This document shows, piece by piece, positions 1 through 64,000 of a stretch of DNA of 64,000 nt (positions are counted from its first letter, which is position 1; every line of letters begins with the position of its first letter). Under the pieces are notes generated by a model. The model was not told where the DNA came from and did not search any database. It worked only from the letters and a program-made list of their open reading frames with translations. The stretch comes from Ignavibacteriota bacterium (GTDB lineage: Bacteria > Bacteroidota > Ignavibacteria > UBA10030): contig JAKEEG010000068.1 of the NCBI GenBank assembly GCA_022616555.1, positions 912 through 64,911 on the forward strand, read 5' to 3'. Both the position numbers and the translations under genes were made by a program.

Positions 1-80
1 GTACGATTTCGCTCGGTTGATGGAAGGCGCGAAGGAAGTCAAGTGCTCCGAGTTTGGCGAAGCAATTATTCAGAACATGT
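1..80 (+). CDS. 3' end of an unidentified CDS truncated by the window edge (frame 2 reads ...QNM then stop)
   Basis: Open frame runs from the window edge to a TGA at 78-80, followed immediately by two hairpins; too short to assign a function. Confidence 0.2.
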
Positions 81-87
81 GACTGAA

Positions 88-109
88 GGCGACGATATAT
101 ATCGTCGCC
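88..109. repeat. Palindrome family E, copy 1 (GGCGACG-N8-CGTCGCC)
   Basis: ggcgacgatatatatcgtcgcc; related copies at 34439 and 62047. Confidence 0.5.
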
Positions 110-128
110 CCAAGAAACATCTGTGACA

Positions 129-167
129 AAAGGCATCCGTATCTTCGAGATGCCTTTTGTTTTCTTG
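129..167 (+). terminator. Rho-independent terminator (stem aaggcatc/gatgcctt followed by a T-run)
   Basis: Perfect 8 bp stem with a 10 nt loop, followed by ttttgttttctt, downstream of the truncated upstream CDS. Confidence 0.5.
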
Positions 168-196
168 AACGGCACGCTTTTTTTGAGTATTTTCCC

Positions 197-225
197 ATAG
201 GGGTTCACTCTATATGAACCCCTAT
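197..225. repeat. TAGGGG-N-CCCCTA palindrome, copy a (ataggggttca-ctctata-tgaacccctat)
   Basis: Perfect 11 bp inverted arms, 21 nt upstream of the clpS ATG. Confidence 0.6.
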
Positions 226-245
226 GATATGCTGTCTGAATAGAT

Positions 246-551
246 ATGCCAGATGAAATAAAAGAAATACCAACAGTCGAACGGCCCATCACCGAGAAAG
301 AATCCGACCAGGATGTTCTCACACAAGAGCCTGCAAAAGTTATCCTCTTTAACGACGAAGTACATACCTTCGACGAAGTGATCGACCAGATTATCAAAGC
401 AACCCGGTGCAGCCGTCCACGCGCTGAAGCTCTGACGTGGGAAGTGCACCATACGGGCAAAGCCGCCGTGTATGAGGGTCCGATAGACGATTGCATGAAG
501 GTTTCCGGCGTGCTGGAGGAAATAGCGTTACACACACAGATTGAGGTTTGA
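246..551 (+). CDS. clpS: ATP-dependent Clp protease adaptor ClpS
   Basis: 101 aa; characteristic ClpS core VILFNDEVHTFDEVIDQIIKA. Confidence 0.9.
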   Translation: MPDEIKEIPTVERPITEKESDQDVLTQEPAKVILFNDEVHTFDEVIDQIIKATRCSRPRAEALTWEVHHTGKAAVYEGPIDDCMKVSGVLEEIALHTQIEV

Positions 552-564
552 TTAGGAGGTTTCG

Positions 565-768
565 ATGGCTAATCTTATCAAAGACACACAGGTTTTGTAC
601 GATGCCCGAGGCAAAAAGAGCCATGTGGTCCTGCCGTATGACAAGTACAAAAAACTCATAGAACGGCTTGAGGATGCTGAGGACATTCAGTTAATGAAAG
701 AAGTTGAGAACGAAGTTGGTATCCCTTGGGAGGAAGCTAAAAAGAAAATCCGGCGAAGGAAACGATGA
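565..768 (+). CDS. Type II antitoxin (Phd/YefM- or RelB-like) paired with the downstream RelE/ParE toxin
   Basis: 67 aa basic/acidic small protein; its stop overlaps the toxin start (ATGA at 765-768). Confidence 0.55.
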   Translation: MANLIKDTQVLYDARGKKSHVVLPYDKYKKLIERLEDAEDIQLMKEVENEVGIPWEEAKKKIRRRKR

Positions 769-1022
769 GTTACAAACTCATTGTAAAGCCGACTGCTTTA
801 AAAGAAATTGACGACCTTCCTGCCTCTTTTCAAGAGAGGGTTATCTCTACCCTTGATTCTCTACAGGCAAATCCTCGGCCAATAGGTTGTAAGAAGCTAG
901 CAGGAGCGAAAAATCGCTGGCGGATAAGAATTGGAGATTACAGAATATTGTACATGCTGGATGATTCGAAACACGAAATTTATATTTACAGAGTAGCCCA
1001 TCGCAAGGATGTTTACACGTGA
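765..1022 (+). CDS. RelE/ParE-family toxin (mRNA interferase type)
   Basis: 85 aa; C-terminal RIRIGDYRILYMLDDSKHEIYIYRVAHRKD resembles RelE/StbE toxins; 4 bp overlap with the antitoxin. Confidence 0.75.
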   Translation: MSYKLIVKPTALKEIDDLPASFQERVISTLDSLQANPRPIGCKKLAGAKNRWRIRIGDYRILYMLDDSKHEIYIYRVAHRKDVYT

Positions 1023-4021
1023 CATCACAAGAAATCCGAAATAGTTTTCTTCAATTCTTTAAAGAGCGCGGGCATGCCGTTGTCCCCAGTTCTCCCGTTG
1101 TACCCTACGAAGACCCTACCCTGCTGTTCACGAACGCGGGGATGAACCAATTCAAGGACGTCTTTCTCGGCACTGGAAAACGGGAATATACACGCGCCGC
1201 CGACACACAAAAGTGCATTCGTGTGAGCGGCAAGCACAACGACCTCGAAGAAGTCGGGCGGGACACTTATCACCATACGTTCTTCGAAATGCTGGGCAAC
1301 TGGTCATTCGGCGATTACTACAAGAAAGAAGCCATCGAATGGGCGTGGGAACTGCTGACGAAGGTCTGGGGTTTGCCCAAAGATCGGCTGTGGGTAACAG
1401 TATATAAGGACGATGACGAAGCTGAAAAGCTTTGGAAATCCGTCACAGACATAAACCCGAAACACGTGCTGCGTTTCGGCGAGAAAGATAATTTTTGGGA
1501 GATGGGCGAAACTGGTCCCTGCGGTCCCTGTTCTGAAATACACTACGACTCAACGCCCAGCGGTACAGCCGTAGCCTCGATGGTCAATGCAGGAACGCCC
1601 GATGTAATTGAAATCTGGAATCTCGTGTTCATTCAGTATAATCGAGACGGGAATCGCAAACTCACTCCCCTGCCTGCTAAACACGTCGATACGGGAATGG
1701 GCTTCGAGCGCATTTGCACGGTCCTGCAGAAAAAAAACTCGAATTACGACACGGATGTCTTCAGTCCGCTTCTGAAAAAAATCAGCGACACCGTTAAGAA
1801 GCCCTATACTGGGAAACTTGATTCCGAGACTGACATTGCGATGCGCGTGATTGCCGACCATATTCGAGCACTCGCGTTCGCCATAGGCGATAGCGCCGTG
1901 CCATCCAACGAAGGCAGGGGCTACGTGCTGCGACGCATCCTGCGCCGCGCGGCTCGGTTCGGGCGAAATCTAGGAATGCACGAGCCGTTCATCTATAAGT
2001 TGGTGCCGACACTCGTTGAGACGATGAGCGATGTGTTTCCAGAGATAAAGGAAAAGCAATCGCATATTGAGAAAGTTGTAAAAGGCGAGGAAGAAGGCTT
2101 TAACGCTACACTTGACCGAGGTTTAATCCAGTTTGAAAACGAAGCTTTCGCAAATGCTCTTACAACTACCGCTCATGCAGAAGGTCTCCAAATCACAAGA
2201 ACCTCGCAAGCGTGGTGGGGAAAGCCTCCAGAAGAGGTCAAATATTATAACATGCGTTTCTTCAAGGATCAGAAACATATAGCCGAATTCAAATTCGAGG
2301 AATTGCGTGATGGCGCCTGGAAACAAATTCTCAAAACACAGCCATCAATTTCAGGTGATGACGCTTTTAAATTATATGATACTTATGGTTTTCCGCTAGA
2401 CCTCACTGCATTGCTGGCGAAAGAGCGCGGGATGGGAATTGACGAAGAAGGTTTTGAAGGGCTTATGGAACAACAGCGAAATAGGTCTCGCACTATTTCC
2501 TTTCATGATACTGTTTCAGTATCTGATAGTGCAACCGTTGCGGCTCCACAAGGGAAAGTATCGAAAAACGAACTTGAAGAATTTATTCGGAGTATCGACA
2601 GAAGCGAAACGAAGTTCACCGGGTATGATGAATTAACAACAGCGACAAAAGTCGTAAAAGGCGATCGGCATTTGTTGATTTTGGCAGAAACGCCTTTCTA
2701 CGCCGAGTCCGGCGGGCAGGTTGGCGACCAAGGGACGATTGAAATCGCCGATAAGCAGTATCTTGTGCATGACACCCAAAAATACGGAAGCCACAGTGTT
2801 CATATTTTGCAATCGCCCGCTGGTTTCATGCTGGGCGAAACTGTACGCGCTCGGGTCGATCAGGAACGCCGCTCATCCATCATGCGGAACCACACGGCAA
2901 CACACTTGGTGCACGCCGCGCTCAGGAACATTCTCGGCACGCACGTGCATCAAGCCGGGTCGCTGGTTGCGCCTGACCACTTGCGTTTCGATTTCGCGCA
3001 TTTTTCAAAAGTGAGCGAGGCAGAGTTAAAGGACATCGAAGCGCTCGTGAACGAAAAAATCAAAGAAAATATCACACTCTCGCACCACCGCGCTATTCCA
3101 TTCGACGAGGCAAAGAAAATGGGCGCGTTGATGTTCTTCGGCGATAAGTACGGCGAGCGGGTAAATGTGGTGGAGTTTGGTGCATTCAGCAAAGAGTTTT
3201 GTGGCGGCACGCACGTGAAATCCACCGGCGAGATTAGTTATTTCAAATTACGCCATGAGGGCAGCGTCGCGAGCGGTGTGCGACGAGTTGAAGCGGTAAC
3301 GGGAAATTTTGCGCTCGAACTGCTGAAACTACAAGAACAGTCGTTCACTGATCGGCTGGAATATGCCTTCCGTGAGCTGGATGAACTGCACTTGCTGAAA
3401 AACCAACTTTCAACATCCAGTGGCAATGTCTCACCGCTCGCACAGGAAACATTCGCCGCTGTGGAAAAAGAACTGGATTTGCTCAAGAAGCTGAACCGCC
3501 AGTCCGGCGCTGGCTATTCGGAATTGCGGAAGGAATTCGAAAGCCAGTCCGCACGCTTCCGCGACCTCGAAAATATTATCCTGCAAATTGCAGAGAAAAA
3601 GAAGGGGTTCGAAAAAGAACTCGCACAGTATCGATTAAAATCCTTATCTTCCAGTATCGATTCATTGGTTACGGGAGCCGTGTCCGTCAACGGGCTCAAG
3701 CTCGTCACAGCGACTGTGACGGTAGCCTCGGCTGACGAGTTAAAATCGCTGGGCGATACGTTGCGCTCGAAATTAGGCAGCGGTGTCGGCGTGCTTGCTT
3801 CCGTACTCGATGGGAAAGTGAATCTCGTCTGTGTTGTAACGGATGACCTTGTTGCCGCGAAGAAACTTGAGGCGGGCAAGATCGTCAGCGCGGTGGCAAA
3901 ACTGCTGGGCGGCGGTGGCGGCGGCAAGCCGCACCTCGCGACAGCAGGTGGAAAAGATGTAGCGAAGCTGGATGAGGCGTTGCGCGAAACTCAAACAATT
4001 GTTAAATCGCTGCTAAAATAA
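1019..4021 (+). CDS. alaS: Alanine--tRNA ligase (AlaRS), unusually long at 1000 aa
   Basis: N-terminus MTSQEIRNSFLQFFKERGHAVVPSSPVVP...TNAGMNQFKD; editing-domain HxxxH motifs; GTG start overlapping the relE stop. Confidence 0.95.
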   Translation: MTSQEIRNSFLQFFKERGHAVVPSSPVVPYEDPTLLFTNAGMNQFKDVFLGTGKREYTRAADTQKCIRVSGKHNDLEEVGRDTYHHTFFEMLGNWSFGDYYKKEAIEWAWELLTKVWGLPKDRLWVTVYKDDDEAEKLWKSVTDINPKHVLRFGEKDNFWEMGETGPCGPCSEIHYDSTPSGTAVASMVNAGTPDVIEIWNLVFIQYNRDGNRKLTPLPAKHVDTGMGFERICTVLQKKNSNYDTDVFSPLLKKISDTVKKPYTGKLDSETDIAMRVIADHIRALAFAIGDSAVPSNEGRGYVLRRILRRAARFGRNLGMHEPFIYKLVPTLVETMSDVFPEIKEKQSHIEKVVKGEEEGFNATLDRGLIQFENEAFANALTTTAHAEGLQITRTSQAWWGKPPEEVKYYNMRFFKDQKHIAEFKFEELRDGAWKQILKTQPSISGDDAFKLYDTYGFPLDLTALLAKERGMGIDEEGFEGLMEQQRNRSRTISFHDTVSVSDSATVAAPQGKVSKNELEEFIRSIDRSETKFTGYDELTTATKVVKGDRHLLILAETPFYAESGGQVGDQGTIEIADKQYLVHDTQKYGSHSVHILQSPAGFMLGETVRARVDQERRSSIMRNHTATHLVHAALRNILGTHVHQAGSLVAPDHLRFDFAHFSKVSEAELKDIEALVNEKIKENITLSHHRAIPFDEAKKMGALMFFGDKYGERVNVVEFGAFSKEFCGGTHVKSTGEISYFKLRHEGSVASGVRRVEAVTGNFALELLKLQEQSFTDRLEYAFRELDELHLLKNQLSTSSGNVSPLAQETFAAVEKELDLLKKLNRQSGAGYSELRKEFESQSARFRDLENIILQIAEKKKGFEKELAQYRLKSLSSSIDSLVTGAVSVNGLKLVTATVTVASADELKSLGDTLRSKLGSGVGVLASVLDGKVNLVCVVTDDLVAAKKLEAGKIVSAVAKLLGGGGGGKPHLATAGGKDVAKLDEALRETQTIVKSLLK

Positions 4022-4024
4022 CAC

Positions 4025-4783
4025 ATGACCGCTTACGAACGGCTGCTCTCCATACGCAATGAGCGAGGCGCGGGTTACCTCATCTTGATCGACCCGGACA
4101 AAATGAGCGCCGAACAACTGCCCTCGTTCGTACGCTTGGCTACCGAAGCGGGGGCAGACGGATTCCTCGTCGGCGGAAGTTTAATGCATACAACTGCGTT
4201 CGACGAACAAATTAAGCTTATCAAACGCAATACCACAGTCCCGGTCGTTATCTTCCCGGGCAGTTTAATGCAAGTTTCCTCGAACGCTGACGCGATTTTT
4301 TTTCTGCTTTTGATCAGCGGAAGGAACCCCGAGCATCTCATTGGGAACCAAGTCATAGCCGCGCCCGTCGTCAAAAAAATGGGGCTAGAGGCAATTTCCA
4401 CCGGGTATATGATCATCGAATCCGGTGTCACGACTTCGGTGGAGTTCATGAGCAACACGAAACCCATTCCGCGCAACAAGCCGGATATCGCCCTTGCACA
4501 TGCTCTGGCGGCTGAAATCATTGGGATGAAATTCCTGTACCTTGACGCCGGGAGCGGCGCAGACGTCTCAGTCCCCGAAGCGATGATTCGACTCCTTTCG
4601 AAAAAAAGCTCGGTCCCGCTGATTATCGGCGGCGGCGTCCGTACACCGGACGAAGCGCGCAAAAAAGCGGCTGCGGGGGCATCGTTTGTCGTGACCGGAA
4701 CAATTACCGAAGAAAACTCCCACCGTGGGATCATCAAAGAATTCGCCGACGCTATTCATATCGGCGCAAAGGTAAAAGCCTAA
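4025..4783 (+). CDS. Geranylgeranylglyceryl phosphate synthase family protein (GGGPS/PcrB-like prenyltransferase)
   Basis: 252 aa; LILIDPDK, GFLVGGS, YLDAGSGA and IIGGGV motifs typical of the GGGPS/PcrB TIM-barrel family. Confidence 0.8.
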   Translation: MTAYERLLSIRNERGAGYLILIDPDKMSAEQLPSFVRLATEAGADGFLVGGSLMHTTAFDEQIKLIKRNTTVPVVIFPGSLMQVSSNADAIFFLLLISGRNPEHLIGNQVIAAPVVKKMGLEAISTGYMIIESGVTTSVEFMSNTKPIPRNKPDIALAHALAAEIIGMKFLYLDAGSGADVSVPEAMIRLLSKKSSVPLIIGGGVRTPDEARKKAAAGASFVVTGTITEENSHRGIIKEFADAIHIGAKVKA

Positions 4784-4799
4784 GCTATTCGCTCTCTCT

Positions 4800-5387
4800 A
4801 TGAATAAGCGCCGCCAGTTTATTACCGAATCCCTTCGCGATAGCGCGAGCACAAAGCAACGTATCGAGCAGCAATGTGCAGACGACATCGAAAAAGCTAT
4901 CGGCTTGCTCGTAACTGCACTCAAGAATAAGAAGAAAATCCTGCTCTGCGGCAACGGCGGAAGCGCGGCCGATGCCCAGCACCTCGCTACTGAATTTATT
5001 ATCCGGCTCAATCCAAAACTGAAGCGTCCCGGCTTACCCGCTATAGCGCTCACAACAGATAGTTCAACGCTCACTGCGGGAGCGAATGACTTCGGTTATG
5101 ACGCTGTCTTTGCACGCTCAGTGGAAGCGTTAGGCAACGAAGGTGATGTGTTGATTGGCATCAGCACGAGCGGTAACTCGGAGAGCGTTAATCGCGCGTT
5201 CCGAACTGCGAAAGACAAAAAGATTCTCACCATCGGTTTTGTTGGCAAAGATGGCGGCAAATCCAAGGGTCTTGTTGATCTTGCCATAGTCATTCCCTCC
5301 GATGATACCCAGCGTATTCAGGAGGGGCATATTACCATCGGGCATATTATTTTTCAGCAGGTTGAGCAGGAGCTATTTGGAGAGTAA
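4800..5387 (+). CDS. gmhA: Phosphoheptose isomerase (SIS domain, D-sedoheptulose-7-phosphate isomerase)
   Basis: 195 aa; SIS-domain motifs ILLCGNGGSAADAQH and GISTSGNS. Confidence 0.8.
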   Translation: MNKRRQFITESLRDSASTKQRIEQQCADDIEKAIGLLVTALKNKKKILLCGNGGSAADAQHLATEFIIRLNPKLKRPGLPAIALTTDSSTLTAGANDFGYDAVFARSVEALGNEGDVLIGISTSGNSESVNRAFRTAKDKKILTIGFVGKDGGKSKGLVDLAIVIPSDDTQRIQEGHITIGHIIFQQVEQELFGE

Positions 5388-5492
5388 TTTTAGGACTGCA
5401 TCAACTCCCGATGGGATCGCTTTGCGACATGTTGATGCAGTGCCCCAATAACGATTGGGGCACTCCCACGACAAAATTTACCGCCTTCTCCT

Positions 5493-6908
5493 ATGCCCCA
5501 ACAACAGCGTAAGGATTTCCTTATCCCGCTGCTGACGGTCGTCTCAGACGCCATCGCGATTGAGGCGGCATTTTTGTTCTCTTTCTGGCTTCGCTTTTAC
5601 TCTCCCCTGACGGAATATCTGCCCGTCGAGTTAGGATTACCACCGCTTGACGCCTACATCTTCGGATCGTTTGTCGTCATTCCGGCGTGGCTACTGCTGT
5701 TCAACTCCCGCAAAATGTATACCCCGCGCCGCGTCATATATTTCTCGGACGAATTTTTTGCGGTTGTACGGCTGGTATTCTTCGGCATGCTGATGGTAAT
5801 GTCGGCCGCGTTTTTCTACCGAGCTTTTTCCTATTCGCGCGTCGTGTTTGCACTCCTGGGCGTGACGTCGGTTGCGTTCATTGCACTAGGCCGGTACGTT
5901 GTCTTGCGCTTCGAACAGCGTTGGTATACTCGCGGAAAAGACGTGAAGCGAGTGTTAATCGTTGGCTCCAACCCGTTCGCGCTGCGAGTCCTCCAAAGCA
6001 TTAAGCAGAACCCTAAACTCGGTTACCAGATCGTCGGCTACTGCGCTCCCAACGGACGAGGCGACGGCGCTTCGGTTTACGCAGAGCAATTAGGAAGTAT
6101 TGAAGATGTGCCTTCGCTCATACGGTCGCAGCATATCGATATCGTCCTTGTCGCACTGGATTATACCGACCATGCAAAGCTCTACGAAATGGTGAAAGAG
6201 TGTGAAGGGTTAAATACGGAAATCATGATGGTACCGGATACGCTTGAGTTGATGACGAGTCAGGTACGCATAAAAGAAATCGAAGGCATTCCGTTTATCA
6301 AGCTCAAAGCTGTGCCGCTGACAACGTGGAATCATATCATTAAGCGGACGTTTGACATTGTGTTCGCAGTTGTCGTCTTGATTCTCATAAGCCCTGTGTT
6401 ATTGCTGTTAGCAATCATCATTAAGCTGGATTCAAAAGGGCCGATGCTGTTTCTTCAAGAGCGCGTTGGCTTGGATGGGAAACCGTTCAACGTGATGAAA
6501 TTTCGTTCGATGCGAGTCGATGCGGAACAACAAACGGGCCCCGTCTGGGCGAAAAAGGACGACCCGCGAACAACACGCATCGGGGCATTCCTCCGTCGCT
6601 TCAGCTTGGATGAACTACCACAACTTTTCAACGTGCTGAAAGGTGATATGAGCATTGTTGGTCCACGGCCTGAGCGCCCCCATTTCGTGGAGCAATTCAA
6701 GAAAGAAATCCCAAAATATCTCGACCGGCATCGCGTGAAAACAGGTATGACCGGCTGGGCGCAGGTCAACGGCCTGCGAGGCAACGCTCCCATCGAAGAG
6801 CGAACAAAATACGACATCTACTACATTGAGAATTGGTCGTTGGTATTCGACCTGAAGATTATCCTGAAGACGATTCGAGCGGTTTTATTTGGTGAGGACG
6901 CGTACTAG
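5493..6908 (+). CDS. Polyprenyl-phosphate sugar phosphotransferase (WcaJ/WbaP-like initiating glycosyltransferase)
   Basis: 471 aa; N-terminal TM helices and C-terminal bacterial sugar-transferase motif DELPQLFNVLKGDMSIVGPRPE. Confidence 0.85.
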   Translation: MPQQQRKDFLIPLLTVVSDAIAIEAAFLFSFWLRFYSPLTEYLPVELGLPPLDAYIFGSFVVIPAWLLLFNSRKMYTPRRVIYFSDEFFAVVRLVFFGMLMVMSAAFFYRAFSYSRVVFALLGVTSVAFIALGRYVVLRFEQRWYTRGKDVKRVLIVGSNPFALRVLQSIKQNPKLGYQIVGYCAPNGRGDGASVYAEQLGSIEDVPSLIRSQHIDIVLVALDYTDHAKLYEMVKECEGLNTEIMMVPDTLELMTSQVRIKEIEGIPFIKLKAVPLTTWNHIIKRTFDIVFAVVVLILISPVLLLLAIIIKLDSKGPMLFLQERVGLDGKPFNVMKFRSMRVDAEQQTGPVWAKKDDPRTTRIGAFLRRFSLDELPQLFNVLKGDMSIVGPRPERPHFVEQFKKEIPKYLDRHRVKTGMTGWAQVNGLRGNAPIEERTKYDIYYIENWSLVFDLKIILKTIRAVLFGEDAY

Positions 6909-6911
6909 TTT

Positions 6912-7715
6912 TTACTTCAACCTAAACAAAAACGTGACAACAGCGTTCTGCTCTAACTGGGGCTGGGTAGAACGGAGAGGTTCAAACTTCCACAAACGTA
7001 CCGCTTTCATTGCAGCGTCTTCGAGCTTCGTATTCCCTTTCTGCTCAGGCTGGACGGCTTTCACGCTGCCATCCGGCATCACCATAGTTAAAATTTTAAT
7101 CTGCGCTTGAACGTTCACGCCTTCCGGATAGCGGGGCAAATCTCCGCTGATGCGTTTGCGCGAGCCGCCGTCAAGCCATTGAATCGAGTAACTCGCACCA
7201 CGGTCGATATCGGCTCCGACGCCGGAACTGCCTAACGGCCCCGTGCCGCCGGGACCTCCGCCGACCGTTTCTCCGGGCGTCAATCGCTCACGCTCGCCAA
7301 CCTGCTGGTCGGAACGAACATCTCGCTCACCGACTGCACGCGATTCATCAGGACGGGCTTTTGTGCCTGCTACCGGCGCATCCACCTTATCTGTTTTTAG
7401 GACGTTAATAACTTCATCAGACATATCGCGCATTCGCCGTTCGGGTAAAATCACCGGCTGAGATGCTTTTTGCGTTTTCGCAGTGGTCTTTGAGGCGGTT
7501 GTTGTCGCTTTAACGGGACTGGCGGGTGTAACCGACGGGACAGTGCTCAAACTTGGGCTTGTGGTAGCACCCCAGCTAACTTCCACAAACTCCTGTGTTT
7601 CGAGTGCATCGGGCAGGTAGATAAAAAATAGCAAGAGCAGCAATGCTGCATGCATGAGCACGGAGCTAAACCACCCAATCGTTCGTTCACGCGAGAATTT
7701 CATGCTTTTTCTCAC
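6912..7715 (-). CDS. TonB-family energy transducer (C-terminal TonB domain)
   Basis: 267 aa; N-terminal TM helix, Pro/Thr-rich linker, C-terminal TonB-like fold; last gene of the exbB-exbD operon. Confidence 0.7.
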   Translation of the reverse strand: MRKSMKFSRERTIGWFSSVLMHAALLLLLFFIYLPDALETQEFVEVSWGATTSPSLSTVPSVTPASPVKATTTASKTTAKTQKASQPVILPERRMRDMSDEVINVLKTDKVDAPVAGTKARPDESRAVGERDVRSDQQVGERERLTPGETVGGGPGGTGPLGSSGVGADIDRGASYSIQWLDGGSRKRISGDLPRYPEGVNVQAQIKILTMVMPDGSVKAVQPEQKGNTKLEDAAMKAVRLWKFEPLRSTQPQLEQNAVVTFLFRLK

Positions 7716-8119
7716 TGGGTCGGCTGCGTGGCGATTAAAAACCTCGAGGCGCCGACGCCCTTTGCAATATCCAGAACTTGAACGACACTTTGAAGATTGA
7801 CGGTCTTATCGGCGTTCACGACCACCACACGGTCCTTGTTTTCGCCAAGAAATTTAGAAAGTTTTGCGCCCAGCGTCTCCGTTGTTACCTGCTCGTTATT
7901 CAGATACATCCCACCCTGCTCGGTCAACGAGATAATCGCTTCCCGCTTTGTATCGACTTCACCCGTTTCGGATTTCGGGAGCTGAACTTTAATGCCGGGC
8001 TGGATCACGAACGAGGAGGAGAGCAAAAAGAAAATGAGCAGCAACAGAACTATGTCTGTCAGCGACGAAAATGCAAACACACTCAGATGCTTTTGTTCCG
8101 CCTTGAATTTCATTTTCAA
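7712..8119 (-). CDS. exbD: Biopolymer transport protein ExbD/TolR
   Basis: 135 aa; single TM helix plus periplasmic domain; start overlaps the TonB gene by 4 bp. Confidence 0.8.
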   Translation of the reverse strand: MKMKFKAEQKHLSVFAFSSLTDIVLLLLIFFLLSSSFVIQPGIKVQLPKSETGEVDTKREAIISLTEQGGMYLNNEQVTTETLGAKLSKFLGENKDRVVVVNADKTVNLQSVVQVLDIAKGVGASRFLIATQPTQ

Positions 8120-8808
8120 CCCTTCTTCTGGAAGTATTCTTCGCGCTCAACTTTCCCGCTGCCTGCCATACTCATCGGCTCACTGACGTCGCCCAGCCTG
8201 CCGGAACGCACCAGATCGAGGAATTCCTCCGAGGCGCTTTCCATCTCGAATACCGCCCTCTGCACGCGGGAAACAAAATAATTGTAAAAGGCGTACGCCG
8301 GGATACCAACGATCAGCCCAAACGCTGTTGTAAGCAAAGCTTCCCAAATTCCACCGGCAAGTTCAGAAGGATTCACCACTCCGCTCAGCTGCTGGATTGT
8401 CTGAAATGCCCCGATCATACCTGTGACCGTCCCAAGGAATCCCAAGAGCGGCGCAACTCCGGCGATGGACGCCAGTATTCCCAACCCACGCTCGAGATGA
8501 TAGACCTCTTCTTTGCCGGCATTTTCGATCGCTTCGCTCACGCGTTCGGCTCCATCCGGATATTTGGTAAGCCCGCGGCGCATCAAGTTGGCAATCGGAG
8601 CTTGTGTCTTAGCGCAGAAATTAATCCCCGCCATGATATCGCCTTTCTGCAGCACGCTGCGCAAGCGCATCATGAACTGCCCGGCGTCGATTTGCGCTTT
8701 ACGCAAAACCAGAAAACGCTCGACGACAATCACCACTGCGATCAACGAGCAGAGGAGGATCGGGTACATCAAAATACCGCCTTTGGTGTACATCTCAAGA
8801 AGGTTCAT
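8116..8808 (-). CDS. exbB: MotA/TolQ/ExbB proton-channel protein
   Basis: 230 aa; three TM helices; overlaps exbD by 4 bp. Confidence 0.8.
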   Translation of the reverse strand: MNLLEMYTKGGILMYPILLCSLIAVVIVVERFLVLRKAQIDAGQFMMRLRSVLQKGDIMAGINFCAKTQAPIANLMRRGLTKYPDGAERVSEAIENAGKEEVYHLERGLGILASIAGVAPLLGFLGTVTGMIGAFQTIQQLSGVVNPSELAGGIWEALLTTAFGLIVGIPAYAFYNYFVSRVQRAVFEMESASEEFLDLVRSGRLGDVSEPMSMAGSGKVEREEYFQKKG

Positions 8809-8837
8809 ATTCGCCTTTCAGCACGCTGATGAAAAAT

Positions 8838-9710
8838 TCAGTTTCCTGCCATACGAATTTTATCGATAAAATGGTGCGACTTGATTTCCTGGGCAAAATT
8901 CTCTATCGCTTTCTTTGCATCCGCTGCAGAGGGAAACTTGCCAACCCGCACGGTGTACCACGTCATTTGCCGGGCTTCAATCGGTTCGAGAAACGCGGGA
9001 TATCCGGCGTCCGCCAACCGATGAACGACTGTCTCGGCGTTGTTCTTATCGAGCAAAGCATACACCTGAACGGTATAGCTGCCTTGCATTTCATCCAAGC
9101 TGGCCATATCAACCTTCGGGAGTGCCCCCATTTCTTGAGTAGGAGCGGACTTTTGTACCGGCGTCGTTTGCTGCTGCGTCGATGCCAATTGTGTCTGTGG
9201 CTGTTGAGCAGGCGTTTGCTGCCTCGTTGCCGTTTGCGTGGGACGCGTGCGTTTTGGGAACTTGATCGGGTCGAGCAGTTTCATCGGATTTTCAGCCTTC
9301 CGACGCTCCTCAATTTTAGGCGTTTCGACTGGCTTCTGCTGGGCAACTTGCTGCTGAGGAGGCGCTTGAACTTGTTGCGCCGCCTGCTGATCAGCTTGCT
9401 GCGCGGCCTGGTCTTCGGCCTGCGGTTCTTCTTGAGGCGGCAGTTGTTCCGACGGCTGCTCTTGCACTTGTGCGACTTCCGGCTCGCTACTTCCCCACAG
9501 CTTCACAATACCGAGCTTGTTCACCATATAGACAGCGCCACCCAACACACCGAGCACAACAAGTATGATGACCATACGCGCGCCTTGGCCTCCTCGTTCA
9601 CGCCGCGGAGGCTCGGCGGATTCCGTCATCTCGCCTTCTTCCGGCTGTGAGGGTTCTTCCGACGGCAGGTCTTCTAAATTACCTTCATCGTTTAAATTTA
9701 AATCGGGCAT
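8838..9710 (-). CDS. SPOR-domain protein with a Pro/Gln/Glu-rich linker
   Basis: 290 aa; C-terminal SPOR-like segment YTVQVYALLDKNNAETVVHRLADAGYPAF...WYTVRVGKF. Confidence 0.6.
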   Translation of the reverse strand: MPDLNLNDEGNLEDLPSEEPSQPEEGEMTESAEPPRRERGGQGARMVIILVVLGVLGGAVYMVNKLGIVKLWGSSEPEVAQVQEQPSEQLPPQEEPQAEDQAAQQADQQAAQQVQAPPQQQVAQQKPVETPKIEERRKAENPMKLLDPIKFPKRTRPTQTATRQQTPAQQPQTQLASTQQQTTPVQKSAPTQEMGALPKVDMASLDEMQGSYTVQVYALLDKNNAETVVHRLADAGYPAFLEPIEARQMTWYTVRVGKFPSAADAKKAIENFAQEIKSHHFIDKIRMAGN

Positions 9711-9753
9711 ACTAACTCCTCCTTATTGTGGGGTATCAATAATTCAGAATATC

Positions 9754-11424
9754 TTACCAACGGTAACTGAGGCCGCCGGTCACCATTAACGGCGGCGCTT
9801 GATAGCCTTTCCAGATTTCGTACTTTTCATTGGCGATGTTCTGGGCATCGACAAAAATGTTAAGCGACGGCAACGGTTCGTATTCTATTCTCAAGCCGAC
9901 CAACAAGAACCCCGGCAACTCTGCCAAGGCAGCAAGGCTTGATTCTCGGACGCCATAATAGCTCACGTTCGGTGTGAAGCTGACTCCGAACGGAAACCAA
10001 TGCGTGTACGAGCCGCCGGCTTCGTACTTCGGCACGTACGGCACCGCCCTGTCAGAAGCGTCGTTCTTTGTAGAGTTCACCGCCACCTTACCAGAAACAT
10101 AATCATTCGGCGTTAACTTTGCAAACCCTTCTGCTTGATATTTCCAGAATGTTGCTCCAGTATACGCAAATTGCCATATTCCCGCATTGAGAGGGTCGAA
10201 AGGCATGGCATACAGGTCCACGCGTTCATTGCTCGCGCTCAACAGTGTCTTGACGGAGCCCGACCAGTCGGATTCTATTGCTGCTGTGAGTCTCCGATTA
10301 ACATCTGAATGCCAAAAAGCAGAACCGGCGGAAAGATACGGGTTCGCTTGTACGCTTCCCTCAAGCTCATGAAAGCCAACCCTGCCCGAATAGGAAACAG
10401 ACGCCAGATGCGCTCCACCAACACGGTATCCGATCGCAACATCCGGATAAATCCGGGAGAAACGCTGATTCGACATTCCTTTTACCGAGTACGCGCTCGC
10501 CGCGCCTTGCAGGAACAAATTATTCCACCAGTAACGCGAGGTGCCTACGCGGAGCTGAAAGAGCGTCAAGTGTCCAGAATGCGCCCCTGAGAGGGTTGCG
10601 TTCGTATAACTGACGTTACCAACCAACGTCACCGAGCTCAACGGAAGCTCCGCATTCAACCCCAGCGTTGCTTTTTGTTGTAAGGTTTTCGCAGCGCTAT
10701 CGTCAACTTGAAAATAAGAATAGTCGAGATTTGGCGTCAGCGAAAATTCGGTTAACTGCTCCTGCGAGAGCGACAATCCCAGACGATAATTTGTTATCTC
10801 ACGACGAGTCGCCGGAGAGGGCGAGCCGTAAAAACGGTAGCCCTCCGAACCATAGGAGACATTACCTCCCAGCCTGTATCCTTCAAATGCGCCACTCTCG
10901 AAAAGCATTCCTCCACTCACTCCGAGATGGCCTCCCGAACGATCTGAATGGTCGACATATCCTTTCGTGCGATGGTAACCGACACTGACCAGATAATCAT
11001 AAGTGGGAAGAGCTTGTCCCAACCATAACTCTGCGCGCGGAGTAAAGTAACTTCCTAAACTTGCCATCGCCTGCCCGCTGAGAATCGATGAAGACGAAAG
11101 GAGCGATTCTTTCTGCCTGTTTTCAAGCTCTACAGTAACTCGCTCACGCGACCCCATGACATGATAGCCCCTGACGTCTGCCACGCGTGGGCGTTCCGCG
11201 ACACCTAGCTTGTACACGTCCGGAGCGCTCAATGAAACAATCCCGGTGATGACAAACTCCGGTAGCTCAATTTTGGGCAGCTGCGGATTTTGTGCTTCCT
11301 CCGTCTGCGGCAGTTCGACTTTTCGGGCCTCGGGTTCTTTTTTCTCAGTCGGCCCAGTACGCTGTTGAGCGTGCACTGACACTGTCAGCGCTGCCAGTAG
11401 AATATATGCAACAAGCCGTCTCAC
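9754..11424 (-). CDS. Outer-membrane beta-barrel protein (porin-like, function unknown)
   Basis: 556 aa; signal peptide, alternating beta-strand pattern, C-terminal aromatic residues (...GGLSYRW). Confidence 0.5.
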   Translation of the reverse strand: MRRLVAYILLAALTVSVHAQQRTGPTEKKEPEARKVELPQTEEAQNPQLPKIELPEFVITGIVSLSAPDVYKLGVAERPRVADVRGYHVMGSRERVTVELENRQKESLLSSSSILSGQAMASLGSYFTPRAELWLGQALPTYDYLVSVGYHRTKGYVDHSDRSGGHLGVSGGMLFESGAFEGYRLGGNVSYGSEGYRFYGSPSPATRREITNYRLGLSLSQEQLTEFSLTPNLDYSYFQVDDSAAKTLQQKATLGLNAELPLSSVTLVGNVSYTNATLSGAHSGHLTLFQLRVGTSRYWWNNLFLQGAASAYSVKGMSNQRFSRIYPDVAIGYRVGGAHLASVSYSGRVGFHELEGSVQANPYLSAGSAFWHSDVNRRLTAAIESDWSGSVKTLLSASNERVDLYAMPFDPLNAGIWQFAYTGATFWKYQAEGFAKLTPNDYVSGKVAVNSTKNDASDRAVPYVPKYEAGGSYTHWFPFGVSFTPNVSYYGVRESSLAALAELPGFLLVGLRIEYEPLPSLNIFVDAQNIANEKYEIWKGYQAPPLMVTGGLSYRW

Positions 11425-11425
11425 G

Positions 11426-14400
11426 TTATTTCCCCGCCAAAGCTTTCAACCTGCGGTCTGCTTCTGCCGTTATCTGTGCGTCTTTCTTAATTTTGAGAGC
11501 GTTCTGATACGCTTCTTTTGCTTTAGGAATGTCCTTCAAATTTTCATACGCAATACCGAGGCCAAGATACGCCCGCACTACCCAATCTTCAAAAGAAGGA
11601 TACACGTAGCGTACCCGCAGATACGCGGTCACAGCTCCCTGCCAGTCCTTCCGTTCAGCAAGAAACGCTCCGATGAGGTACTGTGCCTCAGCGCCGATCC
11701 CGTCGTTGCGTGATGTTGCAACTTCCTGCGCGAGCTCAAGCGCCTTTGCTGCATCGCCGGATTTTTGATTGAGGCGTGCCAGCGCAACGTTGGATTTTGC
11801 CGCGCCGTCCGAATTCGCATACCGTTTCGCAACAGCTTCAAACTGATTCTTCGCTTCCTCCGGGTCGCCGTTATCCAGGAACGCGGCGCCTTTCATATAC
11901 GCCGCTTCTGCCGCGGCATTGGACTGCGGGTAGTTTGCCTGGATTTTTTCAAAGACGCGAAGCGCCTTGTCGTACATCTTGAGGTCGAAGTAAATCGTGC
12001 CGGCTTCAACAAGCGCGTCAGCCGCAACACTCGACGGCGCGCCCTGCGCCCCCGCCGCCCGCTCAAATGCAGAAGCAGCTTCCGAAGCGCGGTCTAACCC
12101 CTGCAGGCTTTTGCTATACCAGAAAAGCGCGTTCGCAACTAACTTGGAGTCCGGATATTTGGTTGTAAAGGACTGAAACGCGGTCGCAGCCTCTGCATAT
12201 TGCTTCTGGTTGTAGAGCAGGTCCGCTTTCTTCAGCGCGAGGTCTTCGGCAACAGGCGAGTTCGGGTTCGCCTGCAGGAATTTATCTATCACGCCCGCGG
12301 CCTCCTGCTGTTTGCCTTGCGCAACCAAGCAGTACTGAATGCCTGTTAGCGCGTCTGCGGTGTACTGGGTATTAGGATATTTCAGCAACAGGTCACGGTA
12401 GGATTTTTCCGCTTCCGCGTATTTCTGCAGATTATAATTTGCATCACCGATGCTATATAATGCGCGGGGAACAACATCACTGGAAGGATACGCTGAAAGC
12501 ACTTTCCGGAATTCCTTAATCGCGTCGGCATATGCCTTGCTTTGGAAGTGAATCCAGCCCAGCGCGTATTGAGAATCGTCCGCATACGCTGAATTGGGAA
12601 ATGTCCTCATCACTGCCGTAAACTGTTGTGACGCCTGAGCCAGATCGCCGTCCCGGTAATACGTCTGTCCAAGCTGGTAGAACGCGTATTCCACTCCCTC
12701 GCGCTGGGCGTATTGCCTTGTGACGATACGGTACGTGGCGGAAGCGTTCTTATAATCCTTTAGGAAGAAATACGAATCCCCAAGCCTGATGCGCGCGTCA
12801 AACACGAATTTTCCGTTGGGGAAAGCATTCAACAACCTGGTAAATGCATCCCGGGATTTATCGAATTCATTGAGCTTGTAATGAGACCAGGCAACGCCGT
12901 ACATCGCCTCTTCTTTGCGCTCGTGGCTTGCAAGGCTTGCCACCTTCTGATACTGGCCAATGGCAAGTTTGTATTCGCTCATCTGGTACAGTGCTTCAGC
13001 CTGCCAAAATGCAGCATCGACAGCTAATGGAACCTTTGGATAGTCCTTAATAAACTCGGCAAAACCGGCGGCTGCTTCTGTGAATTTTTTGAGCTTGTAC
13101 ATGCTCCACGCCCCTTGGTAGCCGGCGGAGCTTTTCACATCAAACGACGCATTCGGCTGTGCGACGGCCTTTTCAAACATGGCAGTCGCCTGCTCAAAAT
13201 TCTCTTCGAGGATAAGACATTCTCCAGCCATGCGATAGGCGTCGGGAAGCACATCACTCTTGGGATAGCCGTCGATCAAGCGCTCAAAAAATCCCCGCGC
13301 TGCAGTATAGTCTTTCTCATCGAAAGAAATAATGCCTGCGTCGTATAACGCGTTGTCGGAAAATTCGCCCATCGGCGCGCGGGTCACGACGTCCTGAAAA
13401 ATCTGCACGGCGGCTTTACGTTCGCCGGCGAATTTTGTTGCAACGCCGCTTCGATAGAGCCCCGCGTGGGCAAGAGCATCGCTGCCGGAGCTGAGCCTGC
13501 CGAATGCTTCTGCAGCCTGCGCAAATTTGTCCTGTTTCATGAAGCTCCAACCAAGGGCGTAAATCACTTCACGCTCCAGTTTGCTGCCGCGGTGATCCTT
13601 GAGAAAACCTTCATACAGCTTTTGCGCTGAAGAATACTGGTCCTGGTGATAGTACGCCTCTGCAATCAAATAATCGGCTTCCGCTTTTTCCTGTGCTTCG
13701 GTAATGCTCGGCTTTGCCGTCATGAGATAGTTAATGGCGTGCTTGTAGTCCTTCACGTAAAAATAGCACTCACCGACCCGCACTTTGGAAGCCGAGACCA
13801 GACTGCTCTGCGGAAATTCTTTTACCAGCTTCTCATACCAATCGACGGCTTTGGGATACTCTTTCTTTTGTTGGTATGTCCACGCAACAGAATAGAGCGA
13901 GTAATCCCGCAGACGATTGTTAGGATAATGTTCGTAAGCGATGGTGTAGTACTTCAGCGCAGCGTCGTAATCCTGCACCCGCACAGATGCCTCCCCGATC
14001 CAGTATGCCGCTTCGCCGGCAAGTTCACGGTCACCGTAGTCGTCCAGCACTGTTTTGAACGCGCCGATTGATTCGGGAATGTTTTTCAGTTTCAGGTTGG
14101 CTTCGCCCAAACGGAAATATGCATCATCGGTAAGTGGTGTTGCCGGATAATCTTTTACGTACCTTCCGGCAAGTCTCGCAACGTCTTTGTACTTTCCGAG
14201 CTGATAACGACATTCAATGCCGAGGAACTCCGCTTCACCGCGGCGGATACTCGCTGGGTACTTGTCAAGAAACTTGTTGAATTGCTCCAGCGCTTGTTGA
14301 TAGAGATTGTCTTTGTATAAACCGTACGCAAAAGTAAAATCCTGGTCTTCTGCAACGGCCGATGACGCGCGCTGAATAGAGGACTGGCTGTAGAGCGATG

Positions 14401-14509
14401 GCTGGTAAACAACTGGAAGAGAAAAAAGCGAAAGAAGAAAAGACAGCTTAAGGATTCGACTTCCCCCAGTCATACGGTACAACAACAAAATATGTAGAAG
14501 GTAACGCAC
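11426..14509 (-). CDS. Giant tetratricopeptide-repeat (TPR) protein
   Basis: 1027 aa; signal peptide followed by more than 20 TPR-like repeats (A/W-Y-Y/L-G...); first gene of the operon ending in tonB. Confidence 0.8.
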   Translation of the reverse strand: MRYLLHILLLYRMTGGSRILKLSFLLSLFSLPVVYQPSLYSQSSIQRASSAVAEDQDFTFAYGLYKDNLYQQALEQFNKFLDKYPASIRRGEAEFLGIECRYQLGKYKDVARLAGRYVKDYPATPLTDDAYFRLGEANLKLKNIPESIGAFKTVLDDYGDRELAGEAAYWIGEASVRVQDYDAALKYYTIAYEHYPNNRLRDYSLYSVAWTYQQKKEYPKAVDWYEKLVKEFPQSSLVSASKVRVGECYFYVKDYKHAINYLMTAKPSITEAQEKAEADYLIAEAYYHQDQYSSAQKLYEGFLKDHRGSKLEREVIYALGWSFMKQDKFAQAAEAFGRLSSGSDALAHAGLYRSGVATKFAGERKAAVQIFQDVVTRAPMGEFSDNALYDAGIISFDEKDYTAARGFFERLIDGYPKSDVLPDAYRMAGECLILEENFEQATAMFEKAVAQPNASFDVKSSAGYQGAWSMYKLKKFTEAAAGFAEFIKDYPKVPLAVDAAFWQAEALYQMSEYKLAIGQYQKVASLASHERKEEAMYGVAWSHYKLNEFDKSRDAFTRLLNAFPNGKFVFDARIRLGDSYFFLKDYKNASATYRIVTRQYAQREGVEYAFYQLGQTYYRDGDLAQASQQFTAVMRTFPNSAYADDSQYALGWIHFQSKAYADAIKEFRKVLSAYPSSDVVPRALYSIGDANYNLQKYAEAEKSYRDLLLKYPNTQYTADALTGIQYCLVAQGKQQEAAGVIDKFLQANPNSPVAEDLALKKADLLYNQKQYAEAATAFQSFTTKYPDSKLVANALFWYSKSLQGLDRASEAASAFERAAGAQGAPSSVAADALVEAGTIYFDLKMYDKALRVFEKIQANYPQSNAAAEAAYMKGAAFLDNGDPEEAKNQFEAVAKRYANSDGAAKSNVALARLNQKSGDAAKALELAQEVATSRNDGIGAEAQYLIGAFLAERKDWQGAVTAYLRVRYVYPSFEDWVVRAYLGLGIAYENLKDIPKAKEAYQNALKIKKDAQITAEADRRLKALAGK

Positions 14510-14753
14510 GAAGCTTAAAGTAGAAAATAAGACAACTGGACTAACTACTTAATTTAATGCAATCCGTTCTTGAAGTCAAGAAGATTAGGAAATCGCGCAG
14601 AGTTGTGGTTTTATTTGGTGAACAACTGTGCTCCATATCGCCCATCCTGCCGCTTCCAACCACTCCGCTACAATACTTTAGACACAACAACAAGGCGAAT
14701 AGTTCCTTTGGAAAAACGTGGAAACCGTAGAGAAGAATGTACGTGGGCGCGGA

Positions 14754-17700
14754 TCACCAGGCAATTTCGCGATGGTACTCTTGTAAGCTCTTGACTTGCA
14801 ACGCTTCCGCCTTCTGACGCTCGATGCCCTTCACGGCAGTTGCCGCGGCGGAAAGTGTGGTGATAAACGCAATCTTCTGCTCGATCGCAGCCCAGCCGAT
14901 TGCGTACTCGTCATAACGGGACTCTTCGCCAAGCGGCGTGTTAATCACCATCTGAATTTCGCCGTTCTTGATCAAATCAACGATGTTCGGCCTGCCCTCG
15001 TTTACTTTATAGACCGCCTTGGCAGGAATGCCGTTCTCGATTAGGAACTTGCTTGTGCCTTCCGTAGCAACAAAAGAGAACCCAAGGCTCTGGTATTCGC
15101 GCACAATGTTCAGCGTGATGTTGTTCTTGTCGCTGTTATTGACGCTGATAAAAACTGTGCCGGAATTCGGCAGCGCGTTGCCGGCTGCAACCTGCGATTT
15201 CGCGACCGCCCCGCCGAAGGTCGGAGAGATGCCCATGACCTCGCCGGTGGAGCGCATTTCGGGACCGAGGTACATCGGCACGCGCGGGAATTTCGAGAAC
15301 GGGAACACCGCTTCTTTCACGGAAATATGTTTCAGGCTCTTGAAGTCCAATTCTTTTATGTCGAGTTCTTTGAGCGTACGGCCGACCATTATTTTCGCCG
15401 CGACCTTCGCAAGCGGTATGCCAATCGCTTTGCTGACGAACGGCACCGTGCGCGAGGCTCGCGGGTTCGCCTCGATGACGTACACGACGCCATCCTTCAT
15501 TGCATACTGCACGTTGATAAGCCCGATAACCTTAAGCGACTTGGCAAGCTTGATGGTGTAGGCTTTTATTTGATCAAGATTATCAGGCGAGATCATATAC
15601 GGCGGGATGACGCACGAGCTATCGCCCGAATGGATGCCGGCTTCTTCAATATGCTCCATAATCCCGCCGATGAATACTTCCTTGCCGTCGCTCGCGGCAT
15701 CGACGTCGAATTCGAACGCGTCTTCAAGAAAACGGTCGATGAGCACGGGGTGTTCGGGCGAGACATCCACTGCCTTCCTCATATACTCGCGGACGGCATT
15801 GCTGTTGTAGCAAATCTCCATCGCTCGGCCGCCCAACACATACGACGGGCGGACAAGCACTGGATAGCCGATTTGCTCCGCCACGAGTACTGCATTGTTG
15901 ATGGAGTACGCAGTTCCGTACTTCGGATGCGCGATTTTTAATTTTCGAAGCATTGCACCAAACCGCTGGCGGTCTTCCGCAATGTCGATGCCGTCCGGCG
16001 ATGTGCCGAGTATCTTCACGCCGTGATCTTCCAAGCCCTTCGACAACTTGAGCGGAGTTTGTCCACCGAAGCTCACGATGACGCCATCCGGCTGCTCGTG
16101 ATCGCATATATTCAGCACGTCCTCGAGTGTCAGCGGCTCGAAGTACAACTTGTCAGTCGTATCGTAATCCGTTGAGACTGTCTCCGGATTACAGTTGATC
16201 ATGATCGTCTCGACGCCCTCTTCTTTTAGCGCAAACACGCCATGGACACAGCAATAATCGAACTCAATCCCCTGCCCTATTCTGTTCGGTCCGCCGCCGA
16301 GGATAACGACTTTCTTTCTCTCTGAGCGGATGGATTCGTTTTCCTCATCATACGTCGAATAGTAATACGGCGTATACGCCTCAAACTCCGCAGCGCAAGT
16401 ATCGACAACCTTGAACGAGGGGATGACTTTCAGTTGTTTGCGCAACTGCCGGATTGCCTTTTCGGTGGTGCCCCACATAAATGCGAGCTGCCTATCGGAG
16501 AAGCCGTACTGCTTCGCCTTCAGCATAACTTCCCTGGTGACAGGAGATGGCACCTTGCTCTTTTTATCGGATTTAGCCGCTTTATCCACCTTGGGGCGGA
16601 ATGCTACTAACTCTTTTTCAAGTTCAACTATCTGCCGGATATTATAAAGGAACCACGGGTCGATTTTTGTGATACGGTGAAGCTCATCAAGCTCAACACC
16701 AAGCAAGAAGGCATAGCGGAGATAGAAGATATTCTCTGGCTTGGGCATCTTGAGCTGGTCGAGCACTTTTTTCTTTAGCCCGTTACGTTTCTGCGGCGTA
16801 AGCTCGCGCCAGTCGAATAAGTCTTTCCCGTCCGAGCCAAGCCCAAACCGCCCCTGCTCGAGCGAGCGCAGGGCTTTCTGCAAGGACTCTTTAAACGTCC
16901 TGCCAATTGCCATCGCCTCGCCTACGGATTTCATCTGTACGCCGAGGGTGTCGTCAACGCCTTTGAACTTCTCGAAGTCCCAGCGGGGGATTTTCGTCAC
17001 GCAGTAATCAATTGTCGGCTCGAATGACGCAGGTGTCAGTTTAGTAATGTCGTTGGGAATTTCATCGAGCGTATAGCCGACGGCAAGCTTCGCCGCTATT
17101 TTCGCTATGGGAAAACCCGTGGCTTTCGACGCTAACGCAGAGGAGCGCGAGACACGCGGGTTCATCTCGATAACGATCATCCTCCCGTTCTGCGGATTCA
17201 CAGCGAATTGGATGTTCGAGCCGCCGGTTTCTACACCGATCTCGCGGATAATCTTTTTCGATGCGTCGCGCATCGTTTGGTATTCTTTGTCCGTGAGCGT
17301 TTGCGCGGGCGCGACGGTGATCGAGTCGCCAGTATGAACGCCCATCGGGTCAAAATTCTCAATCGAGCAAATGATGACGACATTGTCCTTCAGGTCGCGC
17401 ATCACTTCCAGCTCGTACTCCTTCCAGCCAATGACGGATTCTTCGATGAGGATTTCATGCATCGGACTGCTCTGCATGCCGTGCTCTGCTTTCTCGCGGA
17501 ACTCTTCGATATTGTACGCGATGCCACCGCCTGTTCCGCCGAGCGTGAACGACGGGCGGATAATAGCGGGGAATCCAGTCGTCTCGACAATCTTCATCGC
17601 TTCGTCCATCGTTTTAGAGAATCCACCGCGCGCGGTTTCAAGTCCGATGTTATCCATCGACTTCTGAAACAGTTCGCGGTCTTCCGCTTTTTTGATGGCT

Positions 17701-18062
17701 TCGAGCTTCGCGCCGATGAGCTCGACTCCGTACTTGCGCAACACGCCGCTCTCTGCGAGAGCGACGGCGGTGTTGAGTGCGGTTTGTCCACCCATTGTTG
17801 GGAGGATAACATCCGGGCGCTCGCGGTCGATGATTTTCTCGACGAACTCCGGGGTAATCGGCTCGATGTACGTGGCATCGGCGAGGTCGGGGTCCGTCAT
17901 GATCGTCGCTGGATTGCTGTTGATGAGGATAACGCGGTAGCCCTCTTCGCGCAGGACTTTGCAGGCTTGGGTGCCGGAGTAATCAAATTCGCACGCCTGA
18001 CCGATGACAATCGGTCCGGATCCGATAATTAATATGGACTCAATATCCGTGCGTTTGGGCAT
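14754..18062 (-). CDS. carB: Carbamoyl-phosphate synthase large subunit
   Basis: 1102 aa; N-terminus [33 protein letters not shown]; duplicated ATP-grasp halves. Confidence 0.95.
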
Positions 18063-18084
18063 TGCGTAACGGTAAGATACAGTT

Positions 18085-18112
18085 GTAGGGGTTCACACCT
18101 CTGAACCCCTAC
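18085..18112. repeat. TAGGGG-N-CCCCTA palindrome, copy b (gtaggggttca-cacctc-tgaacccctac)
   Basis: Perfect 11 bp arms, 23 nt upstream of the carB start codon on the minus strand. Confidence 0.6.
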
Positions 18113-18140
18113 GCGGTTGTAATAATATAGAGAAAATTTT

Positions 18141-18199
18141 GTGAAGGGAAAAGAAAAATCTTATTCAACCTTCCGAAGGCTTGAAACCTTCGGAAGGTT
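18141..18199 (-). terminator. Rho-independent terminator downstream of moaC/moaB
   Basis: 13 bp stem aaccttccgaagg/ccttcggaaggtt followed on the minus strand by a T-rich run. Confidence 0.55.
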
Positions 18200-18204
18200 A
18201 TCAC

Positions 18205-19113
18205 TCAATGCCCACCACCCTCCAACATCTTGAATCCATGAATCAACCACGGGAACAACGCATCCAACGACTCCTGCACTCCTCGTTTAGAGCCAGGCAG
18301 ATTAATAATAACCGTACTGCCGCACACGCCGGCTTTTCCGCGTGAGAGCATCGAGAGCGGCATGCGCTCTTGACCGTAGGCGCGGGCGGCTTCGTTAATA
18401 CCCGGGATTTCACGCTCGATGACGCGGGTGGTGGCTTCTGGTGTTACGTCGCGGGGACCTAAACCCGTCCCGCCTGTAGTAATGACAAGGTTGAGCTTCA
18501 TCTCGGTCGCATACTTGCGAAGCCTCGCCTCGATCTTCGGAACATCATCATCCACTACTGAGTAATCGGCAACCTCAACACCCTCCTGCTTTAGGCGCTC
18601 GACCATGTATTTCCCCGACGTATCCTCCTTTTTGCCCATTGCGACAGAGTCAGATACAACGAGAACAGCAGCCTTGAGCTTCATCCCCTCAGGCGGCTTG
18701 AAGTCCGTCTTCCCCCCCGTTTTTTTAATGAGCTTAATCTCCGAAATCACCATCGATTCATCCACAGCTTTCATCATATCATAGAGCGTCAACGCCGCGG
18801 CTGATGCGGCGGCAAGGGCTTCCATCTCCACGCCGGTTTTGTAGATGGCTTTGACTTCAGTGATGATTTCAATTCGATTATCATACACATCAAACCGGCA
18901 ATCGATAAAATCCAACGGCAGCGGATGACAATAAGGAATCAGTATGCTCGTATTCTTCGCCGCCTGCACGGCTGCAACTCGAGCAACGGCAAGGGCATCC
19001 TTCTTTGGAAGTGTGTTTTCCCTTAATGCCTTGATTGCCTCGGAGCTTGCCGTAAGTGTCGCAGAGGCTATCGCCGTGCGGAGCGTGCTGGATTTTTTGG
19101 AGATGTCGATCAT
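18205..19113 (-). CDS. Bifunctional molybdenum cofactor biosynthesis protein (MoaC fused to a MoaB/MogA domain)
   Basis: 302 aa; N-terminal MoaC-like region (KTGVEMEALAAASAAALTLYDM) and C-terminal MogA/MoaB-like region (LVITTGGTGLGPRDVTPEAT). Confidence 0.8.
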   Translation of the reverse strand: MIDISKKSSTLRTAIASATLTASSEAIKALRENTLPKKDALAVARVAAVQAAKNTSILIPYCHPLPLDFIDCRFDVYDNRIEIITEVKAIYKTGVEMEALAAASAAALTLYDMMKAVDESMVISEIKLIKKTGGKTDFKPPEGMKLKAAVLVVSDSVAMGKKEDTSGKYMVERLKQEGVEVADYSVVDDDVPKIEARLRKYATEMKLNLVITTGGTGLGPRDVTPEATTRVIEREIPGINEAARAYGQERMPLSMLSRGKAGVCGSTVIINLPGSKRGVQESLDALFPWLIHGFKMLEGGGH

Positions 19114-19168
19114 GTAATTTCCTCAAATAGTGCTAAACAATATACTTTAAAAAGAAAGTCATAACAAC

Positions 19169-19246
19169 AGACCCCATCCTCACCTTCCCCTAAGAGGGGA
19201 AGGAACACATTCCCTCTCCTCTTAGGAGAGGGATAGGGTGAGGTCT
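19169..19246. repeat. Nested-hairpin intergenic repeat, family D, copy 1
   Basis: Outer arms cctcacc...ggtgagg enclose two hairpins (ttcccct-aaga-ggggaa and ccctctcc-tctta-ggagaggg); near-identical copy at 62090. Confidence 0.6.
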
Positions 19247-19315
19247 TCAAGAATCAATTTTCCATTTCTCGCTCATTTTTCCTATATTAAATCTAGCAGA
19301 AGACAGGAGAACACA

Positions 19316-22093
19316 ATGCCAAGCTCTGACAGTTTCAAAACCCACTCAGAACTCAAAGTCGGAAGTAAAACCTACAAGTATTACTCGCTCCCCAAACTCG
19401 AAAAAAGCATCGGGACAAAGCTCAACAGGCTACCCGTATCCCTGAGAATCCTGCTCGAAAATCTCCTCCGCAAAGAGGACGGCAGGGTCGTGCGCAAGGA
19501 AGACATTGAAGCGCTGGTGCGTTGGAATCCCAAAGCTACGCCTGACAAAGAAATCGCCTTCATGCCCGCGCGCGTGCTGTTGCAGGACTTCACCGGCGTT
19601 CCGTGCGTCGTTGATTTGGCAGTGATGCGCGATGCGATGATTGCCATGAAGGGCAATCCCGAAAAGATCAATCCCCTGCAACCCGTCGACCTGGTCATCG
19701 ACCACTCGGTGCAAGTGGATGAATACGGCACGGCGGCTTCATTCCTGCTGAACGTCGAAAAGGAATTCGAACGCAACAAGGAGCGCTACGCGTTCCTCCG
19801 CTGGGGACAGCAAGCGTTCAAAAACTTCCGTGTCGTGCCGCCGGGCACTGGAATCGTACACCAAATCAATTTGGAATATATCGCTCAAGCAGTGTTTACC
19901 TCTCAAGCAGATGGCACAACGTACGCTTACCCAGACACACTTGTGGGCACGGACTCGCACACGACGATGATCAACGGGCTTGGCGTACTCGGTTGGGGCG
20001 TCGGCGGCATCGAAGCAGAGGCAGCGATGCTCGGTCAGCCGATCTCGATGCTCATTCCACAAGTCGTCGGATTCAAACTCCATGGCAAACTTCGCCCAGG
20101 CGCCACGGCAACCGACCTGGTGCTTGTCGTAACGCAGATGCTGCGCAAGAAAGGCGTCGTCGGCAAATTTGTGGAGTTCTATGGTAACGGACTTTCATCA
20201 CTCAGCCTCGCCGACCGCGCAACCATCGGCAACATGGCGCCCGAGTACGGCGCGACGATGGGATTCTTCCCCATTGATAACGAAACGCTAAACTATTTGC
20301 GCTTCACCGGACGCAGCGCTGACACCGTCGCGCTCACCGAAGCCTACTGCAAAGAACAGGGCATTTTCCATTCTATGAACATGCCAGAGCCAGAGTTCAG
20401 CGATACGCTGGAACTTGACCTCGCCAGTGTCGAGCCGAGCCTTGCCGGACCCAAACGTCCGCAAGACCGCGTGACACTCTCGACCTCCAAACGCTCGTTC
20501 CGCACTTCACTTGTGGAGATGCTCGAAGCAAAGGGCGCGTCTATTAATAAAGAAGCCGCGTCCAAGTGGGTTGATGAGGGCGGCAGCGCTGCGACGGCTG
20601 TCGTTGAGAAATCCATCGTGGACAACTGCCTCAAGACCGTCCTCGTACGGAAGAATGGTTCAGAGTTCGAACTGATGCACGGCTCGGTTGTCATCGCCGC
20701 CATCACGAGCTGCACGAATACATCGAACCCTTCGGTGATGGTCGCCGCCGGATTGCTTGCGAAGAACGCTGTCGAGCGCGGATTGAAATCCAAACCGTGG
20801 GTGAAGACGAGCCTTGCGCCTGGCTCAAAAGTTGTGACAGACTACCTTGCGGAAGCGAAACTCTCCGGCTATCTCGACCAGCTTGGCTTCAACCTTGTCG
20901 GCTACGGCTGTACAACGTGCATCGGCAATAGCGGTCCATTGCCGGAATCCATTGCTAAGGCGGTACAGGAAAACGACCTCGTAGCGGTTTCCGTACTTTC
21001 CGGCAATAGAAACTTCGAGGGTCGAATCAATCCCCATGTCCGCGCAAACTATCTCGCCTCTCCCCCGCTTGTAGTCGCGTATGCACTTGCCGGCACAATG
21101 AACATCGACATCCAAAACGATCCCATCGGCACCGGGAAAGACGGGAAGCCTGTGTACTTGAAAGATATCTGGCCCTCTCCCGAAGATGTCGAGAAAACGA
21201 TCAGAGCTTGCGTAAAGTCTGAGATGTTCCACAAACAATACTCGAACGTCTTCGAGGGCGAAAAGGAATGGAGCTCGCTTCCCGTGCCAAAAGGTGCACA
21301 ATATGTATGGGATGGCGGCTCGACGTACATCAAAGCGGCGCCGTATTTTGAAAGCCTGCCGCGTGACCCCAAGCCACTACAAAACATTCACGGTGCGCGT
21401 GTGCTGGCAGTGCTCGGCGATTCAGTTACAACCGACCACATCTCTCCCGCCGGGTCGATTGCGCAGAAATCCCCAGCTGGGAAGTATCTGATGGAGCACG
21501 GCGTTCAGCCAGCGGATTTCAACTCGTACGGCTCACGCCGCGGCAACCATGAAGTAATGATGCGCGGCACGTTCGCGAATATCCGCCTGCGTAACCAAAT
21601 GGCGCCGGGCACGGAAGGCGGCTGGACGATTCATCCGTCGTCCAAAGAGCCGATGACAATCTTCGACGCGGCAATAAGGTATAAAGAAGAGAACGTTCCG
21701 CTTGTCATTATCGCCGGAAAAGAGTACGGCTCCGGCTCCTCACGCGATTGGGCTGCGAAAGGCCCACGCTTGTTGGGCGTTCGCGCTGTCATAGCCGAGA
21801 GCTTCGAGCGCATCCACCGCAGTAACCTTGTCGGTATGGGCGTGCTGCCGTTGCAATTCGAAGAAGGCCAGAAAGCGAAAAGCCTCGGGTTAACGGGCTT
21901 TGAGACATTCGATATCGAAGGCATTGCCGAGAACTTGCAACCGATGAAGAAAATGACCGTAAAAGTGAAGAAAGCCGACGGCGGTACTATTACGTTCACC
22001 GCCGTTGCCCGCATCGACACGCCGAATGAAGTCGATTATTACAAGAACGACGGCATTTTGCAATATGTGCTGAGGACACTGTTGAAGAAGTAA
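19316..22093 (+). CDS. acnA: Aconitate hydratase A
   Basis: About 925 aa from the ATG at 19316 (AGGAGA ribosome-binding site 6 nt upstream); the longer ORF from 19238 is probably a spurious extension; strong aconitase-A similarity throughout. Confidence 0.9.
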
Positions 22094-22096
22094 CCT

Positions 22097-22124
22097 GTAG
22101 GGGCGTTTAATTAAACGCCCCTAC
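22097..22124. repeat. TAGGGG-N-CCCCTA palindrome, copy c (gtaggggcgttta-at-taaacgcccctac)
   Basis: Perfect 13 bp arms, immediately after the acnA stop and about 63 nt upstream of the 22187 CDS. Confidence 0.6.
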
Positions 22125-22186
22125 AATATACACCCACCTCCTTCGTCTATTCAGTTAACACCGTTAAGAATTCAGGAGAATAGCCA

Positions 22187-22819
22187 ATGCCCATGTCGCC
22201 CCGCGTACGCAAGTTTGCGCTCACAGCGCACATCACATTTTCGGTTGGGTGGTTTGGAGCAGTTGCTGTATTCCTTGCTCTCGCCCTTGCCGGTCTGACA
22301 AGCCAGAACGCCCAGCTGGTTCAAGCGGCGTATGTTGCGATGGCACTCAGCGCTTGGTTCGTGATTGTCCCAGCCAGCTTTGGCGCGTTTTCGACGGGTT
22401 TGATTCAATCGCTTGGAACACAGTGGGGTTTGTTCAAACATTACTGGGTTGTTGTAAAACTCCTGCTCACCGTCATCGCCACCGGATTGCTGTTGTTGCA
22501 CATGGAGCCCGTCAGTTATCTTGCGGAGATAGCATCCCAAATTACGCCTTCCGGTACCGAATTCCGCTCAATACAGCTTCAACTTGTCGGCGACGCATCC
22601 GCAGCACTGTTCGTACTGGGCGCAACGATAGCGATCTCTGTTTACAAACCGTGGGGTCTAACGCCGTACGGAATTCGCAAGCAGCAAGCTCAAGCAGAGA
22701 TGAGAAATGAGAAGAGCGCGAAAAGATCTCAGGGTTTTTATATCTTGATCGGGCTTTTAGTTCTCGGAGTGTTAATCGCAATTATACATCTGCTCGGGGG
22801 CGGTTTAGGCAATCATTGA
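22187..22819 (+). CDS. Hypothetical integral membrane protein (4-5 TM helices)
   Basis: 210 aa; hydrophobic helices; no family recognised. Confidence 0.45.
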   Translation: MPMSPRVRKFALTAHITFSVGWFGAVAVFLALALAGLTSQNAQLVQAAYVAMALSAWFVIVPASFGAFSTGLIQSLGTQWGLFKHYWVVVKLLLTVIATGLLLLHMEPVSYLAEIASQITPSGTEFRSIQLQLVGDASAALFVLGATIAISVYKPWGLTPYGIRKQQAQAEMRNEKSAKRSQGFYILIGLLVLGVLIAIIHLLGGGLGNH

Positions 22820-23469
22820 TTCGACGCACTCGCTGTCTCAACTTCCGCTTTGCGTTCCTGCCGAAGTTTGGCGATCCGTTTACTCACCCACTCCCATACA
22901 CGATAAAGTAGCAGCACACCAATGATCGCGCCGTATGTTAGCGGGCGCTGCGTGTCGGCTTTCACCAGCCAGAGATAGTGTATCACGCCGCAAATCCCCG
23001 TTACGTAAACCAGACGATGTAACAATTGCCAGCGCTTGCCGCCAATCCATTTAGTGATACGGTCGGTTGAGGTCGCTGCGAGCGGTATCATGAGCGAATA
23101 CGCCGTAAAGCCAATGAGGATAAACGGGCGTTTGGGAATATCCGCCAAGATTTCTCCCCACTCAAAGAACTTATCGAAGTACAGGTATGTGAAGAAGTGC
23201 AGCGAGCCGTAGAAGAACGCGTAGAGCCCGAACATACGTCTTAACTGAAGTAACTGATTCCATTTCGTGATGCGCCTGAGCGGAGTGATGCTCAACGTGA
23301 TGACGATGAAGCGGAGCGTCCATGTTCCGGTTTCGTCGGTGATATCATCCAACGGATTGGCGCTGAGCGTATCGGTCAGCACACCATACACGAGCAAGCC
23401 AAGAGGAACGAGGGCAAGGATGAAAAGCGCCGGCTTAAGTACTCTGCGGAACCACTGTTGTTGGGTCAT
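22813..23469 (-). CDS. msrQ: Protein-methionine-sulfoxide reductase heme-binding subunit MsrQ (YedZ-like)
   Basis: 218 aa; ferric-reductase-like TM protein with conserved His residues; adjacent to msrP. Confidence 0.75.
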   Translation of the reverse strand: MTQQQWFRRVLKPALFILALVPLGLLVYGVLTDTLSANPLDDITDETGTWTLRFIVITLSITPLRRITKWNQLLQLRRMFGLYAFFYGSLHFFTYLYFDKFFEWGEILADIPKRPFILIGFTAYSLMIPLAATSTDRITKWIGGKRWQLLHRLVYVTGICGVIHYLWLVKADTQRPLTYGAIIGVLLLYRVWEWVSKRIAKLRQERKAEVETASASNQ

Positions 23470-23548
23470 GTTTTAGGAATGCCAAATATCAAAGCTCAAA
23501 TTACAAATGAGGGGATTTGACATTTGGATTTTGAAATTTGGAATTGCT

Positions 23549-24508
23549 TCAAAAGTATCTCTTCAGGTCCATTCCTGCGTACAGATGTTCGACGTATTCG
23601 CCGTAGCCGTTGAACATCAGCGTTTTGCGCTTGAAGAACTCGCCGATGCGGCGCTCGCTGCTCTGGCTCCAGCGCGGGTGGTCGACGCTGGGGTTGACGT
23701 TCGAGTAGAAGCCGTACTCATCGGAGTTTGCCTGCGTCCATGTTGAGACTGGTTGGTTCTCCACGAAGCGAATTTTCACAATCGACTTGATGCCCTTAAA
23801 GCCGTACTTCCACGGCACAACGAGGCGGAACGGCGCGCCGTTCTGGTTCGGCAGCTCCTTCCCGTACAATCCCACGGCAAAAATCGCCAACGGGTGCATT
23901 GCCTCGTCCATGCGCAGTCCTTCGACGTAGGGCCAGTTCAGGTACGGGCGCTTCTGGCCGGGCATTTGATTGGAATCCAGCAACGTTGTGAACTCAACGA
24001 ACTTCGCTTTGGGCAGCGGCTCGAATTTTTTGAATAGCTCGGAAAGTGGAAAGCCCAGCCACGGAATCACCATCGACCACGCCTCGACACAACGCATGCG
24101 GTAGATGCGGTCTTCCAGCGTGATGCCTTTAAGCAGGTCTTCTAAGTTGTATGCTGCAGGCTTCTTGGCCAGCCCTTCGACTTTTACCGACCACGGTTTT
24201 GTTTTGAAATTCTGCGCGTTCTCCGCCGGGTCATCTTTATCGATGCCGAACTCATAAAAGTTATTGTACGTCGTAATGTCTTTATACGGCGTGAGCTTTT
24301 CATCGGTATCAAACGGGCTTTTCTGCTTAGGCTTCCAGTCCTGCTGCTCCAGCGCTGATAATCTCCTCAATGGCTGCTCGATGATTGAGCCGACAGCAAG
24401 TCCAGCCGCAGCTGCACCCGCTGTGCGGATGAACTGGCGTCGATTATGATAGAGCGGCTCAGGGGTTATTTCGGATGAGAGAATATCGTTGGCGCGCTTG
24501 ATGAGCAT
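23549..24508 (-). CDS. msrP: Protein-methionine-sulfoxide reductase catalytic subunit MsrP (YedY-like molybdoenzyme)
   Basis: 319 aa; Tat signal [18 protein letters not shown] and a sulfite-oxidase-like Moco domain. Confidence 0.85.
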
Positions 24509-24695
24509 GGGGTTCTCCTTGGCTTAAAAGAAGATCGACATTTTTCGCAGACACGCGTGCCCGAAAAATGTCGGACTTGTTGTGTTCCTTCGCTCATAGA
24601 ACGATGAAGCTCTGTGCTTCGTTCCCACCACTCAGGACTGCGTCAATAGTTATTGACGCAGAGACACAATAATGATTGTGTCACTCCATAAAAGC

Positions 24696-26306
24696 TTACG
24701 AGCGCTCTTGCTTCCACCAGCGGTCGACAACCTGGCCGATATGAGTCTCGACGCCGCTTTGCTTCCACTTGTCGAAGAAACGGATGTCGGAGCTTTCCGG
24801 TTCTGGGTTGGGATAATCAACTTGCACGCGCAGGGGCATGGGCATCGAGTCGCCGACGACAAGCGCTTCGCCCTGTCGAAGCGCAGGGAGCACATCGACC
24901 AAACCGGAAAACGAATCAGGCACAAGCCTTCGCACATAGTTCTGGTCGAGCGGATTCGTGAGGCGTAAAATAACGAAATTCGAGCACTGCGACAGGATCG
25001 TTTCAGACACCTCCGTGGGGCGCTGGCTGACGATCATACAACTGACGCCGTACTTTCTGCCTTCCTTCGCGATGCGTTCGACAACGCGGCGTGCGGCTTT
25101 CGTGGTAGAGCCGCCGCTCGGCAGATAGTTATGCGCTTCTTCGAACACCAGCAAGATTGGGAAATCGCGGCGGTGCATGTTCCAGAAATTGAAATCGAAG
25201 GACATGCGCGCGAGCATCGCGACGATGGTGTTGACGATATCGAACGGTACACCGCTCATATCCATAATGGTCACCTTGGCGGCTCCTGCTTTTCCGAAAA
25301 TCTTCTCCATCAATTCCTTCATCGATTCCGAGGTGAGGTACAGCCTCGGCTTGAACATAAACGCGTAGCGCGGGTCGCTCAATTTACTGTCCAACCGCAC
25401 GAGGAAGCGCGTGAACTTGCCGTAGAACGGCCCCTCTTTCGTGCCTGCGGAACCGACGCCGCTGATTTTTTCCGTGTCCAGGTACTGTACTTTTGCGCGC
25501 ACCTCGGCGATATCAAAATAGACCGGCGTATCGATCGTGAGCACATCTGCCAAGCTGGGATTTTTTCCTTTTTTCGAGGCGATGACGAGATCCTTCAATA
25601 CGGTAATCTGACTCGACGCATTCTCGTCGCGCTCATCAATGAACATCTCCTGCATCTCCTCGAAGTTCATCAGCCAGAACGGGAATTCCAATTCCGCGAT
25701 GTTCAGGTAATTGGATGAGCCGGCGAATGCCGCCTGGTACTCGTTGTGGATGTCGAGGATGATGATATTGGTATCCGGGAAGCTTGTGACTTTCTGCAAG
25801 AGAGACGAGACCGTGCATGATTTTCCCGAGCCGCTGGAGCCGAGCACGGCGATGTGCTTGCCGAAAAACCGGTTCGGGTCAAGGTAACTCCGTTCGTTCT
25901 CAAACATCGACAGGTTGCCGATGGAAAACCCGAACTTGCGGAACACGGAGAACACAGCGGTCAAGTCCGCATCTTCCGCGAGGTAAACGACCGTATCGAC
26001 CGGAGGCACAATGGAAACGCCTCGCTCGTAGCGCCCGCCTTTGACGGTTCCGACAAGATTCACCGTCATCACGTAGCGCTGCATGCCGCTGCCGTTGAGC
26101 TGTACGTCTTGCTTCCGGAAATCGGAAACCATCGCCACGACGATGAGTTTCGCAAACGGGATGAGCACGTAGCTGCTGATCTGCCCGATATAGTAGGTTT
26201 TGCCGTTGAACTCGCGGACGAGATTATCGATCTCTTCATCGATCAGAACGGTAATGCCGCCAGTGGTTACTTCCGAAACAACACCGATGCGTTTTTGGTC
26301 TAACAT
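24696..26306 (-). CDS. HerA-like (DUF87, FtsK/HerA-superfamily) hexameric ATPase
   Basis: 536 aa; N-terminal HAS-barrel-like segment, Walker A VLGSSGSGKSC, Walker B LLVFEEAHNYLP, and a C-terminal SQRPTEV...ILRLTNPLDQNYV block typical of bacterial HerA/DUF87. Confidence 0.8.
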   Translation of the reverse strand: MLDQKRIGVVSEVTTGGITVLIDEEIDNLVREFNGKTYYIGQISSYVLIPFAKLIVVAMVSDFRKQDVQLNGSGMQRYVMTVNLVGTVKGGRYERGVSIVPPVDTVVYLAEDADLTAVFSVFRKFGFSIGNLSMFENERSYLDPNRFFGKHIAVLGSSGSGKSCTVSSLLQKVTSFPDTNIIILDIHNEYQAAFAGSSNYLNIAELEFPFWLMNFEEMQEMFIDERDENASSQITVLKDLVIASKKGKNPSLADVLTIDTPVYFDIAEVRAKVQYLDTEKISGVGSAGTKEGPFYGKFTRFLVRLDSKLSDPRYAFMFKPRLYLTSESMKELMEKIFGKAGAAKVTIMDMSGVPFDIVNTIVAMLARMSFDFNFWNMHRRDFPILLVFEEAHNYLPSGGSTTKAARRVVERIAKEGRKYGVSCMIVSQRPTEVSETILSQCSNFVILRLTNPLDQNYVRRLVPDSFSGLVDVLPALRQGEALVVGDSMPMPLRVQVDYPNPEPESSDIRFFDKWKQSGVETHIGQVVDRWWKQERS

Positions 26307-26340
26307 GGATGCGCTCCCCTTCTAGCAATAAAGGTAAATG

Positions 26341-27573
26341 TTAGTGAACTCTCTTGACAATTACAACGGTCTTGTCATCCGTATTCTCAGAACCCTTTGA
26401 AAACGTCTGGACATCCTCTAAAATAGCTTTGCAGATTGCCTCGGCGCTCTCCTCGGCATACTCCTCCACTTTCTCCGCAATGCGGCGTTCGCCATAAAGT
26501 TCATCGTTGCTGTCCGTCGCCTCGCTAATGCCGTCGGTATACATGACGAGAATATCCCCCAACGCCATACGCGTGTTTTCCACACGGAAGCGTTCCTGTG
26601 GGAACGGCCCCAGCACTTGTCCTGTAGCCTCGAGCATTTCAATTCTGCGGTCGTGTGCATGATACAACACCGGACTGTTATGTCCCGCATTGCAATACAA
26701 CAGCAAGCCTTTCTGGTCGTCTGCGAATTCCGCGTAGAACATGGAAACGAACTGTTCTTCCGAGAACGTGGAATTCACCAGCGAGTTGATGCGCGCGACG
26801 AGAGAGCTGATTTTTGTATGATACGAAATGCCCATCCGCAGCGCGCCCACGACGTACAACGCCTGCGACGCCGCGCGGAAGCCTTTACTGGCAGCGTCCG
26901 CGATGAACACGCTCAGGCGGTCGCGTTCTTCATCGCCGAACAAGTAGTCGAAAAAATCGCCGCCGACAATACGGTCGGGGATCGACATGCCGTAGAGTGC
27001 GTAGTTATGAAAGTCCAGCGCGGGCTGCGGGAGAATGCTTTGCTGAATCTCGCGCGCCTTATCGATATCGCGCTCGAGCAGTTTCGCTTTCTGCTCGATT
27101 TTCTTGCCCTTCAAGCGCGCCGTCAGCGCGAGGCTGATGATATTCAGCTCGCTTAAATGGCTGTGGTCCAACTCCTCGGAGTTGAACGCAAGCACGTACT
27201 GGTACACCGGACCGTTCTTGGACGGCTGCCTATCGCCGACACCCGTCGCAGAGTATTTCAGAATGCCCTTCTTGCGCAGATATTTATCGGTCTCGCGCGC
27301 GATAATCGAGCGGTGCATGCCGAGTTGAACAAAAACCGGATATTCCGCGAGCACGATGCGATAGCCCGGCTCGATTTTCTCGATCACACCGATTTGGTGA
27401 AGCAGACGATACGACTCGGTAGATGTTTCAAACTGCCAGATACGTCCGCCCTGAATGCTGATGTTCTCGTTCTTGACGATTTCGTTGACGACGTGTTTCA
27501 ACAGCTGCGCGTCGGACTTGAAATCGTTCGAAACAAAACTTTCTATGGTTTTATATAATCTTCGTTGGTGCAT
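26341..27573 (-). CDS. PP2C-type Ser/Thr phosphatase (SpoIIE/RsbU-like) with an uncharacterised N-terminal domain of about 170 aa
   Basis: 410 aa; C-terminal PP2C/SpoIIE motifs GGDFFDY, SVFIADAASKG, YCNAGHNSPVLY, YTDGISEA; the N-terminal domain is unassigned (possibly GAF/PAS-like); ends 35 nt upstream of herA. Confidence 0.75.
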   Translation of the reverse strand: MHQRRLYKTIESFVSNDFKSDAQLLKHVVNEIVKNENISIQGGRIWQFETSTESYRLLHQIGVIEKIEPGYRIVLAEYPVFVQLGMHRSIIARETDKYLRKKGILKYSATGVGDRQPSKNGPVYQYVLAFNSEELDHSHLSELNIISLALTARLKGKKIEQKAKLLERDIDKAREIQQSILPQPALDFHNYALYGMSIPDRIVGGDFFDYLFGDEERDRLSVFIADAASKGFRAASQALYVVGALRMGISYHTKISSLVARINSLVNSTFSEEQFVSMFYAEFADDQKGLLLYCNAGHNSPVLYHAHDRRIEMLEATGQVLGPFPQERFRVENTRMALGDILVMYTDGISEATDSNDELYGERRIAEKVEEYAEESAEAICKAILEDVQTFSKGSENTDDKTVVIVKRVH

Positions 27574-27757
27574 TGAATCCTTTTGTAATTTGCCACTATG
27601 TCACTAAGAAATTAAAATCTTACTTGTCTACCCCCTGCATTCCGTTCACGTGGCGAACGGAACGCGTCCCGCTTGATGAAGGAGGACAAAAAGCTTTTCT
27701 TTAACTGCGCAACCTAAACTACCGAAGCAATCCCCTCGGGAGTGGTTTGCTTTTCTG

Positions 27758-29941
27758 TTAAGCTTTTACTTTTCTTTTCTGTACTTCATAAATTTTAATC
27801 GGCTTTGCCTTTCCCTTGACCTTGATCGGGTCGAGAGCAACAAGCTTAAACTCTTTCGGCGAGCCGAGGTGTTTCAATGCGAAATCGGACATGAGAATCT
27901 GCCCGCCTTTCGCCGCGCTACACAGCCGCGCGCCGAGGTTCACGTTATCGCCGATCACAGTATAATCCATTCTTTCCTCACTGCCCATGGCGCCCATCAC
28001 CATCTCACCTGTATTAATGCCGATGCCGATGGCAATGCGTTCTTTGCCGTCAGACAGGGCGTCATTTGACAATTCTTCCTGTATTTCCAGCGCTGCGCGC
28101 AGGGCATTTTCGACCATCTTTCCGCCTTCAAATACCGCCACAAGCTCATCACCGACGTACTTATCGATGTCGCCGCCGTATTTTTTCACGATGGAAGATT
28201 GCCGCGACAACGTGGTGTTGAGCATGGTAACGACTTTTTCAGGCTCGACGTCTTCCGAAAACGCCGTGAAGCCGCGAATATCCGAGAAAAACACCGTGGC
28301 GACTTTCCGCTCGCCGCCGAGCCGAACACCCTGCAGGTCGGCTCTGCTCACCGCGTCGGCGGTCTGGCGCGAGACGAACTTTTGAAGGTGCAGGCGTTCG
28401 CGCAATCCTTTCGTCATCTCGTTGATGCGACGGGCAAGATTCCCGATTTCATCACTGGAGTTTTCCTCTGCGTGCGCAGAGAAATCTCCTTCACCGATGC
28501 GGAGTGCGACACCCTCGATGGCTTTGACGGGTTTTACTACCACAGAATTCATAAAGATGCGCAGGACGCCCCACACGAAGAAGATCGTGACAATGCCCAC
28601 TGCTGTTGAGCGGACTTTGTTGGCATTTATCGCTTCGTTAATATCACCCATCGACGCTGAGATTTCCACGACGCCGCGCACCTTGTGGTTCCTGCCGTGG
28701 CACGAGTAGCACCGCTGCTCATTGCGGAGCGGCGTAAGCATCACGAGTCGGTCATCATCGCCTTCGCGAGCAACAAACTCCATTGTCGCCACGCTATCCG
28801 CTACCAATTTTGTTTCAATTCTCTGGCGCGGTGTGGGATTGAGAAAACGCTCGTTGCCGTCTTTATCATACACACTCAGTTTTTGAATGACGGGCAAGGA
28901 GCGTATTTCGTCCAGATAGTAACGGGCAGAACCGGCGCGCCCAACGAGCATGATGCCGCGGAAACCCTCGAAGAGCGCTGTCTGAAACACCGGCGTCAGC
29001 TTTTTAGCGACATCCGAGCTGAACATCCGCAACGAGTCGGCATCAAAATCCACAGCAAGCACGCCGCGCATGGGAAACTTCTCGCCGTGGCAGATCTGAC
29101 AACGCTCCTCGTTTGCCAGCGGCAACAGCAGGCTCAGCGTCTTCCCGTTGCGCTTGAATTGTTTTTCTTTTGTACGATTTTCGATGATTTCAAGAATCGG
29201 TTCGGCGTCGACTTCATCTTCGTAATCACCGAACGCGATATCGCCCAGCCTGCTGAACACCCGTACTTGTTTCACCGCCGGGATGTTCTTGGAGGCGAGC
29301 ATCAGCGTATCCATAAACTCTCCGCCACCGCCGACCATAATGTTGCGAAACGCGGTGGCGATAAAATCGCCCATAATGCCGGCTGTCTGCTGCACGGTTT
29401 CTTCAGTACTACCCGTGCGCATGGCGCTCGGTTTCAACGCTAATTGCAGTACGCCGCGAATATGGTCCTTGGGATCGTGGCAGCGCCAGCATTCGACTCT
29501 GTTGGGCAGCGGCTCGTAACGCGTCAGGATATCCTCCCCAGCGGTGTTGCCCATCGTCCAGTGCGTTGCATGAGCACTGAGTGTTTGGCTGAGGAGCGTG
29601 TCGGTCTCGTGCACATTGTAAATGACGCCCTCGCCTTCGCGCAGGAAGACCTCGCGCCCCAGCCGGTCGTAGATCGTCAGGTCGCCGAAGCTATTCAGGT
29701 TCTGCCGGACGTCGTTCACCAGCTCGGCGGCGTACGGCGATTTGCCGGTGAGCATCACGTTGCGGATGCCCGCCATGATTGTCTCCGAGTAGAGCCAGAG
29801 CTTCTCGCGATGGTCTTTCACCATCTGCTCGGATTCCTTCTGAATGCTGACGATAACGTAACTGCCGAACCCGATGAGGAGTACGGCGGTCAGCAGCAGG
29901 AGAATTTTATACTCGAGGCGTTCCCGAATTGCCCGAATCAA
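27758..29941 (-). CDS. Membrane-bound class III adenylate/guanylate cyclase with a HAMP linker and a periplasmic sensor carrying three CxxCH motifs
   Basis: 727 aa; TM1 near residue 15; a roughly 420 aa periplasmic region with three repeats ending CWRCH, CQICH and CYSCH, each followed by ...RGV(L/V); TM2, HAMP, then the cyclase homology domain (FSDIRGFT, VGDELVAVF, GINTGEMVMGAMG, IGDNVNLGARL). Confidence 0.85.
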   Translation of the reverse strand: MIRAIRERLEYKILLLLTAVLLIGFGSYVIVSIQKESEQMVKDHREKLWLYSETIMAGIRNVMLTGKSPYAAELVNDVRQNLNSFGDLTIYDRLGREVFLREGEGVIYNVHETDTLLSQTLSAHATHWTMGNTAGEDILTRYEPLPNRVECWRCHDPKDHIRGVLQLALKPSAMRTGSTEETVQQTAGIMGDFIATAFRNIMVGGGGEFMDTLMLASKNIPAVKQVRVFSRLGDIAFGDYEDEVDAEPILEIIENRTKEKQFKRNGKTLSLLLPLANEERCQICHGEKFPMRGVLAVDFDADSLRMFSSDVAKKLTPVFQTALFEGFRGIMLVGRAGSARYYLDEIRSLPVIQKLSVYDKDGNERFLNPTPRQRIETKLVADSVATMEFVAREGDDDRLVMLTPLRNEQRCYSCHGRNHKVRGVVEISASMGDINEAINANKVRSTAVGIVTIFFVWGVLRIFMNSVVVKPVKAIEGVALRIGEGDFSAHAEENSSDEIGNLARRINEMTKGLRERLHLQKFVSRQTADAVSRADLQGVRLGGERKVATVFFSDIRGFTAFSEDVEPEKVVTMLNTTLSRQSSIVKKYGGDIDKYVGDELVAVFEGGKMVENALRAALEIQEELSNDALSDGKERIAIGIGINTGEMVMGAMGSEERMDYTVIGDNVNLGARLCSAAKGGQILMSDFALKHLGSPKEFKLVALDPIKVKGKAKPIKIYEVQKRKVKA

Positions 29942-30042
29942 ATTCCATCCCCTTCATGTGTGTGTAACGGAATTACGGCTGGTTGGCAAGTTTCAAAATA
30001 GCGGGAAATTGGGTGAAAATCAACGCGGTATCTCATTAGCTT

Positions 30043-30140
30043 TCCCTCTCCTTAGAGGGGGAGATTAAGAGGGGGTTTATGTCGCTTCGGGAAAAACCCT
30101 CAGCGTCTAAAAACGACGCGTCCCCCTGTTAGGGGACTGC
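30043..30140. repeat. Nested-hairpin intergenic repeat, family D-like, copy 3 (inverted and diverged)
   Basis: Hairpins ccctct-cctt-agaggg and tcccct-gtt-agggga resemble the D1/D2 inner hairpins in reverse order. Confidence 0.4.
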
Positions 30141-30184
30141 AAGAAATCAACTTCCTTTGACAGCAATGATGTAAAATCAACGTG

Positions 30185-30406
30185 TCACTCCATAGGCAGG
30201 AACCAGTGGATGTAACCGCACTTCTCGCAGACTAGGCAGCGAGCGCTTTTGTTCAACCAATCGAGGTCGAAAAACGACAGAGCTGCTGTGTTAAGCTGAG
30301 CTTTGCGCTCGCTAAAACGCGAATGCTCACACACTTGACATCGGATATGAATACCACCGACGATTTTTTCTGACGCAGGTTGTTCTTTGCTTTTGAAGAT
30401 TCCCAT
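30185..30406 (-). CDS. Small zinc-ribbon protein (two CxxC pairs), function unknown
   Basis: 73 aa; CQVCEH...CLVCEKCG. Confidence 0.45.
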   Translation of the reverse strand: MGIFKSKEQPASEKIVGGIHIRCQVCEHSRFSERKAQLNTAALSFFDLDWLNKSARCLVCEKCGYIHWFLPME

Positions 30407-30429
30407 CTGCTCCTCTTATTTGATTAACT

Positions 30430-30457
30430 GGTAGGGCACAACTTGTTGTGCCCCTAC
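30430..30457. repeat. TAGGGG-N-CCCCTA-like palindrome, copy d (tagggcacaa-cttg-ttgtgcccctac)
   Basis: Near-perfect arms (one extra C); about 24 nt upstream of the 30406 start and overlapping the dinB-family stop. Confidence 0.5.
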
Positions 30458-30948
30458 TTGAGTTGCCGATAATACGCAACCAAGTCAGTTGCGACGGGCT
30501 TTACGTTAATTTGCCTGAGCATCGTCACCACCTGACCGCGATGATACGTGGAATGATTCACCACATGCTGAATCAGGTGCCAGAGCGGCTGTGTGTAGGG
30601 ATTACCACGGATGTCTTTGTATGATAGCGGCTCTTTCAGTTTTTGCTCTGTGAGCGATGCGATGAACGCATCCCGCTCGGCGCGCAGGGTGTCCCACTTG
30701 GATTTGAGAAATGGGAAATCCGGATAATCTTCCTCTTTGAGCGGTGCGGTTGGACTAACGCCTTTCCAGCGCTCGAGCCAGACCCAGTCGGAACTATACG
30801 TGTGCACGAGCGTGCCGCGGATGCCACCGTGGCTGGAGTTGAGGTTTTTCGCGTACTGGTCCTGCGGCACAGTGGCGACGATGTCGAGGATGCGATTCGT
30901 CGCCCATTTGTCGAAGTCGATGAGTGTGTTGATATTTGTCAAGGTCAT
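30454..30948 (-). CDS. DinB/YfiT-family protein (DinB_2 four-helix bundle, metal-dependent)
   Basis: 164 aa; conserved His pattern (HTYSSDWVW ... HLIQHVVNHSTYHRGQV) typical of DinB_2. Confidence 0.75.
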   Translation of the reverse strand: MTLTNINTLIDFDKWATNRILDIVATVPQDQYAKNLNSSHGGIRGTLVHTYSSDWVWLERWKGVSPTAPLKEEDYPDFPFLKSKWDTLRAERDAFIASLTEQKLKEPLSYKDIRGNPYTQPLWHLIQHVVNHSTYHRGQVVTMLRQINVKPVATDLVAYYRQLK

Positions 30949-31241
30949 ATTGACATCCTAAAAATAGAACACGGAAACAACGGATTGAACAGATAAAAAC
31001 CGGTAAAGAAAACCACGAAGGCACGAATAAAAGCACAATATACAATAGCAAAACCTGCTCGTCAACTTATGTTTTATAAAATGCGGGCTTATTTTTTATA
31101 AAAAGTTTTTATATGCGGATGTCACAGATTGCCACAGATTTCGCGGATACGTACGCCAAAATGATTTACAAATGCTCCCTTGTATGCGATCACACAAAAC
31201 AGTCGTATCAGTGAAATCTGTGCGAATCCACGAAATCCGCA

Positions 31242-33863
31242 TTACTCAGCCTTTTTCTTCATCTCCGCCAATTTTTGCAGTGCCTCTAACGGAGTCATTT
31301 TTTCGAGGTCGAGTTTTCTGAGTTCTTCTCGCAGCGCGTCGTCTTTGATTTCAAACAGCGCCATTTGGACTTCTGGCGCTAATCGGCTGTGCATCTTTTC
31401 TCCCTTTCTCCCCCGCCCCTCAGCACCCCCGCTCGCACTTAGCTCGCTTCCCTCCAAGTTTCGAAGAATCTTCTTCGCCCTGTCTGTCACCTCCTCCGGC
31501 AAGCCGGCCATCTGTGCGACTTGAATACCGTACGAGTGGTCGGCAAATCCGGGCATCACTTTATGCAGGAAGATGACTTTATCGCCATACTCACGAACAT
31601 CAACTTTGTAGTTACGGATGCGGGCGTACATTTCTGCAAGCTCGTTGAGCTCGTGGTAGTGCGTGGCGAAGAGCGTCTTCGCACCGATGCGCTCGTGGAG
31701 GTATTCCGTCAGCGCCCAGGCGATGCTGATGCCGTCGAACGTGCTCGTGCCGCGCCCGACTTCGTCGAGCAGAATAAGACTGCGCTTGGTGGCAGTATTC
31801 ACGATATGTGCGGCTTCGTGCATTTCCACCAAGAATGTGCTCTCGCCGGACGCGATGTTATCGCTCGCTCCAACGCGGGTGAAAATCTTATCCACCACAC
31901 CGATGCGCGCCGACGTCGCCGGGACGTAACTGCCGATTTGTGCAAGGAGCGTGATAAGCCCGACTTGACGAAGATAGCTGGACTTCCCGCTCATGTTGGG
32001 TCCGGTGATGATTAAAATCTGTTCGCTGTCGGCATCGAGGACGACGTCGTTCGGCGTGTAGCGCTCGCCGGGCGGGAGAAGCCGCTCGATAACCGGGTGG
32101 CGGCCTTCTTTGATTTCGATTCTGAACGAATCGTCCGCCTCCGGGCAGCAGTACTCTTGCTCCACGGCAACATCGGCAAGAGAGACGAAGCAATCGAGTA
32201 TAGCGATTGCGTACGCATTTTGCTGAATCGCCGCGGCGTGCTCGGCAACGTAGACACGAAGCTCGTTGAAGAGCTGAGTTTCAAGTGCAAGAATTTTCTC
32301 CTCGGCATGAAGAATCTTCTCCTCATATTCTTTCAGTTCGGGAGTAATGTACCGTTCGGCGTTCGTGAGCGTCTGTTTGCGGATATAATCCTGTGGGACT
32401 TTATCCTTGTGCGCGTTGGTGATTTCGATATAATAACCGAAGACGTTGTTGAATCCCACCTTGAGGGACGAAATGCCCGTGCGTTGCCGTTCTGACTGCT
32501 GGTGCTTGGCGATCCAATCCTTGCCATGGAACGCGAGGTCACGCAGCTCATCAAGTTCCTTGTGGTAACCCTGACGAATGACTCCGCCATCGACCAGAGC
32601 GAGGGGCGGGTCGTCCGCAATCGCGCGTTGAATGCGATCGACGACATCAGGGAGCGGATCCAATAGCTTCCGCAGCGAGACGAGCGCGGGAGCTTTGGAT
32701 TCCTTGAGGAATGACTGCAGATGCGGGACAAGTGCAAGGCAATACTTAAGCTGATTGATTTCGCGAGGATTGGCGCGTCCGGTTGCTATTTTTGCAATGA
32801 GCCGCTCTAAATCGCTGATGTTTGTCAGTTCTTGTCGGATCTTATCGCGCGTTGGTTTTTTCTCGACAAGCTCTTTCACCGCATCGAGGCGTTCTTGAAT
32901 CGGCTCGAGTTTCTTGAGCGGCTGGTTAATCCAGCGCTTCAATAATCTGCCGCCCATCGGCGTTTGTGTGCGGTCGATGACAGAGAACAGAGTGCCGCCT
33001 GCTTGTCCGGCAAGTGACGAGGAGATTTCCAAATTGCGCTTGGTCGATTCGTCCAGCGTGATGAATTCGGAAACATCCTGCGGCATGATCTTACGGATGT
33101 GAGGAAGGTTGGCTTTCTGCGTTTCCTGTAGGTAGTTCATCACTGCGCCGGCAGCAACAATGCCGACGCGCATCTCTTCGACGCCGAAGCCCTTCAACGA
33201 CTGCGTCTTGAAATGATTGACGAGCAGCTCGTAACCATAATCGAAGTTAAAGACCCAGTCGTCAAGCTTCGAATACAATCCCGAGAACTTCTCCCGCAAA
33301 AGACTCTGCATTGCCTCCACATCGCGTTTCTGCACCAGGACTTCCGAGGGATGGATGTTGGAGATCTGCTCCGCGAGATTGCGCAGGGCGAATTCGCTTA
33401 CAGTGAATTCGCCGGTAGACACATCGATGAACGCAAGCCCGACCTTATCGTTCGCCGTCGCCAGTGCTGACGGAAGCGCAACGGCAGCGAGGTAGTTATT
33501 CTGCTTCTGTTCTAAAACTTTTTCGGAGAAGGCGACGCCGGGCGTCACAACTTCTATCACGTCGCGCTTGACGATGCCTTTGGCGAACTTTGGGTCTTCC
33601 AACTGCTCGCAGACCGCAACGCGGTATCCGGCTTTTAACAGCTTTGGGAGATAGGATTCGAGCGCGTGGTAGGGAAATCCGGCGAGGGGCACTTCCCCCG
33701 CCGAGCCGCTGCCGCGCCTGGTGAGCGTTATGCCGAGGACTTTCGACGCGGTTTTCGCGTCGTCGTCGAACGTCTCGTAGAAATCTCCCATACGAAACAG
33801 CAGGATGGTGCCGGGGTACTTGGCTTTCACCTGCTGGTATTGTTTCATTAAGGGAGTTGTCAC
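31242..33863 (-). CDS. mutS: DNA mismatch repair protein MutS
   Basis: 873 aa; N-terminus MTTPLMKQYQQVKAKYPGTILLFRMGDFYETF; Walker A GPNMSGKSS. Confidence 0.95.
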   Translation of the reverse strand: MTTPLMKQYQQVKAKYPGTILLFRMGDFYETFDDDAKTASKVLGITLTRRGSGSAGEVPLAGFPYHALESYLPKLLKAGYRVAVCEQLEDPKFAKGIVKRDVIEVVTPGVAFSEKVLEQKQNNYLAAVALPSALATANDKVGLAFIDVSTGEFTVSEFALRNLAEQISNIHPSEVLVQKRDVEAMQSLLREKFSGLYSKLDDWVFNFDYGYELLVNHFKTQSLKGFGVEEMRVGIVAAGAVMNYLQETQKANLPHIRKIMPQDVSEFITLDESTKRNLEISSSLAGQAGGTLFSVIDRTQTPMGGRLLKRWINQPLKKLEPIQERLDAVKELVEKKPTRDKIRQELTNISDLERLIAKIATGRANPREINQLKYCLALVPHLQSFLKESKAPALVSLRKLLDPLPDVVDRIQRAIADDPPLALVDGGVIRQGYHKELDELRDLAFHGKDWIAKHQQSERQRTGISSLKVGFNNVFGYYIEITNAHKDKVPQDYIRKQTLTNAERYITPELKEYEEKILHAEEKILALETQLFNELRVYVAEHAAAIQQNAYAIAILDCFVSLADVAVEQEYCCPEADDSFRIEIKEGRHPVIERLLPPGERYTPNDVVLDADSEQILIITGPNMSGKSSYLRQVGLITLLAQIGSYVPATSARIGVVDKIFTRVGASDNIASGESTFLVEMHEAAHIVNTATKRSLILLDEVGRGTSTFDGISIAWALTEYLHERIGAKTLFATHYHELNELAEMYARIRNYKVDVREYGDKVIFLHKVMPGFADHSYGIQVAQMAGLPEEVTDRAKKILRNLEGSELSASGGAEGRGRKGEKMHSRLAPEVQMALFEIKDDALREELRKLDLEKMTPLEALQKLAEMKKKAE

Positions 33864-34020
33864 GATAATTTCAAATGAAAAGGTTCAAATGAGAAATGAA
33901 AAGGGAAAAATTCATCAACAAAGGACACGAAGAACACTAAGGAAAACAAAAAATTATAAATGATTCGCGAGTTGTCTCGGTCTATACCTGCTTATGGCAG
34001 GTATTCCTTCGATAAAATAA

Positions 34021-34075
34021 ACCTCCCCCCTTTTATTCCCCTCGGTGAGGGGGACAGTACGATTAACCTTCATAC
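34021..34075. repeat. Short repeat family C, copy 1 (CCTCCCCC-TTTATT-CCCCTC-GGT-GAGGGGGACAG)
   Basis: Hairpin cccctc-ggt-gagggg; related copies at 34122 and 40155. Confidence 0.55.
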
Positions 34076-34121
34076 TCTGCTTCCATGAGTTGTCTCAGTC
34101 AGAGACCTTCGACAAAAACAG

Positions 34122-34185
34122 CACCTCCCCCTTTATTCCCCCTCGGTGAGGGGAACAGTACGATTAACCTTCGTACTCAGCTTCG
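34122..34185. repeat. Short repeat family C, copy 2
   Basis: cacctccccctttattccccctcggtgaggggaacagtacg. Confidence 0.55.
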
Positions 34186-34388
34186 ACGGTAGCTGCACCG
34201 GTTTCATCAATGTGAATCCTCAGCACGTTAGGCCTGCAGCAAACGACGCAGTCTTCCACGAACTGTTGTTTGCTCCCGGCAGTGTGGTCAACAAAGACTT
34301 CGTTTTCCTCGCCACAGCTTGCACAGGCGTAGGTCACATATCCGTCACCTCCACCCTCATCCAGTAATTCATCCCCTGATTCTCTCAC
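34164..34388 (-). CDS. CPXCG-related cysteine-rich zinc-finger protein
   Basis: 74 aa; YACASCGEENEV...EDCVVCCRPNV matches the Cys_rich_CPXCG pattern. Confidence 0.55.
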   Translation of the reverse strand: MRESGDELLDEGGGDGYVTYACASCGEENEVFVDHTAGSKQQFVEDCVVCCRPNVLRIHIDETGAATVEAEYEG

Positions 34389-34438
34389 GGGGTCAAGATA
34401 ACAAAATTAGTCTAAAGTTTATAGTCTCTATATTGGGA

Positions 34439-34468
34439 GGGCGACGTGGCGCCACGTCGCCTGCGCAG
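34439..34468. repeat. Palindrome family E, copy 2 (ggcgacgtg-gcgc-cacgtcgcc-tgcgca)
   Basis: Shares the GGCGACG...CGTCGCCTGCGC arms with copies at 88 and 62047; lies in a divergent intergenic region. Confidence 0.45.
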
Positions 34469-34571
34469 GGTCAGAGGAAAAATCCCCTAAACTCGCCGCG
34501 AAGGCTTATTGCAATTGCGGCAAAGTTTGGGTAGTTTTTGAGGCTTCGTTTTTCACCCTCAGACAGGAACC

Positions 34572-35444
34572 ATGGGACTTTATCCTCAACCGAATCAATG
34601 GCAATGCGGACCGTTTGCGCTCAAGCATGCGCTGGTGACGTTAGGCATTTTTGCAGATGAAAAGCACATCACGAAAATCGCCGGCACGCACTGGTGGTAC
34701 GGCACGGACGATATTCAACTCAGCAAAGCGGCAAAGCAATACAAATGCAAGATGATGATCATCCGCCGCCACGACCCGGAACAGGCGCGGCGCGAGCTGG
34801 TTGCGTACCTCCGGCGCGGAATTCCCACACTGTTGTGCGTGAATGAATGGGAACACTGGATCACCGTCGTAAAAGAAGAAAGCGGACAGTTCATTGCGCT
34901 CGATAGCGCCGACGACGCCGTGCTGACAATCCTTCCCTGGCGACAGTTAAAACGCATCTGGGTGTACCACGAACAGGACGAGCTGGATAAGAGTTTCGTC
35001 CGCACAATTTACGACTATCACCCAGTCCTTCCAAAGCGCCGCGTCCAGACCAAGGCGCGCTTCTCCATTTCACGGGCGCGATTCCTCCGCCGCTATGAGA
35101 ACAGGACGCTCTCCCAGAACTGGGACAAGTACGTTGCCGATTTGCTCGATTTATGCAAACCACGCACAGCGTTAAGCGAGAAAGTAATTTCGTTGGGAGA
35201 ATTTTTTCGCAGGCACGAAGAAATGATCATCGACCAGGTCTCGTACTGGCACGGGACGGTGACGCCGCGGCAAGCGCGGTCGCTGCTCAAGCAATTCCGG
35301 TTAGTGGCCGATACGTACGGTTTGGTAATTCACGAAGAAGACGAGAAGCGCGCAATTGCGGGTATTACGTCGCTCACCACGCTCTGGGCTGCAGGGAAGT
35401 ACGGCTCGATGCCGGTGTATGGCGAGAAGAAGGCACGCAAGTAA
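34572..35444 (+). CDS. Hypothetical protein with an N-terminal papain-like (C39-like) cysteine peptidase signature
   Basis: 290 aa; Q-x5-C (QWQCGPFAL) with downstream H-W (NEWEHWITVV) and an Asp-rich stretch, consistent with a papain-fold catalytic triad; C-terminal half unassigned. Confidence 0.45.
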   Translation: MGLYPQPNQWQCGPFALKHALVTLGIFADEKHITKIAGTHWWYGTDDIQLSKAAKQYKCKMMIIRRHDPEQARRELVAYLRRGIPTLLCVNEWEHWITVVKEESGQFIALDSADDAVLTILPWRQLKRIWVYHEQDELDKSFVRTIYDYHPVLPKRRVQTKARFSISRARFLRRYENRTLSQNWDKYVADLLDLCKPRTALSEKVISLGEFFRRHEEMIIDQVSYWHGTVTPRQARSLLKQFRLVADTYGLVIHEEDEKRAIAGITSLTTLWAAGKYGSMPVYGEKKARK

Positions 35445-35534
35445 TAATAATGACAAATGTCGAAGCCCAAATCACAAATGAATAACAAATGAGATTCTTC
35501 GCTTCGCCTGCCTGCCGGCAGGCTCAGAATGACA

Positions 35535-35990
35535 TTAAAGTAGCGGAAGACACTCTTCAGGAAATTCTTTCATTCTCTCACGCCCAAGCTTTTGCAGTTC
35601 CTCCTTTGCTTTCATCAAATTTTTTCTCAGCTTTTTAACATCAATCCCGAGGAACGTCGCGGGAAACAGTTCCAGCTTCGCGAGCGCTTTATCGATGTTA
35701 TTCAGCGCGCCGTTGTATTTCGGGTCTGTAATAATCCGGTGATATGCCGCAGCGGTTTGAATGATTCCTTGGAAGAAAATCCGGCTCTCCTCTTCTTTTC
35801 GCTTCCACAGCTCTTCCCACACTTCGTGGGCGTGCCAGTAGTGTTGTCCATTAAACAGTTCGATTCCGTGCTGAAACAGCCTTTTCTCGTCATCCGAAAG
35901 ACGCGGTTCTGTCAGCAATGAGGCGTCAACCTCTTTTATATTCTTTTTGCGCGGGAGTGTCATATTCATTGTAAGATACAGCGCGAACAT
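35535..35990 (-). CDS. DUF309-family protein
   Basis: 151 aa (true start may be the internal MNMTLPRKK); conserved H-x-x-W-E-x-x-W motif (HAHEVWEELWK). Confidence 0.6.
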   Translation of the reverse strand: MFALYLTMNMTLPRKKNIKEVDASLLTEPRLSDDEKRLFQHGIELFNGQHYWHAHEVWEELWKRKEEESRIFFQGIIQTAAAYHRIITDPKYNGALNNIDKALAKLELFPATFLGIDVKKLRKNLMKAKEELQKLGRERMKEFPEECLPLL

Positions 35991-36096
35991 TCGGCGTGCA
36001 AATCCGCCAATTGGACAAGTTTTCGTTGCATCTCTGAAGTGATTTCACTAATATAACCGCACTCATTTTAGAACGCTCACAACGCGAGGAAATTCC

Positions 36097-37434
36097 ATGG
36101 AACAAACCGGTCGGGGAATATGGGGCTCGAGGCTCGGATTCATTCTTGCTGCAGCGGGCTCCGCCATCGGGCTCGGAAATATCTGGCGTTACCCGTATAT
36201 CACCGGACAGAACGGCGGAGCTGCTTTCGTATTGCTGTATGTCGGGTGCGTGTTTCTCATTGCGCTGCCGGTTCTCATTGCAGAGCTTTCACTGGGCCGC
36301 AGAACAACACTTGACCCCGTCGGCGCGTTTAAGGCACTCAGCCCATCGAAGAAGTGGCCGATGGTTGGTTATCTCGGCGTCATTACGGGAATCGGCATTC
36401 TGTCGTTCTATGCTGTGGTTGCCGGATGGACTCTCGGCTACATTGTGCGCACGATTATCCCAAGCACCGAAGACTTCGCTCAATTCGTCGCCAACCCGTT
36501 CGAGGAGATTGGATACTTTGCGGCATTCCTGCTGCTCACGATGTTTGTCGTTCTGGGCGGCGTAGAAAAAGGAATCGAACGCTGGTCGAAATTTTTGATG
36601 CCTGCGCTCTTTGTTTTATTAGGTGCTTTGATCATCTACAACCTGACATTACCCGGCGCCGGAGCGGGCATCGAATTTTACCTCAAGCCGGATTTCAGCA
36701 AGATCACCGCCTCGACTGCACTTGCTGCGCTTGGACAGGCGTTCTTCTCGCTTAGCCTCGGCATGGGGACGATGATCACCTATGGCAGTTACATCTCCAA
36801 AAAAGAAAATATTCCCATTAGCGGCGCTTCGGTTGCAATAGCCGACACGACCATTGCCTTCCTCGCCGGACTGATGATTTTCCCGGCTCTCTTCTCCGTC
36901 GGCATGGAACCCACACAGGGACCTGCCCTTGTCTTCAACGTCTTACCGGCAGTTTTTGCGCAGATGCCTGCAGGAAATGTGATCAGTCTTGCATTTTTCA
37001 TCCTGCTGGCTATTGCTGCACTCACCTCGACTGTTTCACTGCTGGAGGTTCCCGTTGCGTACATGGTGGACCAGAAAAAATGGTCACGCAAAAAGGCAAC
37101 GGTCGTTGTGACTGCCGCAACGTTTCTCATCGGGCTTCCTTCGGCGCTCTCCCAAGGCACGGTTGAGTGGTTCAGCAATCTTACCGTGTTCGGGCAGCAA
37201 GGCGTTTTGAGTATTATGAGTTTCGTATTCAGCGATCTCTCGTTGCCCATTGGCGGGTTCTTTATTTCGCTGTTCGTTGGGTGGGTATGGGGCGTCGACA
37301 AGGCGTATCAGGAATTGCTCCTGAACACGTCGCCCATGATGGCAAAAATCCTTAGCCTGTGGGGAATTTTTGTTCGGTATATCTGTCCGCTCGTTATTCT
37401 GTTGATACTCGTTTCTAAAATTCTTGGCATATAG
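36097..37434 (+). CDS. Sodium-dependent transporter, neurotransmitter:sodium symporter (NSS/SNF) family
   Basis: 445 aa; GNIWRYPYITGQNGGAAFVLLY motif; 11-12 TM helices. Confidence 0.85.
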   Translation: MEQTGRGIWGSRLGFILAAAGSAIGLGNIWRYPYITGQNGGAAFVLLYVGCVFLIALPVLIAELSLGRRTTLDPVGAFKALSPSKKWPMVGYLGVITGIGILSFYAVVAGWTLGYIVRTIIPSTEDFAQFVANPFEEIGYFAAFLLLTMFVVLGGVEKGIERWSKFLMPALFVLLGALIIYNLTLPGAGAGIEFYLKPDFSKITASTALAALGQAFFSLSLGMGTMITYGSYISKKENIPISGASVAIADTTIAFLAGLMIFPALFSVGMEPTQGPALVFNVLPAVFAQMPAGNVISLAFFILLAIAALTSTVSLLEVPVAYMVDQKKWSRKKATVVVTAATFLIGLPSALSQGTVEWFSNLTVFGQQGVLSIMSFVFSDLSLPIGGFFISLFVGWVWGVDKAYQELLLNTSPMMAKILSLWGIFVRYICPLVILLILVSKILGI

Positions 37435-37479
37435 CCGAGTGCGCAGGTAGCTATAGCTCACTAATTCCGGAGTTACTTT

Positions 37480-38928
37480 ATGGAATCATTGTTGGACAAA
37501 TTATTAGAAATTACCCAGTGGGGTGCTGATAATATCTGGTGGCCCGAAATCCCGGGTGTTCCGTTTTTCCCCGGCGTGGTGGTGCTTTTGGCAATTACCG
37601 GCATCTACATGTCGTACAAAACGGGGTTTATTCAAGTCCGGCGGCTGGGGCTTGCGATCAAGTTCATGCTGCGCGGGCGGAGCAAGTCAGACATGGAAGG
37701 CAGGACCGGGGACGTAACGCCCTTCCAGGCTCTGATGACTGCGCTTGCCGCGACAGTCGGCAACGGAAACATCGCGGGCGTGGCGACTGCCATCGCAAGT
37801 GGCGGACCCGGCGCGCCGTTCTGGATGTGGATGACAGCGGTGTTCGGCATGGCGACGAAGTACGCCGAAGGCATGCTCGGGTTGAAATACCGCATCAAGA
37901 CGGCGGACGGTACGTTCAGCGGCGGAGCAATGTATTACCTGCGAGACGGGCTTAAGAATAAAGGACTTGGGAAATTTCTCGCGTTCTGGTTTTCTGTTGC
38001 GGTCATTTTTATGGCGACGTTCGGCAGCGGCAACATGGCGCAATCGAATTCCATCTCCCTTGCGCTCAACAGCGATTTCGGTATTCCGTTCGTCGTGACG
38101 GGTATCTTGCTAGCGATATTGACTGGTGTGGTCATCATCGGCGGCATTAAGCGCATTGCGGTAGTGGCTGAGCGACTTGTGCCGGGCATGATTGTGCTCT
38201 ACATGGGCGCGGGACTGTATGTGATTCTCGCGAACTTCACCAATATTCCTGCTATTCTCATGATAGTGTTGGAATCAGCATTCACCAATGAAGCGATGGT
38301 CGGCGGATTTCTTGGGCACACAGTGAAAGAAGGCATCCGCTTTGGCGTTGCGCGAGGGACACTCTCGAACGAATCGGGCATCGGGTCGTGCTCCATTCCG
38401 GCCGCCGCCGCGAAAGGCAATGAAGCGGCGGCGCAGGGCATGGTCGCCATGATGGGCACATTCATCGACACCATTATCGTCTGCAGCATGACCACATTCG
38501 TGATTTTGAGCTCCAACCTGCACCCGCACACAACAGGATTGACGAGCACTGAATTAACAAAATCCGCGTTCGCAGTCGGCCTCGGATCCGATTTGGGCGG
38601 CTGGATTGTAAGCTTGAGCAGCTTCTTGTTCGGCTATACAACACTCATCGGCTGGTCCTATTATGGCGAGCAGGGGGCGAAATATCTCTGGGGCGTAAAA
38701 GCAACAATGCCGTATCGCTATATCTTCTGCGCGTTCGCATTTGCCGGAGCAGTGTTCCAAGGCAAATATTTGCAGATCGTGTGGAACTTCGGCGACATTG
38801 GCAACGCGCTGATGGCGATTCCGAATTTGATTGGATTGATTCTCCTGGGTGGCATCATCAAATCCGTAACGGATGATTACCTGAAGCGGTGGGATGCCAA
38901 CCAAATTACCAGCCCGTTTGGGGATTAA
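37480..38928 (+). CDS. Alanine/glycine:cation symporter (AGCS-family amino acid carrier)
   Basis: 482 aa; AGCS-like TM topology and conserved motifs (ATVGNGNIAGVATAI, GGPGAPFWMW). Confidence 0.85.
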   Translation: MESLLDKLLEITQWGADNIWWPEIPGVPFFPGVVVLLAITGIYMSYKTGFIQVRRLGLAIKFMLRGRSKSDMEGRTGDVTPFQALMTALAATVGNGNIAGVATAIASGGPGAPFWMWMTAVFGMATKYAEGMLGLKYRIKTADGTFSGGAMYYLRDGLKNKGLGKFLAFWFSVAVIFMATFGSGNMAQSNSISLALNSDFGIPFVVTGILLAILTGVVIIGGIKRIAVVAERLVPGMIVLYMGAGLYVILANFTNIPAILMIVLESAFTNEAMVGGFLGHTVKEGIRFGVARGTLSNESGIGSCSIPAAAAKGNEAAAQGMVAMMGTFIDTIIVCSMTTFVILSSNLHPHTTGLTSTELTKSAFAVGLGSDLGGWIVSLSSFLFGYTTLIGWSYYGEQGAKYLWGVKATMPYRYIFCAFAFAGAVFQGKYLQIVWNFGDIGNALMAIPNLIGLILLGGIIKSVTDDYLKRWDANQITSPFGD

Positions 38929-38942
38929 CAGCATCGACATTC

Positions 38943-38970
38943 GTAGGGGTTCAATATATTGAACCCCTAC
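38943..38970. repeat. TAGGGG-N-CCCCTA palindrome, copy e (gtaggggttcaatat-atattgaacccctac)
   Basis: Perfect 28 nt palindrome between convergent genes, just before a terminator. Confidence 0.6.
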
Positions 38971-38977
38971 AATAAAA

Positions 38978-39008
38978 ATCCCGGCTCGCGAGAGCCGGGA
39001 TTTTTTGT
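38978..39008. terminator. Bidirectional rho-independent terminator (cccggctc-gcga-gagccggg flanked by A/T runs)
   Basis: 8 bp GC stem followed by ttttttg on plus; A-run on the other side serves the convergent minus-strand asparaginase gene. Confidence 0.7.
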
Positions 39009-39072
39009 TCTGCAAATGACAGCGGCGTAGAGTCCGGTTTGCAACCGGACATGCCCGATTACGAATCGGACA

Positions 39073-40113
39073 CTACTCTTTGTAAATCCCAATCTCCATT
39101 TTGCCATTCACATCGATGTAACCGCGATACATGCCTGAAGTGTTAAATGGCATTACAATGTTGCCTTTGGCATCTAGAGCAATTAGCCCGCCGTCGCCGT
39201 TCATCTTCACCAACTTGTCCATCACCACGAGATTGGCGGCGTCTTTGAGGGACATGCCCTCGTATTCCATCAGAGCCGAGACGTCGTGAGCAACAACCGA
39301 GCGGATGAAGTACTCTCCCGTTCCCGTGCAAGAGACCCCGCATGTCTTATTGTTTGCGTACGTTCCGCCGCCGATGATAGGCACATCACCGACTCTACCG
39401 TACTTCTTGTTGGATGTTCCACCCGTCGAAGTACCTGCGGCGATATTGCCGTTCTTATCGAGCGCGACGCAGCCGACCGTTCCAAACTTATGGTCATCCA
39501 TGCCAGCGTCGTTGAATCCCTGCGGCTTGCTATCCTGCTTCGCTGGTTGGGACTGTTGCTGTTTTTCCCGCTCTTTCATCCTCATCCATTGGTTCCACCG
39601 TTGCTCGGTTTTAAAATAACTCGGGTCAACGAACTCCATCCCCTGCTCCTTTGCGAACTGCTCGGCACCGTCTCCGATCATCATCACGTGCGGGGATTTT
39701 TCCATCACCCACCGCGCGAGTGTAATGGGGCTCTTGATACGTTTGAGTCCCGCAACAGCTCCAGCGTTGAGTGTCGCACCGTCCATAATCGCAGCATCAA
39801 GTTCGTTCGTGCCTTCGCTGGTAAACACGGCGCCCTTACCCGCGTTGAAGAGCGGGGAGTCTTCCATAATGTGTATTGCCGCTTCAACAGCGTCGAGACT
39901 GGTGCCGCCTTGCTTTAACACGGCATAACCGGCGTTGAGGGCTTCTTCCAGCTTTGCGCGGTATTCCTTCTCGCGCTCCGGCGGCATATTTTCGCGGAGG
40001 ATTGTGCCCGCCCCGCCATGGATGACGATGGCGATGGGATTGTCTTGCGCAGCGAGGAGAGAAAAGGCGCAGACTGCAAAAATAGCAACGCGTAGTATTC
40101 TTCCAGTCATCAT
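39073..40113 (-). CDS. Isoaspartyl peptidase / L-asparaginase (Ntn-hydrolase, plant-type asparaginase family), secreted
   Basis: 346 aa; signal peptide; HGGAGT motif and autoprocessing site region GTVGCVALD; Gln/Glu-rich variable linker. Confidence 0.85.
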   Translation of the reverse strand: MMTGRILRVAIFAVCAFSLLAAQDNPIAIVIHGGAGTILRENMPPEREKEYRAKLEEALNAGYAVLKQGGTSLDAVEAAIHIMEDSPLFNAGKGAVFTSEGTNELDAAIMDGATLNAGAVAGLKRIKSPITLARWVMEKSPHVMMIGDGAEQFAKEQGMEFVDPSYFKTEQRWNQWMRMKEREKQQQSQPAKQDSKPQGFNDAGMDDHKFGTVGCVALDKNGNIAAGTSTGGTSNKKYGRVGDVPIIGGGTYANNKTCGVSCTGTGEYFIRSVVAHDVSALMEYEGMSLKDAANLVVMDKLVKMNGDGGLIALDAKGNIVMPFNTSGMYRGYIDVNGKMEIGIYKE

Positions 40114-40154
40114 ATTGAGATTCTCCTCAAAATATTCGTATTGTATCTTTTGAA

Positions 40155-40193
40155 ACCTCCCCCTGTATCCCCCTCAAAGAGGGGGACAGCTCA
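40155..40193. repeat. Short repeat family C, copy 3 (cctccccctgtatccccctc-aaa-gagggggacag)
   Basis: Same CCTCCCCC...CCCCTC-NNN-GAGGGGGACAG architecture as the copies at 34021 and 34122. Confidence 0.5.
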
Positions 40194-40211
40194 CGCACAT
40201 TCCTTCATTAC

Positions 40212-40997
40212 CTACTTTAACTTCTCCACACCCCATCGCTTCATGACGTCGAGCATTTTGTAATCGGTGAGGTCGTACTGAATCGGCGTGACAGAAACGT
40301 ATTTGTTCTTTACCGCCCACTGGTCAATATCCAAGCCTTTGTCGGTTTCTTCGAGTGAGCCGGTGAGCCAGTAGTATTCTTTATTACCGGGGTCGCGGCG
40401 AGCCTCGAAGTGGTCGTACCAAATTGACTTCCCTTGCCGTGTGATGACCACGCCGCGAATTTCGCGCTCTTTCGCAGGCGGGATGTTCACGTTAATCAAC
40501 GTCCCCTTCGGCAATCCCTGCTTCGCGGTGAGTTGAGTAAAACGGCGGGCGAACTTCGCTGCGTACGTGAAATCCGGCGGGCCGTACGTCGTCAGCGAAA
40601 AAGCTACTGACGGGATGTCGAGGATTGTCCCTTCCAGCGCGGCGGAAACTGTGCCAGAATAAATAATGCTGATGGCGGTATTTGAGCCGTGGTTAATACC
40701 CGAGACGAGGACATCGGGCATTTTCTTCAGCAGCGCCCGCACGGCGAACTTCACCGCGTCGGCTGGGGTTCCTTCCACCGCATGACCAAAGAGCTTGCCG
40801 TTCTTGAAGAATTTCTTTACGCGCAGCGGGTAGTTCATCGTAATGGCGTGGCCGACAGCGCTTTGCTGTTTATCCGGAGCGACAACAGTGACGGAGCCGA
40901 TTTTCTTCAGCTCCTGGACGAGCGCGTAGATTCCCGGTGCATCGATACCATCGTCGTTGCTGACAAGAATGTTAAGTCGTTTTTTTGTGTGTGCCAT
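40212..40997 (-). CDS. surE: 5'/3'-nucleotidase SurE
   Basis: 261 aa; N-terminal ILVSNDDGIDAPGI motif. Confidence 0.9.
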   Translation of the reverse strand: MAHTKKRLNILVSNDDGIDAPGIYALVQELKKIGSVTVVAPDKQQSAVGHAITMNYPLRVKKFFKNGKLFGHAVEGTPADAVKFAVRALLKKMPDVLVSGINHGSNTAISIIYSGTVSAALEGTILDIPSVAFSLTTYGPPDFTYAAKFARRFTQLTAKQGLPKGTLINVNIPPAKEREIRGVVITRQGKSIWYDHFEARRDPGNKEYYWLTGSLEETDKGLDIDQWAVKNKYVSVTPIQYDLTDYKMLDVMKRWGVEKLK

Positions 40998-41127
40998 AAT
41001 GTTGTGCCAAGATAGAAAAAAATCCGCCCCTAAACAAGAAAGCTAGTCGTGGAGTACTGATTCAGTTTGAACAATACGTCATCCCGAACTAACCGGTATC
41101 TATAAGCGCTCTCAAAAATACTCCTCT

Positions 41128-41213
41128 ATGTCATTCCCGCATGCTTTTAGCGGGAATCCAGCGCGTGGATGCCCGCTTAAAATCCGCGGGCATGACAAAG
41201 TACTAATTTTGAG
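41128..41213. repeat. Structured intergenic element, family A, copy 1 (about 86 bp with nested hairpins)
   Basis: tgtcattcccgcatgcttttagcgggaatccagcgcgtggatgcccgcttaaaatccgcgggcatgacaaagtact; about 85% identical copy at 58396. Confidence 0.6.
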
Positions 41214-41223
41214 ATAGGATCTA

Positions 41224-41266
41224 AAAAAAGACCCCGAAACTAGTTCGGGGTGACGTTCTTTTTTCG
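41224..41266. terminator. Bidirectional rho-independent terminator (hairpin B: accccgaa-actag-ttcggggt flanked by A/T runs)
   Basis: 8 bp stem; T-run on both strands; terminates the beta-lactamase-family gene; an inverted near-identical copy lies at 58051. Confidence 0.6.
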
Positions 41267-41290
41267 TTTCTTACGCTATCATTGTGTTTA

Positions 41291-42439
41291 TCATGACAAC
41301 CCCAAGTACCGTTCGAAGAAATTGTAGGCGAAATCGTAATCGCCGAAGCTGTTATTTTGCAGGACAACAATTCCCACTCTCTCTTCAGGAAGATACGCAA
41401 TGAGCGATAAATATCCCTGAACTCCGCCGCTGTGGAAAACCAGCCGACGCCCGGCAAAATCAAATACGCGCCAGCCGAAGCCGTAATGTGCCGACTGTAG
41501 GCGCTTGTTCCAATTGAACCTGTGTACCTCTTCGGGCGTTCGCACAATCGGCGCCGTCACAATGTGAGCAACGTCTGAGGGTATCACCTCCGGCATTCCG
41601 CCCATCATTGCACGCAGCCATTGCGCCATGTCGTACACGCTCGCGTTAATCCCTGCCGCCGCGCTCACATTGTAATATCGTTCTTTCACTGACGTCGCGC
41701 TCATCCTTCCTCTTCTTCGGATGTGCGGATGCGCGTAATTATCAGACGCTGTTAAGCCGTCGAACCCGACCGAGGCAGTGTACATTCCCAACGGCTGCAA
41801 AAGCCTATTTCGCACGATGTCGTCGTATCTTGTACCTGTCGCTGATTCGATGATCGGGCCAATCAAACTAAATGCGATATTCTGATATGTGTAACACTCT
41901 CCCACGCGACAAATGGTTGGGGCTTCTCTCAATCTGGACATCAGCTTTTCAATCGGGATATTCGCCTCCACTAAATTATCGAACGCGTTCGGCACCAGTC
42001 CGGTGGTGTGCGTGAGCAGGTGACGAATGGTCAGCTTCTGAGTCTCTGCCTTGTTCTTCAGCGAAAATGTTGGAAGATACTCGACTACTTTATCATCCCA
42101 ACGCAAGATGCTGTCCCTCACCAGCAGCGCAGTCAGCACGCCTGCGAATCCCTTCGAGAGTGACGCGATGCGAAACACCGTGTTGGTATCCACAAGCTCC
42201 GGCCCGTCAATATTTCGGACGCCGAAGCCCCGCATATAGGCAATGCGGCCGTCTTTCACAATCGCGACGGCAGCGCCGGGCGAGTTGGATCTTTCAAGAT
42301 ACTCTCCGACGTATGCGTCGTAATCAATCAACAGGCTATCGAACGCAGTGATGACGTGCGGGTCGTCTCCCATACCCACCGTGTTCGAGAAACTAAAAAA
42401 CAGTAACAGCGCTGCAAATGCGCCAAGCACAGACTTCAT
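41291..42439 (-). CDS. Serine hydrolase of the beta-lactamase/PBP4*-like family, secreted
   Basis: 382 aa; signal peptide; S-x-x-K active-site motif (IASLSKGF) and an HTTG (KTG-like) motif. Confidence 0.8.
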   Translation of the reverse strand: MKSVLGAFAALLLFFSFSNTVGMGDDPHVITAFDSLLIDYDAYVGEYLERSNSPGAAVAIVKDGRIAYMRGFGVRNIDGPELVDTNTVFRIASLSKGFAGVLTALLVRDSILRWDDKVVEYLPTFSLKNKAETQKLTIRHLLTHTTGLVPNAFDNLVEANIPIEKLMSRLREAPTICRVGECYTYQNIAFSLIGPIIESATGTRYDDIVRNRLLQPLGMYTASVGFDGLTASDNYAHPHIRRRGRMSATSVKERYYNVSAAAGINASVYDMAQWLRAMMGGMPEVIPSDVAHIVTAPIVRTPEEVHRFNWNKRLQSAHYGFGWRVFDFAGRRLVFHSGGVQGYLSLIAYLPEERVGIVVLQNNSFGDYDFAYNFFERYLGLS

Positions 42440-42519
42440 CGTTCTACTCTATTCTCTAAATTGTAGTGAAAAATGTACCGAGGGGACGGATATAAGATAA
42501 AGAATTTGGGAGGAAAAAA

Positions 42520-43344
42520 CTAATAACTTTCTTTTTGGGAGGGAAATTTTTTTGTTTTCACATCGTTCACGTACGCGCCGACCGCTGTGCGTATCGTATC
42601 GGCGAGCCGTGCGTATCGCCTGACAAACCGCGGGTGAAAATCTTCATAAATTCCCAGCATGTCGGAAACCACCAACACCTGGCCATCGCATTGTAGGCCT
42701 GCACCTATACCGATTGTAGGAATGGAAAGAGACTTGGTAATTTTCCCTGCGAGGGAGGAGGGAATTTTTTCCAGCACAACCGCGAATGCCCCGGCTTCTT
42801 CGAGCGCCTTCGCGTCCCGCAGAATACGCTTGGCTTCTCCCGCCGAGACGCCTCGCGGCTGATACCCACCGAACTGGCGAATTGATTGCGGGGTAAGCCC
42901 CAAATGCCCCACGACGGGTATCCCGGCTTGCGTCGTCATACGCACAAGCTCGGCTATGCGCTCGCCGCCTTCAAACTTCACAGCGCCCGCGCCGGTTTCT
43001 TTCATCACTCTGCCGGCGTTGCGGAAGCCTTCCTCGGCGCTCGCTTGGTAGCTCATAAACGGCATATCCAGCACCACCATCGCCCTTTCCACGCCTCGGA
43101 TGACTGCCTTCGTGTGGTAAATCATTTCTTCGAGGGTAACGGCAAGTGTCGTCTCGTGCCCCTGGAATACCATCCCGAGCGAATCACCGACGAGAATAAG
43201 GTCAACACCCGCCTGGTCAAGCAAGCGTGCGGTCAAGTAATCGTATGCGGTAAGGCATGCAATCTTAGAGCTGCCGCGTTTCATTTCAGCGATGGTGCGC
43301 GTCGTAACGCGCTTGGGACCTGAGCCAGCAGTAGAGTTTTTCAT
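42520..43344 (-). CDS. panB: 3-methyl-2-oxobutanoate hydroxymethyltransferase
   Basis: 274 aa; [10 protein letters not shown] and GHLGLTPQS motifs. Confidence 0.9.
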
Positions 43345-44132
43345 AGTGTGCGGACGGCGTCTTTAAGGTGTGATTCGAATGTCAATGCCCATTTTTTCTC
43401 AAAGCCGCGCTGTATTGCCGCCGCGACTTCTTCGAACGTGATAGCCCTGTTGAGTATAGATTTCACATCCGTCGTTTTCATCGACAATTCCGCTAGGAGA
43501 GCGTCCCGTTCGGCATCGCTCTCGAACTTCAAGAACTCTGCGATGCGCAGGTGGTCATTTCCTAGTAGAATCGAGCCGTGCTGGAGGATGATTTCCTTCC
43601 CGTGAAACCAGAACCGCCTTTGCGCGCTGCCAACGAGCTTGCGGCCGTTGAACTTTATTTCGTGCCGCGCTGAACTGCTAAAACAAGCTGCGCCGGATGT
43701 TGCGCGATACAAAGATGGGAAATCAGGCTGGGATTTTTCGAGCGACGCACCGACACCAAGTTTTTCTAGGCCACACAGCAGCGCTTCACTAATCAGACGA
43801 TAGATTGCTGAAATATTTGTGTCACCAAGAACTTCAAGGTTTTCAAAACCATAAAGGTCTGAGATAACGCTATACGTCAATTCATCCGAATGCAATATCG
43901 CTCGCCCTCCCGTAGGGCGGCGAACGATATCGATTCCCGCGCGTTCTGCGGCGTGTGTGTCGATGTCATCGAGCGATTGGTTCCAGCCATAGGAAATCGC
44001 CACGGGACTCCATCCGTACACGCGAATGGTGGGCAACCGCTCGCTGTCCGCTATCTCGCGCGCGAGCTGCTCATCATACTGCATGTTAAACGCGCCTGAT
44101 TTAGCGCCTGTATGTTCGAAGAGCCAGGACAT
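43341..44132 (-). CDS. Lipoate/octanoate-protein ligase family protein (BPL/LplA/LipB catalytic domain)
   Basis: 263 aa; [11 protein letters not shown] motif typical of LplA-like ligases; overlaps panB by 4 bp. Confidence 0.7.
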
Positions 44133-44926
44133 TACCTGTTCCGCTTGGGTCCGGGGATGATGCCCCGCTTGCTGTTGCCGATGAAATCCAGCACGCGTTG
44201 CACTTCCGGCACAAGCTCAACTTCGCTCTTAATCCGCTCGGCAGCCTGGCTGACGTTAAGTTGGGACCGATAGATAAGCCGGAAGGCCTGCTCAAGCAGT
44301 GAAATCGTTTTTTCGGAAAACCCGCGACGCTGCAACCCGATGGAGTTGAGTTTTTCAAAGCACAACGGTTCCTGTCCTGCAAGCACATACGGCGGAACGT
44401 CTTTCGTTGCGCGAAAACCGCCGCCGATCATCGCGTGCGCTCCGATCGTAACGAACTGATGGACTGGCGTTAACCCGCCGACGATGGCATAATCCTCCAC
44501 CGTTACATGGCCTGCCAGCGCAACGCAATTCGCGAGGATAACATGGTTACCGACGACGCAGTCATGGGCGGCATGCGTATACGCCATAAACAGGCAATCG
44601 TTTCCAATGACAGTTTTACCTTTGTCAATTGTTCCGCGGTTAAGCGTCACGTACTCGCGAATCACCGTCCGGTCACCCACCTCAAGCGTCGTTGCCTCAC
44701 CCTTATACTTTAAATCCTGCGGCGGAGCGCCGACGGAAGCTCCAGGGAAAATTTTGCAGTCGCGTCCGACGCGCGCACCGTTGAAGAGTACAGCATGGGG
44801 GCCAATCCATGTCCCGTCACCAATGGTAACATCGTCCTCGACGACGGCAAACGGGCTCACAGTAACGCCTTTACCCAATTGCGCTTTTGGGCTTACGACC
44901 GCGCGCGGGTCTATTTGAATGCTCAT
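44132..44926 (-). CDS. lpxA: Acyl-ACP--UDP-N-acetylglucosamine O-acyltransferase
   Basis: 264 aa; hexapeptide-repeat left-handed beta-helix with an LpxA-like N-terminus. Confidence 0.9.
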   Translation of the reverse strand: MSIQIDPRAVVSPKAQLGKGVTVSPFAVVEDDVTIGDGTWIGPHAVLFNGARVGRDCKIFPGASVGAPPQDLKYKGEATTLEVGDRTVIREYVTLNRGTIDKGKTVIGNDCLFMAYTHAAHDCVVGNHVILANCVALAGHVTVEDYAIVGGLTPVHQFVTIGAHAMIGGGFRATKDVPPYVLAGQEPLCFEKLNSIGLQRRGFSEKTISLLEQAFRLIYRSQLNVSQAAERIKSEVELVPEVQRVLDFIGNSKRGIIPGPKRNR

Positions 44927-46389
44927 CAGTGTTGTTGTGGGTTCTTTTCGGTTGGAGTTTTCGCCGGCGCGACAGAGCCGTTGCCGCCGGGTTCCTGGCG
45001 GTCAATTACGGCGGCTGTAAATTCTCCCTCGGCGACAAGCGCGCCATCGACGAATGCCCTACCTTTTATCTGAATGACCTTCGTTCTCCGGCTCACCATC
45101 TCGATGTCCAGTACGAGTGTATCTCCGGGGGTCACCGTCTTGCGGAACTTTACATTGTTGATCGCCATGAAATATACCAGCTTATTGCCGGGGTTCTCTG
45201 AACCGTTCAACAGCAGGATACCACCGGCCTGCGCCATCGCTTCAATGATCAACACACCGGGCATCACGGGCTGACCCGGGAAGTGTCCCTGAAAAAAGGA
45301 CTCGTTCATCGTCACGTTCTTGACGCCGACGACGCGCTGGTCGATCTGGAAGTCGATAATTTTGTCAACCAACAAAAAAGGATAACGATGCGGCAGAATG
45401 CGCTGGATGGCGTTGATGTCAAACACCACGCCTTCCTTTTTCTCGTGTTGGTATTTTTTTACAATCTTTTTCTGCTGGTAGAGTTTGCGGACTTTCCGCG
45501 CGAACTCAATGTTGCTTGCATGCCCCGGCCGTGCGGCAAGGACCTGCGCCTTCAGCGGCGCGCCGATGAGCGCCAAATCTCCCATCAGGTCGATGAGCTT
45601 ATGACGCGCAGGCTCATTGCGGAAGCGGAGAGACTTGTTGTTGAGTACGCCCGTGGTGCCGAGGATAACGGAATGTGAGATGCCGAGTTTCTTCGCGAGT
45701 TTCTTGATTTCTTCGTCGGGCAACTCGCGGTCGACAATCACAATCGCATTGTCTAAATTGCCACCTTTGATCAACCCCTGGTCGCGTAGGATTTCAACTT
45801 CGTGCAGGAAACAAAATGTGCGCGAGGCGGCGAATTCCGAAACAAATTCTTTCTCGAGATTGAAAAGACCGGTGTGTTGGCTGCCGAGAGCGGGGTTCTG
45901 GTAATCTACCATCACCGTCAGGCGGTAATCGTCCGTCGGCAGCGCAACAATATCGACGCCTTGTTCTTCGTTCTGGTAGCGGATGGTTTGGTCGATAATG
46001 AGGTAGTCTTTAGGTGCTTCCTGCTCTTTTAAACCAGCTTCGAGGATCATATCGACAAACGGCTTTGCACTGCCGTCGCCAATGGGCGGCTCAATGTTGT
46101 CCAACTCGATGATAATATTATCCACTTGCATGCCGACAATAGCGGCAAGTACGTGCTCAACTGTATAGACACGGGCTTCACCGATACCGATTGTCGTGCC
46201 CCGGGCGATATCAACAACGTGGTCGACATCGGCAGGGATTTCCGGCGCACCGCCGATATCCACGCGACGAAAGCGAATGCCGTAATCTTCAGGCGCGGGC
46301 TTAAGCGTCATGGTCGTCGTAACGCCCGTATGCAAACCGACGCCGTGCATCGAGACCGGCTTCTTAATCGTGTGTTGTTGGATGAGCAT
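44926..46389 (-). CDS. lpxC-fabZ: Bifunctional UDP-3-O-acyl-GlcNAc deacetylase / 3-hydroxyacyl-ACP dehydratase (LpxC-FabZ fusion)
   Basis: LpxC N-terminal region (VSMHGVGLHTG) fused to a FabZ hot-dog domain (GHFPGQPVMPGVLIIEAMAQ); the start is most likely the ATG at 46389 rather than the 46422 ORF start, which lies inside the upstream palindrome. Confidence 0.9.
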   Translation of the reverse strand: MLIQQHTIKKPVSMHGVGLHTGVTTTMTLKPAPEDYGIRFRRVDIGGAPEIPADVDHVVDIARGTTIGIGEARVYTVEHVLAAIVGMQVDNIIIELDNIEPPIGDGSAKPFVDMILEAGLKEQEAPKDYLIIDQTIRYQNEEQGVDIVALPTDDYRLTVMVDYQNPALGSQHTGLFNLEKEFVSEFAASRTFCFLHEVEILRDQGLIKGGNLDNAIVIVDRELPDEEIKKLAKKLGISHSVILGTTGVLNNKSLRFRNEPARHKLIDLMGDLALIGAPLKAQVLAARPGHASNIEFARKVRKLYQQKKIVKKYQHEKKEGVVFDINAIQRILPHRYPFLLVDKIIDFQIDQRVVGVKNVTMNESFFQGHFPGQPVMPGVLIIEAMAQAGGILLLNGSENPGNKLVYFMAINNVKFRKTVTPGDTLVLDIEMVSRRTKVIQIKGRAFVDGALVAEGEFTAAVIDRQEPGGNGSVAPAKTPTEKNPQQH

Positions 46390-46403
46390 AGGATCCCTTT
46401 TCT

Positions 46404-46431
46404 TCATAGGGGCACGTTGCAACGTGCCCCT
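46404..46431. repeat. TAGGGG-N-CCCCTA palindrome, copy f (ataggggcacgttg-caacgtgcccctac)
   Basis: Perfect 13 bp arms, 15 nt upstream of the probable lpxC-fabZ start. Confidence 0.6.
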
Positions 46432-46439
46432 ACAGGATA

Positions 46440-47498
46440 TTATTTTAATTTCTCAAATAACTGCGCGACCTTCTTTTTCAATTCCTCGAACTCGCGCGCT
46501 AATTCCGGCAACGAACGCAGCGCCGCTTCGATCCTGCGCGATTTTTTCACTTCTTTCGCAGGATAACCTGTATACATCTGCCCCGGTTGAGTAAACGACT
46601 TTGTCACTCCCGACTGAGCCAGGAATATCGAATTGTCCGCCATCTCCATGTGTCCGGCAAAGCCCACTTGCCCACCGATCATGTTGTGCTTGCCGATCTT
46701 CGTGCTGCCGGCAAGCCCCGTCTGTGCGGCGATGACCGTGTCTTCACCGACAGTACAATTGTGCGCAATCTGAATGAGATTATCAAGTTTGACGCCGCGT
46801 TTGATGACGGTTTCACCCACTGTCGCACGGTCGATGCAGCAATTTGCGCCAATACTCACATCGTCTTCGACGATAACGATGCCGAGCTGAGGTATTTTCT
46901 CGTATGTGCCGTCGGGTTTCGGCGCCCAACCGAAGCCGTCGCTGCCTATTACCGTTCCGGAATGAATGATTACCCTACTCCCTATCCGACATTGATGATA
47001 CACCGTCACGCGTGGATACAGGAGACACCCAGCACCGATCTGAACACTCTTGCCGATGATGCACCCGTGAGAGATTTTCGTCTCATCACCAATCACAGCT
47101 CCCTCATCAACAACGACGTTGGCGCCGAGCACAACATTCTTGCCGAGCTTAGCAGATTTCGCGATAATTGCGCTGGGATGTATACCCTCCGGGAACGGGT
47201 CGACTTTCGGCGTCAATAGGTCGAGTACGCGAAGAAAACCAATATACGGGTCCTCAACGCGGATAAAAGCGGGCGCACCGTTGGCATCCTTGCCGTGAGC
47301 CAAATCGAGTTGCTGTGCTTTCGAAACTAGAACAACTGAGGCTTTGGTGCTAGAAAGAAACCGCTCGTACTTGGGGTTCGCGAGGAAGGTCAACTCGCCT
47401 GCGCGTGCCTCTTCGATCTTCGCCACGCGGGTGATGTCTTTCGTACTGTCGCCGACGACTTCTCCATTCAGCCACGATGCGATTTCCCCGACGGTCAT
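46440..47498 (-). CDS. lpxD: UDP-3-O-(3-hydroxyacyl)glucosamine N-acyltransferase
   Basis: 352 aa; LpxD N-terminal domain plus hexapeptide repeats. Confidence 0.9.
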   Translation of the reverse strand: MTVGEIASWLNGEVVGDSTKDITRVAKIEEARAGELTFLANPKYERFLSSTKASVVLVSKAQQLDLAHGKDANGAPAFIRVEDPYIGFLRVLDLLTPKVDPFPEGIHPSAIIAKSAKLGKNVVLGANVVVDEGAVIGDETKISHGCIIGKSVQIGAGCLLYPRVTVYHQCRIGSRVIIHSGTVIGSDGFGWAPKPDGTYEKIPQLGIVIVEDDVSIGANCCIDRATVGETVIKRGVKLDNLIQIAHNCTVGEDTVIAAQTGLAGSTKIGKHNMIGGQVGFAGHMEMADNSIFLAQSGVTKSFTQPGQMYTGYPAKEVKKSRRIEAALRSLPELAREFEELKKKVAQLFEKLK

Positions 47499-47524
47499 GC
47501 AGGCTCTTGATCGGTTGTGGTCAA

Positions 47525-48064
47525 TCAGTTTTTTGGAGCAGCGGGAACGCTTATTTGTAGTTTCGCCAACACTTTTGCGGTCAGGTCGTTTTTCTCGTTC
47601 GCAAACATCAAAAGGATTTCACCGCTTTTATCAAACACGTAATCGTATTCTTCTTCCTTGGCAACATCCTGGATTGCTTGAAACACGCGGTCTTGTACCG
47701 GCTTCATGAGCTCGTTCTGTTTGTTGAACAGGTCGCCGTTCTGACCGAACTTTAAATTACGATATTCAGCGATCCTGCGCTCCAAATCCTGGAGCTCCTT
47801 TTCTGCCTCCGCGCGGCGTTGGTCCGTCATAACGAGCTTGCGCTTGTCGTATTCTTCAAATCGATTCTGCCAATCTTGTTGCATTTTTTGGAGCTCGTTC
47901 TGCCACTCCACGACAAGTGCATCCAGTTGGCGCTGGGCATCCTGGGCATCCGGCAATTCTTTCATAATTGCTTCAGAGCTGATGTGCCCAATTTTTGATT
48001 GGGCATTGGCAGCCGTCAGGCCACATGAGACAAGTGCAATGAGAAAAAGGAGGAAGCGTTTCAT
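47525..48064 (-). CDS. OmpH/Skp-family periplasmic chaperone
   Basis: 179 aa; signal peptide and coiled-coil Skp-like architecture. Confidence 0.75.
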   Translation of the reverse strand: MKRFLLFLIALVSCGLTAANAQSKIGHISSEAIMKELPDAQDAQRQLDALVVEWQNELQKMQQDWQNRFEEYDKRKLVMTDQRRAEAEKELQDLERRIAEYRNLKFGQNGDLFNKQNELMKPVQDRVFQAIQDVAKEEEYDYVFDKSGEILLMFANEKNDLTAKVLAKLQISVPAAPKN

Positions 48065-48232
48065 AAATTCACCTTATGACGGGGTGTACAGAAATGCATC
48101 GGCGACAAAAAAGACAATTCTCTGTCTTTCCGAGGACAACGAGGAATCTAAAAAATACTTGAACGCAAAAGAAAGGTTCCTCGTCGCTTCGCTACTCGGA
48201 ATGACAATCTCTTTCTCTGTTACACAGAAATC

Positions 48233-48778
48233 CTACTTGCCTTTCGTTACACCGCGTTTCAGACGGTCAAGCACTTGATAGGTAAGGTCGTACTTCACGT
48301 CTGCGAACAACACCATTGCGTCGTTTGCTTTATCGAACACGAAACTATAGCCATCGTCTTTCGCTACGCCTTCGATGGCTTTGAGGATCCGGTCGCGAAT
48401 CGGGGCGAGCCTTTTTTCGCGTTCGGTAACAGCCTCGCCCTGCCGCGGGTCGAATTTTTGCGCCTGGTATTGCAAGTACCGTTGCCGCAGCTCGTTCAGC
48501 TCTTGTTCTTTCGCCTGGCTTGACGCCTGGTTCATCATCGCTTTCTTCTTTTGGTAATCGTCAAACTCTCGCTGGAACGTCGTGTCCATCTTCGTGAGTT
48601 CCGAGTTCCATCCTCTGATAAGGTCTTCCAGCTCCTTAACCGCCTGCTGTGCCTCCGGGAGGTCGGCGAGGATTTTTTCCGAATCCACATAGCCGATTTT
48701 GAGCGCCTGTGCCTGTGCGAACGAAGCCGCCACCGTCAGACTTGCAACAATACCTATAAGCAACAAAGTTTTTTTCAC
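48233..48778 (-). CDS. OmpH/Skp-family periplasmic chaperone (second paralog)
   Basis: 181 aa; same architecture as its neighbour. Confidence 0.75.
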   Translation of the reverse strand: MKKTLLLIGIVASLTVAASFAQAQALKIGYVDSEKILADLPEAQQAVKELEDLIRGWNSELTKMDTTFQREFDDYQKKKAMMNQASSQAKEQELNELRQRYLQYQAQKFDPRQGEAVTEREKRLAPIRDRILKAIEGVAKDDGYSFVFDKANDAMVLFADVKYDLTYQVLDRLKRGVTKGK

Positions 48779-48825
48779 GATACCCTCTTAGGATTAAGTT
48801 GTTAAAAGATAAATTAATTTCTTTC

Positions 48826-51219
48826 TCAGAACCCGCGGCCAAACTGGAAATGGAATTTCCAGCCGGGCGTACCGCCGCCGGGCAGCGGGGGGTCGAAGCC
48901 GTAACCGTAATCGAAACCCACCAAACCGATCGGGTTAATCATCAAGCGAACGCCCATACCCGCCGAGCGGCGTAAATTGAACGGGTCTTGAATCGAATGA
49001 TTGAGCCAAACATTGCCTGCCTCGGCAAAGAACAATGTATAAATCGGAATCGGGTTGAGCGCAAGAGCAAAGCGGAGTTCCACCTGATGTTTGAGCATTG
49101 CAAAACCGCCCTGGTCTCCATCGCTCGGACCCACACTACGGTCTTCGTATCCGCGGAGCGGGGTCGTCTGAAATTGCCCCAGCCCTGTGCCGCCCATATA
49201 AAATAATTCGTAAGGGGAAATGCGTGTATTGTTCTCAAACTCAAAAATAAATCCGATTGTGCTGGAGGTTGCCAGGGCAATCCGGGGACTTCCAAACACC
49301 GGCACGTACCACTCCGCTGAAAAAATATGTTTATGGTAACGCGCGTTACCCGGTAGGAACGGGCCACCGTTGATTTCCGTCAACAACGAGAAGTTTGAGC
49401 CGGACGACGGAAAAATGGGGCTATCGGTGCTGTTACGGGAAATCACCTGAGCAATGCCGAATTGCGAGGTTACGCCCTCCCGGTAGTAGCCAAGGCCTTC
49501 AATCACATTGCTGCGCTGAGCCCGGACCGTCCAATCGACGCGGAAGAAATCATCAGGCCAGCGAAGGCGGCGCCCGATACGGATCGACGCGCCGGTTGTG
49601 TGAACGTCGACACCGTAGCGTTGCCGCGTATCAAACAAGTTCACGCCGAAGAGCGTGGGCGTATCGTAGAGCCACGGTTCCTGAAAGCCGATCGAAAACG
49701 TGCGGAAGCTGCTGCCCTCGCCAAATTGCCAATCGAACGTCAACACTTGCCCGGCACCGCCGCGCAACGGCTCTTTGAGCGAAAAATTATTGAACGACAA
49801 CCCCAGCGCGCCGTTGAAGCCGAAGAAGCCGCTGTAACCCACCGACATATTGAACGTATCGCTGGGTTTCTCTTCGACCGCATACTCGAGGTCTACCGTC
49901 TTATCATCAACAGGTTTTACATCCGGCCTGATTTTCTCCGGGTTGAAGTAATTCAACTGCGATAACTGCCGGGCGCTGCGGATGACAAGCTCACGGCTAA
50001 AATCGTCTCCCGGACGGGTATAGAGCTCCCGGCGGATCACCTTTTCGTACGTCTTCGTATTGCCGGTAATACGCACCTGACCGATTTTGAATTTATTCCG
50101 TTCACGCACATGGAACGTCAAATCGATGCTATCTGCCGCTATGCGCTGCTCTTCCGGCTCAACTTGAAAGAAGAGGTACCCGTTATTCATATAGAGAGAG
50201 GAAACATCGTTCTCCGCTTCGTTGCGGTAGAGGTTTTCCTCCAATTTGCCTGTATCATAAATGTCGCCGGATTGGAACCCAAGCCTTGCAGAGAGCACAT
50301 CGTCCGGATAGACCGTATTGCCATCCCAAGCGATATTCCGGACCTTATACTGCGGGCCTTCGTGCACGAAAATATCGATTGCGAGGTATTTCTTATCGTC
50401 GCTATAGGAGATAGAATCCTTCAATATTTCCGCATCGCGATAGCCGTTTTTGCGATAAAACTTCAAAATAAGCTGCTTGTCCTCTTCATATTTCTTTTTT
50501 TCGAATTTATTGCTCGCCCAGAACTTCCACCATGCCCGTTCGCTCGTTTCGCTCATTTCGCCTTTCAGGTCGTCGTCGTCAAACTGCGTATTGCCGTAGA
50601 AGAGAATCCGGTCAACAACGATTTTTTGCCCTTCGTCGATGATGAATTTCAGCACCACACGACTGCTTGTTGTGTCTTCCGACGCAAGCAGAGTATCTCG
50701 AATAACCGCGTTTAGATATCCCTCTTCATCGTATTTCGCTTTCAGCTGGCGGATAAAAGAAGATACTTCATGCTCAGAGACAATCTGCCCCTTGACCATG
50801 CTTACAGTTTTCAGGATATCGTCTTCGCTCAGCTCATCGTTTCCTTTGACTTCTACTCTCTCCAACCGGGGGTTTTCCCTCACGCGGATTTGGAGATACA
50901 CGCCTTCGGGAGTACGGTTTTCAATATAAATTTGGACATCGGCAAAGAGTCTCAATCCGTACAGTCGCTCGATGGCGGTACGAGTCTGTTGTCCCGGCAC
51001 GGCAATCTCGTCGCCGACTTTCAGTCCCGTGTTCGCGATAATCGCGTTGGCGTCCGCTGAACGCTGGCCTTGTACGGAAATGCCGAGTATGCGGTACACT
51101 TCGGGTTGCCGGACGTTTTGCGCGTAGACCGAAACGGCGGGGATCGCCATTGGGGCAATACTGAGCAGCGCCACTGAAAGAGAAAATAAGAGAGAGGTAC
51201 GCTTAGAGCTTCGCGACAC
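48826..51219 (-). CDS. bamA: Outer membrane protein assembly factor BamA
   Basis: 797 aa; POTRA repeats plus an Omp85 barrel ending ...FHFQFGRGF. Confidence 0.9.
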   Translation of the reverse strand: MSRSSKRTSLLFSLSVALLSIAPMAIPAVSVYAQNVRQPEVYRILGISVQGQRSADANAIIANTGLKVGDEIAVPGQQTRTAIERLYGLRLFADVQIYIENRTPEGVYLQIRVRENPRLERVEVKGNDELSEDDILKTVSMVKGQIVSEHEVSSFIRQLKAKYDEEGYLNAVIRDTLLASEDTTSSRVVLKFIIDEGQKIVVDRILFYGNTQFDDDDLKGEMSETSERAWWKFWASNKFEKKKYEEDKQLILKFYRKNGYRDAEILKDSISYSDDKKYLAIDIFVHEGPQYKVRNIAWDGNTVYPDDVLSARLGFQSGDIYDTGKLEENLYRNEAENDVSSLYMNNGYLFFQVEPEEQRIAADSIDLTFHVRERNKFKIGQVRITGNTKTYEKVIRRELYTRPGDDFSRELVIRSARQLSQLNYFNPEKIRPDVKPVDDKTVDLEYAVEEKPSDTFNMSVGYSGFFGFNGALGLSFNNFSLKEPLRGGAGQVLTFDWQFGEGSSFRTFSIGFQEPWLYDTPTLFGVNLFDTRQRYGVDVHTTGASIRIGRRLRWPDDFFRVDWTVRAQRSNVIEGLGYYREGVTSQFGIAQVISRNSTDSPIFPSSGSNFSLLTEINGGPFLPGNARYHKHIFSAEWYVPVFGSPRIALATSSTIGFIFEFENNTRISPYELFYMGGTGLGQFQTTPLRGYEDRSVGPSDGDQGGFAMLKHQVELRFALALNPIPIYTLFFAEAGNVWLNHSIQDPFNLRRSAGMGVRLMINPIGLVGFDYGYGFDPPLPGGGTPGWKFHFQFGRGF

Positions 51220-52051
51220 TTTTGAAAAACCTTTCCACTCCGCTCAAGGGTCCGGAGGAGACCGGAACGCCCTGCGTGTCTTGGATCTGTTCGCTGGTCA
51301 TGCCGAACCGGCGTTCACGCTGCTGGAACTCGGCGATGGATTCATACAACTGCTTGCGGCGAAAATCGGGCCAGTGTACATGCGAGATGGCAATCTCACT
51401 ATAGGCAAGCTGCCATAGGAGGAAATTGCTGATACGGTTCTCTCCGCTGGTGCGAATCATGAGATCCGGGTCGGAGAAATCTTTTGTCGATAGATATTGT
51501 GAAATCACTTCTTCGTTGATCTGGTCTTTTGTTAGTGTACCGTTGCGGACGTCTTCGGCAATGCGCTTCATCGCGCGCGTCAAGTCCCACCGCCCGCTGT
51601 AACTGAGCGCCAGGATGAGCGTCAACCCTGTGTTATGTTTCATCAGCTCGCTCGCGTCAAGCAGTTCATCCTGTATATCGTTCGGCAGCGAAGAAATATC
51701 GCCGATGGCTTTCAGCTGCACTTCGTTCTCGTGCAGGCGGTCGCGCTCATCGCGCAGCGCTTTCAACAGCAAGCGCATGAGCATGGAGACTTCATCGACG
51801 GGCCGGCGCCAGTTTTCTGTCGAAAACGCGTACAGGGTAAGATACTTCACTCCGAGCTGTCCGCACGCCTCTACAATATCGCGAACAGAATTCACGCCCT
51901 CATGGTGCCCGGCGATGCGGGGCAAGCCTCTGCGCTTCGCCCAGCGGCCGTTCCCATCCATAATAATGGCGATGTGCTTGGGAATTTCGCCGCTTGCACG
52001 CAGCATGTCTTGCTGTTTCTTATCTGCGCCGGTTGCTTGTTCTAATGCCAC
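51203..52051 (-). CDS. uppS: Isoprenyl transferase (undecaprenyl diphosphate synthase)
   Basis: 282 aa; HIAIIMDGNGRWAK and LTLYAFSTENWRRP motifs. Confidence 0.9.
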   Translation of the reverse strand: MALEQATGADKKQQDMLRASGEIPKHIAIIMDGNGRWAKRRGLPRIAGHHEGVNSVRDIVEACGQLGVKYLTLYAFSTENWRRPVDEVSMLMRLLLKALRDERDRLHENEVQLKAIGDISSLPNDIQDELLDASELMKHNTGLTLILALSYSGRWDLTRAMKRIAEDVRNGTLTKDQINEEVISQYLSTKDFSDPDLMIRTSGENRISNFLLWQLAYSEIAISHVHWPDFRRKQLYESIAEFQQRERRFGMTSEQIQDTQGVPVSSGPLSGVERFFKSVAKL

Positions 52052-52337
52052 TCGTGTACACCTAACAAAATGTCAGAAATTATTTCGCGGGTAGATGTTA
52101 ATTTAACCTTTTTTGAAAAGAAAGTCAAAGAAATGGCGTAACGTTCAACATGTCATTTATACTGTAATTTCGCCACTCTGCTCTTGTCGGGGATTACCTA
52201 CGGGTGAGGTATGTCTCGGCCGAACCGCACTTGCCGAGCGCGCCAAGCAAAGTCCACCCGAACTTCCTTAAACCGGTTTGTTGTGACACGCGTCTCATGG
52301 GGTGTTAGACGTTTGAGCGCCCCAAAAGGCACTTTGC

Positions 52338-52366
52338 TTGACTACGCTTTCGAATTGTGGTATATT
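52338..52366 (+). promoter_or_regulatory. Sigma-70-like promoter (TTGACT-N17-TATATT) upstream of clpC
   Basis: Near-consensus -35 and -10 hexamers with a 17 nt spacer, about 155 nt upstream of the clpC ATG. Confidence 0.5.
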
Positions 52367-52521
52367 GTCTATGGAAGCGTTAGGAAGTATTGGGAAGCAT
52401 GGGAAACTTTAGGGAGGGTGAACGAGTTTTAATAGGTAAGCAGCGCCTTCACCCAACGCGGCGCCTCTTTGAGAATACCCAACGAGCGCCGTATATGTCC
52501 CACAATTAGAGAGCTTATTTA

Positions 52522-55035
52522 ATGGAAGGTAACTTTTCAAACCGCGTGCAGGATGTCATTCGCCTCAGCCGCGAAGAAGCCCTGCGTCTTGGCCACGACT
52601 ATATCGGCACCGAGCACCTGTTGTTGGGGATCATTCGTGAAGGAGAAGGCATTGCGGTGAAGATTCTCCGCAACCTCGGCGTCGATTTGTATCGTTTGAA
52701 GAAAGCTATCGAAGACACAGTGCGCACATCCGGCGGCACACTGACTATCGGCAACATCCCTCTCACCAAGCAGGCTGAGAAGGTCCTTAAAATTACGTAC
52801 CTCGAAGCGAAACTCTATAAATCCGACGTGATCGGAACCGAGCATTTGCTCCTCTCACTGCTTCGAGACGACGACAATATCGCCGCACAGATTTTACACC
52901 AGTTCAACGTGCATTACGACGTCGTTCGCAACGAGCTGGATAACATCATTTCTGGTAAGCCATCGACGCCTCCGGCGGCTGGCGGACATCCCGCTGAGAA
53001 GAAGCAGGAACGCTCCAAGACACCGGTGCTGGATAACTTCGGCAGGGATTTAACAAAGCTTGCTATAGAAGATAAGTTGGATCCCATCGTTGGGCGCGAG
53101 AAAGAAATCGAACGCGTAGCTCAAGTGTTAAGCCGCCGCAAGAAGAACAATCCGGTACTCATCGGCGAGCCGGGCGTTGGCAAGTCTGCAATCGCCGAAG
53201 GCCTGGCGCTCCGCATCGTGATGAAGAAAGTCTCCCGTGTCCTACATGACAAGCGCGTGGTCACACTCGACCTTGCCGCGCTCGTCGCCGGCACGAAATA
53301 CCGCGGGCAGTTCGAAGAGCGCATGAAGGCTGTGATGAACGAGCTGGAGAAAGCCAAAGACGTCATCCTCTTTATAGATGAACTGCATACGATTGTCGGC
53401 GCGGGCGGCGCAAGCGGTTCGTTGGATGCTTCCAACATGTTCAAGCCTGCGTTGGCTCGGGGCGACCTACAGTGCATCGGCGCAACGACGCTTGACGAGT
53501 ACCGACAATATATAGAGAAGGACGGCGCGCTCGACCGACGGTTCCAGAAAATTATGGTCGACCCGACAACTGTCGATCAAACCATACAGATTCTGCAGAA
53601 CATCAAGCATAAGTACGAAGAGCATCACGGCGTCCGCTATACAGAAAAAGCCATCGATTCCGCAGTGCGGCTAAGCGACCGGTACATCACCGACCGCTAC
53701 CTGCCGGATAAGGCAATCGACGTGCTGGACGAATCCGGCTCGCGCGTGCATCTCGCCAATATAAAAGTGCCGAAGGAAATCCTTACGCTCGAAGAGGAAA
53801 TCGAAAAGATTAAGCTGGCGAAGAATCAGGTCGTCAAAAATCAAAACTTCGAAGAAGCCGCGCGGTTGCGCGACCTCGAGAAGAAACTGTTGAGCGACCT
53901 CGAAATCGCCAAGCGGGAGTGGGAATTAAAAGCTCAGGATATCGTGTATGAAGTGGATGAAGAAGAGTGCGCCGCCGTTGTGGCAATGATGACGGGCATT
54001 CCGGTGCAGAAAGTGGCAGAGAGCGAATCCGCCAAATTGCTCAAGATGGAAGAGGCGCTGAAAGAAGTCATCATCGGGCAGGATGAGCCTATCGAGAAAC
54101 TGACGAAGGCAATCCGCCGTGCCCGCGCCGGGTTGAAAGACCCGAAACGCCCCATCGGCTCGTTTATTTTCTTGGGCCCCACGGGCGTCGGAAAGACGGA
54201 AATGGCAAAGTCGCTCGCCCGGTATTTATTCGACTCCGAGGAAGCATTGATTAGGATAGATATGAGCGAGTATATGGAGAAATTCTCCGTCTCGCGGCTG
54301 GTCGGAGCGCCTCCGGGATACGTCGGCTACGAAGAAGGCGGGCAACTGACGGAGAAAGTCCGCCGCAAGCCATATTCTGTCGTGCTGCTGGATGAAATCG
54401 AAAAGGCGCACCCGGATGTGTTCAACATCCTGTTGCAAGTGCTGGATGACGGCATCCTCACGGATAGCCTCGGCCGCAGGGTGGATTTCAAGAACACGAT
54501 TCTCATCATGACGTCCAACATCGGCTCGCGGGATATTAAAGTGGGCGGCGGGTTGGGCTTCGGACTGCAGACCGATAAAGACAAATACCAGTCGATGAAA
54601 TCCAATATTGAAGACGCCCTGAAGCGCATCTTCAACCCGGAATTCCTCAACCGCGTCGATGACACGCTCGTGTTCCATAGCCTGGAGCGTGAGCATATCC
54701 TGCGGATTATCGATATCTCGCTGAAAGAACTCCTCGGCCGCATGACGTCGATGGGTATCGGCGTTGAGCTCACCAAGCCAGCGAAAGAATTCCTTGCCGA
54801 CAAAGGCTTCGACCCGGCATTCGGGGCGCGTCCCCTACGCCGTGCGGTGCAGAAATACGTCGAAGACCCGCTCGCGGAGCAGATTCTCAAAGGCACGTTC
54901 CAAACCGGAGCTAAGGTGAAGGTCAAGTATAGCAAGAAGGCGGAAGACCTGAAGTTCGTCGATTCGACCAAAGACACCGGCGGCGATGAGTTCAAGGAGA
55001 TCGACGAGGAGATTGCGGATCTGCCGAAGAACTGA
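52522..55035 (+). CDS. clpC: ATP-dependent Clp protease ATP-binding subunit ClpC (class III AAA+ chaperone)
   Basis: 837 aa; duplicated Clp_N repeats, two AAA+ modules ([13 protein letters not shown] and [13 protein letters not shown]), UVR-like linker. Confidence 0.9.
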
Positions 55036-55133
55036 TGAAGCAGGAGACATCCGCCCAACAAGATGGCGGACTTCGCGTATAACGCTCAGGAAGTCAGTAG
55101 TCAGTTATCAGAGGTCAGTAAAAGCATAAAAAC

Positions 55134-55170
55134 ACAAACCCTTGGCGATAAGCCGAGGGTTTTGTGTTTG
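55134..55170 (+). terminator. Rho-independent terminator downstream of clpC
   Basis: Stem aaaccct(t)ggc/gccgagggttt followed by tgtgtttg. Confidence 0.5.
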
Positions 55171-55229
55171 AGAGATGAATCAACAACCTAAGTGGCGCGT
55201 TTATGACAGGACCATGTTGCAATGCAAAT

Positions 55230-56234
55230 CTATTGGGTCAAAAGAATAATCCCATCACGTCCAACGGATATAGTTTCCTTTACTTTTGATGCATTCAATT
55301 CAAGAAAGTTATCTGAAAAGAAGCGAATCGCTTTTTCGGGATTTCGACGTTCGGAGATGTTCTCTAGCACTTCAGAATCTATCCCGAAATATAAGTTTGG
55401 GGTTCCTATTGCTCTGATTTTGAAATTACGTCCGAATCGTTCGATTGTTCGAGCCTGAAACCACTCGGATTGGTTCACAAAGACTGAGTAGTAATCCCTT
55501 AAGTAGTCCATAAATTCGACCGTGATTTTAACACCAGAGTCTTGTTCCTCATCGGGATCAATTATTTGACCTTGGATTGGGTCAGTAGACATGTCATAGA
55601 ATGCGGCTATGCGAGTCGCCGGAGGTAGGTTATTCACGCTTACGACTTGTGATACTTGGTAAATTGCGTGTTGTAACTCAGCATCGTTTCTTCCAGATGA
55701 ATATCCTTTCGCCTCAACAATATGAGGTCGTCTTGCAACATCGAACCCTACTAAATCAGGGATACGAGCTGGTTTATTGTTTGCATAAAGTTTGACTTTG
55801 GGCGGAAGTTGTACACCTGTAGGAGAGAGAATTACGCCTGTCATGCGTTTGGTATGCACCAACCACGGTACACCAAGCAAAATTTCAACTGAAGCACGTA
55901 CAAAGCCCATTCCCAAATGATAAGAAACTGAGATCTTCTCGCTCATTTCCAATCGATTGATGAATGTATCAGATAATTTAAGGTAGCCACTATTGTCTTC
56001 AGTGACGTGTGCATAGGTCATAGATAATAGGCAGGCTAGACGCCAAAAGCCGAGATGAAAAACATCCATAATGCCAGCTTGCCCAACCATCATAACTGAT
56101 CTTGCCAGATCTTGTAAGGAAATGTCAAGGTTTCTGCCTACAGCATTTAGCGTGGTGTATGCGCCAGAGAATCTGGAAATGTCAGCTTTAATCATGGTAT
56201 TCGTAACTGAATTTTGACCGTTTACAGTTGCCAC
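55230..56234 (-). CDS. Hypothetical protein with a PD-(D/E)xK nuclease-like motif (AT-rich island gene 3)
   Basis: 334 aa; IPDLVGFD...HIVEAKGY fits the PD-x(n)-ExK restriction-endonuclease-fold signature; no other domain recognised. Confidence 0.5.
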   Translation of the reverse strand: MATVNGQNSVTNTMIKADISRFSGAYTTLNAVGRNLDISLQDLARSVMMVGQAGIMDVFHLGFWRLACLLSMTYAHVTEDNSGYLKLSDTFINRLEMSEKISVSYHLGMGFVRASVEILLGVPWLVHTKRMTGVILSPTGVQLPPKVKLYANNKPARIPDLVGFDVARRPHIVEAKGYSSGRNDAELQHAIYQVSQVVSVNNLPPATRIAAFYDMSTDPIQGQIIDPDEEQDSGVKITVEFMDYLRDYYSVFVNQSEWFQARTIERFGRNFKIRAIGTPNLYFGIDSEVLENISERRNPEKAIRFFSDNFLELNASKVKETISVGRDGIILLTQ

Positions 56235-56302
56235 GCGGAAAGTGGGAACAAAAAAACTGACGGACAGGGCCTAACGTTCAGTGTATTCCTTTGTTTCCAT
56301 TT

Positions 56303-56917
56303 CTATGTTGTGGGTTTTGTTCGTCCTCGTTCAACCTTTGCTGGTAGAACAAAAAGAAAATCAGCCAGAGCTAGTGCGAAGTTAATGCATTTTCTTGCCT
56401 CATCTTCACCAGGGAGAGGCTCCGCATCGTCGGCATGTCTTTGGTCGTTGGCATCAAGGCGCACTTCGTGAGCCCATTGTGCCATTTCGGTCGTGATGAG
56501 ATGATCAGATGCAGCCCTATCTATTCTACTATAGAGCGACCCCTCCTTAAGTCCTTTCACTTTTAGCATTGAATCAACCGCACTGGCAGCCAGCATAACA
56601 GCGCCTGCCGGAGCGTGCAGACTATCAATAGATTGTTGTAAGTACGAACGGGCAGGATTAGGAATAACTTGATCAGCTATTTGGGCGCTCGGATACATTT
56701 CTGTCACTATGCCATCCTGTCCTTGGGAACTCGCACACAAGATTTGCCCCCCACACGTAATACACCGATAGGCACTCCACCAGCGTTTATTCGCTCCAGA
56801 AACGGAAACTGATTCTTGCGAACCAAAGACTCTATCAAGTCGAGGCTTAGCTACGCTACAGTGTGGGCAACGAGGAAGGTCAAGCTGGTTGAGCATCTGC
56901 GTTAAGATTTCATTCAT
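56303..56917 (-). CDS. Zn-ribbon plus DUF4145-like (possibly HEPN-related) protein (AT-rich island gene 2)
   Basis: 204 aa; N-terminal CPHC...CITCGG zinc ribbon; C-terminal helical domain resembling DUF4145 (AAGAVMLAASAVDSMLKVKG ... AHEVRLDANDQRHAD). Confidence 0.45.
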   Translation of the reverse strand: MNEILTQMLNQLDLPRCPHCSVAKPRLDRVFGSQESVSVSGANKRWWSAYRCITCGGQILCASSQGQDGIVTEMYPSAQIADQVIPNPARSYLQQSIDSLHAPAGAVMLAASAVDSMLKVKGLKEGSLYSRIDRAASDHLITTEMAQWAHEVRLDANDQRHADDAEPLPGEDEARKCINFALALADFLFVLPAKVERGRTKPTT

Positions 56918-57053
56918 CGATAGAGTCCTCTATTATTTTGCTACATTGACAGGCAGCCGGACATGACACCTAACGTTTAACGGCGCGACGCAGTGCTTTT
57001 TAAACTCGTGAACTATTCGAGTATCTTTGCACCGCTTGTTAGCTTCAGTGCAG

Positions 57054-57614
57054 TTACGATACATTCATCTTCAATAACGAAAGAACAATTACTCCGAGAA
57101 AAATCCAAACAACAGAGATTTTCATAGCTAACGTAGCCCATCTATAAGGACGATATTTGTTTCTGACAAGCTGGAGTGTTGTGAAATGAAGCTTGAAATA
57201 ATTCTGGCGAATTGACGAATCATTAAATCCTTCGAGAGTGCTTATATAGTTCTCGGGTGCCGATGGAAAATTATGTTTAGGCCACATCACGTAATTGTTA
57301 ATCTGCATTTCTGTGAAGGGAACATTGAGACCGAAAAATTTTCTCGAGGGGCGAATAGTCTGAAGTAAAAGTAGCGCTACAACAGTAAACAGAAAAAAGG
57401 ATACCGCTAAAAAGATGTAACTCACCGTATTGATTGTTGATGATTGATGAGTTATGAATATTTCATTGACAGCGTATGTCAATGAACCAATTAAAACGCC
57501 TTGAACCGCTAGCAAAATATCCGCCTTGTTGTCAACCAAGTTTATTCGGTTCTCCAAATGAGTGACCGAATCTCTTAGAAATTCAATTACTTTGCTTTGC
57601 GTAGTGTCTTCCAT
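57054..57614 (-). CDS. Small 3-TM membrane protein (AT-rich island gene 1)
   Basis: About 187 aa from the ATG at 57614 (AAGGA ribosome-binding site 9 nt upstream); N-terminal amphipathic helix then three hydrophobic helices; the 293 aa ORF extension into GC-rich DNA is probably spurious. Confidence 0.5.
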   Translation of the reverse strand: MEDTTQSKVIEFLRDSVTHLENRINLVDNKADILLAVQGVLIGSLTYAVNEIFITHQSSTINTVSYIFLAVSFFLFTVVALLLLQTIRPSRKFFGLNVPFTEMQINNYVMWPKHNFPSAPENYISTLEGFNDSSIRQNYFKLHFTTLQLVRNKYRPYRWATLAMKISVVWIFLGVIVLSLLKMNVS

Positions 57615-58050
57615 TTGTGTATCCTTTCCGTTTACAGATTGCTTACTGCATAACGCCCAACTCGTGAATCTCCTGATTTCGTATGCCCCTTCCACAAAAC
57701 ACAAAAGCCCCTGTCGTTGAAGAATCAACTCCAGAGGCTTCTCTAAACTCTCGCTACACATTAAGGCTCCCCTTCCTCCTAAGCCCGCCATTAAGATTGG
57801 CGGGCAGGCGCCTTCCCGCAGTGCGGGATCCCAAACAACCCCAAAGGGGCAGGCGGGACTGGTGGCATAATCTTTTTCTCGCAAAGGCGTCCCGCTATAA
57901 TGCAGCGGGATGCAAAAAACGCACAGAGAGCGCAAAGGTATATTTATGTCAAAAGCTCTTCTTAGCGTGCTTTGCGTCTTGGCGAGAGACTCAGCTTTAG
58001 TACTTGTTTAATATACAAACTCGCGGGGAAAAAGCAAACCCCATTAACAA

Positions 58051-58086
58051 GTCACCCCGAACTCGTTTCGGGGTCTATCTTTTAGA
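58051..58086 (+). terminator. Hairpin B, inverted copy (caccccgaa-ctcgt-ttcggggt followed by a T-rich run)
   Basis: Reverse complement of the 41224 terminator hairpin; not preceded by any plus-strand gene, so likely a relic or part of a repeat. Confidence 0.4.
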
Positions 58087-58395
58087 TGCTGAAACAAGTT
58101 CAGCATGACGTTTATCTTATATTTTTTCCCAAATCCGCCTTGATCTCTATTGTTATCCGCTGTTTCAGTATTCTATTGCCTTTGCAAATCTCTCATAAAC
58201 GCTATTAGAGCGATTCTGTACGCCGACCCACCCCAAGATACCACCTTGAGTGGACGGGAAAAATCCGTCCATGGACGGGGAATTTCCGTCCGTATCCCAG
58301 AAACGGGTTGAGGTCACCAAAATCAGATGTCAGTGGTCAGATGTCCTCCGTAGGAGTCCCTACGGGAAGAAATCAGTAAGAAAAAACACCTCAGT

Positions 58396-58492
58396 TTGTC
58401 ATTCCCGAATGTTTTTTGTCGGGAATCCACAGATGGATGCCCGCTTAAAACCTGCCTGCCGGCAGGCAGGTCTGCGGGCATGACAAGGTACT
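58396..58492. repeat. Structured intergenic element, family A, copy 2 (with a 20 nt palindromic insertion ctgcctgccggcaggcaggt)
   Basis: tgtcattcccgaatgttttttgtcgggaatccacagatggatgcccgcttaaaacctgcctgccggcaggcaggtctgcgggcatgacaaggtact. Confidence 0.6.
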
Positions 58493-58633
58493 TCTACCCC
58501 CAACTTACATTGGGGGTTTGTGCATTTAATAGGCTATTGCTGACACCCCGACGGCCTCCTTATGCCTTTGAAAGAAATGCGATACGAAATAAGAAAACAT
58601 TTCATTATCCTACGACCACGAGGAGAAAAACTC

Positions 58634-59314
58634 ATGAGCTTTTCTTACCAGGAAAAACAATCTTCATCGCCACTGGTTGATGTCGTTTGGCGCACAGAGG
58701 ATCAAACTGATGGAATATACATCGCTTCGGCTGATGCATGCTGGGATATGATTTTCATTACGAGCCGCGAGGGAAAAACCACGGTGTTACTGAGCGGACC
58801 CTGTTTCAAAACAACTCGTGTTCCTTATACGGCTGGCAATAAAAACTTCGGCATAAAATTCAGCTCGTGCACGGTCTTTACAAATATCCCAGTTGCCTCG
58901 ATGGTCAATGTGACAAAGAGCTTGCCTATGCCAACTGAAAATAGCTTTGAACTGCAAGGCATAACCTGGAAGCTCCCTACGTACGAAAGCGTCGATCAAT
59001 TTGTAGCAGAGCTGGAAAACCGTGGTTTGATAAAATCTGACCCGATTATCAAGAGCGTGCTTGAAGACAAAAACGCTGGTATTTCCCAGCGTTCCGTCCA
59101 GCGACATTTTATCAAGACCATCGGTATGTCTCCTCGCAGAGTAAAGCAAATCATCGCGGCCCGGACGGCAGTCGGGTTGCTCTTGCAGGGCGCACAAATA
59201 GCCGAAGTAGCCTATAAGCTCGGCTACGCGGACCAAGCCCACATGACCCGCATGCTCAAGCGTTTCACAGATTATACCCCCCTAGGCAACAAAATCAGAA
59301 ACCAGAAGGTTTAG
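58634..59314 (+). CDS. AraC-family transcriptional regulator
   Basis: About 226 aa from the ATG at 58634 (AGGAGA ribosome-binding site); C-terminal AraC helix-turn-helix (AEVAYKLGYADQAHMTRMLKRFTDYTP). Confidence 0.75.
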   Translation: MSFSYQEKQSSSPLVDVVWRTEDQTDGIYIASADACWDMIFITSREGKTTVLLSGPCFKTTRVPYTAGNKNFGIKFSSCTVFTNIPVASMVNVTKSLPMPTENSFELQGITWKLPTYESVDQFVAELENRGLIKSDPIIKSVLEDKNAGISQRSVQRHFIKTIGMSPRRVKQIIAARTAVGLLLQGAQIAEVAYKLGYADQAHMTRMLKRFTDYTPLGNKIRNQKV

Positions 59315-59363
59315 GTTTTCGTGTCGTTTTTGTTCAAGACTTCTTACAAGTGCCGCCATAAAT

Positions 59364-60674
59364 TTGCAGCCTAACAGAATTCCTATGAAAACTTCAACAG
59401 GTAAGTCCATGTCTCGTGGCAATTTCCTCAGGCTTTCAGTCCTGCTAGGCATTTCTTTGGCGAAGGTCGAGGTCTTGTCCGCTTTCGGTTTGAAAAAAGA
59501 ATATCTCAGCGGAAGAAGCAATATAACCAACAAGGAACAACATATGAACATGAAGCCATTCAAAATCGCAATTCCAGAAAAAAAGCTTAAGGATTTGCAC
59601 GAACGCCTCAAAAACACCCGCTGGCCCTATGAGATCCCGGGGGAAGGCTGGAAGCGCGGCATGCCTCTTGAGTATACTCAAAAACTAACAGAGTACTGGC
59701 GGACAAAGTTTGATTGGCGCGAGCAAGAAGCGAGGTTGAATAAATACCCACAATTTATTACTGAAATCGACAATCAACCCATCCACTTTCTGCACGTGCG
59801 ATCCACTGATGCCAAAGCTGTACCGCTCGTTCTGTGTCACAGCTACCCCGGTTCCTTCGTTGAGTTTTCTCGAATGATCGAACCATTAGTCAACCCTGGC
59901 AAGAACGAACAGGCTTTTCACCTTGTGATACCCTCACACCCGGGATATGGGTTCTCAACACCTGTTACAACAAAGGGCTGGGAAATCAGTAAAATGGCTG
60001 GCGCGTATGTTCGCATCATGCGTGAGCTTGGCTATGAGCGTTACGGCGTCCATGGCGGCGACATTGGAGCAGGCGTTTGCGAACAACTATGCATTCAGGC
60101 GGGAGACCAAGTCATTGGCTCGCTGATTACTACCGATCCTGGTGCCATTGCAACCGACTTTACACCACCCACAGATCATTTGAGTGAAGATGAAAAAAAA
60201 CGCCATCAAGAGTTGAAATCCGCACGAAGTGAAGATTTCGGTTATCTTCAAATTCAATCTACCCGCCCGCAGACGCTTGCTTACGGTCTCACCGACTCGC
60301 CGGTCGCACAGATGACTTGGATTGTAGAAAAGTTCAAAGCGTGGACTGACCCTACAAAAGCACTCCCCGAAGACGCTGTAGATATCGATCAGCTACTGAC
60401 GAATGTCAGCATCTACTGGTTTGGACGAGGTGGAGCGGGCGCAGCGAATTTTATTTACGAAGCTTTTCATGCTCATCCTGCGTGGGGCCAAACACATAAC
60501 GTACCGCAGGGATGTGTCGTGTTCGGCAAAGAGCAATTGGTGCGCAGGATTATGGATCCGGAGCAAAAATTGGCTTACTGGAACGAGCATGAACGTGGAG
60601 GGCACTTCCCTACCATGGAATCACCAGAAGCACTTGTTGGCGACATTCGCGCATTCTTTCAAAAGTTAAAATAA
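59364..60674 (+). CDS. Epoxide hydrolase (alpha/beta hydrolase with an epoxide hydrolase N-terminal domain), paralog 1
   Basis: Epoxide-hydrolase N-terminal-domain motif (RWPYEIPGEGWKRGMPLEYTQKLTEYWRTKFDWREQE); alternative starts at 59409 (signal-peptide-like) or 59544 (best ribosome-binding site). Confidence 0.8.
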   Translation: MQPNRIPMKTSTGKSMSRGNFLRLSVLLGISLAKVEVLSAFGLKKEYLSGRSNITNKEQHMNMKPFKIAIPEKKLKDLHERLKNTRWPYEIPGEGWKRGMPLEYTQKLTEYWRTKFDWREQEARLNKYPQFITEIDNQPIHFLHVRSTDAKAVPLVLCHSYPGSFVEFSRMIEPLVNPGKNEQAFHLVIPSHPGYGFSTPVTTKGWEISKMAGAYVRIMRELGYERYGVHGGDIGAGVCEQLCIQAGDQVIGSLITTDPGAIATDFTPPTDHLSEDEKKRHQELKSARSEDFGYLQIQSTRPQTLAYGLTDSPVAQMTWIVEKFKAWTDPTKALPEDAVDIDQLLTNVSIYWFGRGGAGAANFIYEAFHAHPAWGQTHNVPQGCVVFGKEQLVRRIMDPEQKLAYWNEHERGGHFPTMESPEALVGDIRAFFQKLK

Positions 60675-60761
60675 CCGCGCTGCTTGATTGAGTAACGATT
60701 CCCCCTTTTAACACTCTGAGCGTCATCAAAGACAAATCACACAATAAACAGGAGGATAGCT

Positions 60762-62009
60762 ATGTTGAGAAAAATGGTCATCGTCACATGTTGTGTGATT
60801 ATGACAGTTAGTCTTTGTCTTCTAGATACAAACGCTCAAAACAAATCACAGAACGGCAGCCATTCCTCTGCGAAGGATCCACATATGGTCAATGACATCA
60901 AACCGTATAAAATTAACGTTGATCAAAAAATACTCGATGATTTAAAACAGCGAGTCGAGAAAACGACCTGGCCGAATGTTATTGAAGGCCAAAACTACGG
61001 TGGACCTCCGCTGAAAGACATGCAGGAGCTAACACGTAAACTTCTGAAGTTTGATTGGCGGAAGAAGGAAGCAGAGCTAAATAAACTGCCGCATTTCATC
61101 ACTGAGATTGAGGGCCAAAGCTTCCATTTCATACACGTGAAATCAAAGCACAAAAATGCAATACCGCTAATGCTTATTCACGGCTGGCCGGGGTCGATTG
61201 TTGAATTCCTGGATGTTATTGAGCCGCTGACGAATCCGGCCACAGGTAAGCCGGCATTTGACTTGGTCATTCCATCCTTGCCGGGCTTCGGATTTTCCGG
61301 CCCAACGAAAGATGCCGGCTGGACCACCAACCGAATTGCCAAAGCATTGAACGAACTCATGGGTCGTCTTGGGTACAAGAAATATGGCGTTCAAGGCGGG
61401 GATGCGGGAGCAATTATCGGCCCGGAAATGGCTCGCCTCGCGCCTGAAAAATTCATCGGCGTGCATGTCAATGCCGCAACGCTGGGCTTCATCCCCATGG
61501 GTCCGGTATCGGAAGCGGATATCGCAGCGTTTACTCCGGCAGAAAAGGAACGCTTGCAACGTTTGCAGGATTTTGTGCAAACAAAGTTCGGCTTTAACAT
61601 TATTCAGTCGCACCAGCCTCAGTTGCTTGCCTATGCGCTTTCCGATTCACCCGTGGGACTAATGGCTTGGATAAGCCAACTGTTCTCAGGGACTGAACTT
61701 GAACAGCAATTCCTGACGAACTTCATGATCTATTGGGTTACCGGGACGGCTGCATCGAGCATTCGCTGGTACTACGAAAGCGCGCATGACCCGGCCGCGT
61801 GGGCGCCAAAAGCCAATTCCGGTGTGCCCACGGGCGTAGCTATTTATCAAGACGAAGATATTGGGCTACGGAAGTTCGGCGAGCAAAGCAACACTATTGT
61901 TCGCTGGAAGGAGTACGAAAAGGGAGGACACTATGCGGTGATGAAAGCGTCAGAAGTTTGGACGAACGACGTCCGCGAGTTCTTTGCCGATTTGAAAGCT
62001 GCTAAGTAG
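60762..62009 (+). CDS. Epoxide hydrolase, paralog 2, secreted
   Basis: 415 aa; signal peptide; same domain organisation as paralog 1 (HGWPGSIVEF, GGDAGA). Confidence 0.85.
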   Translation: MLRKMVIVTCCVIMTVSLCLLDTNAQNKSQNGSHSSAKDPHMVNDIKPYKINVDQKILDDLKQRVEKTTWPNVIEGQNYGGPPLKDMQELTRKLLKFDWRKKEAELNKLPHFITEIEGQSFHFIHVKSKHKNAIPLMLIHGWPGSIVEFLDVIEPLTNPATGKPAFDLVIPSLPGFGFSGPTKDAGWTTNRIAKALNELMGRLGYKKYGVQGGDAGAIIGPEMARLAPEKFIGVHVNAATLGFIPMGPVSEADIAAFTPAEKERLQRLQDFVQTKFGFNIIQSHQPQLLAYALSDSPVGLMAWISQLFSGTELEQQFLTNFMIYWVTGTAASSIRWYYESAHDPAAWAPKANSGVPTGVAIYQDEDIGLRKFGEQSNTIVRWKEYEKGGHYAVMKASEVWTNDVREFFADLKAAK

Positions 62010-62046
62010 CAAACACCTTTATAAACGCAAACCACAGTTTGAGGCA

Positions 62047-62074
62047 GGCGACGTTATATAACGTCGCCTGCGCG
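62047..62074. repeat. Palindrome family E, copy 3 (ggcgacgttatataacgtcgcc-tgcgcg)
   Basis: Near-identical to the copy at 88-109; lies downstream of the epoxide hydrolase 2 stop. Confidence 0.5.
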
Positions 62075-62089
62075 TTAATGCTAGAAAAG

Positions 62090-62190
62090 CAGACCCCATC
62101 CTCACCTTCCCCTAAGAGGGGAAGGGATAAAGGCGCAAAATAATTAGCGTACATCCCCTCTCCTATTAGGAGAGGGACAGGGTGAGGTCT
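62090..62190. repeat. Nested-hairpin intergenic repeat, family D, copy 2 (with a 27 nt internal insertion)
   Basis: agaccccatcctcaccttcccctaagaggggaagg...ccctctcctattaggagagggacagggtgaggtct. Confidence 0.6.
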
Positions 62191-62204
62191 CATAAACGCG
62201 AGAC

Positions 62205-63194
62205 CTACCTCTCCCACAACTTCCCCCTCCCAAATTCCAACTGTCGAGTTACCTCAAACATTTTAAAATCGGGATTGAGCATATGGAGATCCACAGCCAA
62301 CGAATCCGTTGTCACTGTTACAACAACGAAATGAAATGTTCTTATCTCCAGCGAATTACTGAACAGATCTTTGTACTCGGCATCCTCACCTACTCTGAGC
62401 GGCTGGCGGGAACCACCACCTCCACCGATCACGAGAAAGTCTTTTTCATTTATATGGAATCGCTCGTATGCATGTGCATGCCCGCCGAGGAACACTTTGG
62501 CTTTGTTGGAGCTGTAGAATCCTGGAAGAAAATCCTGCTGGACTTCTTCCGAACCGGAGACAATCTTGCTGTTCGTGTACGGTGAATGGTGGCAACCGAC
62601 AAGGACAAAATCGACTGTTGAGTCAGCATCGTATTGCTGCAATGTACTGTTATACGACACGAGTTGACTGTCTCTCTCTGCCTCAGATAGCTTGCCGAAA
62701 TTCGAGTTAAACAGCACCACGGCGAGGTTGCCCAACTGAGTGGCATACCCGGTCAATGACGCATCGGGATAGCGAGAGGTGAAATTCTTGATTGCCCCCG
62801 AGAAAAATATATACTCATGGTTCCCGGCAATGGGATAAAAATCGCCGCCCTGCTTGCTCAATGCTGACACAAACTCATCCAGCTCCTCCCACCCTTTCTT
62901 GTTGAAGCTACTCGAGACCATATCTCCCAAATGATACACCGCGTCGGGCTGTAGGTCGAGCACCTTCCGGAAAATCTTTTTCCGCGCCTCGGCGTTGTTA
63001 TGGTAACCGAGATATAATCGCTCGAACCACATGGGCTCCTGCGTGTCGCTGAGAAAGCAAACGATGAGCGTGTCGTTTTGCGGGATTTGTGTATCCTGCG
63101 CAAGGCTAGGCGATGTCCACACGAGCGCAAATACCACGCTCGCGAGAATCGCCGTCTGAAACCATGTTTGTGTTCTTTTAATTTCTATCGTCAT
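62205..63194 (-). CDS. Secreted metallophosphoesterase (calcineurin-like phosphoesterase)
   Basis: About 330 aa from the ATG at 63194 (signal peptide MTIEIKRTQTWFQTAILASVVFALV); metallophosphoesterase motifs (GDMVS, GNHEY, GGHAHAYER). Confidence 0.75.
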   Translation of the reverse strand: MTIEIKRTQTWFQTAILASVVFALVWTSPSLAQDTQIPQNDTLIVCFLSDTQEPMWFERLYLGYHNNAEARKKIFRKVLDLQPDAVYHLGDMVSSSFNKKGWEELDEFVSALSKQGGDFYPIAGNHEYIFFSGAIKNFTSRYPDASLTGYATQLGNLAVVLFNSNFGKLSEAERDSQLVSYNSTLQQYDADSTVDFVLVGCHHSPYTNSKIVSGSEEVQQDFLPGFYSSNKAKVFLGGHAHAYERFHINEKDFLVIGGGGGSRQPLRVGEDAEYKDLFSNSLEIRTFHFVVVTVTTDSLAVDLHMLNPDFKMFEVTRQLEFGRGKLWER

Positions 63195-63328
63195 ACAAAA
63201 ATCCAAATCCGCTTTTATCTGTGCTTTTATCCGCTGTTTCAGCGTCCCACTGCTTCTATCAAAAACAACAATCCCCCGCTCGCGCAAATGAACGGGGGAT
63301 TTAAACGTTAACCCTTCCAAATGATGCA

Positions 63329-64000
63329 CTACTTCTTTTCTATGCTCGGATTCACGACGGGATACTCGTCGCCCAGGAAATTCCAGTCTTCGAAACTGCC
63401 GTCGTATAAGACAACTTCGTAGCCGAGGGATTTCGCCGCCGCGTACACGAGCGACGCCGTCTGCCCAACGTGACAGTACGTAACGACCTTCGACCCAAGG
63501 GTTACCCCTGCCTCATCGAACATCTTCTTCAGCGACGCAACGTCCTTCAAGTGTGTCGTGCTGTCGACAACAGTATTGAACGGGATGTTCTTAGCTCCCT
63601 TTATATGCCCCTGCCGACGCACACCGCCGCCGTTGCCGTCGTAGAAATTCTTCGTCCGGGCATCGATGACAACAATGTTGGGAGAATTGAGGTTGTCCTT
63701 CACCCAATCCGCATCAGCAATCACAGACGGATTCAACTTGAGTGTCAACGAAGTGCGTTTCACGACAGGGGTTTCCGTAGAGACAGGCCTACGCTCGTTT
63801 TTCCACGCCTCGAACCCGCCATCCAGCAACGAGATGGATCCTCCAAGGCCGTAGTACGTAAGGGCAATCATCGTACGCGCGGCTGGCGTAATATTGGCTC
63901 CCGTGAAACAAAGTACAATGCGTGAATCGTTTGTGACTCCCAAACCTTCCAACAACGTATCCGCTTTCTCGGGTGACGCCATTTCAGCATTCAGGTCGGG
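63329..64000 (-). CDS. Rhodanese-domain sulfurtransferase (thiosulfate/3-mercaptopyruvate type), 5' end beyond the window
   Basis: C-terminal active rhodanese domain with the catalytic Cys in TYCHVGQTASL; the N-terminal domain is cut by the window edge. Confidence 0.7.
   Translation of the reverse strand, partial: PDLNAEMASPEKADTLLEGLGVTNDSRIVLCFTGANITPAARTMIALTYYGLGGSISLLDGGFEAWKNERRPVSTETPVVKRTSLTLKLNPSVIADADWVKDNLNSPNIVVIDARTKNFYDGNGGGVRRQGHIKGAKNIPFNTVVDSTTHLKDVASLKKMFDEAGVTLGSKVVTYCHVGQTASLVYAAAKSLGYEVVLYDGSFEDWNFLGDEYPVVNPSIEKK

Follow-up and report, generated by a model that had tools for sequence, protein, structure and literature searches.

The six TAGGGG...CCCCTA palindromes found in the 64-kb stretch of DNA analysed here (the window) are very probably selfish DNA hairpins, 27–29-nt double-foot REP copies of the RAYT/TnpA_REP subclass 2.4 type. 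Their anatomy is that of a repeat, they recur across phyla with a bias to the 3' ends of genes, they are absent from the relatives sampled and, in other genomes, they are associated with RAYT genes.

Anatomy of the six copies

A search of the window for TAGGGG-N10-24-CCCCTA returned five exact matches (198-224, 18086-18111, 22098-22123, 38944-38969 and 46407-46432), all with TAGGGG-N14/15-CCCCTA spacing, as compared with a chance expectation of 0.01; five matches were reached in none of 100 shuffles. A sixth copy at 30431-30457 (GTAGGGCACAACTTGTTGTGCCCCTAC) lacks one G in its left arm, a 1-nt deletion that leaves an imperfect palindrome. The sequence-only reading had described six perfect palindromes, and the family is real, but only three copies are perfect (22097, 38943 and 46407), while two contain non-palindromic loops of 6–7 nt. 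It had also located every copy, although the last pair of coordinates was 2 nt too low (46406-46433 with the feet included) and the fourth copy starts at 30431. The copies and their neighbours are as follows.

E1, 197-225: ATAGGGGTTCA-ctctata-TGAACCCCTAT; TTCA type with feet A...T in place of G...C and a 7-nt loop; icd stop at about 82 (114 nt before), ATG of a clpS-like gene at 246 (20 nt after).
E2, 18085-18112: GTAGGGGTTCA-cacctc-TGAACCCCTAC; TTCA type; genes on the minus strand, moaC/moaB stop at 18205 (92 nt before), carB ATG at 18062 (22 nt after).
E3, 22097-22124: GTAGGGGCGTTTAATTAAACGCCCCTAC; perfect 28-nt palindrome of a type common across metagenomes; acnA stop at 22093 (3 nt before), next ORF 62 nt after.
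E4, 30431-30457: GTAGGG-CACAAC-TT-GTTGTG-CCCCTAC; left arm without one G; a DinB-like gene (30454-30948) takes its stop codon from the element, the minus-strand TAG at 30454-30456, and the ATG of a 73-aa Zn-ribbon gene follows after 24 nt, at 30406.
E5, 38943-38970: GTAGGGGTTCAATATATTGAACCCCTAC; perfect palindrome, TTCA type; agcS stop at 38928 (14 nt before), between a convergent gene pair.
E6, 46406-46433: ATAGGGGCACGTTGCAACGTGCCCCTAC; genes on the minus strand, lpxD stop at 46440 (6 nt before), conserved lpxC-fabZ ATG at 46389 (16 nt after).

The identities of the clpS-like gene, carB, moaC/moaB, acnA, agcS and lpxD were confirmed, as was an LpxC-like N terminus. The A foot of E6 makes an in-frame ATG at 46407-46405, upstream of lpxC. 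The positions first proposed for the copies stand: four lie 16–24 nt before the ATGs of clpS, carB, lpxC-fabZ and the Zn-ribbon gene, one follows acnA (E3) and one lies between convergent genes (E5). A stop codon was found 0–114 nt upstream of each of the six, and within 0–14 nt in four of them. Five spacers are unidirectional and one is convergent, and one copy overlaps a stop codon.

Each unit consists of GTAG, a GGG-based stem with its loop, CCC and CTAC, with stems of 11–13 bp and within the 20–40 bp size of GTAG-tagged REPs. The left foot is GTAG, the tag expected of such REPs, in four copies and ATAG in E1 and E6, and five of six end in the mirrored CTAC. None of the six copies departs from the GGG/CCC pairing, alignment pairs 8-28, 9-27 and 10-26 being the three unvarying G-C pairs at the bottom of the stem. 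This layout agrees with the published definition of the double-foot REPs of subclass 2.4 (Quentin, Siguier, Chandler and Fichant 2018, BMC Genomics 19:475, PMC6006769), namely GT[AG]G as the 5' foot, three G-C pairs at the base of the stem and C[TC]AC as the 3' foot; Table S1 of that work gives the 28-nt examples GTAGGGGCGAAAAATTTTTCGCCCCTAC, GTAGGGGCACAGCGCGCTGTGCCCCTAC and GTAGGGGCGACCGGCCGGTCGCCCCTAC.

The inner arms are of four types, TTCA/TGAA (three copies), CGTTTAA/TTAAACG, CACGTTG/CAACGTG and CACAAC/GTTGTG. In the alignment of the six sequences 93% of cells were paired, both sides changed in 6 of 12 pairs and the covariation score was 0.49, as compared with 0.19 in shuffles, while sliding the alignment register collapsed pairing to 25–50%. 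The claim that the inner arms covary with pairing kept was borne out, as was the reading of the family as a REP-like structured element in which pairing persists between arms of differing sequence. All six copies fold as single-stranded DNA hairpins (−9 to −15 kcal/mol, z-scores −3.8 to −8.1). The inner-arm differences reflect distinct, globally distributed REP subtypes and not compensatory evolution in situ at the six loci.

Six copies were counted in 82 kb of the MAG contig (the 64-kb window plus 17.8 kb of flanks), and neither the flanks nor the window's last 18 kb contain any. Each copy stands alone, no closer than 4 kb to the next, and their flanks lengthen the palindrome by at most 2 bp, which sets them apart from REPINs (Bertels & Rainey), made of two inverted REPs.

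Distribution in other bacteria and bias to gene 3' ends

The TTCA...TGAA type (TAGGGGTTCA-N-TGAACCCCTA) matched at least 120 unrelated loci in about 20 or more phylum-level groups, isolate genomes (Emticicia and Brassicibacter) among them, and the copies with full flanks carried G at −1 in 104 of 119 and C at +1 in 105 of 119. The same G and C feet were found for the type of E3 (CGTTT...AAACG) at no fewer than 120 metagenome loci, and the 26-nt core of E6 was identical in a Thermodesulfovibrionales MAG (L019). The patchy distribution across phyla resembles that of subclass 2.4 REPs. The window differs from the set of Quentin et al. in that its host is an Ignavibacteriae-labelled MAG, in that its TTCA...TGAA type does not occur in their Table S1 (0 matches for TAGGGGTTCA) and in that the spread of the identical core over phylum-level groups is wider than they document.

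Copies elsewhere favour gene 3' ends, in agreement with the literature on GTAG REPs. In the cross-phylum set, copy density per kb of spacer fell from 1.75 between convergent genes to 0.69 between unidirectional and 0.35 between divergent ones, and the copies lay a median of 33 nt from the upstream stop vs 133 nt to the downstream start. These values do not support the idea, put forward in the sequence-only reading, that insertion is targeted to start codons. The proximity to start codons seen in the window is best explained by the tolerance of short operon spacers, since these accept an insertion only between the stop and the RBS region, which produces an apparent placement 16–24 nt before the ATG.

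No flanking protein family was enriched when 2650 ORFs from 120 loci were clustered all-against-all, the largest cluster covering 7 of the 120 loci, and we therefore rejected a conserved neighbouring gene as the cause of the cross-phylum copies. Phage carriage was also considered: only 10 viral-contig stretches contained the element, and a RAYT gene was absent from all 10. A second palindrome family of the window, GGCGACG-N8-CGTCGCC, does not travel with the GTAG family in the other loci examined, about 1.8 Mb of which contained none of it.

Around 44 kb of sequence from relatives (69–86% MoaC/MoaB identity) contained zero copies. The orthologous junctions between moaCB and carB and between the DinB-like and Zn-ribbon genes were empty in these relatives (L128/L129), the latter junction being 9 nt long without the element; the relatives are fairly distant, and these empty sites are evidence of absence and not of recent insertion.

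Association with RAYT genes

The element lay inside or at most about 130 nt from a subclass-2.4 RAYT-like gene at 9 of 120 TTCA-type loci and 8 of 120 CGTTT-type loci, an association with RAYT/TnpA_REP genes far above chance. These genes match the NCBIfam model REP_Tyr_transpos with E values of 1e-11 to 1e-13, below the model cutoff, and their homologues carry HUH and Tyr motifs. Read in frame, the palindrome (GTA GGG GTT CAA AAT TTT GAA CCC CTA) encodes VGVQNFEPL in the HUH-Tyr linker, and the translated palindrome was present in the linker of 104 of the best 120 of 5518 homologues. Quentin et al. (2018, PMC6006769) describe genes of subclass 2.4 into which REPs are inserted in frame. The window copies resemble the subclass-2.4 (Bertels group 4) double-foot REPs in the element itself, with the same 28-nt GTAG+GGG...CCC+CTAC, 4-nt centre and variable inner-stem subtypes; in other genomes that contain the same sequences, the resemblance extends to the associated RAYT genes with NH[IVF]H / WQ / YIxNNP, which have the REP in frame between HuH and Tyr.

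Motif search, tblastn and Pfam labels detected no RAYT gene in 82 kb of the MAG contig (window, L001 and L264). We infer that a RAYT encoded in this genome may have mobilised the six copies. In the four genomes sampled, few or no dispersed copies were present within 10 kb either side of the RAYT gene; having a RAYT gene does not guarantee REP proliferation. We know of no RAYT for which REP transposition in vivo has been demonstrated, and our literature searches found no biochemistry report on the subclass 2.4 enzyme and no match to the exact DNA or peptide strings of the element.

A further reading, which we regard as rather unlikely, is that the linker palindrome (VGVQNFEPL and variants) did not arise as a chance insertion but serves as a heritable REP master copy, gene and hairpin being transferred together horizontally, often in restriction-modification or Gabija-type defence loci, after which the enzyme would seed 28-nt copies genome-wide. 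The occurrence of an identical 28-mer in roughly 20 or more phylum-level groups would then be accounted for. In a bolder form of this reading, the RAYT clade would have a role in such defence loci; our literature search returned nothing specific on RAYTs in defence loci, and RAYT-like proteins are absent from PADLOC.

Alternative explanations

The hairpins might, whatever their origin, have been domesticated as RNA structures acting as 3'-end stabilisers or partial attenuators (between lpxD and lpxC-fabZ, between moaCB and carB, and at the acnA 3' end), which we consider improbable. The stability of the folds, the position 0–14 nt past stops in four of six copies and the highest density per kb in convergent spacers elsewhere are consistent with such a role, as are the A-run and T-run that lengthen the stem in some genomes in the manner of a bidirectional terminator; parts of the REP literature also tie REPs, including some of E. 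coli, to mRNA stability and termination. However, no window copy has a T-run directly after the hairpin (0/6), which excludes intrinsic terminators, and E5 is followed by its own canonical terminator hairpin and T-run at 38974-39005, while another terminator precedes E1. A putative secondary role of this kind would explain neither the origin of the copies nor their identity across phyla; the RNA hairpins may affect neighbouring genes.

Very improbable is a shared cis-regulatory dyad or leader hairpin, through which a regulator or translation control would act on clpS, carB, lpxC-fabZ and the Zn-ribbon gene via the TAGGGG...CCCCTA arms, as the sequence-only reading had alternatively suggested. 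The placement of four of six copies shortly upstream of starts and the invariance of the outer arms speak for it, but two copies are purely downstream of genes, E5 lying between convergent genes beside a real terminator, and the differing inner arms mean that half of any operator would vary. The hairpins also exclude the putative RBS and ATG of the downstream genes. The comparison of orthologous leaders, proposed for detecting regulatory conservation, argues in the same direction, since an operator or leader would be kept at orthologous regulatory positions and the junctions in L128/L129 lack the element. Identical sequences beside unrelated genes in many phyla, biased to stops and not to starts, together with the RAYT association, complete the case against this proposal.

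Palindromes that arose by chance or evolved locally as terminator-like structures, and likewise an artefact of assembly, to which short sequences from a MAG might point, have a negligible probability and are already refuted by the expectation given above, by the identity of the E1 region in an independent Logan assembly (L002), by the presence of the element in isolate genomes and by the lack of T-runs.

Several known classes were likewise rejected. A MITE does not fit, as a 28-nt hairpin makes up the entire unit, the flanks have no direct repeats and the flanks that match are reverse complements; no Rfam 15 family matched the window at gathering score; and a cyanobacterial HIP1-type context was dismissed, with no GCGATCGC in the window.

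Known systems and proposed mechanism

The GTAG-tagged REP superfamily (Di Nocera, De Gregorio and Rocco 2013, BMC Genomics 14:522), which includes E. coli REP/BIME and S. maltophilia SMAG, shares with the window copies the GTAG tag, short G-C-rich stem-loops and subfamilies that differ by complementary stem changes, and also sits between unidirectional or convergent ORFs near ORF ends, at times overlapping coding ends. Classical GTAG REPs carry an unpaired tag at a single end and often form dimers or clusters, whereas each window copy stands alone, its tag mirrored and engaged in base pairing. With the E. coli TnpA_REP-REP system and IS200/IS605 TnpA the likely common feature is recognition of a single-stranded DNA hairpin and an adjacent tetranucleotide by a HUH/Tyr enzyme; the enzyme subclass is different, and the element is the whole 28-nt palindrome and not an IS end.

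By analogy with these two enzymes, we suggest that the hairpin would form where DNA is single-stranded, such as the lagging-strand template; being palindromic, the element offers the same substrate on both strands. A Y1 HUH transposase-like enzyme could then recognise the GTAG foot and the stem base, cut and rejoin, so that copies would spread or be kept. Copies would survive where they are harmless, typically just past stops and, in tight operons, in the gap of a few bases between the stop and the RBS region. The RAYT gene of the subclass-2.4 clade usually has the same palindrome in frame, so REP and enzyme could be passed on jointly, a possible reason for the presence of identical REPs in many phyla.

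For annotation, the hairpins should not be taken to mark a regulon of clpS, carB, lpxC-fabZ or the other neighbours, while small side effects deserve a flag, namely the stop codon that one copy supplies to the DinB-like gene and the in-frame ATG that another places upstream of lpxC. GTAGGGG-N14-CCCCTAC is a very simple marker for RAYT subclass 2.4 activity, and identical REP subtypes common to a very wide range of bacteria make a good system for studies of REP/RAYT co-transfer and proliferation.

The palindromes of the window form a repeat family

A pattern search for TAGGGG-N10-24-CCCCTA found five exact matches in the window, while dinucleotide shuffles of the window gave an average of 0.01, which confirms that the repeat family is real. 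Six perfect palindromes had been described from the sequence alone; five copies match the pattern exactly, but only three are perfect, two have non-palindromic loops of 6-7 nt and one has a 1-nt bulge, and copy E4 is one G short in its left arm. The unit is 27-29 nt long including the flanking foot bases.

Table. The six copies (E1-E6, 5' to 3') and their neighbouring genes; coordinates are exact pattern matches except for E4
E1, 198-224: upstream icd, downstream clpS-like; 114 nt after stop, 20 nt before ATG
E2, 18086-18111: upstream moaC/moaB, downstream carB; 92 nt after stop, 22 nt before ATG
E3, 22098-22123: upstream acnA, downstream 210-aa ORF; 3 nt after stop, 62 nt before ATG
E4, 30431-30457: upstream DinB-like, downstream 73-aa Zn-ribbon; overlaps stop, 24 nt before ATG
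E5, 38944-38969: upstream agcS, convergent with an isoaspartyl peptidase gene; 14 nt after stop, ATG distance not applicable
E6, 46407-46432: upstream lpxD, downstream lpxC-fabZ; 6 nt after stop, 16 nt before ATG

The copies carry four inner-arm types, and the earlier observation that the arms keep pairing despite sequence differences held: 93% of the cells in the six-copy alignment were paired and 6 of 12 pairs had changed on both sides, with pairing and covariation falling far lower in shuffled and slid-register controls. Folding as ssDNA predicted hairpins for all six copies, at -9 to -15 kcal/mol. Every copy has a stop codon upstream, four are additionally 16-24 nt ahead of the next ATG, and none lies in a divergent spacer. 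At E6, the A foot makes an in-frame ATG (46405-46407), and the conserved LpxC start follows 18 nt downstream (MKKRDP-MLIQQ...). Between the clpS-like gene near E1 and alaS there is a RelB/Phd-like antitoxin and ParE toxin gene pair (window 565-1022; 10320-10777 of the fetched stretch L001).

The same elements occur in many phyla

A scan of a genome collection for the commonest window type (TTCA type, TAGGGGTTCA-N4-9-TGAACCCCTA) returned at least 120 loci. The matches listed came from Bacteroidota, Ignavibacteria, Zixibacteria, Deferribacteres, Desulfobacterota, Nitrospirota, Planctomycetota, Chloroflexota, CPR groups, Cyanobacteria, Deinococcota, Fusobacteria, Spirochaetes, Riflebacteria and Cloacimonadota, and included isolates of three Emticicia species and Brassicibacter mesophilus. 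Among these matches, 119 of 126 cores were 26 nt long, and the consensus was G-TAGGGGTTCAAAATTTTGAACCCCTA-C. Where both flanks were complete (119 copies), a G stood just before the core in 104 and a C just after it in 105, which makes the full unit a GTAG...CTAC palindrome of 28 nt. No protein family was common to the neighbours of the loci listed. The other window types are global too: the E3 type (CGTTT type, TAGGGGCGTTT...AAACGCCCCTA) had matches in at least 120 contigs from metagenomes and carried the same feet there, and the E6 core was found with identical sequence in a Thermodesulfovibrionales MAG.

The flanks prolonged the palindrome by at least 12 nt in 16 of the 119 cross-phylum copies listed (L003, L023, L054, L059, L076, L099, L102, L113, L115 and others), often with an A-run to its left and a T-run to its right, which places the REP at the apex of a long hairpin resembling a bidirectional terminator. 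Nested or partial tandem copies were seen at some loci (L010, L028, L069, L090, L091). A few IMG/VR contigs, viral or proviral (L135-L138, L141), also contained the canonical GTAGGGGTTCAAAATTTTGAACCCCTAC; their fetched stretches had no RAYT (REP-associated tyrosine transposase-like) gene.

The palindromes belong to the double-foot REPs

Among the matches listed, a Y1 HUH transposase-like gene contained the element, or lay no more than about 130 nt from it, at 9 of 120 TTCA-type loci and at 8 of 120 CGTTT-type loci. The encoded proteins matched the NCBIfam family 'REP-associated tyrosine transposase' with E values of 1e-11 to 1e-13, under the family cutoff, and had 5518 homologues, some of them named RayT or transposase. 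In the gene-embedded case the palindrome is read in frame (GTA GGG GTT CAA AAT TTT GAA CCC CTA, VGVQNFEPL), with the HUH motif (MPNHVHGII) on one side and the catalytic Tyr region (WQRNYYEHIIR) on the other; this is the only tolerable frame, since the other two contain TAG or TGA. Among the best 120 of the 5518 homologues, 104 carried the translated palindrome or a variant of it belonging to a different subtype (VGAKNFSPL, VGANNHSPL, VGAENFLPL).

Quentin et al. 2018 (PMC6006769) described TnpA_REP subclass 2.4 (Bertels group 4), patchily distributed among Cyanobacteria, Bacteroidetes and other phyla, with 'double foot' REPs (5' GT[AG]G, three G-C pairs at the stem bottom and 3' C[TC]AC) and in-frame REP insertions between HuH and Tyr in tnpA_REP. 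The window palindromes, and the RAYT genes linked to such palindromes in other genomes, correspond exactly to this description; the REP-like structured repeat was correctly sensed in the sequence-only reading, and belongs to a class already described. The 28-nt examples in Table S1 of that study include GTAGGGGCGAAAAATTTTTCGCCCCTAC and GTAGGGGCGACCGGCCGGTCGCCCCTAC, while the TTCA type is missing from it. GTAG REPs also form subfamilies with complementary stem variants (Di Nocera et al. 2013, PMC3733652).

Neither a RAYT gene (in the window and 17.8 kb of fetched flanking contig) nor additional REP copies (in the flanking 17.8 kb) were found. From the biochemistry of E. coli TnpA_REP and IS200/IS605, we infer that the window copies would have been mobilised by a RAYT.

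Four of the seven annotated neighbourhoods of RAYT-2.4 genes, those reached via protein look-ups, were defence loci. The RAYT gene (start 10001 in each) adjoins Gabija GajA, a fragmented GajB and DUF559 in Tenuifilum thalassicum (L130), follows an HKD-Snf2 helicase and a type IIG RE-MTase in Thermonema lapsum (L131) and in L132, with gene ends that overlap or almost abut, and lies inside a type I RM operon in L133 (HsdM-HsdS-DarG-like macro-RAYT-HsdR). RAYT-like proteins were absent from PADLOC, and at the three RAYT loci detected through the DNA pattern (L005, L067, L095) the neighbours were all ordinary.

Other repeats and features of the window

Table. Further repeats in the window
88-109, 34440-34461, 62044-62071: perfect palindromes, GGCGACG-N8-CGTCGCC
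19170-19250, 62092-62190: composite double-hairpin repeat

The GGCGACG-N8-CGTCGCC copies all differ in their centres (ATATATAT, TGGCGCCA, TTATATAA), one lies 6 nt past the icd stop, and none was found in about 1.8 Mb of other organisms' loci; the family has the CGTC motif, as do the 'CGTC-tagged' REPs of the literature. The composite repeat, which looks MITE-like, consists of the hairpins CCTTCCCCTaagAGGGGAAGG and CCCTCTCCT..AGGAGAGGG, bracketed by gaccccatcctca ... agggtgaggtct, and one copy is immediately upstream of acnA. A DUF4145 protein and a PycTM-domain (Pycsar-effector-like) protein are encoded at 56303-57614 (5542-6853 of the fetched stretch L264); GC content dips at 56-60 kb to the lowest value in the window (0.457 vs about 0.52), and this region is possibly a short insert of defence genes or foreign DNA.

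Copies are biased towards gene 3' ends

Table. Position of the cross-phylum copies among the matches listed, by rough ORF-based gene calls
Unidirectional spacer: 47 copies, 0.69 per kb of spacer
Convergent spacer: 32 copies, 1.75 per kb of spacer
Divergent spacer: 9 copies, 0.35 per kb of spacer
Inside an ORF: 12 copies, density not computed
Locus edge, unclassified: 34 copies, density not computed

In unidirectional spacers, the median gap of the copies listed was 33 nt to the stop upstream and 133 nt to the start downstream, which, together with the densities by spacer class, indicates a general bias to gene 3' ends and leaves the proposed targeting of start codons unsupported. The element's TAG doubled as a stop codon in six of the cross-phylum cases listed. 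GTAG REPs were likewise reported mostly between unidirectional or convergent ORFs, near ORF ends (Di Nocera et al. 2013, PMC3733652). The 16-24-nt spacing in the window arises where the element sits near the next gene; at E4 and E6, where the entire spacer is about 50 nt, the gap from the stop to the ribosome-binding region would plausibly be the sole tolerated insertion site.

Sampled contigs of relatives lack the element

We compared about 44 kb of contigs from relatives (L123-L129, MoaC/MoaB identity 69-86%), which contained no copy of the palindrome, while about four would be expected at the density of the window. The DinB|Zn-ribbon junction measures 9 nt in L128 and L129 and, E4 included, 47 nt in the window; the 85-nt moaCB|carB spacer of L128 and L129 has no element. 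The DinB-like protein ends in ...YYRTLTR* in these relatives and in ...YYRQLK*, with the TAG from E4, in the window; this stop codon (30454-30456) leaves the C-terminus one residue shorter than the relative's. The absence of copies and the empty orthologous junctions speak against a conserved regulatory site acting on the neighbouring genes, as the sequence-only reading had alternatively proposed, and argue for lineage-specific acquisition, the relatives compared being too distant to date the insertions. One relative (L126), with 75% MoaC/MoaB identity, has a Y1_Tnp (PF01797) gene of 161 aa at 7306-7791, about 2.4 kb from moaCB; its 10.9 kb are free of GTAGGGG...CCCCTAC palindromes.

Taken together, our results indicate that the six palindromes are a real repeat family within a described REP class; what deserves following up is how widely identical subtypes are spread across phyla, and the copy embedded in the gene.

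Follow-up and report, generated by a model that had tools for sequence, protein, structure and literature searches.

HerA rings have two known roles, as the end-resection motor that works with NurA and as a scaffold that switches on the SIR2 and DUF4297 effectors of abortive infection. E. coli YjgR is a stand-alone HerA-like (DUF853) ATPase that lies in a housekeeping context and is not known to have a nuclease or NADase partner. In DUF4297-HerA, the HAS domain of HerA is the docking site of the partner, and both enzymes become active on assembly (PMC11291478, bioRxiv 10.1101/2024.10.24.620088). In SIR2-HerA, the hexamer is reported to assemble with, and activate, the enzyme encoded upstream of it (PMC11472057, PMC11514289). 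NurA binds the HAS face of its HerA ring (PMC3326311, PMC9960219). On the phosphatase side, a GAF, PAS or receiver domain joined by a linker to a PPM domain is a documented regulatory design, and Clostridioides difficile RsbZ is an example of the GAF-PPM form (PMC12143880).

Here we describe a HerA-family ATPase gene and a sensor phosphatase gene from an Ignavibacteriota bacterium (assembly GCA_022616555.1, contig JAKEEG010000068.1), found in a stretch of 64,000 nt, hereafter the window. The pairing is genuine, conserved and apparently undescribed; the GAF-PPM architecture itself is already known. Among the open-access papers searched, none relevantly links HerA or DUF87 to SpoIIE or RsbU, or HerA to Ignavibacteria, and no PADLOC model matches the phosphatase, which agrees with the impression of the first-pass annotation that no such HerA partner had been described.

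Layout of the locus

The HerA gene (536 aa) occupies 24696..26306 on the minus strand, and ORF, Pfam, PADLOC and PDB comparisons place it in the DUF4297/SIR2-associated branch. The phosphatase gene (410 aa; 26341..27573, minus strand) encodes a GAF-linker-PPM sensor phosphatase of the RsbU/SpoIIE-type PP2C family. All family matches of the two proteins are far above chance. Both ORFs are present as the first-pass annotation described them, on the same strand with the phosphatase directly upstream, and only the gap had to be corrected, from 35 to 34 nt (26307..26340, minus strand). Sequence inspection and a site scan of this spacer (26307-26340) found an RBS-like GAAGGGGAG; nothing in it resembles a promoter or a terminator. 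From their spacing the two genes are predicted to be an operon-like, co-transcribed two-gene unit, and we hold this prediction jointly with the overall reading given in the Discussion, at a confidence a little short of even.

HerA groups with defence-type relatives

HerA matches Pfam DUF87 (E 1.5e-33) and the PADLOC HerA model PDLC04105 (528 bits, residues 3-535), and a second PADLOC HerA model, PDLC04099, covers residues 3-191, the putative N-terminal HAS region (E 1.9e-22). The sequence motifs among the HerA/DUF87 hallmarks reported earlier were located, namely Walker A GSSGSGKS (residues 156-163; 25818..25841), Walker B LLVFEEAH (residues 385-392; 25131..25154), SQRP (residues 427-430) and LRLTNPLD (residues 447-454). 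K162/S163 of Walker A correspond to K157/S158 of the 8xau HerA, and E389/E390 of Walker B, invariant in the alignment, to E426/E427. R417/K418 in EGRKYG (residues 415-420; 25047..25064) correspond to R455/K456, the trans-acting arginine finger of 8xau. The C-terminal brace or hook (24699..24800), a feature described for HerA (PMC11291478, bioRxiv 10.1101/2024.10.24.620088), ends in RWWKQ (residues 529-533) and aligns with the last residues of 9c1m, 8ziq and 8xau. All these elements lie on the minus strand. Among 21 homologs, both Walker motifs and R417/K418 are invariant, as are the R and the two W of RWWKQ. Judged by its sequence, HerA is catalytically competent: both Walker motifs, the trans-acting arginine finger and the brace are intact.

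The closest PDB chains are 9c1m (368 bits), 8ziq (352), 8xau (318) and 8wiv (258), as against 114 bits for 4d2i and 28 bits for 7f6d, which are of the NurA type. HerA thus groups with the DUF4297- and SIR2-associated proteins, as the first-pass annotation had left to be decided by phylogeny. The best NCBIfam models are HerA_antiphage_2 (432 bits, cutoff 850) and HerA_antiphage (186 bits, cutoff 800). These scores fall below the cutoffs despite the closest PDB and PADLOC matches, and the protein is therefore a relative, not an equivalog, of anti-phage HerA. A housekeeping HerA of the NurA type was rejected on the 4d2i and 7f6d scores, on a score of 138 bits against helicase_HerA (NF040819, cutoff 970), and on the neighbourhood: a NurA gene had been suggested as something to look for, and none of the genes called across the window has a Pfam match to NurA, Mre11 or Rad50. 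No Pfam match to DUF4297 or SIR2 was found anywhere in the window either. Pfam HerA_C (DUF853) is marginal (21.5 bits, cutoff 22). Some database entries label Ignavibacteria HerA proteins as DUF853 family.

DUF4297-HerA (8xau, 9c1m) is closest to our HerA by sequence. The two share a plan of HAS domain (putative in our HerA), RecA-like core, helical insertion and long C-terminal brace, their Walker motifs and arginine finger match, and in both a partner of about 400 aa is encoded directly upstream. However, that partner is a Cap4-like nuclease and here it is a GAF-PPM phosphatase; the DUF4297-HerA genes overlap and ours are 34 nt apart; and DUF4297-HerA is borne on plasmids or islands, whereas our pair is chromosomal, vertically inherited and flanked by housekeeping genes. 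Our HerA is 35-39% identical to plasmid DUF4297-HerA examples and about 35-80 aa shorter, mostly in the DNA-contacting insertion. SIR2-HerA (8wiv) is related but less similar than the DUF4297 type, and its genomic behaviour differs from that of our pair in the same way; its reported principle of an enzyme partner encoded upstream resembles our arrangement, in which a SIR2 domain is absent. NurA-HerA (4d2i, 7f6d) belongs to the same ATPase superfamily with the same overall fold plan, but its sequence similarity is much lower and the window has no NurA gene. Compared with the YjgR/DUF853 type, our HerA is closer to defence-type HerA and has a conserved, specific phosphatase neighbour.

Alignments of HerA to solved HerAs by phmmer begin only at residues 54-77, leaving the initial 55-75 residues of the putative HAS domain unaligned. 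The segment matching the DNA-contacting insertion (R284/K287 of 8xau) could not be aligned to solved HerAs either. Partner binding and DNA translocation are therefore not confidently transferable to this HerA.

A GAF-linker-PPM sensor phosphatase

Pfam SpoIIE matches residues 217-408 of the phosphatase (E 6.9e-41). Pfam finds nothing on residues 1 to about 180, and the N-terminal region had rightly been called unassigned. Two AF2 models and a fold search predict with confidence that residues 1-137 (27163..27573, minus strand) adopt a GAF fold. This GAF sensor domain is divergent: it represents a narrow variant specific to the lineage, and the Pfam GAF models miss it. The first-pass annotation had proposed a possible sensor resembling GAF or PAS, with a coiled coil at its end; the GAF part of that proposal stood, and PAS was rejected by the fold search. 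The same search returned GAF and not the four-helix partner-binding domain of RsbU, which had been raised as a competing identity. GAF domains that bind cyclic nucleotides are not the best structural matches and are no closer than other GAFs.

Residues 138-185 (27019..27162, minus strand) form a long helix, the predicted linker, which leads into the PPM domain. DSSP assigns helix to residues 138-180 (43 residues) in both AF2 models. The helix contains the conserved DKAREIQQSILP motif (residues 171-182), which is invariant in 37 phosphatase orthologs. The coiled-coil linkers of RsbU, RssB and RsbZ are the basis of our analogy for this helix (PMC12143880). The PPM catalytic domain (residues 186-410; 26344..27018, minus strand) carries GGDFFD (204-209), DAASKG (226-231), TDGISEA (346-352) and DDKT (399-402). 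None of D206, D209, D226, D347, D399 and D400 varies among 37 sequences, and every metal-binding Asp of the PPM fold is intact. The best structural matches in the fold search are the RsbU domain of Rv1364c, SiaA, SpoIIE, RsbX and RssB.

Phosphatases of the RsbU/RsbP/RsbZ/RssB/SiaA type share the PPM fold, the N-terminal sensor and the long helix with our protein (PMC12143880). A HerA neighbour is not reported for them in the open-access papers searched; here the conserved neighbour is HerA. In contrast to the RsbU type, our phosphatase has no STAS or anti-sigma kinase partner nearby. No gene for a STAS anti-anti-sigma factor or a GHKL anti-sigma kinase was found in the window, and none stands beside the phosphatase in 130 related loci.

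Conservation of the pairing

A scan of a genome collection with HerA gave 298 loci, and the best 80 of the 298 were examined. Among these, the phosphatase is directly upstream in every locus of the HerA1 clade that has upstream sequence, in about 60 Ignavibacteria species-level genomes. The spacer has a median of 29 nt in 67 related loci. A second lineage is also paired, with HerA about 50% identical, GAF 44-52% identical and the two genes 17-21 nt apart. The genes around this pair are wholly different, with DUF1684 upstream and M16 peptidases or Por-tail proteins downstream. At a further locus, L168, the pair is rearranged and still lies within 1.3 kb. Whether the two genes stay together in other genomes had been posed as a check on the pairing, and in the loci examined they do so in both lineages.

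In the midpoint-rooted HerA tree the second paired lineage branches outside the HerA1/HerA2 duplication, and the linkage therefore looks ancestral. The phosphatase and HerA trees are mutually congruent, and pairwise distances for one protein correlate with those for the other (r = 0.81).

The GAF-PP2C family extends beyond the pairing. In 53 of 130 complete family members there is no downstream HerA; these unlinked genes lie in other housekeeping syntenies, for example ClpC-PCD-PyrE-M64 peptidase, and one unlinked clade is nested beside linked clades. HerA is likewise found without the phosphatase, as the HerA2 paralog (PurQ-GatA-SucD-HerA2-Ndk) and in the HerA-BrkB lineage. As each partner also occurs alone, the phosphatase widely and HerA in the form of paralogs, their coupling is lineage-restricted and not obligatory. 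Only S260 and E272 discriminate linked from unlinked phosphatases, and only 3 positions discriminate HerA1 from HerA2; with so few residues separating them, there is no sequence signature of a dedicated interface. Related genomes contain a STAS gene, 7 kb from a HerA that lacks the PP2C, and parts for partner switching therefore exist in the phylum.

Genomic neighbourhood and mobility

Upstream of the phosphatase, Pfam identifies a membrane protein of 727 aa (27758..29941, minus strand) with three c-heme sensor repeats (CxxCH at residues 151, 281 and 411), a HAMP domain and a class III nucleotide cyclase. In 16 of 52 HerA1-clade loci the cyclase gene immediately precedes the phosphatase gene; the gap between them measures 5-232 nt overall and only 5-20 nt among the closest relatives. 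Downstream of HerA lie msrP (23549-24508, minus strand; Pfam Oxidored_molyb and a TAT signal) and msrQ (22813-23469, minus strand; Pfam Ferric_reduct), and msrP is directly downstream in 33 of 57 HerA1-clade loci. A search for a conserved third gene showed that the cyclase and MsrPQ recur often but not always, and that unlinked lineages have unrelated housekeeping neighbours.

Housekeeping genes are spread across the whole window (MutS, aconitase, CarB, AlaRS, BamA and Lpx), and MutS and DinB-family genes are near the pair. Mean identity is highest locally for HerA (73.7%), and the phosphatase, MsrP and MsrQ reach 64-67%. The pair locus has a housekeeping context with strong purifying selection. 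A PycTM-like gene is present elsewhere in the window. A search around the pair for regulatory RNA, tRNA or island borders found no tRNA gene in the window and no Rfam match between 20 and 32 kb of it.

No relatives were found in IMG/VR, and no plasmid sequence matched the phosphatase GAF domain. The closest plasmid HerAs are 35-39% identical and have DUF4297 in the same upstream position. A mobile-element origin was rejected on these grounds.

Discussion

Our data suggest that the pair is a vertically inherited two-gene signalling unit, in which a cytoplasmic, ligand-gated phosphatase takes the upstream-partner position of a HerA ring and which serves signalling or stress physiology, not defence. 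We put this reading slightly below an even chance. A signalling or housekeeping function is more probable than one in defence, and for the mechanism we infer the following. By analogy with NurA, SIR2 and DUF4297, a phosphatase dimer might dock on the HerA hexamer at its HAS-barrel face. A ligand signal from the GAF domain could then be integrated with the state of HerA as set by ATP or DNA, and the joint signal would control dephosphorylation of a substrate, possibly HerA itself. In part of the clade the ligand may be cyclic AMP from the adjacent heme-sensor cyclase, a link that is confined to a subclade. The pair would thereby act in cellular signalling or stress physiology rather than against phage.

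A rival account, which we consider somewhat unlikely, is that synteny has persisted by descent: the genes are neighbours and perhaps co-transcribed, yet independent, with the phosphatase acting on a substrate of its own (for example a STAS protein encoded elsewhere) and HerA standing alone. The 53 loci at which the GAF-PP2C has the same appearance without HerA, the HerA paralogs that occur without the phosphatase, the missing interface-like signature and the STAS gene 7 kb from a PP2C-less HerA in related genomes all fit this account. It is harder to reconcile with a spacing of about 29 nt in all of about 60 loci (best 80 of 298) while both flanks turn over, with a second lineage that keeps the pair at about 50% identity between unrelated flanks, and with the rearranged pair of L168, still within 1.3 kb. 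Such retention is probably greater than expected for genes outside operons, whose order usually decays. Another account places the pair in a module for DNA maintenance under redox or oxidative stress, in which cyclic AMP from the cyclase would be read by the GAF-PP2C and the phosphatase would switch on a HerA DNA translocase, co-located with MsrPQ for repair of oxidised periplasmic proteins. The five-gene order cyclase-PP2C-HerA-msrP-msrQ in the window and its relatives, cyclase-PP2C gaps down to 5-20 nt, the three CxxCH sensor repeats of the cyclase and the nearby MutS and DinB-family genes are consistent with it. But the cyclase is adjacent in only 16 of 52 and msrP in 33 of 57 HerA1-clade loci, and both are missing from the second linked lineage; the GAF domain is no closer to cyclic nucleotide-binding GAFs than to others, no nuclease partner for HerA is evident, and the DNA-contact residues of defence HerA are not alignable. 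We regard this module as improbable.

The first-pass annotation also considered a new HerA-based defence module with the phosphatase as regulator or effector. A PP2C would here replace DUF4297 or SIR2 as the effector that HerA activates upon infection, and might for instance dephosphorylate essential host or phage proteins. HerA is indeed nearest to defence HerAs (9c1m, 8xau and 8wiv; PADLOC 528 bits; HerA_antiphage_2 432 bits), the gene order is that of DUF4297-HerA, and the PycTM-like gene indicates that the genome holds defence parts. However, the 432 bits are far under the equivalog cutoff of 850, the phosphatase is without a PADLOC match, and one HerA paralog, located between sucD and ndk, has no partner. 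Several further observations speak against defence: housekeeping genes flank the locus in every lineage, inheritance looks vertical with agreeing trees for the two genes, the conservation of HerA exceeds that of the housekeeping genes beside it, and neither IMG/VR nor the plasmid search yielded a copy. We consider this reading very unlikely.

If the genes are merely co-inherited, the result is a modest annotation note for a phylum rich in uncultivated members. The conserved pairing with a ligand-sensing Ser/Thr phosphatase would otherwise add a third kind of HerA partner, and it would suggest that the principle by which HerA activates its upstream neighbour operates outside immunity. In its strongest form, which is speculative and which we think unlikely, a defence-type HerA ring has become fixed in the Ignavibacteria core genome as a platform for a GAF-gated PPM dimer, at the position otherwise held by a nuclease or NADase, with dephosphorylation licensed jointly by a small molecule (in some species perhaps cyclic AMP from a periplasmic heme-sensor cyclase) and an ATP- or DNA-dependent change in the conformation of HerA. 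If true, it would be the first known case of a HerA-effector complex whose output is signalling and not destruction, and it would point to exchange between immune and housekeeping machinery. The pair offers a handle on the signals that HerA-type scaffolds answer to, and on the role of PPM sensor phosphatases in phyla without linked partner-switching targets.

Results

The first-pass annotation placed a HerA-like ATPase next to a PP2C phosphatase on the same strand, and this arrangement was borne out. The phosphatase ORF (26341-27573, minus strand, 410 aa) is the upstream gene, and the HerA ORF (24696-26306, minus strand, 536 aa) lies 34 nt 3' of it. The spacer contains an RBS-like GAAGGGGAG, and a sequence scan of these 34 nt found no promoter-like or terminator-like match. 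The HerA motifs are where they had been placed (Walker A 156-163, Walker B 385-392, SQRP 427-430 and LRLTNPLD 447-454), and the DUF87/HerA identity agrees with Pfam DUF87 (E = 1.5e-33) and PADLOC HerA model PDLC04105 (528 bits, full length). The phosphatase also has the proposed make-up, with Pfam SpoIIE at 217-408 (E = 6.9e-41) and no Pfam match in residues 1 to ~180.

A HerA-alignment scan with one genome per species was evaluated for the best 80 of 298 loci, all from Ignavibacteria/Bacteroidota MAGs, and neighbours were scored by tblastn of the window proteins. Among these 80 loci, the HerA1 clade, which contains the phosphatase-linked HerAs nearest that of the window, comprises about 60 species with HerA 66-92% identical to the window's. 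GAF-PP2C is immediately 5' of HerA in every locus of this clade having upstream sequence, and both halves of the phosphatase are 57-89% identical to the window's. The median spacer is 29 nt (n = 67 loci). A second search combined a metagenome scan seeded with distant phosphatase-family members with look-ups of a third HerA lineage. It recovered the pair in nine further loci, all of that lineage (HerA ~50% identical, GAF 44-52%, spacers 17-21 nt). The flanks there are quite unlike the window's, with DUF1684 upstream and M16 peptidases or Por-tail proteins downstream. The HerA/PP2C neighbourhood claimed at first pass is conserved, then, both in the ~60-species clade and in nine loci with different flanks. 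One locus has a rearranged pair, with the two genes still 1.3 kb apart. In a midpoint-rooted NJ tree the third lineage branches outside the split between HerA1 and the phosphatase-less paralog HerA2, and therefore the phosphatase linkage appears to be older than that duplication. Pairwise distances of phosphatase and HerA are correlated (r = 0.81). Together these comparisons are good evidence that selection has maintained the pair as an operon.

AlphaFold predictions for the full-length phosphatase (pLDDT 84) and for residues 1-186 (pLDDT 85) show an alpha/beta domain (1-137), a single long helix (138-180) and then the PPM domain. The PPM metal-binding aspartates D206, D209, D226, D347, D399 and D400 are invariant in 37 orthologs. 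The arrangement of sensor domain, helical linker and PPM has been documented before; the linker there passes the signal on by controlling dimerisation, and GAF-PPM examples are already known (PMC12143880). Therefore, the phosphatase alone is a sequence-divergent member of a known GAF-PPM-type design. Its GAF domain family is narrow, with 74 clusters among 1.84 billion representatives, and in these the domain is always N-terminal in proteins of ~400-450 aa. At three MAG loci (L055, L058 and L064), the phosphatase gene 5' of HerA matches in two reading frames, which reflects either a frameshift or an assembly error, so that the gene may occasionally be a pseudogene.

The closest HerAs in the PDB are DUF4297-HerA subunits (9c1m, 368 bits; 8xau, 318 bits), and SIR2-HerA 8wiv comes next after this type (258 bits). 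The HerA chain of 8ziq scores 352 bits, and NurA-type HerA is much weaker (4d2i, 114 bits; 7f6d, 28 bits). Mapping onto 8xau showed that Walker A K162/S163, Walker B E389/E390 and the trans arginine finger R417/K418 are all present. At the C-terminus, the alignment extends to the very end of the long brace or hook reported in DUF4297-type HerA (PMC11291478; bioRxiv 10.1101/2024.10.24.620088). No alignment to solved HerAs was obtained over the first 55-75 HAS-domain residues, or over the insertion with DNA contacts R284/K287 (8xau numbering). The best NCBIfam matches are anti-phage HerA equivalogs, yet they score far under the cutoff (432 vs 850). The window HerA belongs to the effector-scaffolding branch.

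The gene 5' of the phosphatase gene (27758-29941, minus strand) encodes a 727 aa membrane cyclase. Its sensor repeats are Mcp40H-20/Tll0287-like and contain three CxxCH haem-binding motifs (C151, C281, C411) at a spacing of exactly 130 residues; HAMP and a class III nucleotide cyclase catalytic domain come after them. The match to Pycsar PycC models is no more than that of a generic cyclase. By the specificity rule for class IIIb cyclases, the Lys-Thr pair of this protein suggests that it is an adenylate cyclase. Sensing of cAMP by the GAF domain would be an attractive hypothesis, which adjacency alone cannot carry for the whole family. The cyclase-phosphatase gap is 184 nt in the window and 5-20 nt in the closest relatives. 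The window's gap holds a perfect 8-bp inverted repeat, TTCCGTTC-N7-GAACGGAA (27640-27662), and since the gap is so short in those relatives, this stretch is a genome-specific insertion.

Both families also occur apart. Among 130 complete GAF-PP2C family members, HerA is downstream in 68 and clearly missing in 53, and for 9 the available sequence is too short. HerA-less members are found in different housekeeping gene contexts (ClpC, pterin dehydratase, PyrE, M64 peptidase, aldehyde dehydrogenase and others), and one HerA-less clade adjoins a small linked clade in the tree. HerA2, 62-66% identical to the window HerA among the best 80 of 298 loci and frequently encoded alongside HerA1 in one genome, has a fixed place between sucD and ndk (PurQ-GatA-SucD-HerA2-Ndk) without a phosphatase or other partner gene (L071, 6995-8596; L074, 6995-8602; 15 other loci among L062, L065 and L067-L082). 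A further phosphatase-less HerA lineage has a YihY/BrkB membrane protein directly 3' at gaps of 0-41 nt (L174, 4551-7123; L175, 5234-7795), and no phosphatase was found within 8 kb of it.

A YihY/BrkB gene (33% identical) is also directly upstream of HerA-less GAF-PP2C genes of another clade (L102, L106, L110, L111, L114, L122 and L135), and could be a bridging neighbour or a coincidence. A gene for a STAS-domain protein of 115 aa (L174, 13606-13953; L175, 14161-14508) lies at a distance of ~7 kb from the HerA-BrkB pair. Partner-switching components therefore exist in the phylum, with none near the studied phosphatase.

Elsewhere in the window, a RelB-like antitoxin and ParE toxin pair (~565-1022, plus strand) is immediately upstream of alaS and overlaps its start. 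Two large adjacent proteins of 556 aa and ~1015-1027 aa (9754-11424 and 11426-14509, minus strand), without a Pfam match on record, adjoin SPOR, ExbB/ExbD and TonB genes. A low-GC patch (55230-57935, minus strand; GC 0.45-0.47 at 56-60 kb) has genes for a PycTM-like protein (57054-57935; PADLOC PycTM, E = 1.7e-11), for a DUF4145 protein (56303-56917) and for a protein of 334 aa without family match (55230-56234). No Pycsar cyclase gene was found beside them, and the patch may be what is left of a defence system, either orphaned or degenerate.

Discussion

Judged by sequence, the tightly spaced, co-oriented and conserved pair encodes a GAF-linker-PPM phosphatase and a HerA ring ATPase that both appear to be active. 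The relationship of this HerA to defence HerAs is real, and in the nearest plasmid HerAs (35-39% identity) a DUF4297 gene occupies the position of the phosphatase and overlaps HerA. Apart from this kinship and gene position, all observations speak against a mobile defence system. Housekeeping genes fill the entire 64 kb window (AlaRS, isocitrate dehydrogenase, CarB, MoaC, aconitase, MsrPQ, MutS, ClpB, BamA, LpxDCA). Mean identity is highest in the neighbourhood for HerA (73.7%), with 64-67% for phosphatase, MsrP and MsrQ and 61% for the cyclase, and the phosphatase and HerA gene trees agree. No relatives were found in IMG/VR, no plasmid match to the GAF domain, no PADLOC model matching the phosphatase, and no tRNA, Rfam element or island border near the pair. 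A new defence system is a very improbable reading. A specific role in redox or DNA maintenance is also improbable; inside the linked clade the flanks change, with msrP directly downstream in 33 of 57 and the cyclase directly upstream in 16 of 52.

Co-inheritance without functional coupling carries more weight, and we still regard it as unlikely. Given the unlinked phosphatases and the phosphatase-less HerAs, gene order does not point to an obligatory partnership. Only three positions consistently tell HerA1 from HerA2, S260 and E272 are almost the sole residues separating linked from unlinked phosphatases, and neither comparison reveals a sequence signature of an interface. The linkage nevertheless recurs in the third lineage among different neighbours, and we tentatively favour a functionally coupled, non-defence operon.

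In each of the three HerA partnerships with solved structures, the product of the neighbouring gene binds the ring at its HAS face, and assembly activates both enzymes in defence HerA systems (PMC11291478; bioRxiv 10.1101/2024.10.24.620088). By analogy, we therefore propose that in such a coupled operon a phosphatase dimer would dock on HerA. Phosphatase activity might then depend on the GAF ligand together with the nucleotide or DNA state of HerA; conversely, the phosphatase might dephosphorylate HerA. In the window's own subclade, the membrane cyclase directly upstream could provide an input.

Both proteins belong to known superfamilies and the GAF-PPM architecture is known. No description of HerA partnered with a PPM phosphatase was found in the literature searched. 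The pairing ranges over one, poorly cultivated phylum, and its partner class and genomic behaviour set it apart from the HerA systems known so far. Comparative data give solid support to the pairing itself, whereas its function is inferred.

What the first reader, a model, noticed from the sequence alone, without database searches (positions are those of the whole stretch)
27758..29941. Membrane class III nucleotide cyclase with a periplasmic sensor containing three repeated CxxCH motifs (candidate multi-heme redox sensor)
Between TM1 and TM2 lie three similar modules of about 130 aa. Each ends in CxxCH followed by a conserved ...(H/F/K)xRGV(L/V) segment: NRVECWRCHDPKDHIRGVLQL, NEERCQICHGEKFPMRGVLAV and NEQRCYSCHGRNHKVRGVVEI. 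CxxCH is the covalent c-type heme attachment motif, and the region is predicted periplasmic, where cytochrome c maturation occurs. This looks like a triple heme-c, or other metal-binding, sensory domain coupled through HAMP to a cAMP/cGMP-forming domain. Redox-sensing cyclases of this architecture are uncommon. It lies directly upstream of the PP2C/HerA pair (184 nt gap with a hairpin) and could be functionally linked to it.
Basis: partly seen in the sequence, partly recalled or inferred. Interest (0 to 1): 0.6.

Follow-up and report, generated by a model that had tools for sequence, protein, structure and literature searches.

The report
Triple haem-c sensor adenylate cyclase
This gene encodes a membrane adenylate cyclase whose outward-facing part is three tandem copies of an already known haem-c sensor domain, so it most likely converts periplasmic redox or nitric oxide signals into cAMP; the domain family is known, but the threefold array has not been described.

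Summary
ORF 27758..29941 (-) encodes 727 aa: TM1, three about 130-aa repeats, TM2, HAMP and a class III cyclase. CxxCH sits at residues 151, 281 and 411.

Each repeat alone passes the Pfam threshold for PF21563. That family is built on the Geobacter haem-c sensors GSU0582/GSU0935 (PDB 3B47/3B42), and a 2026 preprint names it sCache_heme. A repeat profile hits 3B42 and 3B47 at E about 3e-16.

All 56 full-length orthologues (47-81% identity) keep all three CxxCH. They also keep a Met per repeat that aligns with Met60, the distal haem ligand of GSU0935. The six cyclase catalytic residues are invariant, with Lys594/Thr661, which indicates a class IIIb adenylate cyclase.

So this is three mono-haem sensor domains in series, not a packed multihaem cytochrome. 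The domain and its fusion to cyclases are known. The triple array is not described in the papers I could search. It forms its own family of at least 30 clusters, and it couples almost only to cyclases.

The downstream genes are a GAF-PP2C phosphatase and a HerA-like ATPase. They are conserved neighbours in many relatives, but they also occur without the cyclase, so a functional link is only suggestive. Haem binding, the signal sensed and cAMP output are all untested.

The parts
27758..29941 (-). Whole gene: 727-aa receptor-type adenylate cyclase (TM1, three haem-c Cache-like modules, TM2, HAMP, class IIIb cyclase)
   Evidence: ORF list; Pfam PF21563 x3, PF00672, PF00211; identical to NCBI protein P0001; AF2 model with pLDDT 81
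29843..29905 (-). TM1 (residues 13-33). It acts as a signal anchor. In the model it continues as the first helix of module 1.
   Evidence: Kyte-Doolittle peak; AF2 helix 9-63; translation ILLLLTAVLLIGFGSYVIVSI
29432..29842 (-). Sensor module 1 (residues 34-170). Invariant Met63 is at 29753-29755 and CWRCH (151-155) at 29477-29491.
   Evidence: PF21563 32.7 bits on its own; Met63, C151, C154, H155, R162 and G163 invariant in 56 orthologues; coordinates checked
29042..29431 (-). Sensor module 2 (residues 171-300). Invariant Met202 is at 29336-29338 and CQICH (281-285) at 29087-29101.
   Evidence: PF21563 37.6 bits on its own; phmmer hit to 3B47 over residues 194-295; M202, C281, C284, H285, R292 and G293 invariant
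28616..29041 (-). Sensor module 3 (residues 301-442). Invariant Met331 is at 28949-28951 and CYSCH (411-415) at 28697-28711. Its last strand leads into TM2.
   Evidence: PF21563 44.2 bits and PF11845 18.5 bits on its own; phmmer hit to 3B42 over residues 324-430; M331, C411, C414, H415 and R422 invariant; AF2 strand 421-430 followed by helix 432-483
28538..28606 (-). TM2 (about residues 446-468)
   Evidence: Kyte-Doolittle peak at 454-460; continuous AF2 helix 432-483
28397..28546 (-). HAMP domain (residues 466-515)
   Evidence: PF00672 43.4 bits, above the cut-off of 25
27788..28300 (-). Class IIIb adenylate cyclase catalytic domain (residues 548-718). Catalytic residues are D554, K594, D598, T661, N668 and R672.
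   Evidence: PF00211 89.6 bits; best solved relatives are Cya2/6FHT and P. aeruginosa CyaB 3R5G, aligned residue by residue; Foldseek TM 0.75-0.88 to cyclase domains; all six residues invariant in 56 orthologues
27574..27757 (-). 184-nt spacer between the cyclase and the PP2C gene. It holds a 13-bp hairpin at 27637-27665 with no U-tract. Orthologous loci have only 19-44 nt here.
   Evidence: Sequence and fold; not called as a terminator; no Rfam match; gene spacing in L001-L003
26341..27573 (-). Neighbour 1: GAF-PP2C (SpoIIE-type) Ser/Thr phosphatase, 410 aa. The GAF domain is residues 1-165 (27079-27573) and the PP2C domain is residues 217-408 (26350-26925). It is a possible but unproven cAMP receptor.
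   Evidence: PF07228 140.7 bits; AF2 of the N-terminus, pLDDT 82.7, pTM 0.81; Foldseek top hits are all GAF domains, including the cAMP-bound Lcd1 GAF 5W10; directly downstream of the cyclase in about 10 related loci
24696..26306 (-). Neighbour 2: HerA-like (DUF87) P-loop ATPase, 536 aa, with Walker A GSSGSGKS at residue 156. It sits next to the cyclase in two different gene orders among relatives.
   Evidence: PF01935 117.2 bits; PADLOC HerA model PDLC04105 528 bits over the full length; NCBIfam NF042944 432 bits, below the cut-off of 850; synteny

Best explanation
The gene encodes a receptor-type adenylate cyclase. Like all class III cyclases, it is presumably a homodimer.

TM1 anchors the protein with its N-terminus inside the cell. 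About 410 residues lie in the periplasm, and TM2 returns the chain to a cytoplasmic HAMP domain and a class IIIb catalytic domain.

The periplasmic part is three tandem copies of the haem-c Cache/PAS-like sensor domain (Pfam PF21563 Mcp40H-20_sensor, also called sCache_heme). Each copy is predicted to carry one c-type haem, covalently attached to its CxxCH motif by the cytochrome c maturation system. The motif His would be the proximal ligand. An invariant Met at the end of the first helix of each copy (Met63, Met202, Met331) would be the switchable distal ligand.

By analogy with GSU0582/GSU0935, reduction of the iron binds the Met. Oxidation releases it, and binding of NO or CO displaces it. 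The resulting movement of the N-terminal helices is passed on in two ways: module 1's helix is continuous with TM1, and module 3's last strand leads into TM2. The signal reaches HAMP and changes the rate of cAMP synthesis.

I commit to periplasmic redox poise as the primary signal, with NO as a strong alternative. The three haems could give three set points or integrate the signal.

Shown here: domain identities, conservation, catalytic residues and topology logic. Inferred: haem attachment, Met ligation, the signal sensed, the direction of regulation, and cAMP as the product.
For: Domain identity:
- Each repeat alone exceeds the PF21563 gathering score.
- A profile of 51 repeats hits only the two solved haem-c sensors in the PDB: 3B42 at E 2.8e-16 and 3B47 at E 3.6e-16.

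Conserved residues:
- CxxCH x3 is kept in all 56 full-length orthologues down to 47% identity, and in divergent relatives at 20-43% identity.
- The residues invariant across all repeat types are Met, Gly, Asn-x3-Cys-x2-Cys-His and Arg.
- The Met aligns with chain residue 26 of 3B42. This is Met60, the distal ligand of GSU0935.
- There is no spare Cys in the sensor region, so Tll0287-type Cys/His ligation is excluded.

Structure model: AF2 gives three repeats of helix-helix-strands-short helix (carrying CxxCH)-strand. This matches the published description of sCache_heme.

Topology: there are two TM segments, and the ATP-using HAMP-cyclase must be cytoplasmic. The repeats are therefore periplasmic, where haem c is attached.

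Cyclase: D554, K594, D598, T661, N668 and R672 are invariant. At these positions the protein is identical to P. aeruginosa adenylate cyclase CyaB (3R5G). It differs from guanylate cyclase Cya2 (2W01), which has Glu in place of the Lys.

Biochemistry of relatives:
- In GSU0582/0935, Met binds the reduced haem and is released on oxidation. NO and CO displace it. Midpoints are -156 and -251 mV.
- A signalling-type sCache_heme receptor binds NO with slow off-rate kinetics.

Host: Ignavibacteria genomes encode many multihaem cytochromes, so the lineage can mature c-type haem.
Against: - No experiment exists on any member of the triple-array family. Haem binding is inferred from homology alone.
- No cytochrome c maturation gene lies in the window, and the rest of this genome could not be inspected.
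- The model is a monomer without haem. The Geobacter domains crystallise as domain-swapped dimers, so the true arrangement of the three modules is unknown.
- Redox and NO cannot be told apart from sequence.
- Some relatives have lost CxxCH in module 1 (P0235, P0236, P0248), so not every module needs to be haem-loaded for function.
Confidence: 0.8

Rival explanations
1. Same protein and same haem-c domains, but the physiological signal is nitric oxide (or CO) rather than redox potential. The gas displaces the distal Met or water, and this switches the cyclase, as proposed for signalling-type sCache_heme receptors.
For: - The P. azotoformans Cache_heme-HAMP receptor binds NO with koff about 6e-4 per s and forms no stable O2 complex.
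- NO binding raises phosphorylation of that receptor by its partner kinase.
- NO and CO displace Met60 in the Geobacter sensors.
- A cytochrome P460 gene, from a family tied to hydroxylamine/NO chemistry, lies directly downstream of a shorter haem-Cache cyclase in L006. Another lies about 5 kb downstream of the triple cyclase in L002/L008.
Against: - The NO-sensing receptor studied was reported to lack the axial Cys of Tll0287, with water proposed as the sixth ligand. All three modules here keep the Geobacter-type Met.
- Three differently conserved modules fit several redox set points more naturally than a single gas.
- The P460 neighbourhood is absent from the window and from most loci.
Confidence: 0.35
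2. The periplasmic region is an electron-transfer trihaem cytochrome, a redox enzyme or wire, rather than a sensor. The cyclase would be incidental or would merely report electron flux.
For: - Weak sub-threshold hits to cytochrome c7, c3 and doubled-CXXCH models centre on the third motif.
- About 26 of 42 divergent family members give weak Cytochrome_CBB3 hits.
- Stand-alone sCache_heme proteins are proposed to have redox roles.
Against: - All the cytochrome hits are below the curated cut-offs and cover only the 9-30 residues around CxxCH.
- There is one haem per about 130 residues, each in its own Cache-like domain. Electron-transfer multihaem proteins carry roughly one haem per 30-40 residues (established knowledge).
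- The architecture TM-sensor-TM-HAMP-output is that of a signalling receptor.
Confidence: 0.03
3. The CxxCH motifs bind a non-haem metal (Zn, Fe or Cu) or form redox-active disulfides, so the domain senses metal or thiol redox state without haem.
For: Cys and His are generic metal ligands. Nothing here measures haem directly.
Against: - The motif sits at the homologous position of the haem-attachment site of two crystal structures with covalent haem.
- It is 99% conserved in more than 5,000 family members.
- The distal Met is also invariant.
Confidence: 0.03
4. The cyclase, PP2C and HerA form an anti-phage defence operon. It would be Pycsar-like or HerA-based, with the cyclase making a defence signal.
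For: - The cyclase domain hits PADLOC PycC models, up to 89.8 bits.
- HerA hits the PADLOC HerA model PDLC04105 at 528 bits and the NCBIfam 'anti-phage-associated HerA' model at 432 bits.
Against: - The PycC hits cover only the generic cyclase fold.
- The substrate residues are the purine (adenine) pair Lys/Thr.
- No cNMP-binding effector, Sir2, DUF4297 or nuclease partner is present.
- The NCBIfam HerA score is far below its cut-off of 850.
- The locus sits in the same housekeeping context (MutS-DinB ... MsrPQ-aconitase) across relatives at 55-60% identity. This indicates vertical inheritance, not a mobile island.
- HerA orthologues are highly conserved and abundant across this lineage.
Confidence: 0.03

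Closest known systems
GSU0582 / GSU0935 periplasmic haem-c sensor domains of Geobacter sulfurreducens chemoreceptors (PDB 3B47 / 3B42; Pfam PF21563)
   Same: - Same domain family: profile E about 3e-16, and each module passes the Pfam cut-off.
- CxxCH lies in the short helix before the last strand.
- The distal Met60 equivalent is conserved.
- The domain sits between two TM helices and is followed by HAMP.
   Different: - One domain per chemoreceptor there; three in tandem here.
- The output there is an MCP signalling domain; here it is an adenylate cyclase.
- Sequence identity to them is low.
- The arginine 7 residues after the haem His is invariant here but absent from GSU0582.
sCache_heme / Cache_heme family (DUF3365, Tll0287-like, PF11845), as defined in the 2026 preprints PMC12889525 and 10.64898/2026.05.25.727664. 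This includes the P. azotoformans Cache_heme-HAMP NO receptor.
   Same: - Extracytoplasmic Cache fold with a CxxCH insertion.
- Fused to signalling outputs, among which Guanylate_cyc is listed.
- Genomic association with Ser/Thr phospho-signalling genes (a kinase, sometimes a PP2C).
   Different: - Those papers describe single domains; the word 'tandem' does not occur in either.
- The studied receptor has no enzymatic output. It was reported to lack the axial Cys of Tll0287, with water proposed as the sixth ligand.
- PF11845 matches here only weakly, and only in module 3.
Tll0287 of Thermosynechococcus (PDB 5B82)
   Same: Same superfamily, with c-type haem on a PAS/Cache-like fold.
   Different: - Tll0287 has Cys/His axial ligation and is a stand-alone protein.
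- The window protein has no spare Cys in the sensor region.
- The repeat profile does not reach 5B82 at E<=1.
Class IIIb bacterial adenylate cyclases, e.g. P. aeruginosa CyaB (PDB 3R5G) and Spirulina CyaC (1WC0)
   Same: - Catalytic fold (TM-score 0.75-0.83).
- Identical metal, substrate (Lys/Thr) and transition-state residues.
- A membrane-anchored sensor lies N-terminal of the catalytic domain.
   Different: The sensor in CyaB is an integral-membrane MASE2 module, not periplasmic haem domains. Bicarbonate responsiveness, known for class IIIb enzymes, is untested here.
Soluble guanylate cyclase / H-NOX-coupled cyclases
   Same: It works like them: a haem sensor controls a class III nucleotide cyclase.
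   Different: Those enzymes use non-covalent haem b in a cytoplasmic H-NOX domain, form a heterodimer and make cGMP. There is no homology in the sensor part, so this is not a member.

Membership tests
Haem-c Cache/PAS-like sensor domain (PF21563 Mcp40H-20_sensor; sCache_heme) | Sequence match to the family model above the curated threshold | tested here: met
   The three modules scanned separately give 32.7, 37.6 and 44.2 bits against a cut-off of 27. The repeat profile hits 3B42 and 3B47 at E about 3e-16.
Haem-c Cache/PAS-like sensor domain (PF21563 Mcp40H-20_sensor; sCache_heme) | Canonical CxxCH in the short helix inserted before the last beta-strand | tested here: met
   CxxCH lies at 151, 281 and 411. 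In the AF2 model, modules 2 and 3 have short helices at 282-285 and 409-415 followed by a strand; in module 1 the motif lies in a short helical turn before strand 161-169. The motif is invariant in 56 orthologues.
Haem-c Cache/PAS-like sensor domain (PF21563 Mcp40H-20_sensor; sCache_heme) | Extracytoplasmic location, which covalent haem attachment requires | tested here: met
   There are two predicted TM helices flanking the repeats, and the ATP-dependent HAMP-cyclase is C-terminal of TM2. This is a prediction only, with no experimental topology.
Haem-c Cache/PAS-like sensor domain (PF21563 Mcp40H-20_sensor; sCache_heme) | Distal axial ligand equivalent to Met60 of GSU0935 | tested here: met
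   An invariant Met in every module (M63, M202, M331) aligns with Met60 of 3B42.
Haem-c Cache/PAS-like sensor domain (PF21563 Mcp40H-20_sensor; sCache_heme) | Covalently bound c-type haem | not testable with these tools
   This needs expression with a Ccm system, haem staining, pyridine haemochrome and mass spectrometry.
Haem-c Cache/PAS-like sensor domain (PF21563 Mcp40H-20_sensor; sCache_heme) | Cytochrome c maturation system present in the host genome | tested here: inconclusive
   None was found among the window ORFs scanned. The rest of the genome is not available. Ignavibacteria in general encode many multihaem cytochromes.
Class III nucleotide cyclase, subclass IIIb adenylate cyclase | Catalytic domain model above threshold and cyclase fold | tested here: met
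   PF00211 scores 89.6 bits against a cut-off of 21.9. Foldseek gives TM-scores of 0.75-0.88 to solved cyclase domains.
Class III nucleotide cyclase, subclass IIIb adenylate cyclase | Two metal-binding Asp residues plus the transition-state Asn and Arg | tested here: met
   D554, D598, N668 and R672 are present and invariant in 56 orthologues. They align with the same residues of CyaB 3R5G.
Class III nucleotide cyclase, subclass IIIb adenylate cyclase | Adenine-specifying Lys, with Thr in place of Asp (the class IIIb signature) | tested here: met
   K594 and T661 are invariant. The guanylate cyclase Cya2 (2W01) has Glu at the Lys position.
Class III nucleotide cyclase, subclass IIIb adenylate cyclase | cAMP synthesis by a dimer, regulated by the sensor | not testable with these tools
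   This needs an enzyme assay on membranes or nanodiscs.
Multihaem c-type cytochromes (c3/c7, doubled CXXCH) | Match to a multihaem cytochrome model above threshold, with densely packed haem motifs | tested here: not met
   Cytochrome_C7 scores 17.1 bits (cut-off 24.8), Cytochrom_c3_2 15.5 (cut-off 25) and Paired_CXXCH_1 11.4 (cut-off 20.6). All cover only 9-17 residues. There is one motif per 130 residues.
Pycsar defence cyclase (PycC) | Pyrimidine cyclase with an adjacent cNMP-activated effector | tested here: not met
   The PADLOC PycC hits are confined to the generic cyclase domain. The specificity residues are Lys/Thr. No effector gene is adjacent.
HerA-based anti-phage systems (Sir2-HerA, DUF4297-HerA); applies to the neighbouring gene | HerA paired with a Sir2 or DUF4297 nuclease-type effector, and a family score above the NCBIfam cut-off | tested here: not met
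   NF042944 scores 432 bits against a cut-off of 850. The partners here are GAF-PP2C and MsrP, or the cyclase. The gene is highly conserved across this lineage.

The most novel reading that the evidence does not exclude
The three haem modules have different midpoint potentials or ligand affinities, so one receptor works as a graded periplasmic 'redox ruler' with a cAMP output. In Ignavibacteria this cAMP is read by the GAF domain of the adjacent PP2C phosphatase. The phosphatase in turn controls the conserved HerA-like ATPase. That would be a previously undescribed pathway: haem-c sensor to cAMP to Ser/Thr phosphatase to HerA.

Three observations support it only indirectly:
- The modules are conserved in a position-specific way.
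- The triple array is fused to PP2C or placed next to a Ser/Thr kinase in some family members.
- HerA is adjacent to the cyclase in two different gene orders.
Probability: 0.15. Interest if true: 0.65.

Novelty: new variant of a known kind. Interest (0 to 1): 0.4.

Why it matters
Periplasmic c-type haem sensors are among the few known ways for bacteria to read extracellular redox potential or NO directly. How the haem signal crosses the membrane is still unclear.

A receptor that strings three such domains together and ends in an adenylate cyclase offers an easy enzymatic readout (cAMP) for that question. It is also a natural case for asking whether tandem haem sensors widen or sharpen the response range.

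The triple array is an evolutionarily stable unit. Position-specific orthology holds across Ignavibacteria, Latescibacteria and Myxococcota-type sequences. The array is wired almost only to cyclases, and occasionally to PP2C or Ser/Thr kinase modules. This points to a dedicated signalling lineage that current descriptions of the family do not mention.

For genome annotation, the protein can be renamed from 'HAMP domain-containing protein' to a haem-c sensor adenylate cyclase.

Tried and rejected
- **Locus search with a diverse alignment.** The search for related loci with the diverse sensor alignment A4 failed because there was no conserved 7-10 column stretch. The scan was rerun with A1. Its patterns lie in the cyclase domain, so many of the 80 loci are unrelated HAMP-cyclases and had to be sorted with local HMMs.
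- **Multihaem cytochrome reading.** Rejected because all such Pfam hits are sub-threshold.
- **Tll0287-type Cys/His ligation.** Rejected because there is no spare Cys.
- **Pycsar or HerA defence reading.** Rejected for three reasons: a generic-domain hit only, no effector partner, and a vertically inherited housekeeping context.
- **Intergenic hairpin.** As a terminator it has no U-tract and is not called by the scan. As a known RNA element it has no Rfam match.
- **Literature.** A search for HerA + PP2C + adenylate cyclase returned nothing relevant. Searches for the domain family found no description of tandem or triple arrays.
- **ccm/ccs genes.** None were found among the window ORFs scanned.
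- **Model coordinates.** These are not exposed, so Met-to-His distances in the model could not be measured.
Full report
**What is in the sequence**

The ORF at 27758..29941 on the minus strand is intact. It has 727 codons and a TTG start. It is 100% identical to a protein that NCBI annotates only as 'HAMP domain-containing protein' in an Ignavibacteriae MAG.

CxxCH occurs three times, at residues 151, 281 and 411, exactly 130 residues apart.

Two hydrophobic segments, at about 13-33 and 446-468, flank the repeats. Pfam finds HAMP at 466-515 and the class III cyclase domain at 548-718.

The three repeats are significantly similar to one another. BLASTP gives E values of 7e-12, 4e-10 and 1e-5 at 23-26% identity.

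**What the repeats are**

Each repeat scanned on its own exceeds the curated threshold of Pfam PF21563 (Mcp40H-20_sensor), with 32.7, 37.6 and 44.2 bits against a cut-off of 27. The third repeat also touches PF11845 (Tll0287-like/DUF3365).

PF21563 is the family of the periplasmic c-type haem sensor domains of the Geobacter sulfurreducens chemoreceptors GSU0582 and GSU0935. The single protein already hits their structures, 3B47 and 3B42, at E about 1e-6. A profile built from 51 repeats (17 orthologues x 3) hits them at 3.6e-16 and 2.8e-16. Nothing else in the PDB comes below E 0.6.

The AlphaFold model of the whole protein used 56 sequences and has a mean pLDDT of 81. It shows the same element order three times: a long helix, a second helix, strands, a short helix carrying CxxCH, and a last strand. 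A 2026 preprint describes this layout and renames the family sCache_heme. It reports 99% conservation of CxxCH across more than 5,000 members.

**Conservation and the distal ligand**

About 70 close relatives share the same architecture. They come from Ignavibacteria/Bacteroidota MAGs and metagenomes.

All 56 full-length orthologues, at 47-81% identity, keep all three motifs with 128-137 aa spacing.

Across all repeat types the invariant positions are a Met, a Gly, Asn-x3-Cys-x2-Cys-His, and an Arg seven residues after the His.

In the profile alignment the Met falls on chain residue 26 of 3B42. With Cys140 at chain residue 106, this is Met60. Met60 is the distal axial ligand of GSU0935. It binds the reduced haem, is released on oxidation and is displaced by NO or CO.

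The window protein has Met63, Met202 and Met331 at this position. Each sits at the end of the first helix of its module.

The sensor region has no spare cysteine, so the Cys/His ligation of Tll0287 is excluded.

Each module also has its own conserved signature. Examples are GIRNVMLTGK and ECWRCHD in module 1, RCQVCHG..FPMRG in module 2, and EGFRSIMLVGRA and NERFLNP in module 3. All three are therefore under selection.

**Not a multihaem cytochrome**

Hits to cytochrome c7, c3 and doubled-CXXCH models are all below threshold and cover only the residues around a motif.

With one motif per 130 residues, each in its own Cache-like domain, these are three mono-haem sensors in series. They are not a packed electron-transfer array. 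That last step rests on established knowledge of haem spacing in multihaem cytochromes.

**The output domain**

The best solved relatives of residues 540-722 are Cya2 (including the engineered Cya2 chimera), P. aeruginosa CyaB and Spirulina CyaC.

The two metal-binding aspartates (D554, D598), the transition-state pair (N668, R672) and the substrate pair (K594, T661) are all present. All are invariant in the 56 orthologues.

In the printed alignment these residues are identical to those of the adenylate cyclase CyaB. The guanylate cyclase Cya2 has Glu where this protein has Lys.

Lys plus Thr is the class IIIb adenylate cyclase signature (established knowledge). The predicted product is therefore cAMP. 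Bicarbonate sensitivity, common in class IIIb enzymes, is possible but untested.

**How it most likely works**

Topology follows from the two TM helices and the need for ATP at the catalytic domain: the repeats face the periplasm, where c-type haem is attached.

In the model, TM1 runs straight on as the Met-bearing helix of module 1. The last strand of module 3 leads into a continuous helix through TM2 into HAMP.

I infer that changes in haem state, through Met on/off switching, shift these helices and are relayed by HAMP to the cyclase dimer.

The Geobacter paralogues have midpoints of -156 and -251 mV and are thought to cover different redox ranges. Three differently conserved modules in one chain could do the same within a single receptor.

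A signalling-type family member from P. azotoformans behaves as an NO sensor, so NO is a serious alternative signal.

I commit to redox-linked Met switching as the primary mechanism. None of this has been tested in any triple-array protein.

**How unusual the architecture is**

I searched 1.84 billion representative proteins with the repeat profile. This gave 1,296 hits at E<=1e-3.

Every protein with three matched stretches ranks near the top of that list. Local HMMs and a Pfam scan give the following counts for those proteins:
- 3x sensor-HAMP-cyclase: about 30 clusters at 50% identity.
- 3x sensor-HAMP-PP2C: 2 clusters.
- Ser/Thr kinase followed by the 3x sensor: 1 cluster.
- The rest are mostly short proteins with no detected output domain, many of them probably contig fragments.
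- None carries a histidine kinase, MCP or GGDEF output.

In divergent members, the module at each position usually scores best against the Ignavibacterial module of the same position: 23/31, 26/31 and 18/31. The triplication is therefore old and inherited as a unit.

Among GTDB species representatives, the triple cyclase occurs in Ignavibacteria/Bacteroidota MAGs, in Polyangia/Myxococcales MAGs (33-34% identity) and in a few unclassified bacteria. One further cluster is named as Latescibacteria. Single-module versions occur in Spirochaetota, Leptospira, SAR324 and Nitrospirae MAGs.

The preprints list Guanylate_cyc among the outputs fused to sCache_heme but never mention tandem arrays. Further literature searches found none either.

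I therefore file the protein as a new variant of a known kind. It is clearly a member of the domain family and of class IIIb cyclases, with an undescribed threefold sensor array.

**The neighbours**

The next gene (26341..27573) is a SpoIIE-type PP2C phosphatase. Its N-terminal 165 residues are modelled at pLDDT 82.7 and match only GAF domains, including the cAMP-bound Lcd1 GAF.

The gene after it (24696..26306) is a HerA-like DUF87 ATPase with an intact Walker A motif.

Three patterns appear among relatives:
- The order cyclase, PP2C, HerA, MsrP, MsrQ recurs in about ten loci. Two of them have a different upstream context.
- A second cyclase clade, at about 48% identity, has HerA directly upstream and no PP2C. 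Those loci share wider synteny among themselves, so they count as one event.
- Against a tight functional unit: one genome has MutS-DinB-PP2C-HerA with no cyclase, another has HerA alone, and some cyclase orthologues and all the Myxococcota versions have neither neighbour.

HerA and PP2C are also more conserved and far more abundant than the cyclase.

The fair reading is that GAF-PP2C/HerA is an older core pair of this lineage. The cyclase is a frequent but dispensable neighbour of it. A cAMP to GAF-PP2C link is attractive but unproven.

A defence-system reading is not supported. The PycC hits are generic. The HerA score is far below the NCBIfam cut-off. No effector partner is present. The locus is vertically inherited among housekeeping genes.

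**Limits**

Haem attachment, ligation, the signal sensed, the direction of regulation and the product are all inferences from homology. No cytochrome c maturation gene lies in the window, and the rest of the genome could not be checked. Ignavibacteria in general carry many multihaem cytochromes. The structure model is a haem-free monomer, and its coordinates could not be inspected.

Noticed in passing
window 24696-27573 (-); loci L001-L004, L007-L020, L028, L077, L089, L090: GAF-PP2C plus a HerA-like DUF87 ATPase form a highly conserved gene pair in Ignavibacteria/Bacteroidota MAGs (PP2C 62-88% identity, HerA 63-92%). No nuclease or Sir2 partner is present. The pair occurs with the cyclase and without it (L089), and HerA also occurs alone (L090). 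Its function is unknown.
   Followed up: partly
window 22813-24508 (-): MsrP (molybdopterin oxidoreductase with a TAT signal) and MsrQ (ferric-reductase-like haem b membrane protein) follow HerA directly. They do so in every 'cyclase-PP2C-HerA' locus examined in full. This periplasmic methionine-sulfoxide repair system therefore sits beside a sensor predicted to use Met as haem ligand.
   Followed up: partly
L006 3527-4081; L002 15320-15829; L008 12084-12593: A cytochrome P460 gene lies directly downstream of a shorter haem-Cache-HAMP-cyclase in a Sediminispirochaetaceae MAG. Another lies about 5 kb downstream of the triple cyclase in two Ignavibacteria-type loci. This may hint at NO or hydroxylamine-related signalling.
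   Followed up: no
proteins P0214 (763 aa), P0234 (828 aa), P0229 (859 aa): The same triple haem-sensor array is fused through HAMP directly to a PP2C phosphatase domain in two clusters. In one cluster it lies C-terminal to a Ser/Thr protein kinase. It was never seen with histidine kinase, MCP or GGDEF outputs.
   Followed up: partly
proteins P0235, P0236, P0248: Some triple-array cyclases retain three recognisable modules but only two CxxCH motifs; the motif in module 1 is lost. Not every module needs to hold haem.
   Followed up: no
window 27637-27665 (-): A 13-bp perfect hairpin lies in the unusually long (184 nt) spacer between the cyclase and PP2C genes. It has no U-tract and no Rfam match. 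Orthologous loci have spacers of only 19-44 nt, so this looks like a lineage-specific insertion.
   Followed up: partly
L077, L013, L026: Three contigs carry Ignavibacteria-like HerA-cyclase or cyclase loci, yet one is labelled Synechococcus sp. and two are labelled Chitinophagaceae MAGs. This is probably mis-binning or mis-classification in the public records.
   Followed up: no
window 34572-35444 (+) and 22187-22819 (+): ORFs of 290 aa and 210 aa have no Pfam match. An unannotated gene of similar size occupies the first position, next to MutS, in L001 and L003.
   Followed up: no

Follow-up and report, generated by a model that had tools for sequence, protein, structure and literature searches.

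Three genes between clpC and an araC-type regulator gene of an Ignavibacteriae genome: a probable mini defence island of independent single-gene modules

Gene content, composition and flanking elements of the island

This Ignavibacteriae genome carries three unrelated genes, A, B and C, all co-oriented on the minus strand, in the interval that separates clpC from a regulator gene of the araC type. Positions refer to the window, the whole 64,000-nt stretch of DNA that was analysed. Gene A (57054-57614) encodes a membrane protein of the PycTM (PF18967/DUF5706) family, as judged by PADLOC, homologs and hydropathy. Gene B (56303-56917) joins a Cys4 zinc ribbon to a DUF4145/HEPN domain in an architecture like that of RAZR (PD-T7-4). 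Gene C (55230-56195) has a D...ExK...Q signature of the PD-(D/E)xK type and matches no Pfam model. Public annotation of the source contig predicts proteins of 186, 204 and 321 aa, and the list of open reading frames is concordant with them. The preliminary description of this DNA had placed the minus-strand frames at 57614-57054, 56917-56303 and 56234-55230. All three exist, but the start of gene C was probably set 13 codons too early: its homologs all begin with MIxxDIS, which aligns to M14 of the listed frame, so that the likely start is the ATG at 56195 and not the GTG at 56234. The gaps between the genes are 136 and 107 nt, and a terminator scan predicted 0 terminator-like sites between them. 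With the common orientation, this would allow co-transcription and functional cooperation of the three genes. The same A-B-C order is contiguous on two assemblies from the same population.

We computed base composition along the window and found that the island is indeed more AT-rich than its surroundings, as had been estimated by eye. GC content is 0.38-0.47 in most 400-nt windows from 55000 to 57800, reaching 0.49-0.51 over gene B, and is 0.51-0.57 in clpC. The earlier estimate of 55-60% GC elsewhere was somewhat high, since the mean of the window is 51.5%. The GC content at third codon positions (GC3) is 0.390 for gene A, 0.390 for gene B and 0.373 for gene C versus 0.615 +/- 0.061 for the 42 other ORFs of the window, the lowest of which has 0.485; the three genes thus stand about 3.7-4 SD below the mean of the others. 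By this deviation the composition of the island is foreign, and the DNA was probably acquired horizontally. The region 48000-64000 contains no tRNA gene, the Pfam-annotated genes called on the source contig include no integrase close to the island, and we found no direct-repeat borders of the island. An exact-match look-up of ClpC, the protein of the neighbouring gene, matched the source contig only. A sigma-70 scan returned fewer sites than shuffled sequence did and is uninformative for this phylum.

Several non-coding elements lie around the genes. The gene clpC converges with gene C, and between them lies a hairpin of 11 pairs (55136-55162) that is T-rich on both sides, with a TGTGTTT tail on the plus strand and GTGTTTTTAT after the same stem on the minus strand. 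From its sequence this hairpin is a probable bidirectional terminator. On the araC side, the elements that had been described there, an inverted hairpin copy, a copy of a second element and a GC-rich structured segment, proved real. The GC-rich segment (57615-57945, minus strand) lies 5' of gene A and is read as non-coding because the homologs of A start at the methionine encoded at 57614, without an upstream extension of the frame. Its minimum free energy is -127.6 kcal/mol, versus -108.0 +/- 6.0 for shuffles (z = -3.27). Rfam gave no match to this segment, nor to any other part of 54900-58700. Hairpin B, at 41223-41254, recurs in inverted form at 58051-58082 (32 nt, 91% complementary), and positions 58054-58074 of this inverted copy were also scored as a terminator-like site. 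Two further repeats are on the plus strand: a 51-nt repeat at 58129-58179, whose second copy is at 63203-63253 (78% identity), and, at 58382-58455, a direct copy of the 74-nt element at 41114-41187 (element A; 72% identity over 74 nt). The core pattern of the latter, GTCATTCCCG...GGGAATCC, had 0 matches in 100 shuffles and is therefore not expected by chance.

Gene A and the PycTM family

Gene A has gene B on one side and a 947-nt non-coding stretch on the other. We found that it matches PADLOC PycTM models over its full length (4.2e-12 and 1.3e-11), and in the first of these alignments residues 8-182 correspond to model positions 4-153 of 160. PF18967 is listed in the precomputed annotation of the public gene call and of its relatives; our own Pfam search of gene A at E<=1 gave no match to PF18967. 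Hydropathy placed hydrophobic segments at residues 31-49, 66-84 and 162-180. An N-terminal amphipathic motif, LENRIxxxDNKAxxLxAxQG, is conserved in gene A and 15 homologs, and the start codon agrees. These results fit the original view of gene A as a protein of three transmembrane helices with an amphipathic N-terminal part. The preliminary description had put forward SLATT-like 2-3TM effectors as candidate relatives; the family match obtained for gene A is to PycTM.

The PycTM family is a membrane-disrupting effector in Pycsar, and PycTM is reportedly the Pycsar effector of Tal et al. 2021. Gene A resembles the Pycsar PycTM proteins (PADLOC PDLC02363-5) in being a small multi-TM protein with a full-length model match and the N-terminal amphipathic motif. 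Unlike in Pycsar, no PycC cyclase adjoins gene A, and the loci of 7 close homologs contain no cyclase-like ORF. This indicates that the gene A locus is not Pycsar and not a recognised system.

Could gene A still be a working Pycsar-type effector that answers the cyclic nucleotide of a distal cyclase? Its full-length match to the PycTM models would fit, and the window does hold one cyclase, at 27761-29824, which matches PycC models (4e-26) and has the cyclase motif FSDIRGFT. However, this is a class III cyclase of 688 aa in which Pfam recognises an Mcp40H-sensor, HAMP and Guanylate_cyc, that is, a sensor-HAMP signalling protein; it lies 27 kb from gene A in a different gene cluster, and we rejected it as a partner on these grounds. 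Canonical Pycsar is moreover an adjacent two-gene operon (PMC13069673), and the absence of cyclase-like ORFs beside the close homologs also speaks against an effector of this kind. We consider it very unlikely. Gene A may instead be an effector that has been orphaned or has decayed, or else a membrane protein that is complete in itself. With relatives that have no cyclase, it becomes worth asking how the PycTM module is activated outside Pycsar, or which other roles it has there.

Close relatives of gene A adjoin housekeeping-type genes (HSP70/HSP20 and an hdr/FlpD cluster). Such contexts give no pointer to defence for gene A.

Gene B and its relation to RAZR

Gene B is the best understood of the three. 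It had been described as a zinc-ribbon protein with a DUF4145/HEPN-like domain, and each element of that description was recovered. A Pfam search identified DUF4145, fold comparison gave a HEPN fold for the C-terminal domain, and the AF2 model has a four-strand ribbon at residues 27-75. All 35 homologs share the four cysteines C17, C20, C52 and C55, and R153-x3-N157-x3-H161 is likewise invariant in the homolog alignment. Within the family, pairwise identity is 47% in the zinc ribbon versus 69% in the HEPN domain.

Gene B and its relatives make up a large clade of their own, often carried by prophages and very uniform, with 55-65% identity across many phyla. We found 26 close homologs in viral contigs; by our own reading of the table, 11 of the 26 lie 250 nt or less from a contig end. 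A tblastn search of gene B gave no match among phages and only six weak matches among plasmids. Complete E. coli genomes had no match to a distant ZnR-DUF4145 gene taken from a viral contig. Gene B has no conserved neighbour in either set of loci inspected: 12 genomes, out to 5 kb, and the 26 viral contigs, out to 3.5 kb. Its closest relative (86% identity) has an unrelated gene after it.

RAZR, the ring-activated zinc-finger RNase, is a single-gene abortive-infection RNase with a Cys4 zinc-finger domain (ZFD), a DUF4145 domain and catalytic residues R146 and H154 (Nature 2026, PMC13017515). It forms a 24-mer, cleaves ssRNA once assembled around rings of phage portal or Gp77, and has a zinc ribbon that is reported to be more variable than its HEPN domain (PMC13017515). 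PD-T7-4 is from Vassallo 2022 (PMC9519451), and the RAZR protein is that of E. coli UMB1727 (RRL46918.1, PDB 9Y9C). Gene B shares with RAZR its size (about 200-220 aa), the N-terminal Cys4 ribbon, a conserved linker and the C-terminal DUF4145/HEPN domain. In both, R and H stand eight residues apart in R-x3-N-x3-H and align in register, and the ribbon varies more than the HEPN domain. The relatives of gene B are often on mobile elements or prophages, and, like RAZR, gene B is a single gene without a conserved partner, which shows genomic independence and not function.

The similarity in sequence is marginal, and in this, as in the uniformity of its clade across many phyla, gene B differs from RAZR. 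Gene B did not match the PADLOC PD-T7-4 model PDLC04109 at E<=1, and 4 of 35 family members matched it weakly (best 0.0075). A search of the PDB with the gene B family profile alone did not retrieve 9Y9C. With a broader ZnR-DUF4145 profile the top PDB match was RAZR (9y9c), with both domains collinear, at an E-value of only 0.08. When the family was aligned to RAZR domains with hhalign, the HEPN domain gave E = 3.1e-4 with the R/H motif in register and the ZFD fragment gave E = 4.2e-5 (probability 69.5%); probabilities over the RAZR domains were 39-70%. This suggests that gene B is a distant relative of RAZR/PD-T7-4 in a separate clade, with a sequence link that is marginal.

By analogy with RAZR, gene B would idle as an inactive oligomer until its variable zinc ribbon binds a ring-shaped phage protein, for example a portal. 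Binding to the ring would put the HEPN domains into their active configuration, and R153 and H161 would then cut ssRNA (tRNA, rRNA or mRNA), leading to translation stop and so to abortive infection. Gene B ties an environmental clade of thousands of members in many phyla to the recently solved RAZR mechanism, and the clade offers a source of diverse zinc ribbons for tests of trigger specificity.

Gene C and the probable independence of the three genes

Gene C is the most novel part of the island. A profile search found a family of 1240 clusters at 50% identity (E<=1e-3), or 713 at E<=1e-10. The PD...ExK signature that had been picked out of its sequence held up in 100 diverged homologs (21-49% identity to gene C): D160, E174 and K176 are invariant, together with G163, Q193, D226 and Y249. 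The family has no significant match in Pfam, PADLOC, NCBIfam, PHROG or the PDB, and the system models of PADLOC-DB v2 gave none to the shared core of the 100 members. The motif region of gene C itself has one weak match, to Aga_Cas4-like_Nuc (1.8e-3), and weak local matches to Hjc (3.1e-3) and HSDR_N (3.5e-3) were each seen with a single family member. A match to PDC-S34 (8e-14) was set aside because it covers residues 321-409 of a single member, P0146, a C-terminal extension that lies beyond the core shared with gene C. An AF2 model built from a 4-sequence alignment had a pLDDT of 43 and was unusable for a fold search.

The short motif and the weak matches point to a putative nuclease fold for gene C. 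Its invariant D...ExK...Q is like that of defence-island PD-(D/E)xK nucleases (Argonaute-associated Cas4-like, Hjc and Mrr/HsdR N-terminal), and its family, like stand-alone nucleases of this type, occurs in defence islands and at prophage cargo positions. It differs from them in that about 150 N-terminal and 140 C-terminal residues match no known domain. Gene C is probably a stand-alone PD-(D/E)xK-type nuclease with a core at about residues 155-195 between family-specific N- and C-terminal domains, and would most likely cleave invading or cellular DNA after a trigger.

The genomic contexts of its relatives are varied. Some lie near BrxC/D, a helicase and ScoMcrA-HNH, others beside the type I R-M genes HsdM and HsdS, near Mrr_cat and an SNF2-NOV_C helicase, or near a DUF1998-like helicase (motif recognised by eye), DUF2130, AAA_15 and Abi_C. 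One is in a P2-like prophage between phage gene A (GPA) and the portal gene, and others are near an integrase and a resolvase. We also found gene C homologs on 109 plasmids. On the one Agrobacterium plasmid examined, pAt12D1, a distant homolog (28% identity, 93% coverage) comes third in a tight operon, behind an Xre/MbcA/ParS antitoxin and a RES toxin. Homologs similar to the pAt12D1 copy are on 94 Agrobacterium and 11 Rhizobium plasmids. Only one distant branch of the gene C family has this partnership, and neither RES nor ParS is encoded in the window. Among the loci examined the gene C family has no conserved neighbour. With this context and its size, this unannotated, putative nuclease family is a candidate for experimental screening.

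The preliminary description had allowed for either one undescribed three-gene system or separate single-gene systems. Phmmer searches with A, B and C covered every ORF at 7 A-loci, 12 B-genome loci, 26 B-viral loci and about 22 C-loci. The independent loci examined number about 55 (about 61 were fetched, including some duplicate contigs). At none of the roughly 55 did we find a second member of the trio. A joint system of membrane effector, HEPN RNase and nuclease would accord with the common orientation and low GC3, the short gaps free of terminator-like sites and the contiguity of the trio on two assemblies from the same population. The missing co-occurrence has already largely refuted it, however. 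The 86%-identical relative of gene B has another gene downstream, neither B nor C keeps a conserved neighbour, RAZR, the characterised B-type protein, works alone (PMC13017515), and the gene C family occurs alone or with other partners. We regard a single system as most improbable, and the lack of co-occurrence supports independent modules. On this reading, a neat-looking three-gene operon in foreign DNA can be a stack of unrelated single-gene modules, which is relevant to automated discovery of defence systems.

We conclude that the roughly 2.5 kb at 55.2-57.6 kb probably came in by horizontal transfer and forms a mini defence island in which the three genes are separate, independent conflict modules of a single gene each and not one system. 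A role in defence, like every biochemical activity given here for A, B and C, is our inference. The earlier reading of the island as a defence locus is in keeping with its foreign composition, with the gene C motif and with the prophages, defence islands and plasmids that carry relatives of B and C; its variant of a single system found no support. Extending the island reading more tentatively, the gene C family might be a widespread, uncatalogued and unnamed single-gene nuclease defence family, and the gene B clade might extend RAZR-type immunity. The C family, of at least 1240 clusters at 50% identity, has no entry that we could find in Pfam, PADLOC or the PDB, and its N- and C-terminal domains would serve as trigger sensor. 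The B clade would represent ring-protein-sensing immunity in a very uniform, pan-phylum, prophage-borne lineage.

A rather unlikely alternative is that A, B and C are not immune genes but cargo left behind or addiction-type (toxin-like) genes of a decayed mobile element, or genes of unrelated cell functions, with no anti-phage benefit. The small repeat elements that flank the island would suit it, as would the lack of an integrase, tRNA gene and direct-repeat borders, the housekeeping contexts of gene A relatives and the ParS-RES toxin-antitoxin operon of the Agrobacterium plasmid homolog of gene C. Against it, all three ORFs are intact, with preserved catalytic or family motifs. The size and conservation of the B and C families imply selection, and their contexts are mostly known defence genes and prophage cargo positions.

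The three-gene segment between clpC and an araC-type gene

The preliminary description placed three minus-strand ORFs between clpC and an araC-type regulator gene. All three exist and agree with the public annotation of the source contig, which is 119.8 kb long and belongs to an Ignavibacteriae MAG. Gene A (57614-57054, 186 aa) and gene B (56917-56303, 204 aa) are each supported by an ORF and a public call, and gene C (56195-55230, 321 aa) by a public call and the alignment of homolog starts. The third ORF had been started at GTG 56234; its homologs all begin with MIxxDIS, which aligns to codon 14 of that ORF, and therefore the start of gene C is most likely ATG 56195.

The claim of AT-rich DNA was borne out, and the composition is clearly deviant. 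Windowed GC was 0.38-0.47 over most of the island versus 0.51-0.57 in clpC, with gene B above the rest at 0.49-0.51. GC3 was 0.39 in A, 0.39 in B and 0.37 in C, compared with 0.615 ± 0.061 in the 42 other ORFs of the window, the lowest of which was at least 0.485. GC3 was also lowered (0.49-0.54 versus the mean of 0.615) in the araC-type regulator gene and two paralogous epoxide-hydrolase-like genes (58562-62009), and the accessory region may reach past genes A-C into this stretch.

A hairpin with T-runs on both sides (55136-55162) lies between clpC and gene C and is probably a terminator for both. Both repeat elements that had been reported on the araC side are present: 58051-58082 is an inverted copy (91%) of the hairpin 41223-41254, and 58382-58455 copies the 74-nt element 41114-41187 at 72%. 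A further repeat on that side, 58129-58179, is shared with 63203-63253. Upstream of gene A, a stretch of 330 nt folds with greater stability than its shuffled versions (z = -3.3); it has no Rfam match. No tRNA gene was found at 48000-64000, no integrase among the genes annotated on the source contig, and no direct repeats flanking the island. A 40-nt palindrome (GGACGGGAAAAATCCGTCCATGGACGGGGAATTTCCGTCC) occupies non-coding DNA at 58252-58291, between gene A and araC. At 19163-19246 and at 62085-62190 two elements of some 40 nt lie side by side; they are 93-95% identical and have hairpin potential. Two 58-nt units in tandem, likewise with hairpin potential, occupy 34026-34184. These small repeat families at 19.2, 34.0 and 62.1 kb look like REP/MITE-like elements scattered over the window.

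Judged from its sequence, the segment is a small, putatively horizontally acquired, defence-type island. Gene B is predicted to encode a zinc-ribbon HEPN RNase that resembles RAZR but represents a new clade, gene C a protein from a large, unannotated PD-(D/E)xK family, and gene A an orphan membrane protein of the PycTM family. All three proteins are of known kinds, and the C family is the most novel.

The three genes had been offered either as one undescribed system or as independent single-gene systems. We used phmmer to compare A, B and C with all ORFs of each fetched locus (7 for A, 12 genomic and 26 viral for B, about 22 for C), and a second member was found nowhere. Next to the closest relative of gene B (86% identity) comes an unrelated gene of 144 aa, and only in assemblies of the same population were all three genes seen together. 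It is thus very unlikely that A-B-C is one system, while the lack of co-occurrence at the fetched loci fits independent single-gene systems.

Gene B and its relation to RAZR

Gene B had been described as a zinc-ribbon protein with a DUF4145-like domain. This holds: it matches Pfam DUF4145 (7.8e-8) and PHROGs phrog_1305 (3.3e-17), and C17, C20, C52 and C55 of the ribbon are invariant in 35 homologs, as are R153, N157 and H161. One study (PMC3710099) assigned DUF4145 to the HEPN superfamily and pointed out fusions to zinc ribbons. The family comprises more than 2600 clusters, with 55-65% identity over very different phyla.

RAZR (ring-activated zinc-finger RNase, formerly PD-T7-4) is a single-gene abortive-infection protein in which a conserved linker joins a Cys4 zinc-finger domain to a DUF4145/HEPN domain whose catalytic residues are R146 and H154 (PMC13017515). 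Twenty-four copies (a 24-mer) assemble around rings of the phage portal or of Gp77, and the assembly then cleaves ssRNA (PMC13017515; PMC9519451). Gene B has the same layout, Cys4 zinc domain plus DUF4145/HEPN, and its ribbon varies more than its HEPN domain (pairwise identity 47% vs 69%), as described for RAZR. The PADLOC PD-T7-4 model did not match gene B itself and gave weak, collinear matches in 4 of 35 relatives (best 0.0075); a narrow gene B-family profile did not recover the RAZR chain from the PDB. By these comparisons gene B falls outside the range of the PD-T7-4 model.

We also built a broader profile that takes in more distant proteins of the zinc-ribbon-DUF4145 type, found in viral contigs and on a Vibrio plasmid, which align end to end with gene B (CPHC...CxxC, YP linker, WAHxVRxxxNxxxH, C-terminal LP). 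Its top PDB match was the RAZR chain 9y9c_OA, at an E-value of only 0.08, with both domains collinear and R-x3-N-x3-H in register. Using hhalign, the broader profile aligned to RAZR with E-values of 3.1e-4 for the HEPN part and 4.2e-5 for the zinc ribbon. We infer that the gene B protein is RAZR-like but belongs to a separate clade; by analogy it would share the RAZR mechanism.

No conserved neighbour of gene B relatives was found in 12 genomes or 26 viral contigs. By our own count, 11 of the 26 viral (IMG/VR) copies lie within 250 nt of a contig end, where cargo genes are typically placed. Among the genes around these 26 copies we saw no integrase cluster; PD-T7-4 homologs often overlap an integrase gene (Vassallo et al., PMC9519451). 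The 144-aa gene beside the closest relative (contig positions 782-1216) overlaps its stop codon by 4 nt, has no Pfam match and could be a lineage-specific partner.

Gene A, a PycTM-family protein without a cyclase

Three PADLOC PycTM models match gene A over its full length (best 4.2e-12), and PF18967 is present in all 18 full-length relatives. An alignment with homologs contains LENRIxxxDNKAxxLxAxQG, the motif of the family, and bears out the start codon; hydropathy indicates three membrane segments. Pycsar and gene A share a PycTM-type effector, but the adjacent PycC cyclase that defines Pycsar is missing at gene A, which is followed by gene B and preceded by 947 nt without a long ORF. Close relatives (45-61% identity) have HSP70 on one side and a zinc-ribbon gene on the other, belong to an hdr/FlpD-type cluster, or follow uncharacterised genes, and no cyclase-like ORF was found near them. 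Because the cyclase is missing both here and near close relatives, gene A encodes a PycTM-family membrane protein belonging to no recognised system.

One ORF of the window does match PycC models (4e-26). This 688-aa class III cyclase (27761-29824; Mcp40H-sensor, HAMP and Guanylate_cyc domains) was rejected as a partner of gene A, being an ordinary signalling cyclase in another gene cluster 27 kb distant. Its minus-strand neighbourhood (24699-29824) continues with a SpoIIE/PP2C phosphatase (26344-27573, 410 aa) and a HerA-type ATPase (24699-26306, 536 aa) matching PADLOC HerA models at 5.5e-159; these three consecutive genes might be a HerA-based defence system that receives a signalling input. 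When 43 ORFs of the window were scanned with PADLOC, further matches were to PDC-M37B (4.9e-42), DolB (1.1e-28) and mad8 (8.5e-19, two ORFs); they may reflect housekeeping homologs.

The gene C family and its genomic contexts

A word-indexed search returned only four gene C relatives; with a profile, 1240 were retrieved from 1.84 billion cluster representatives (713 at E<=1e-10), nearly all full-length at about 320 aa. The PD...ExK signature reported for gene C is conserved, because D160, E174 and K176 are invariant in 100 family members (21-49% identical to C), together with G163, Q193, D226 and Y249. The family had no match in Pfam, PADLOC, NCBIfam, PHROG or PDB sequences; single members gave weak local matches to Hjc, HSDR_N and an Argonaute-associated Cas4-like nuclease. 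A structure prediction for gene C, made from four aligned sequences, reached a pLDDT of 43, too low to assign a fold. Residues 321-409 of one member, P0146, match the C-terminus of the PADLOC single-gene candidate PDC-S34 (8e-14). This match was set aside for the family since it sits in that member's C-terminal extension, outside the core; it suggests, at the level of sequence, domain shuffling between the C family and this catalogued candidate.

The contexts of C relatives are varied yet telling, and no neighbour is conserved across the loci. One relative has a DUF1998-like helicase upstream (motif by eye) and lies with DUF2130, an AAA_15 ATPase, 8xMP and Abi_C; another accompanies BrxC/D, a DEAD helicase and ScoMcrA-HNH, with phage terminase genes adjoining. 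Others are immediately upstream of HsdM and HsdS, beside Mrr_cat and an SNF2-NOV_C helicase, or next to an integrase or resolvase. In a P2-like prophage a relative has replication gene A on one side and the genes for portal, terminase and P2 capsid on the other; this slot corresponds to the old/tin cargo region of P2.

Homologs were also found on 109 plasmids (94 Agrobacterium, 11 Rhizobium). On Agrobacterium tumefaciens pAt12D1, the single plasmid examined, a tight operon (locus positions 4662-6966) encodes an Xre/MbcA/ParS-type antitoxin, a RES toxin and, third, a distant C homolog; a ParS-RES module with such a nuclease-like third member appears to be undescribed. Just upstream of another homolog, P0004, a 183-aa gene (positions 5148-5699 of locus L002, and also in L003-L005) has no Pfam match and carries a D...ExK-like motif (CDLILH...IAIEVKK), by which it may encode a second small nuclease.
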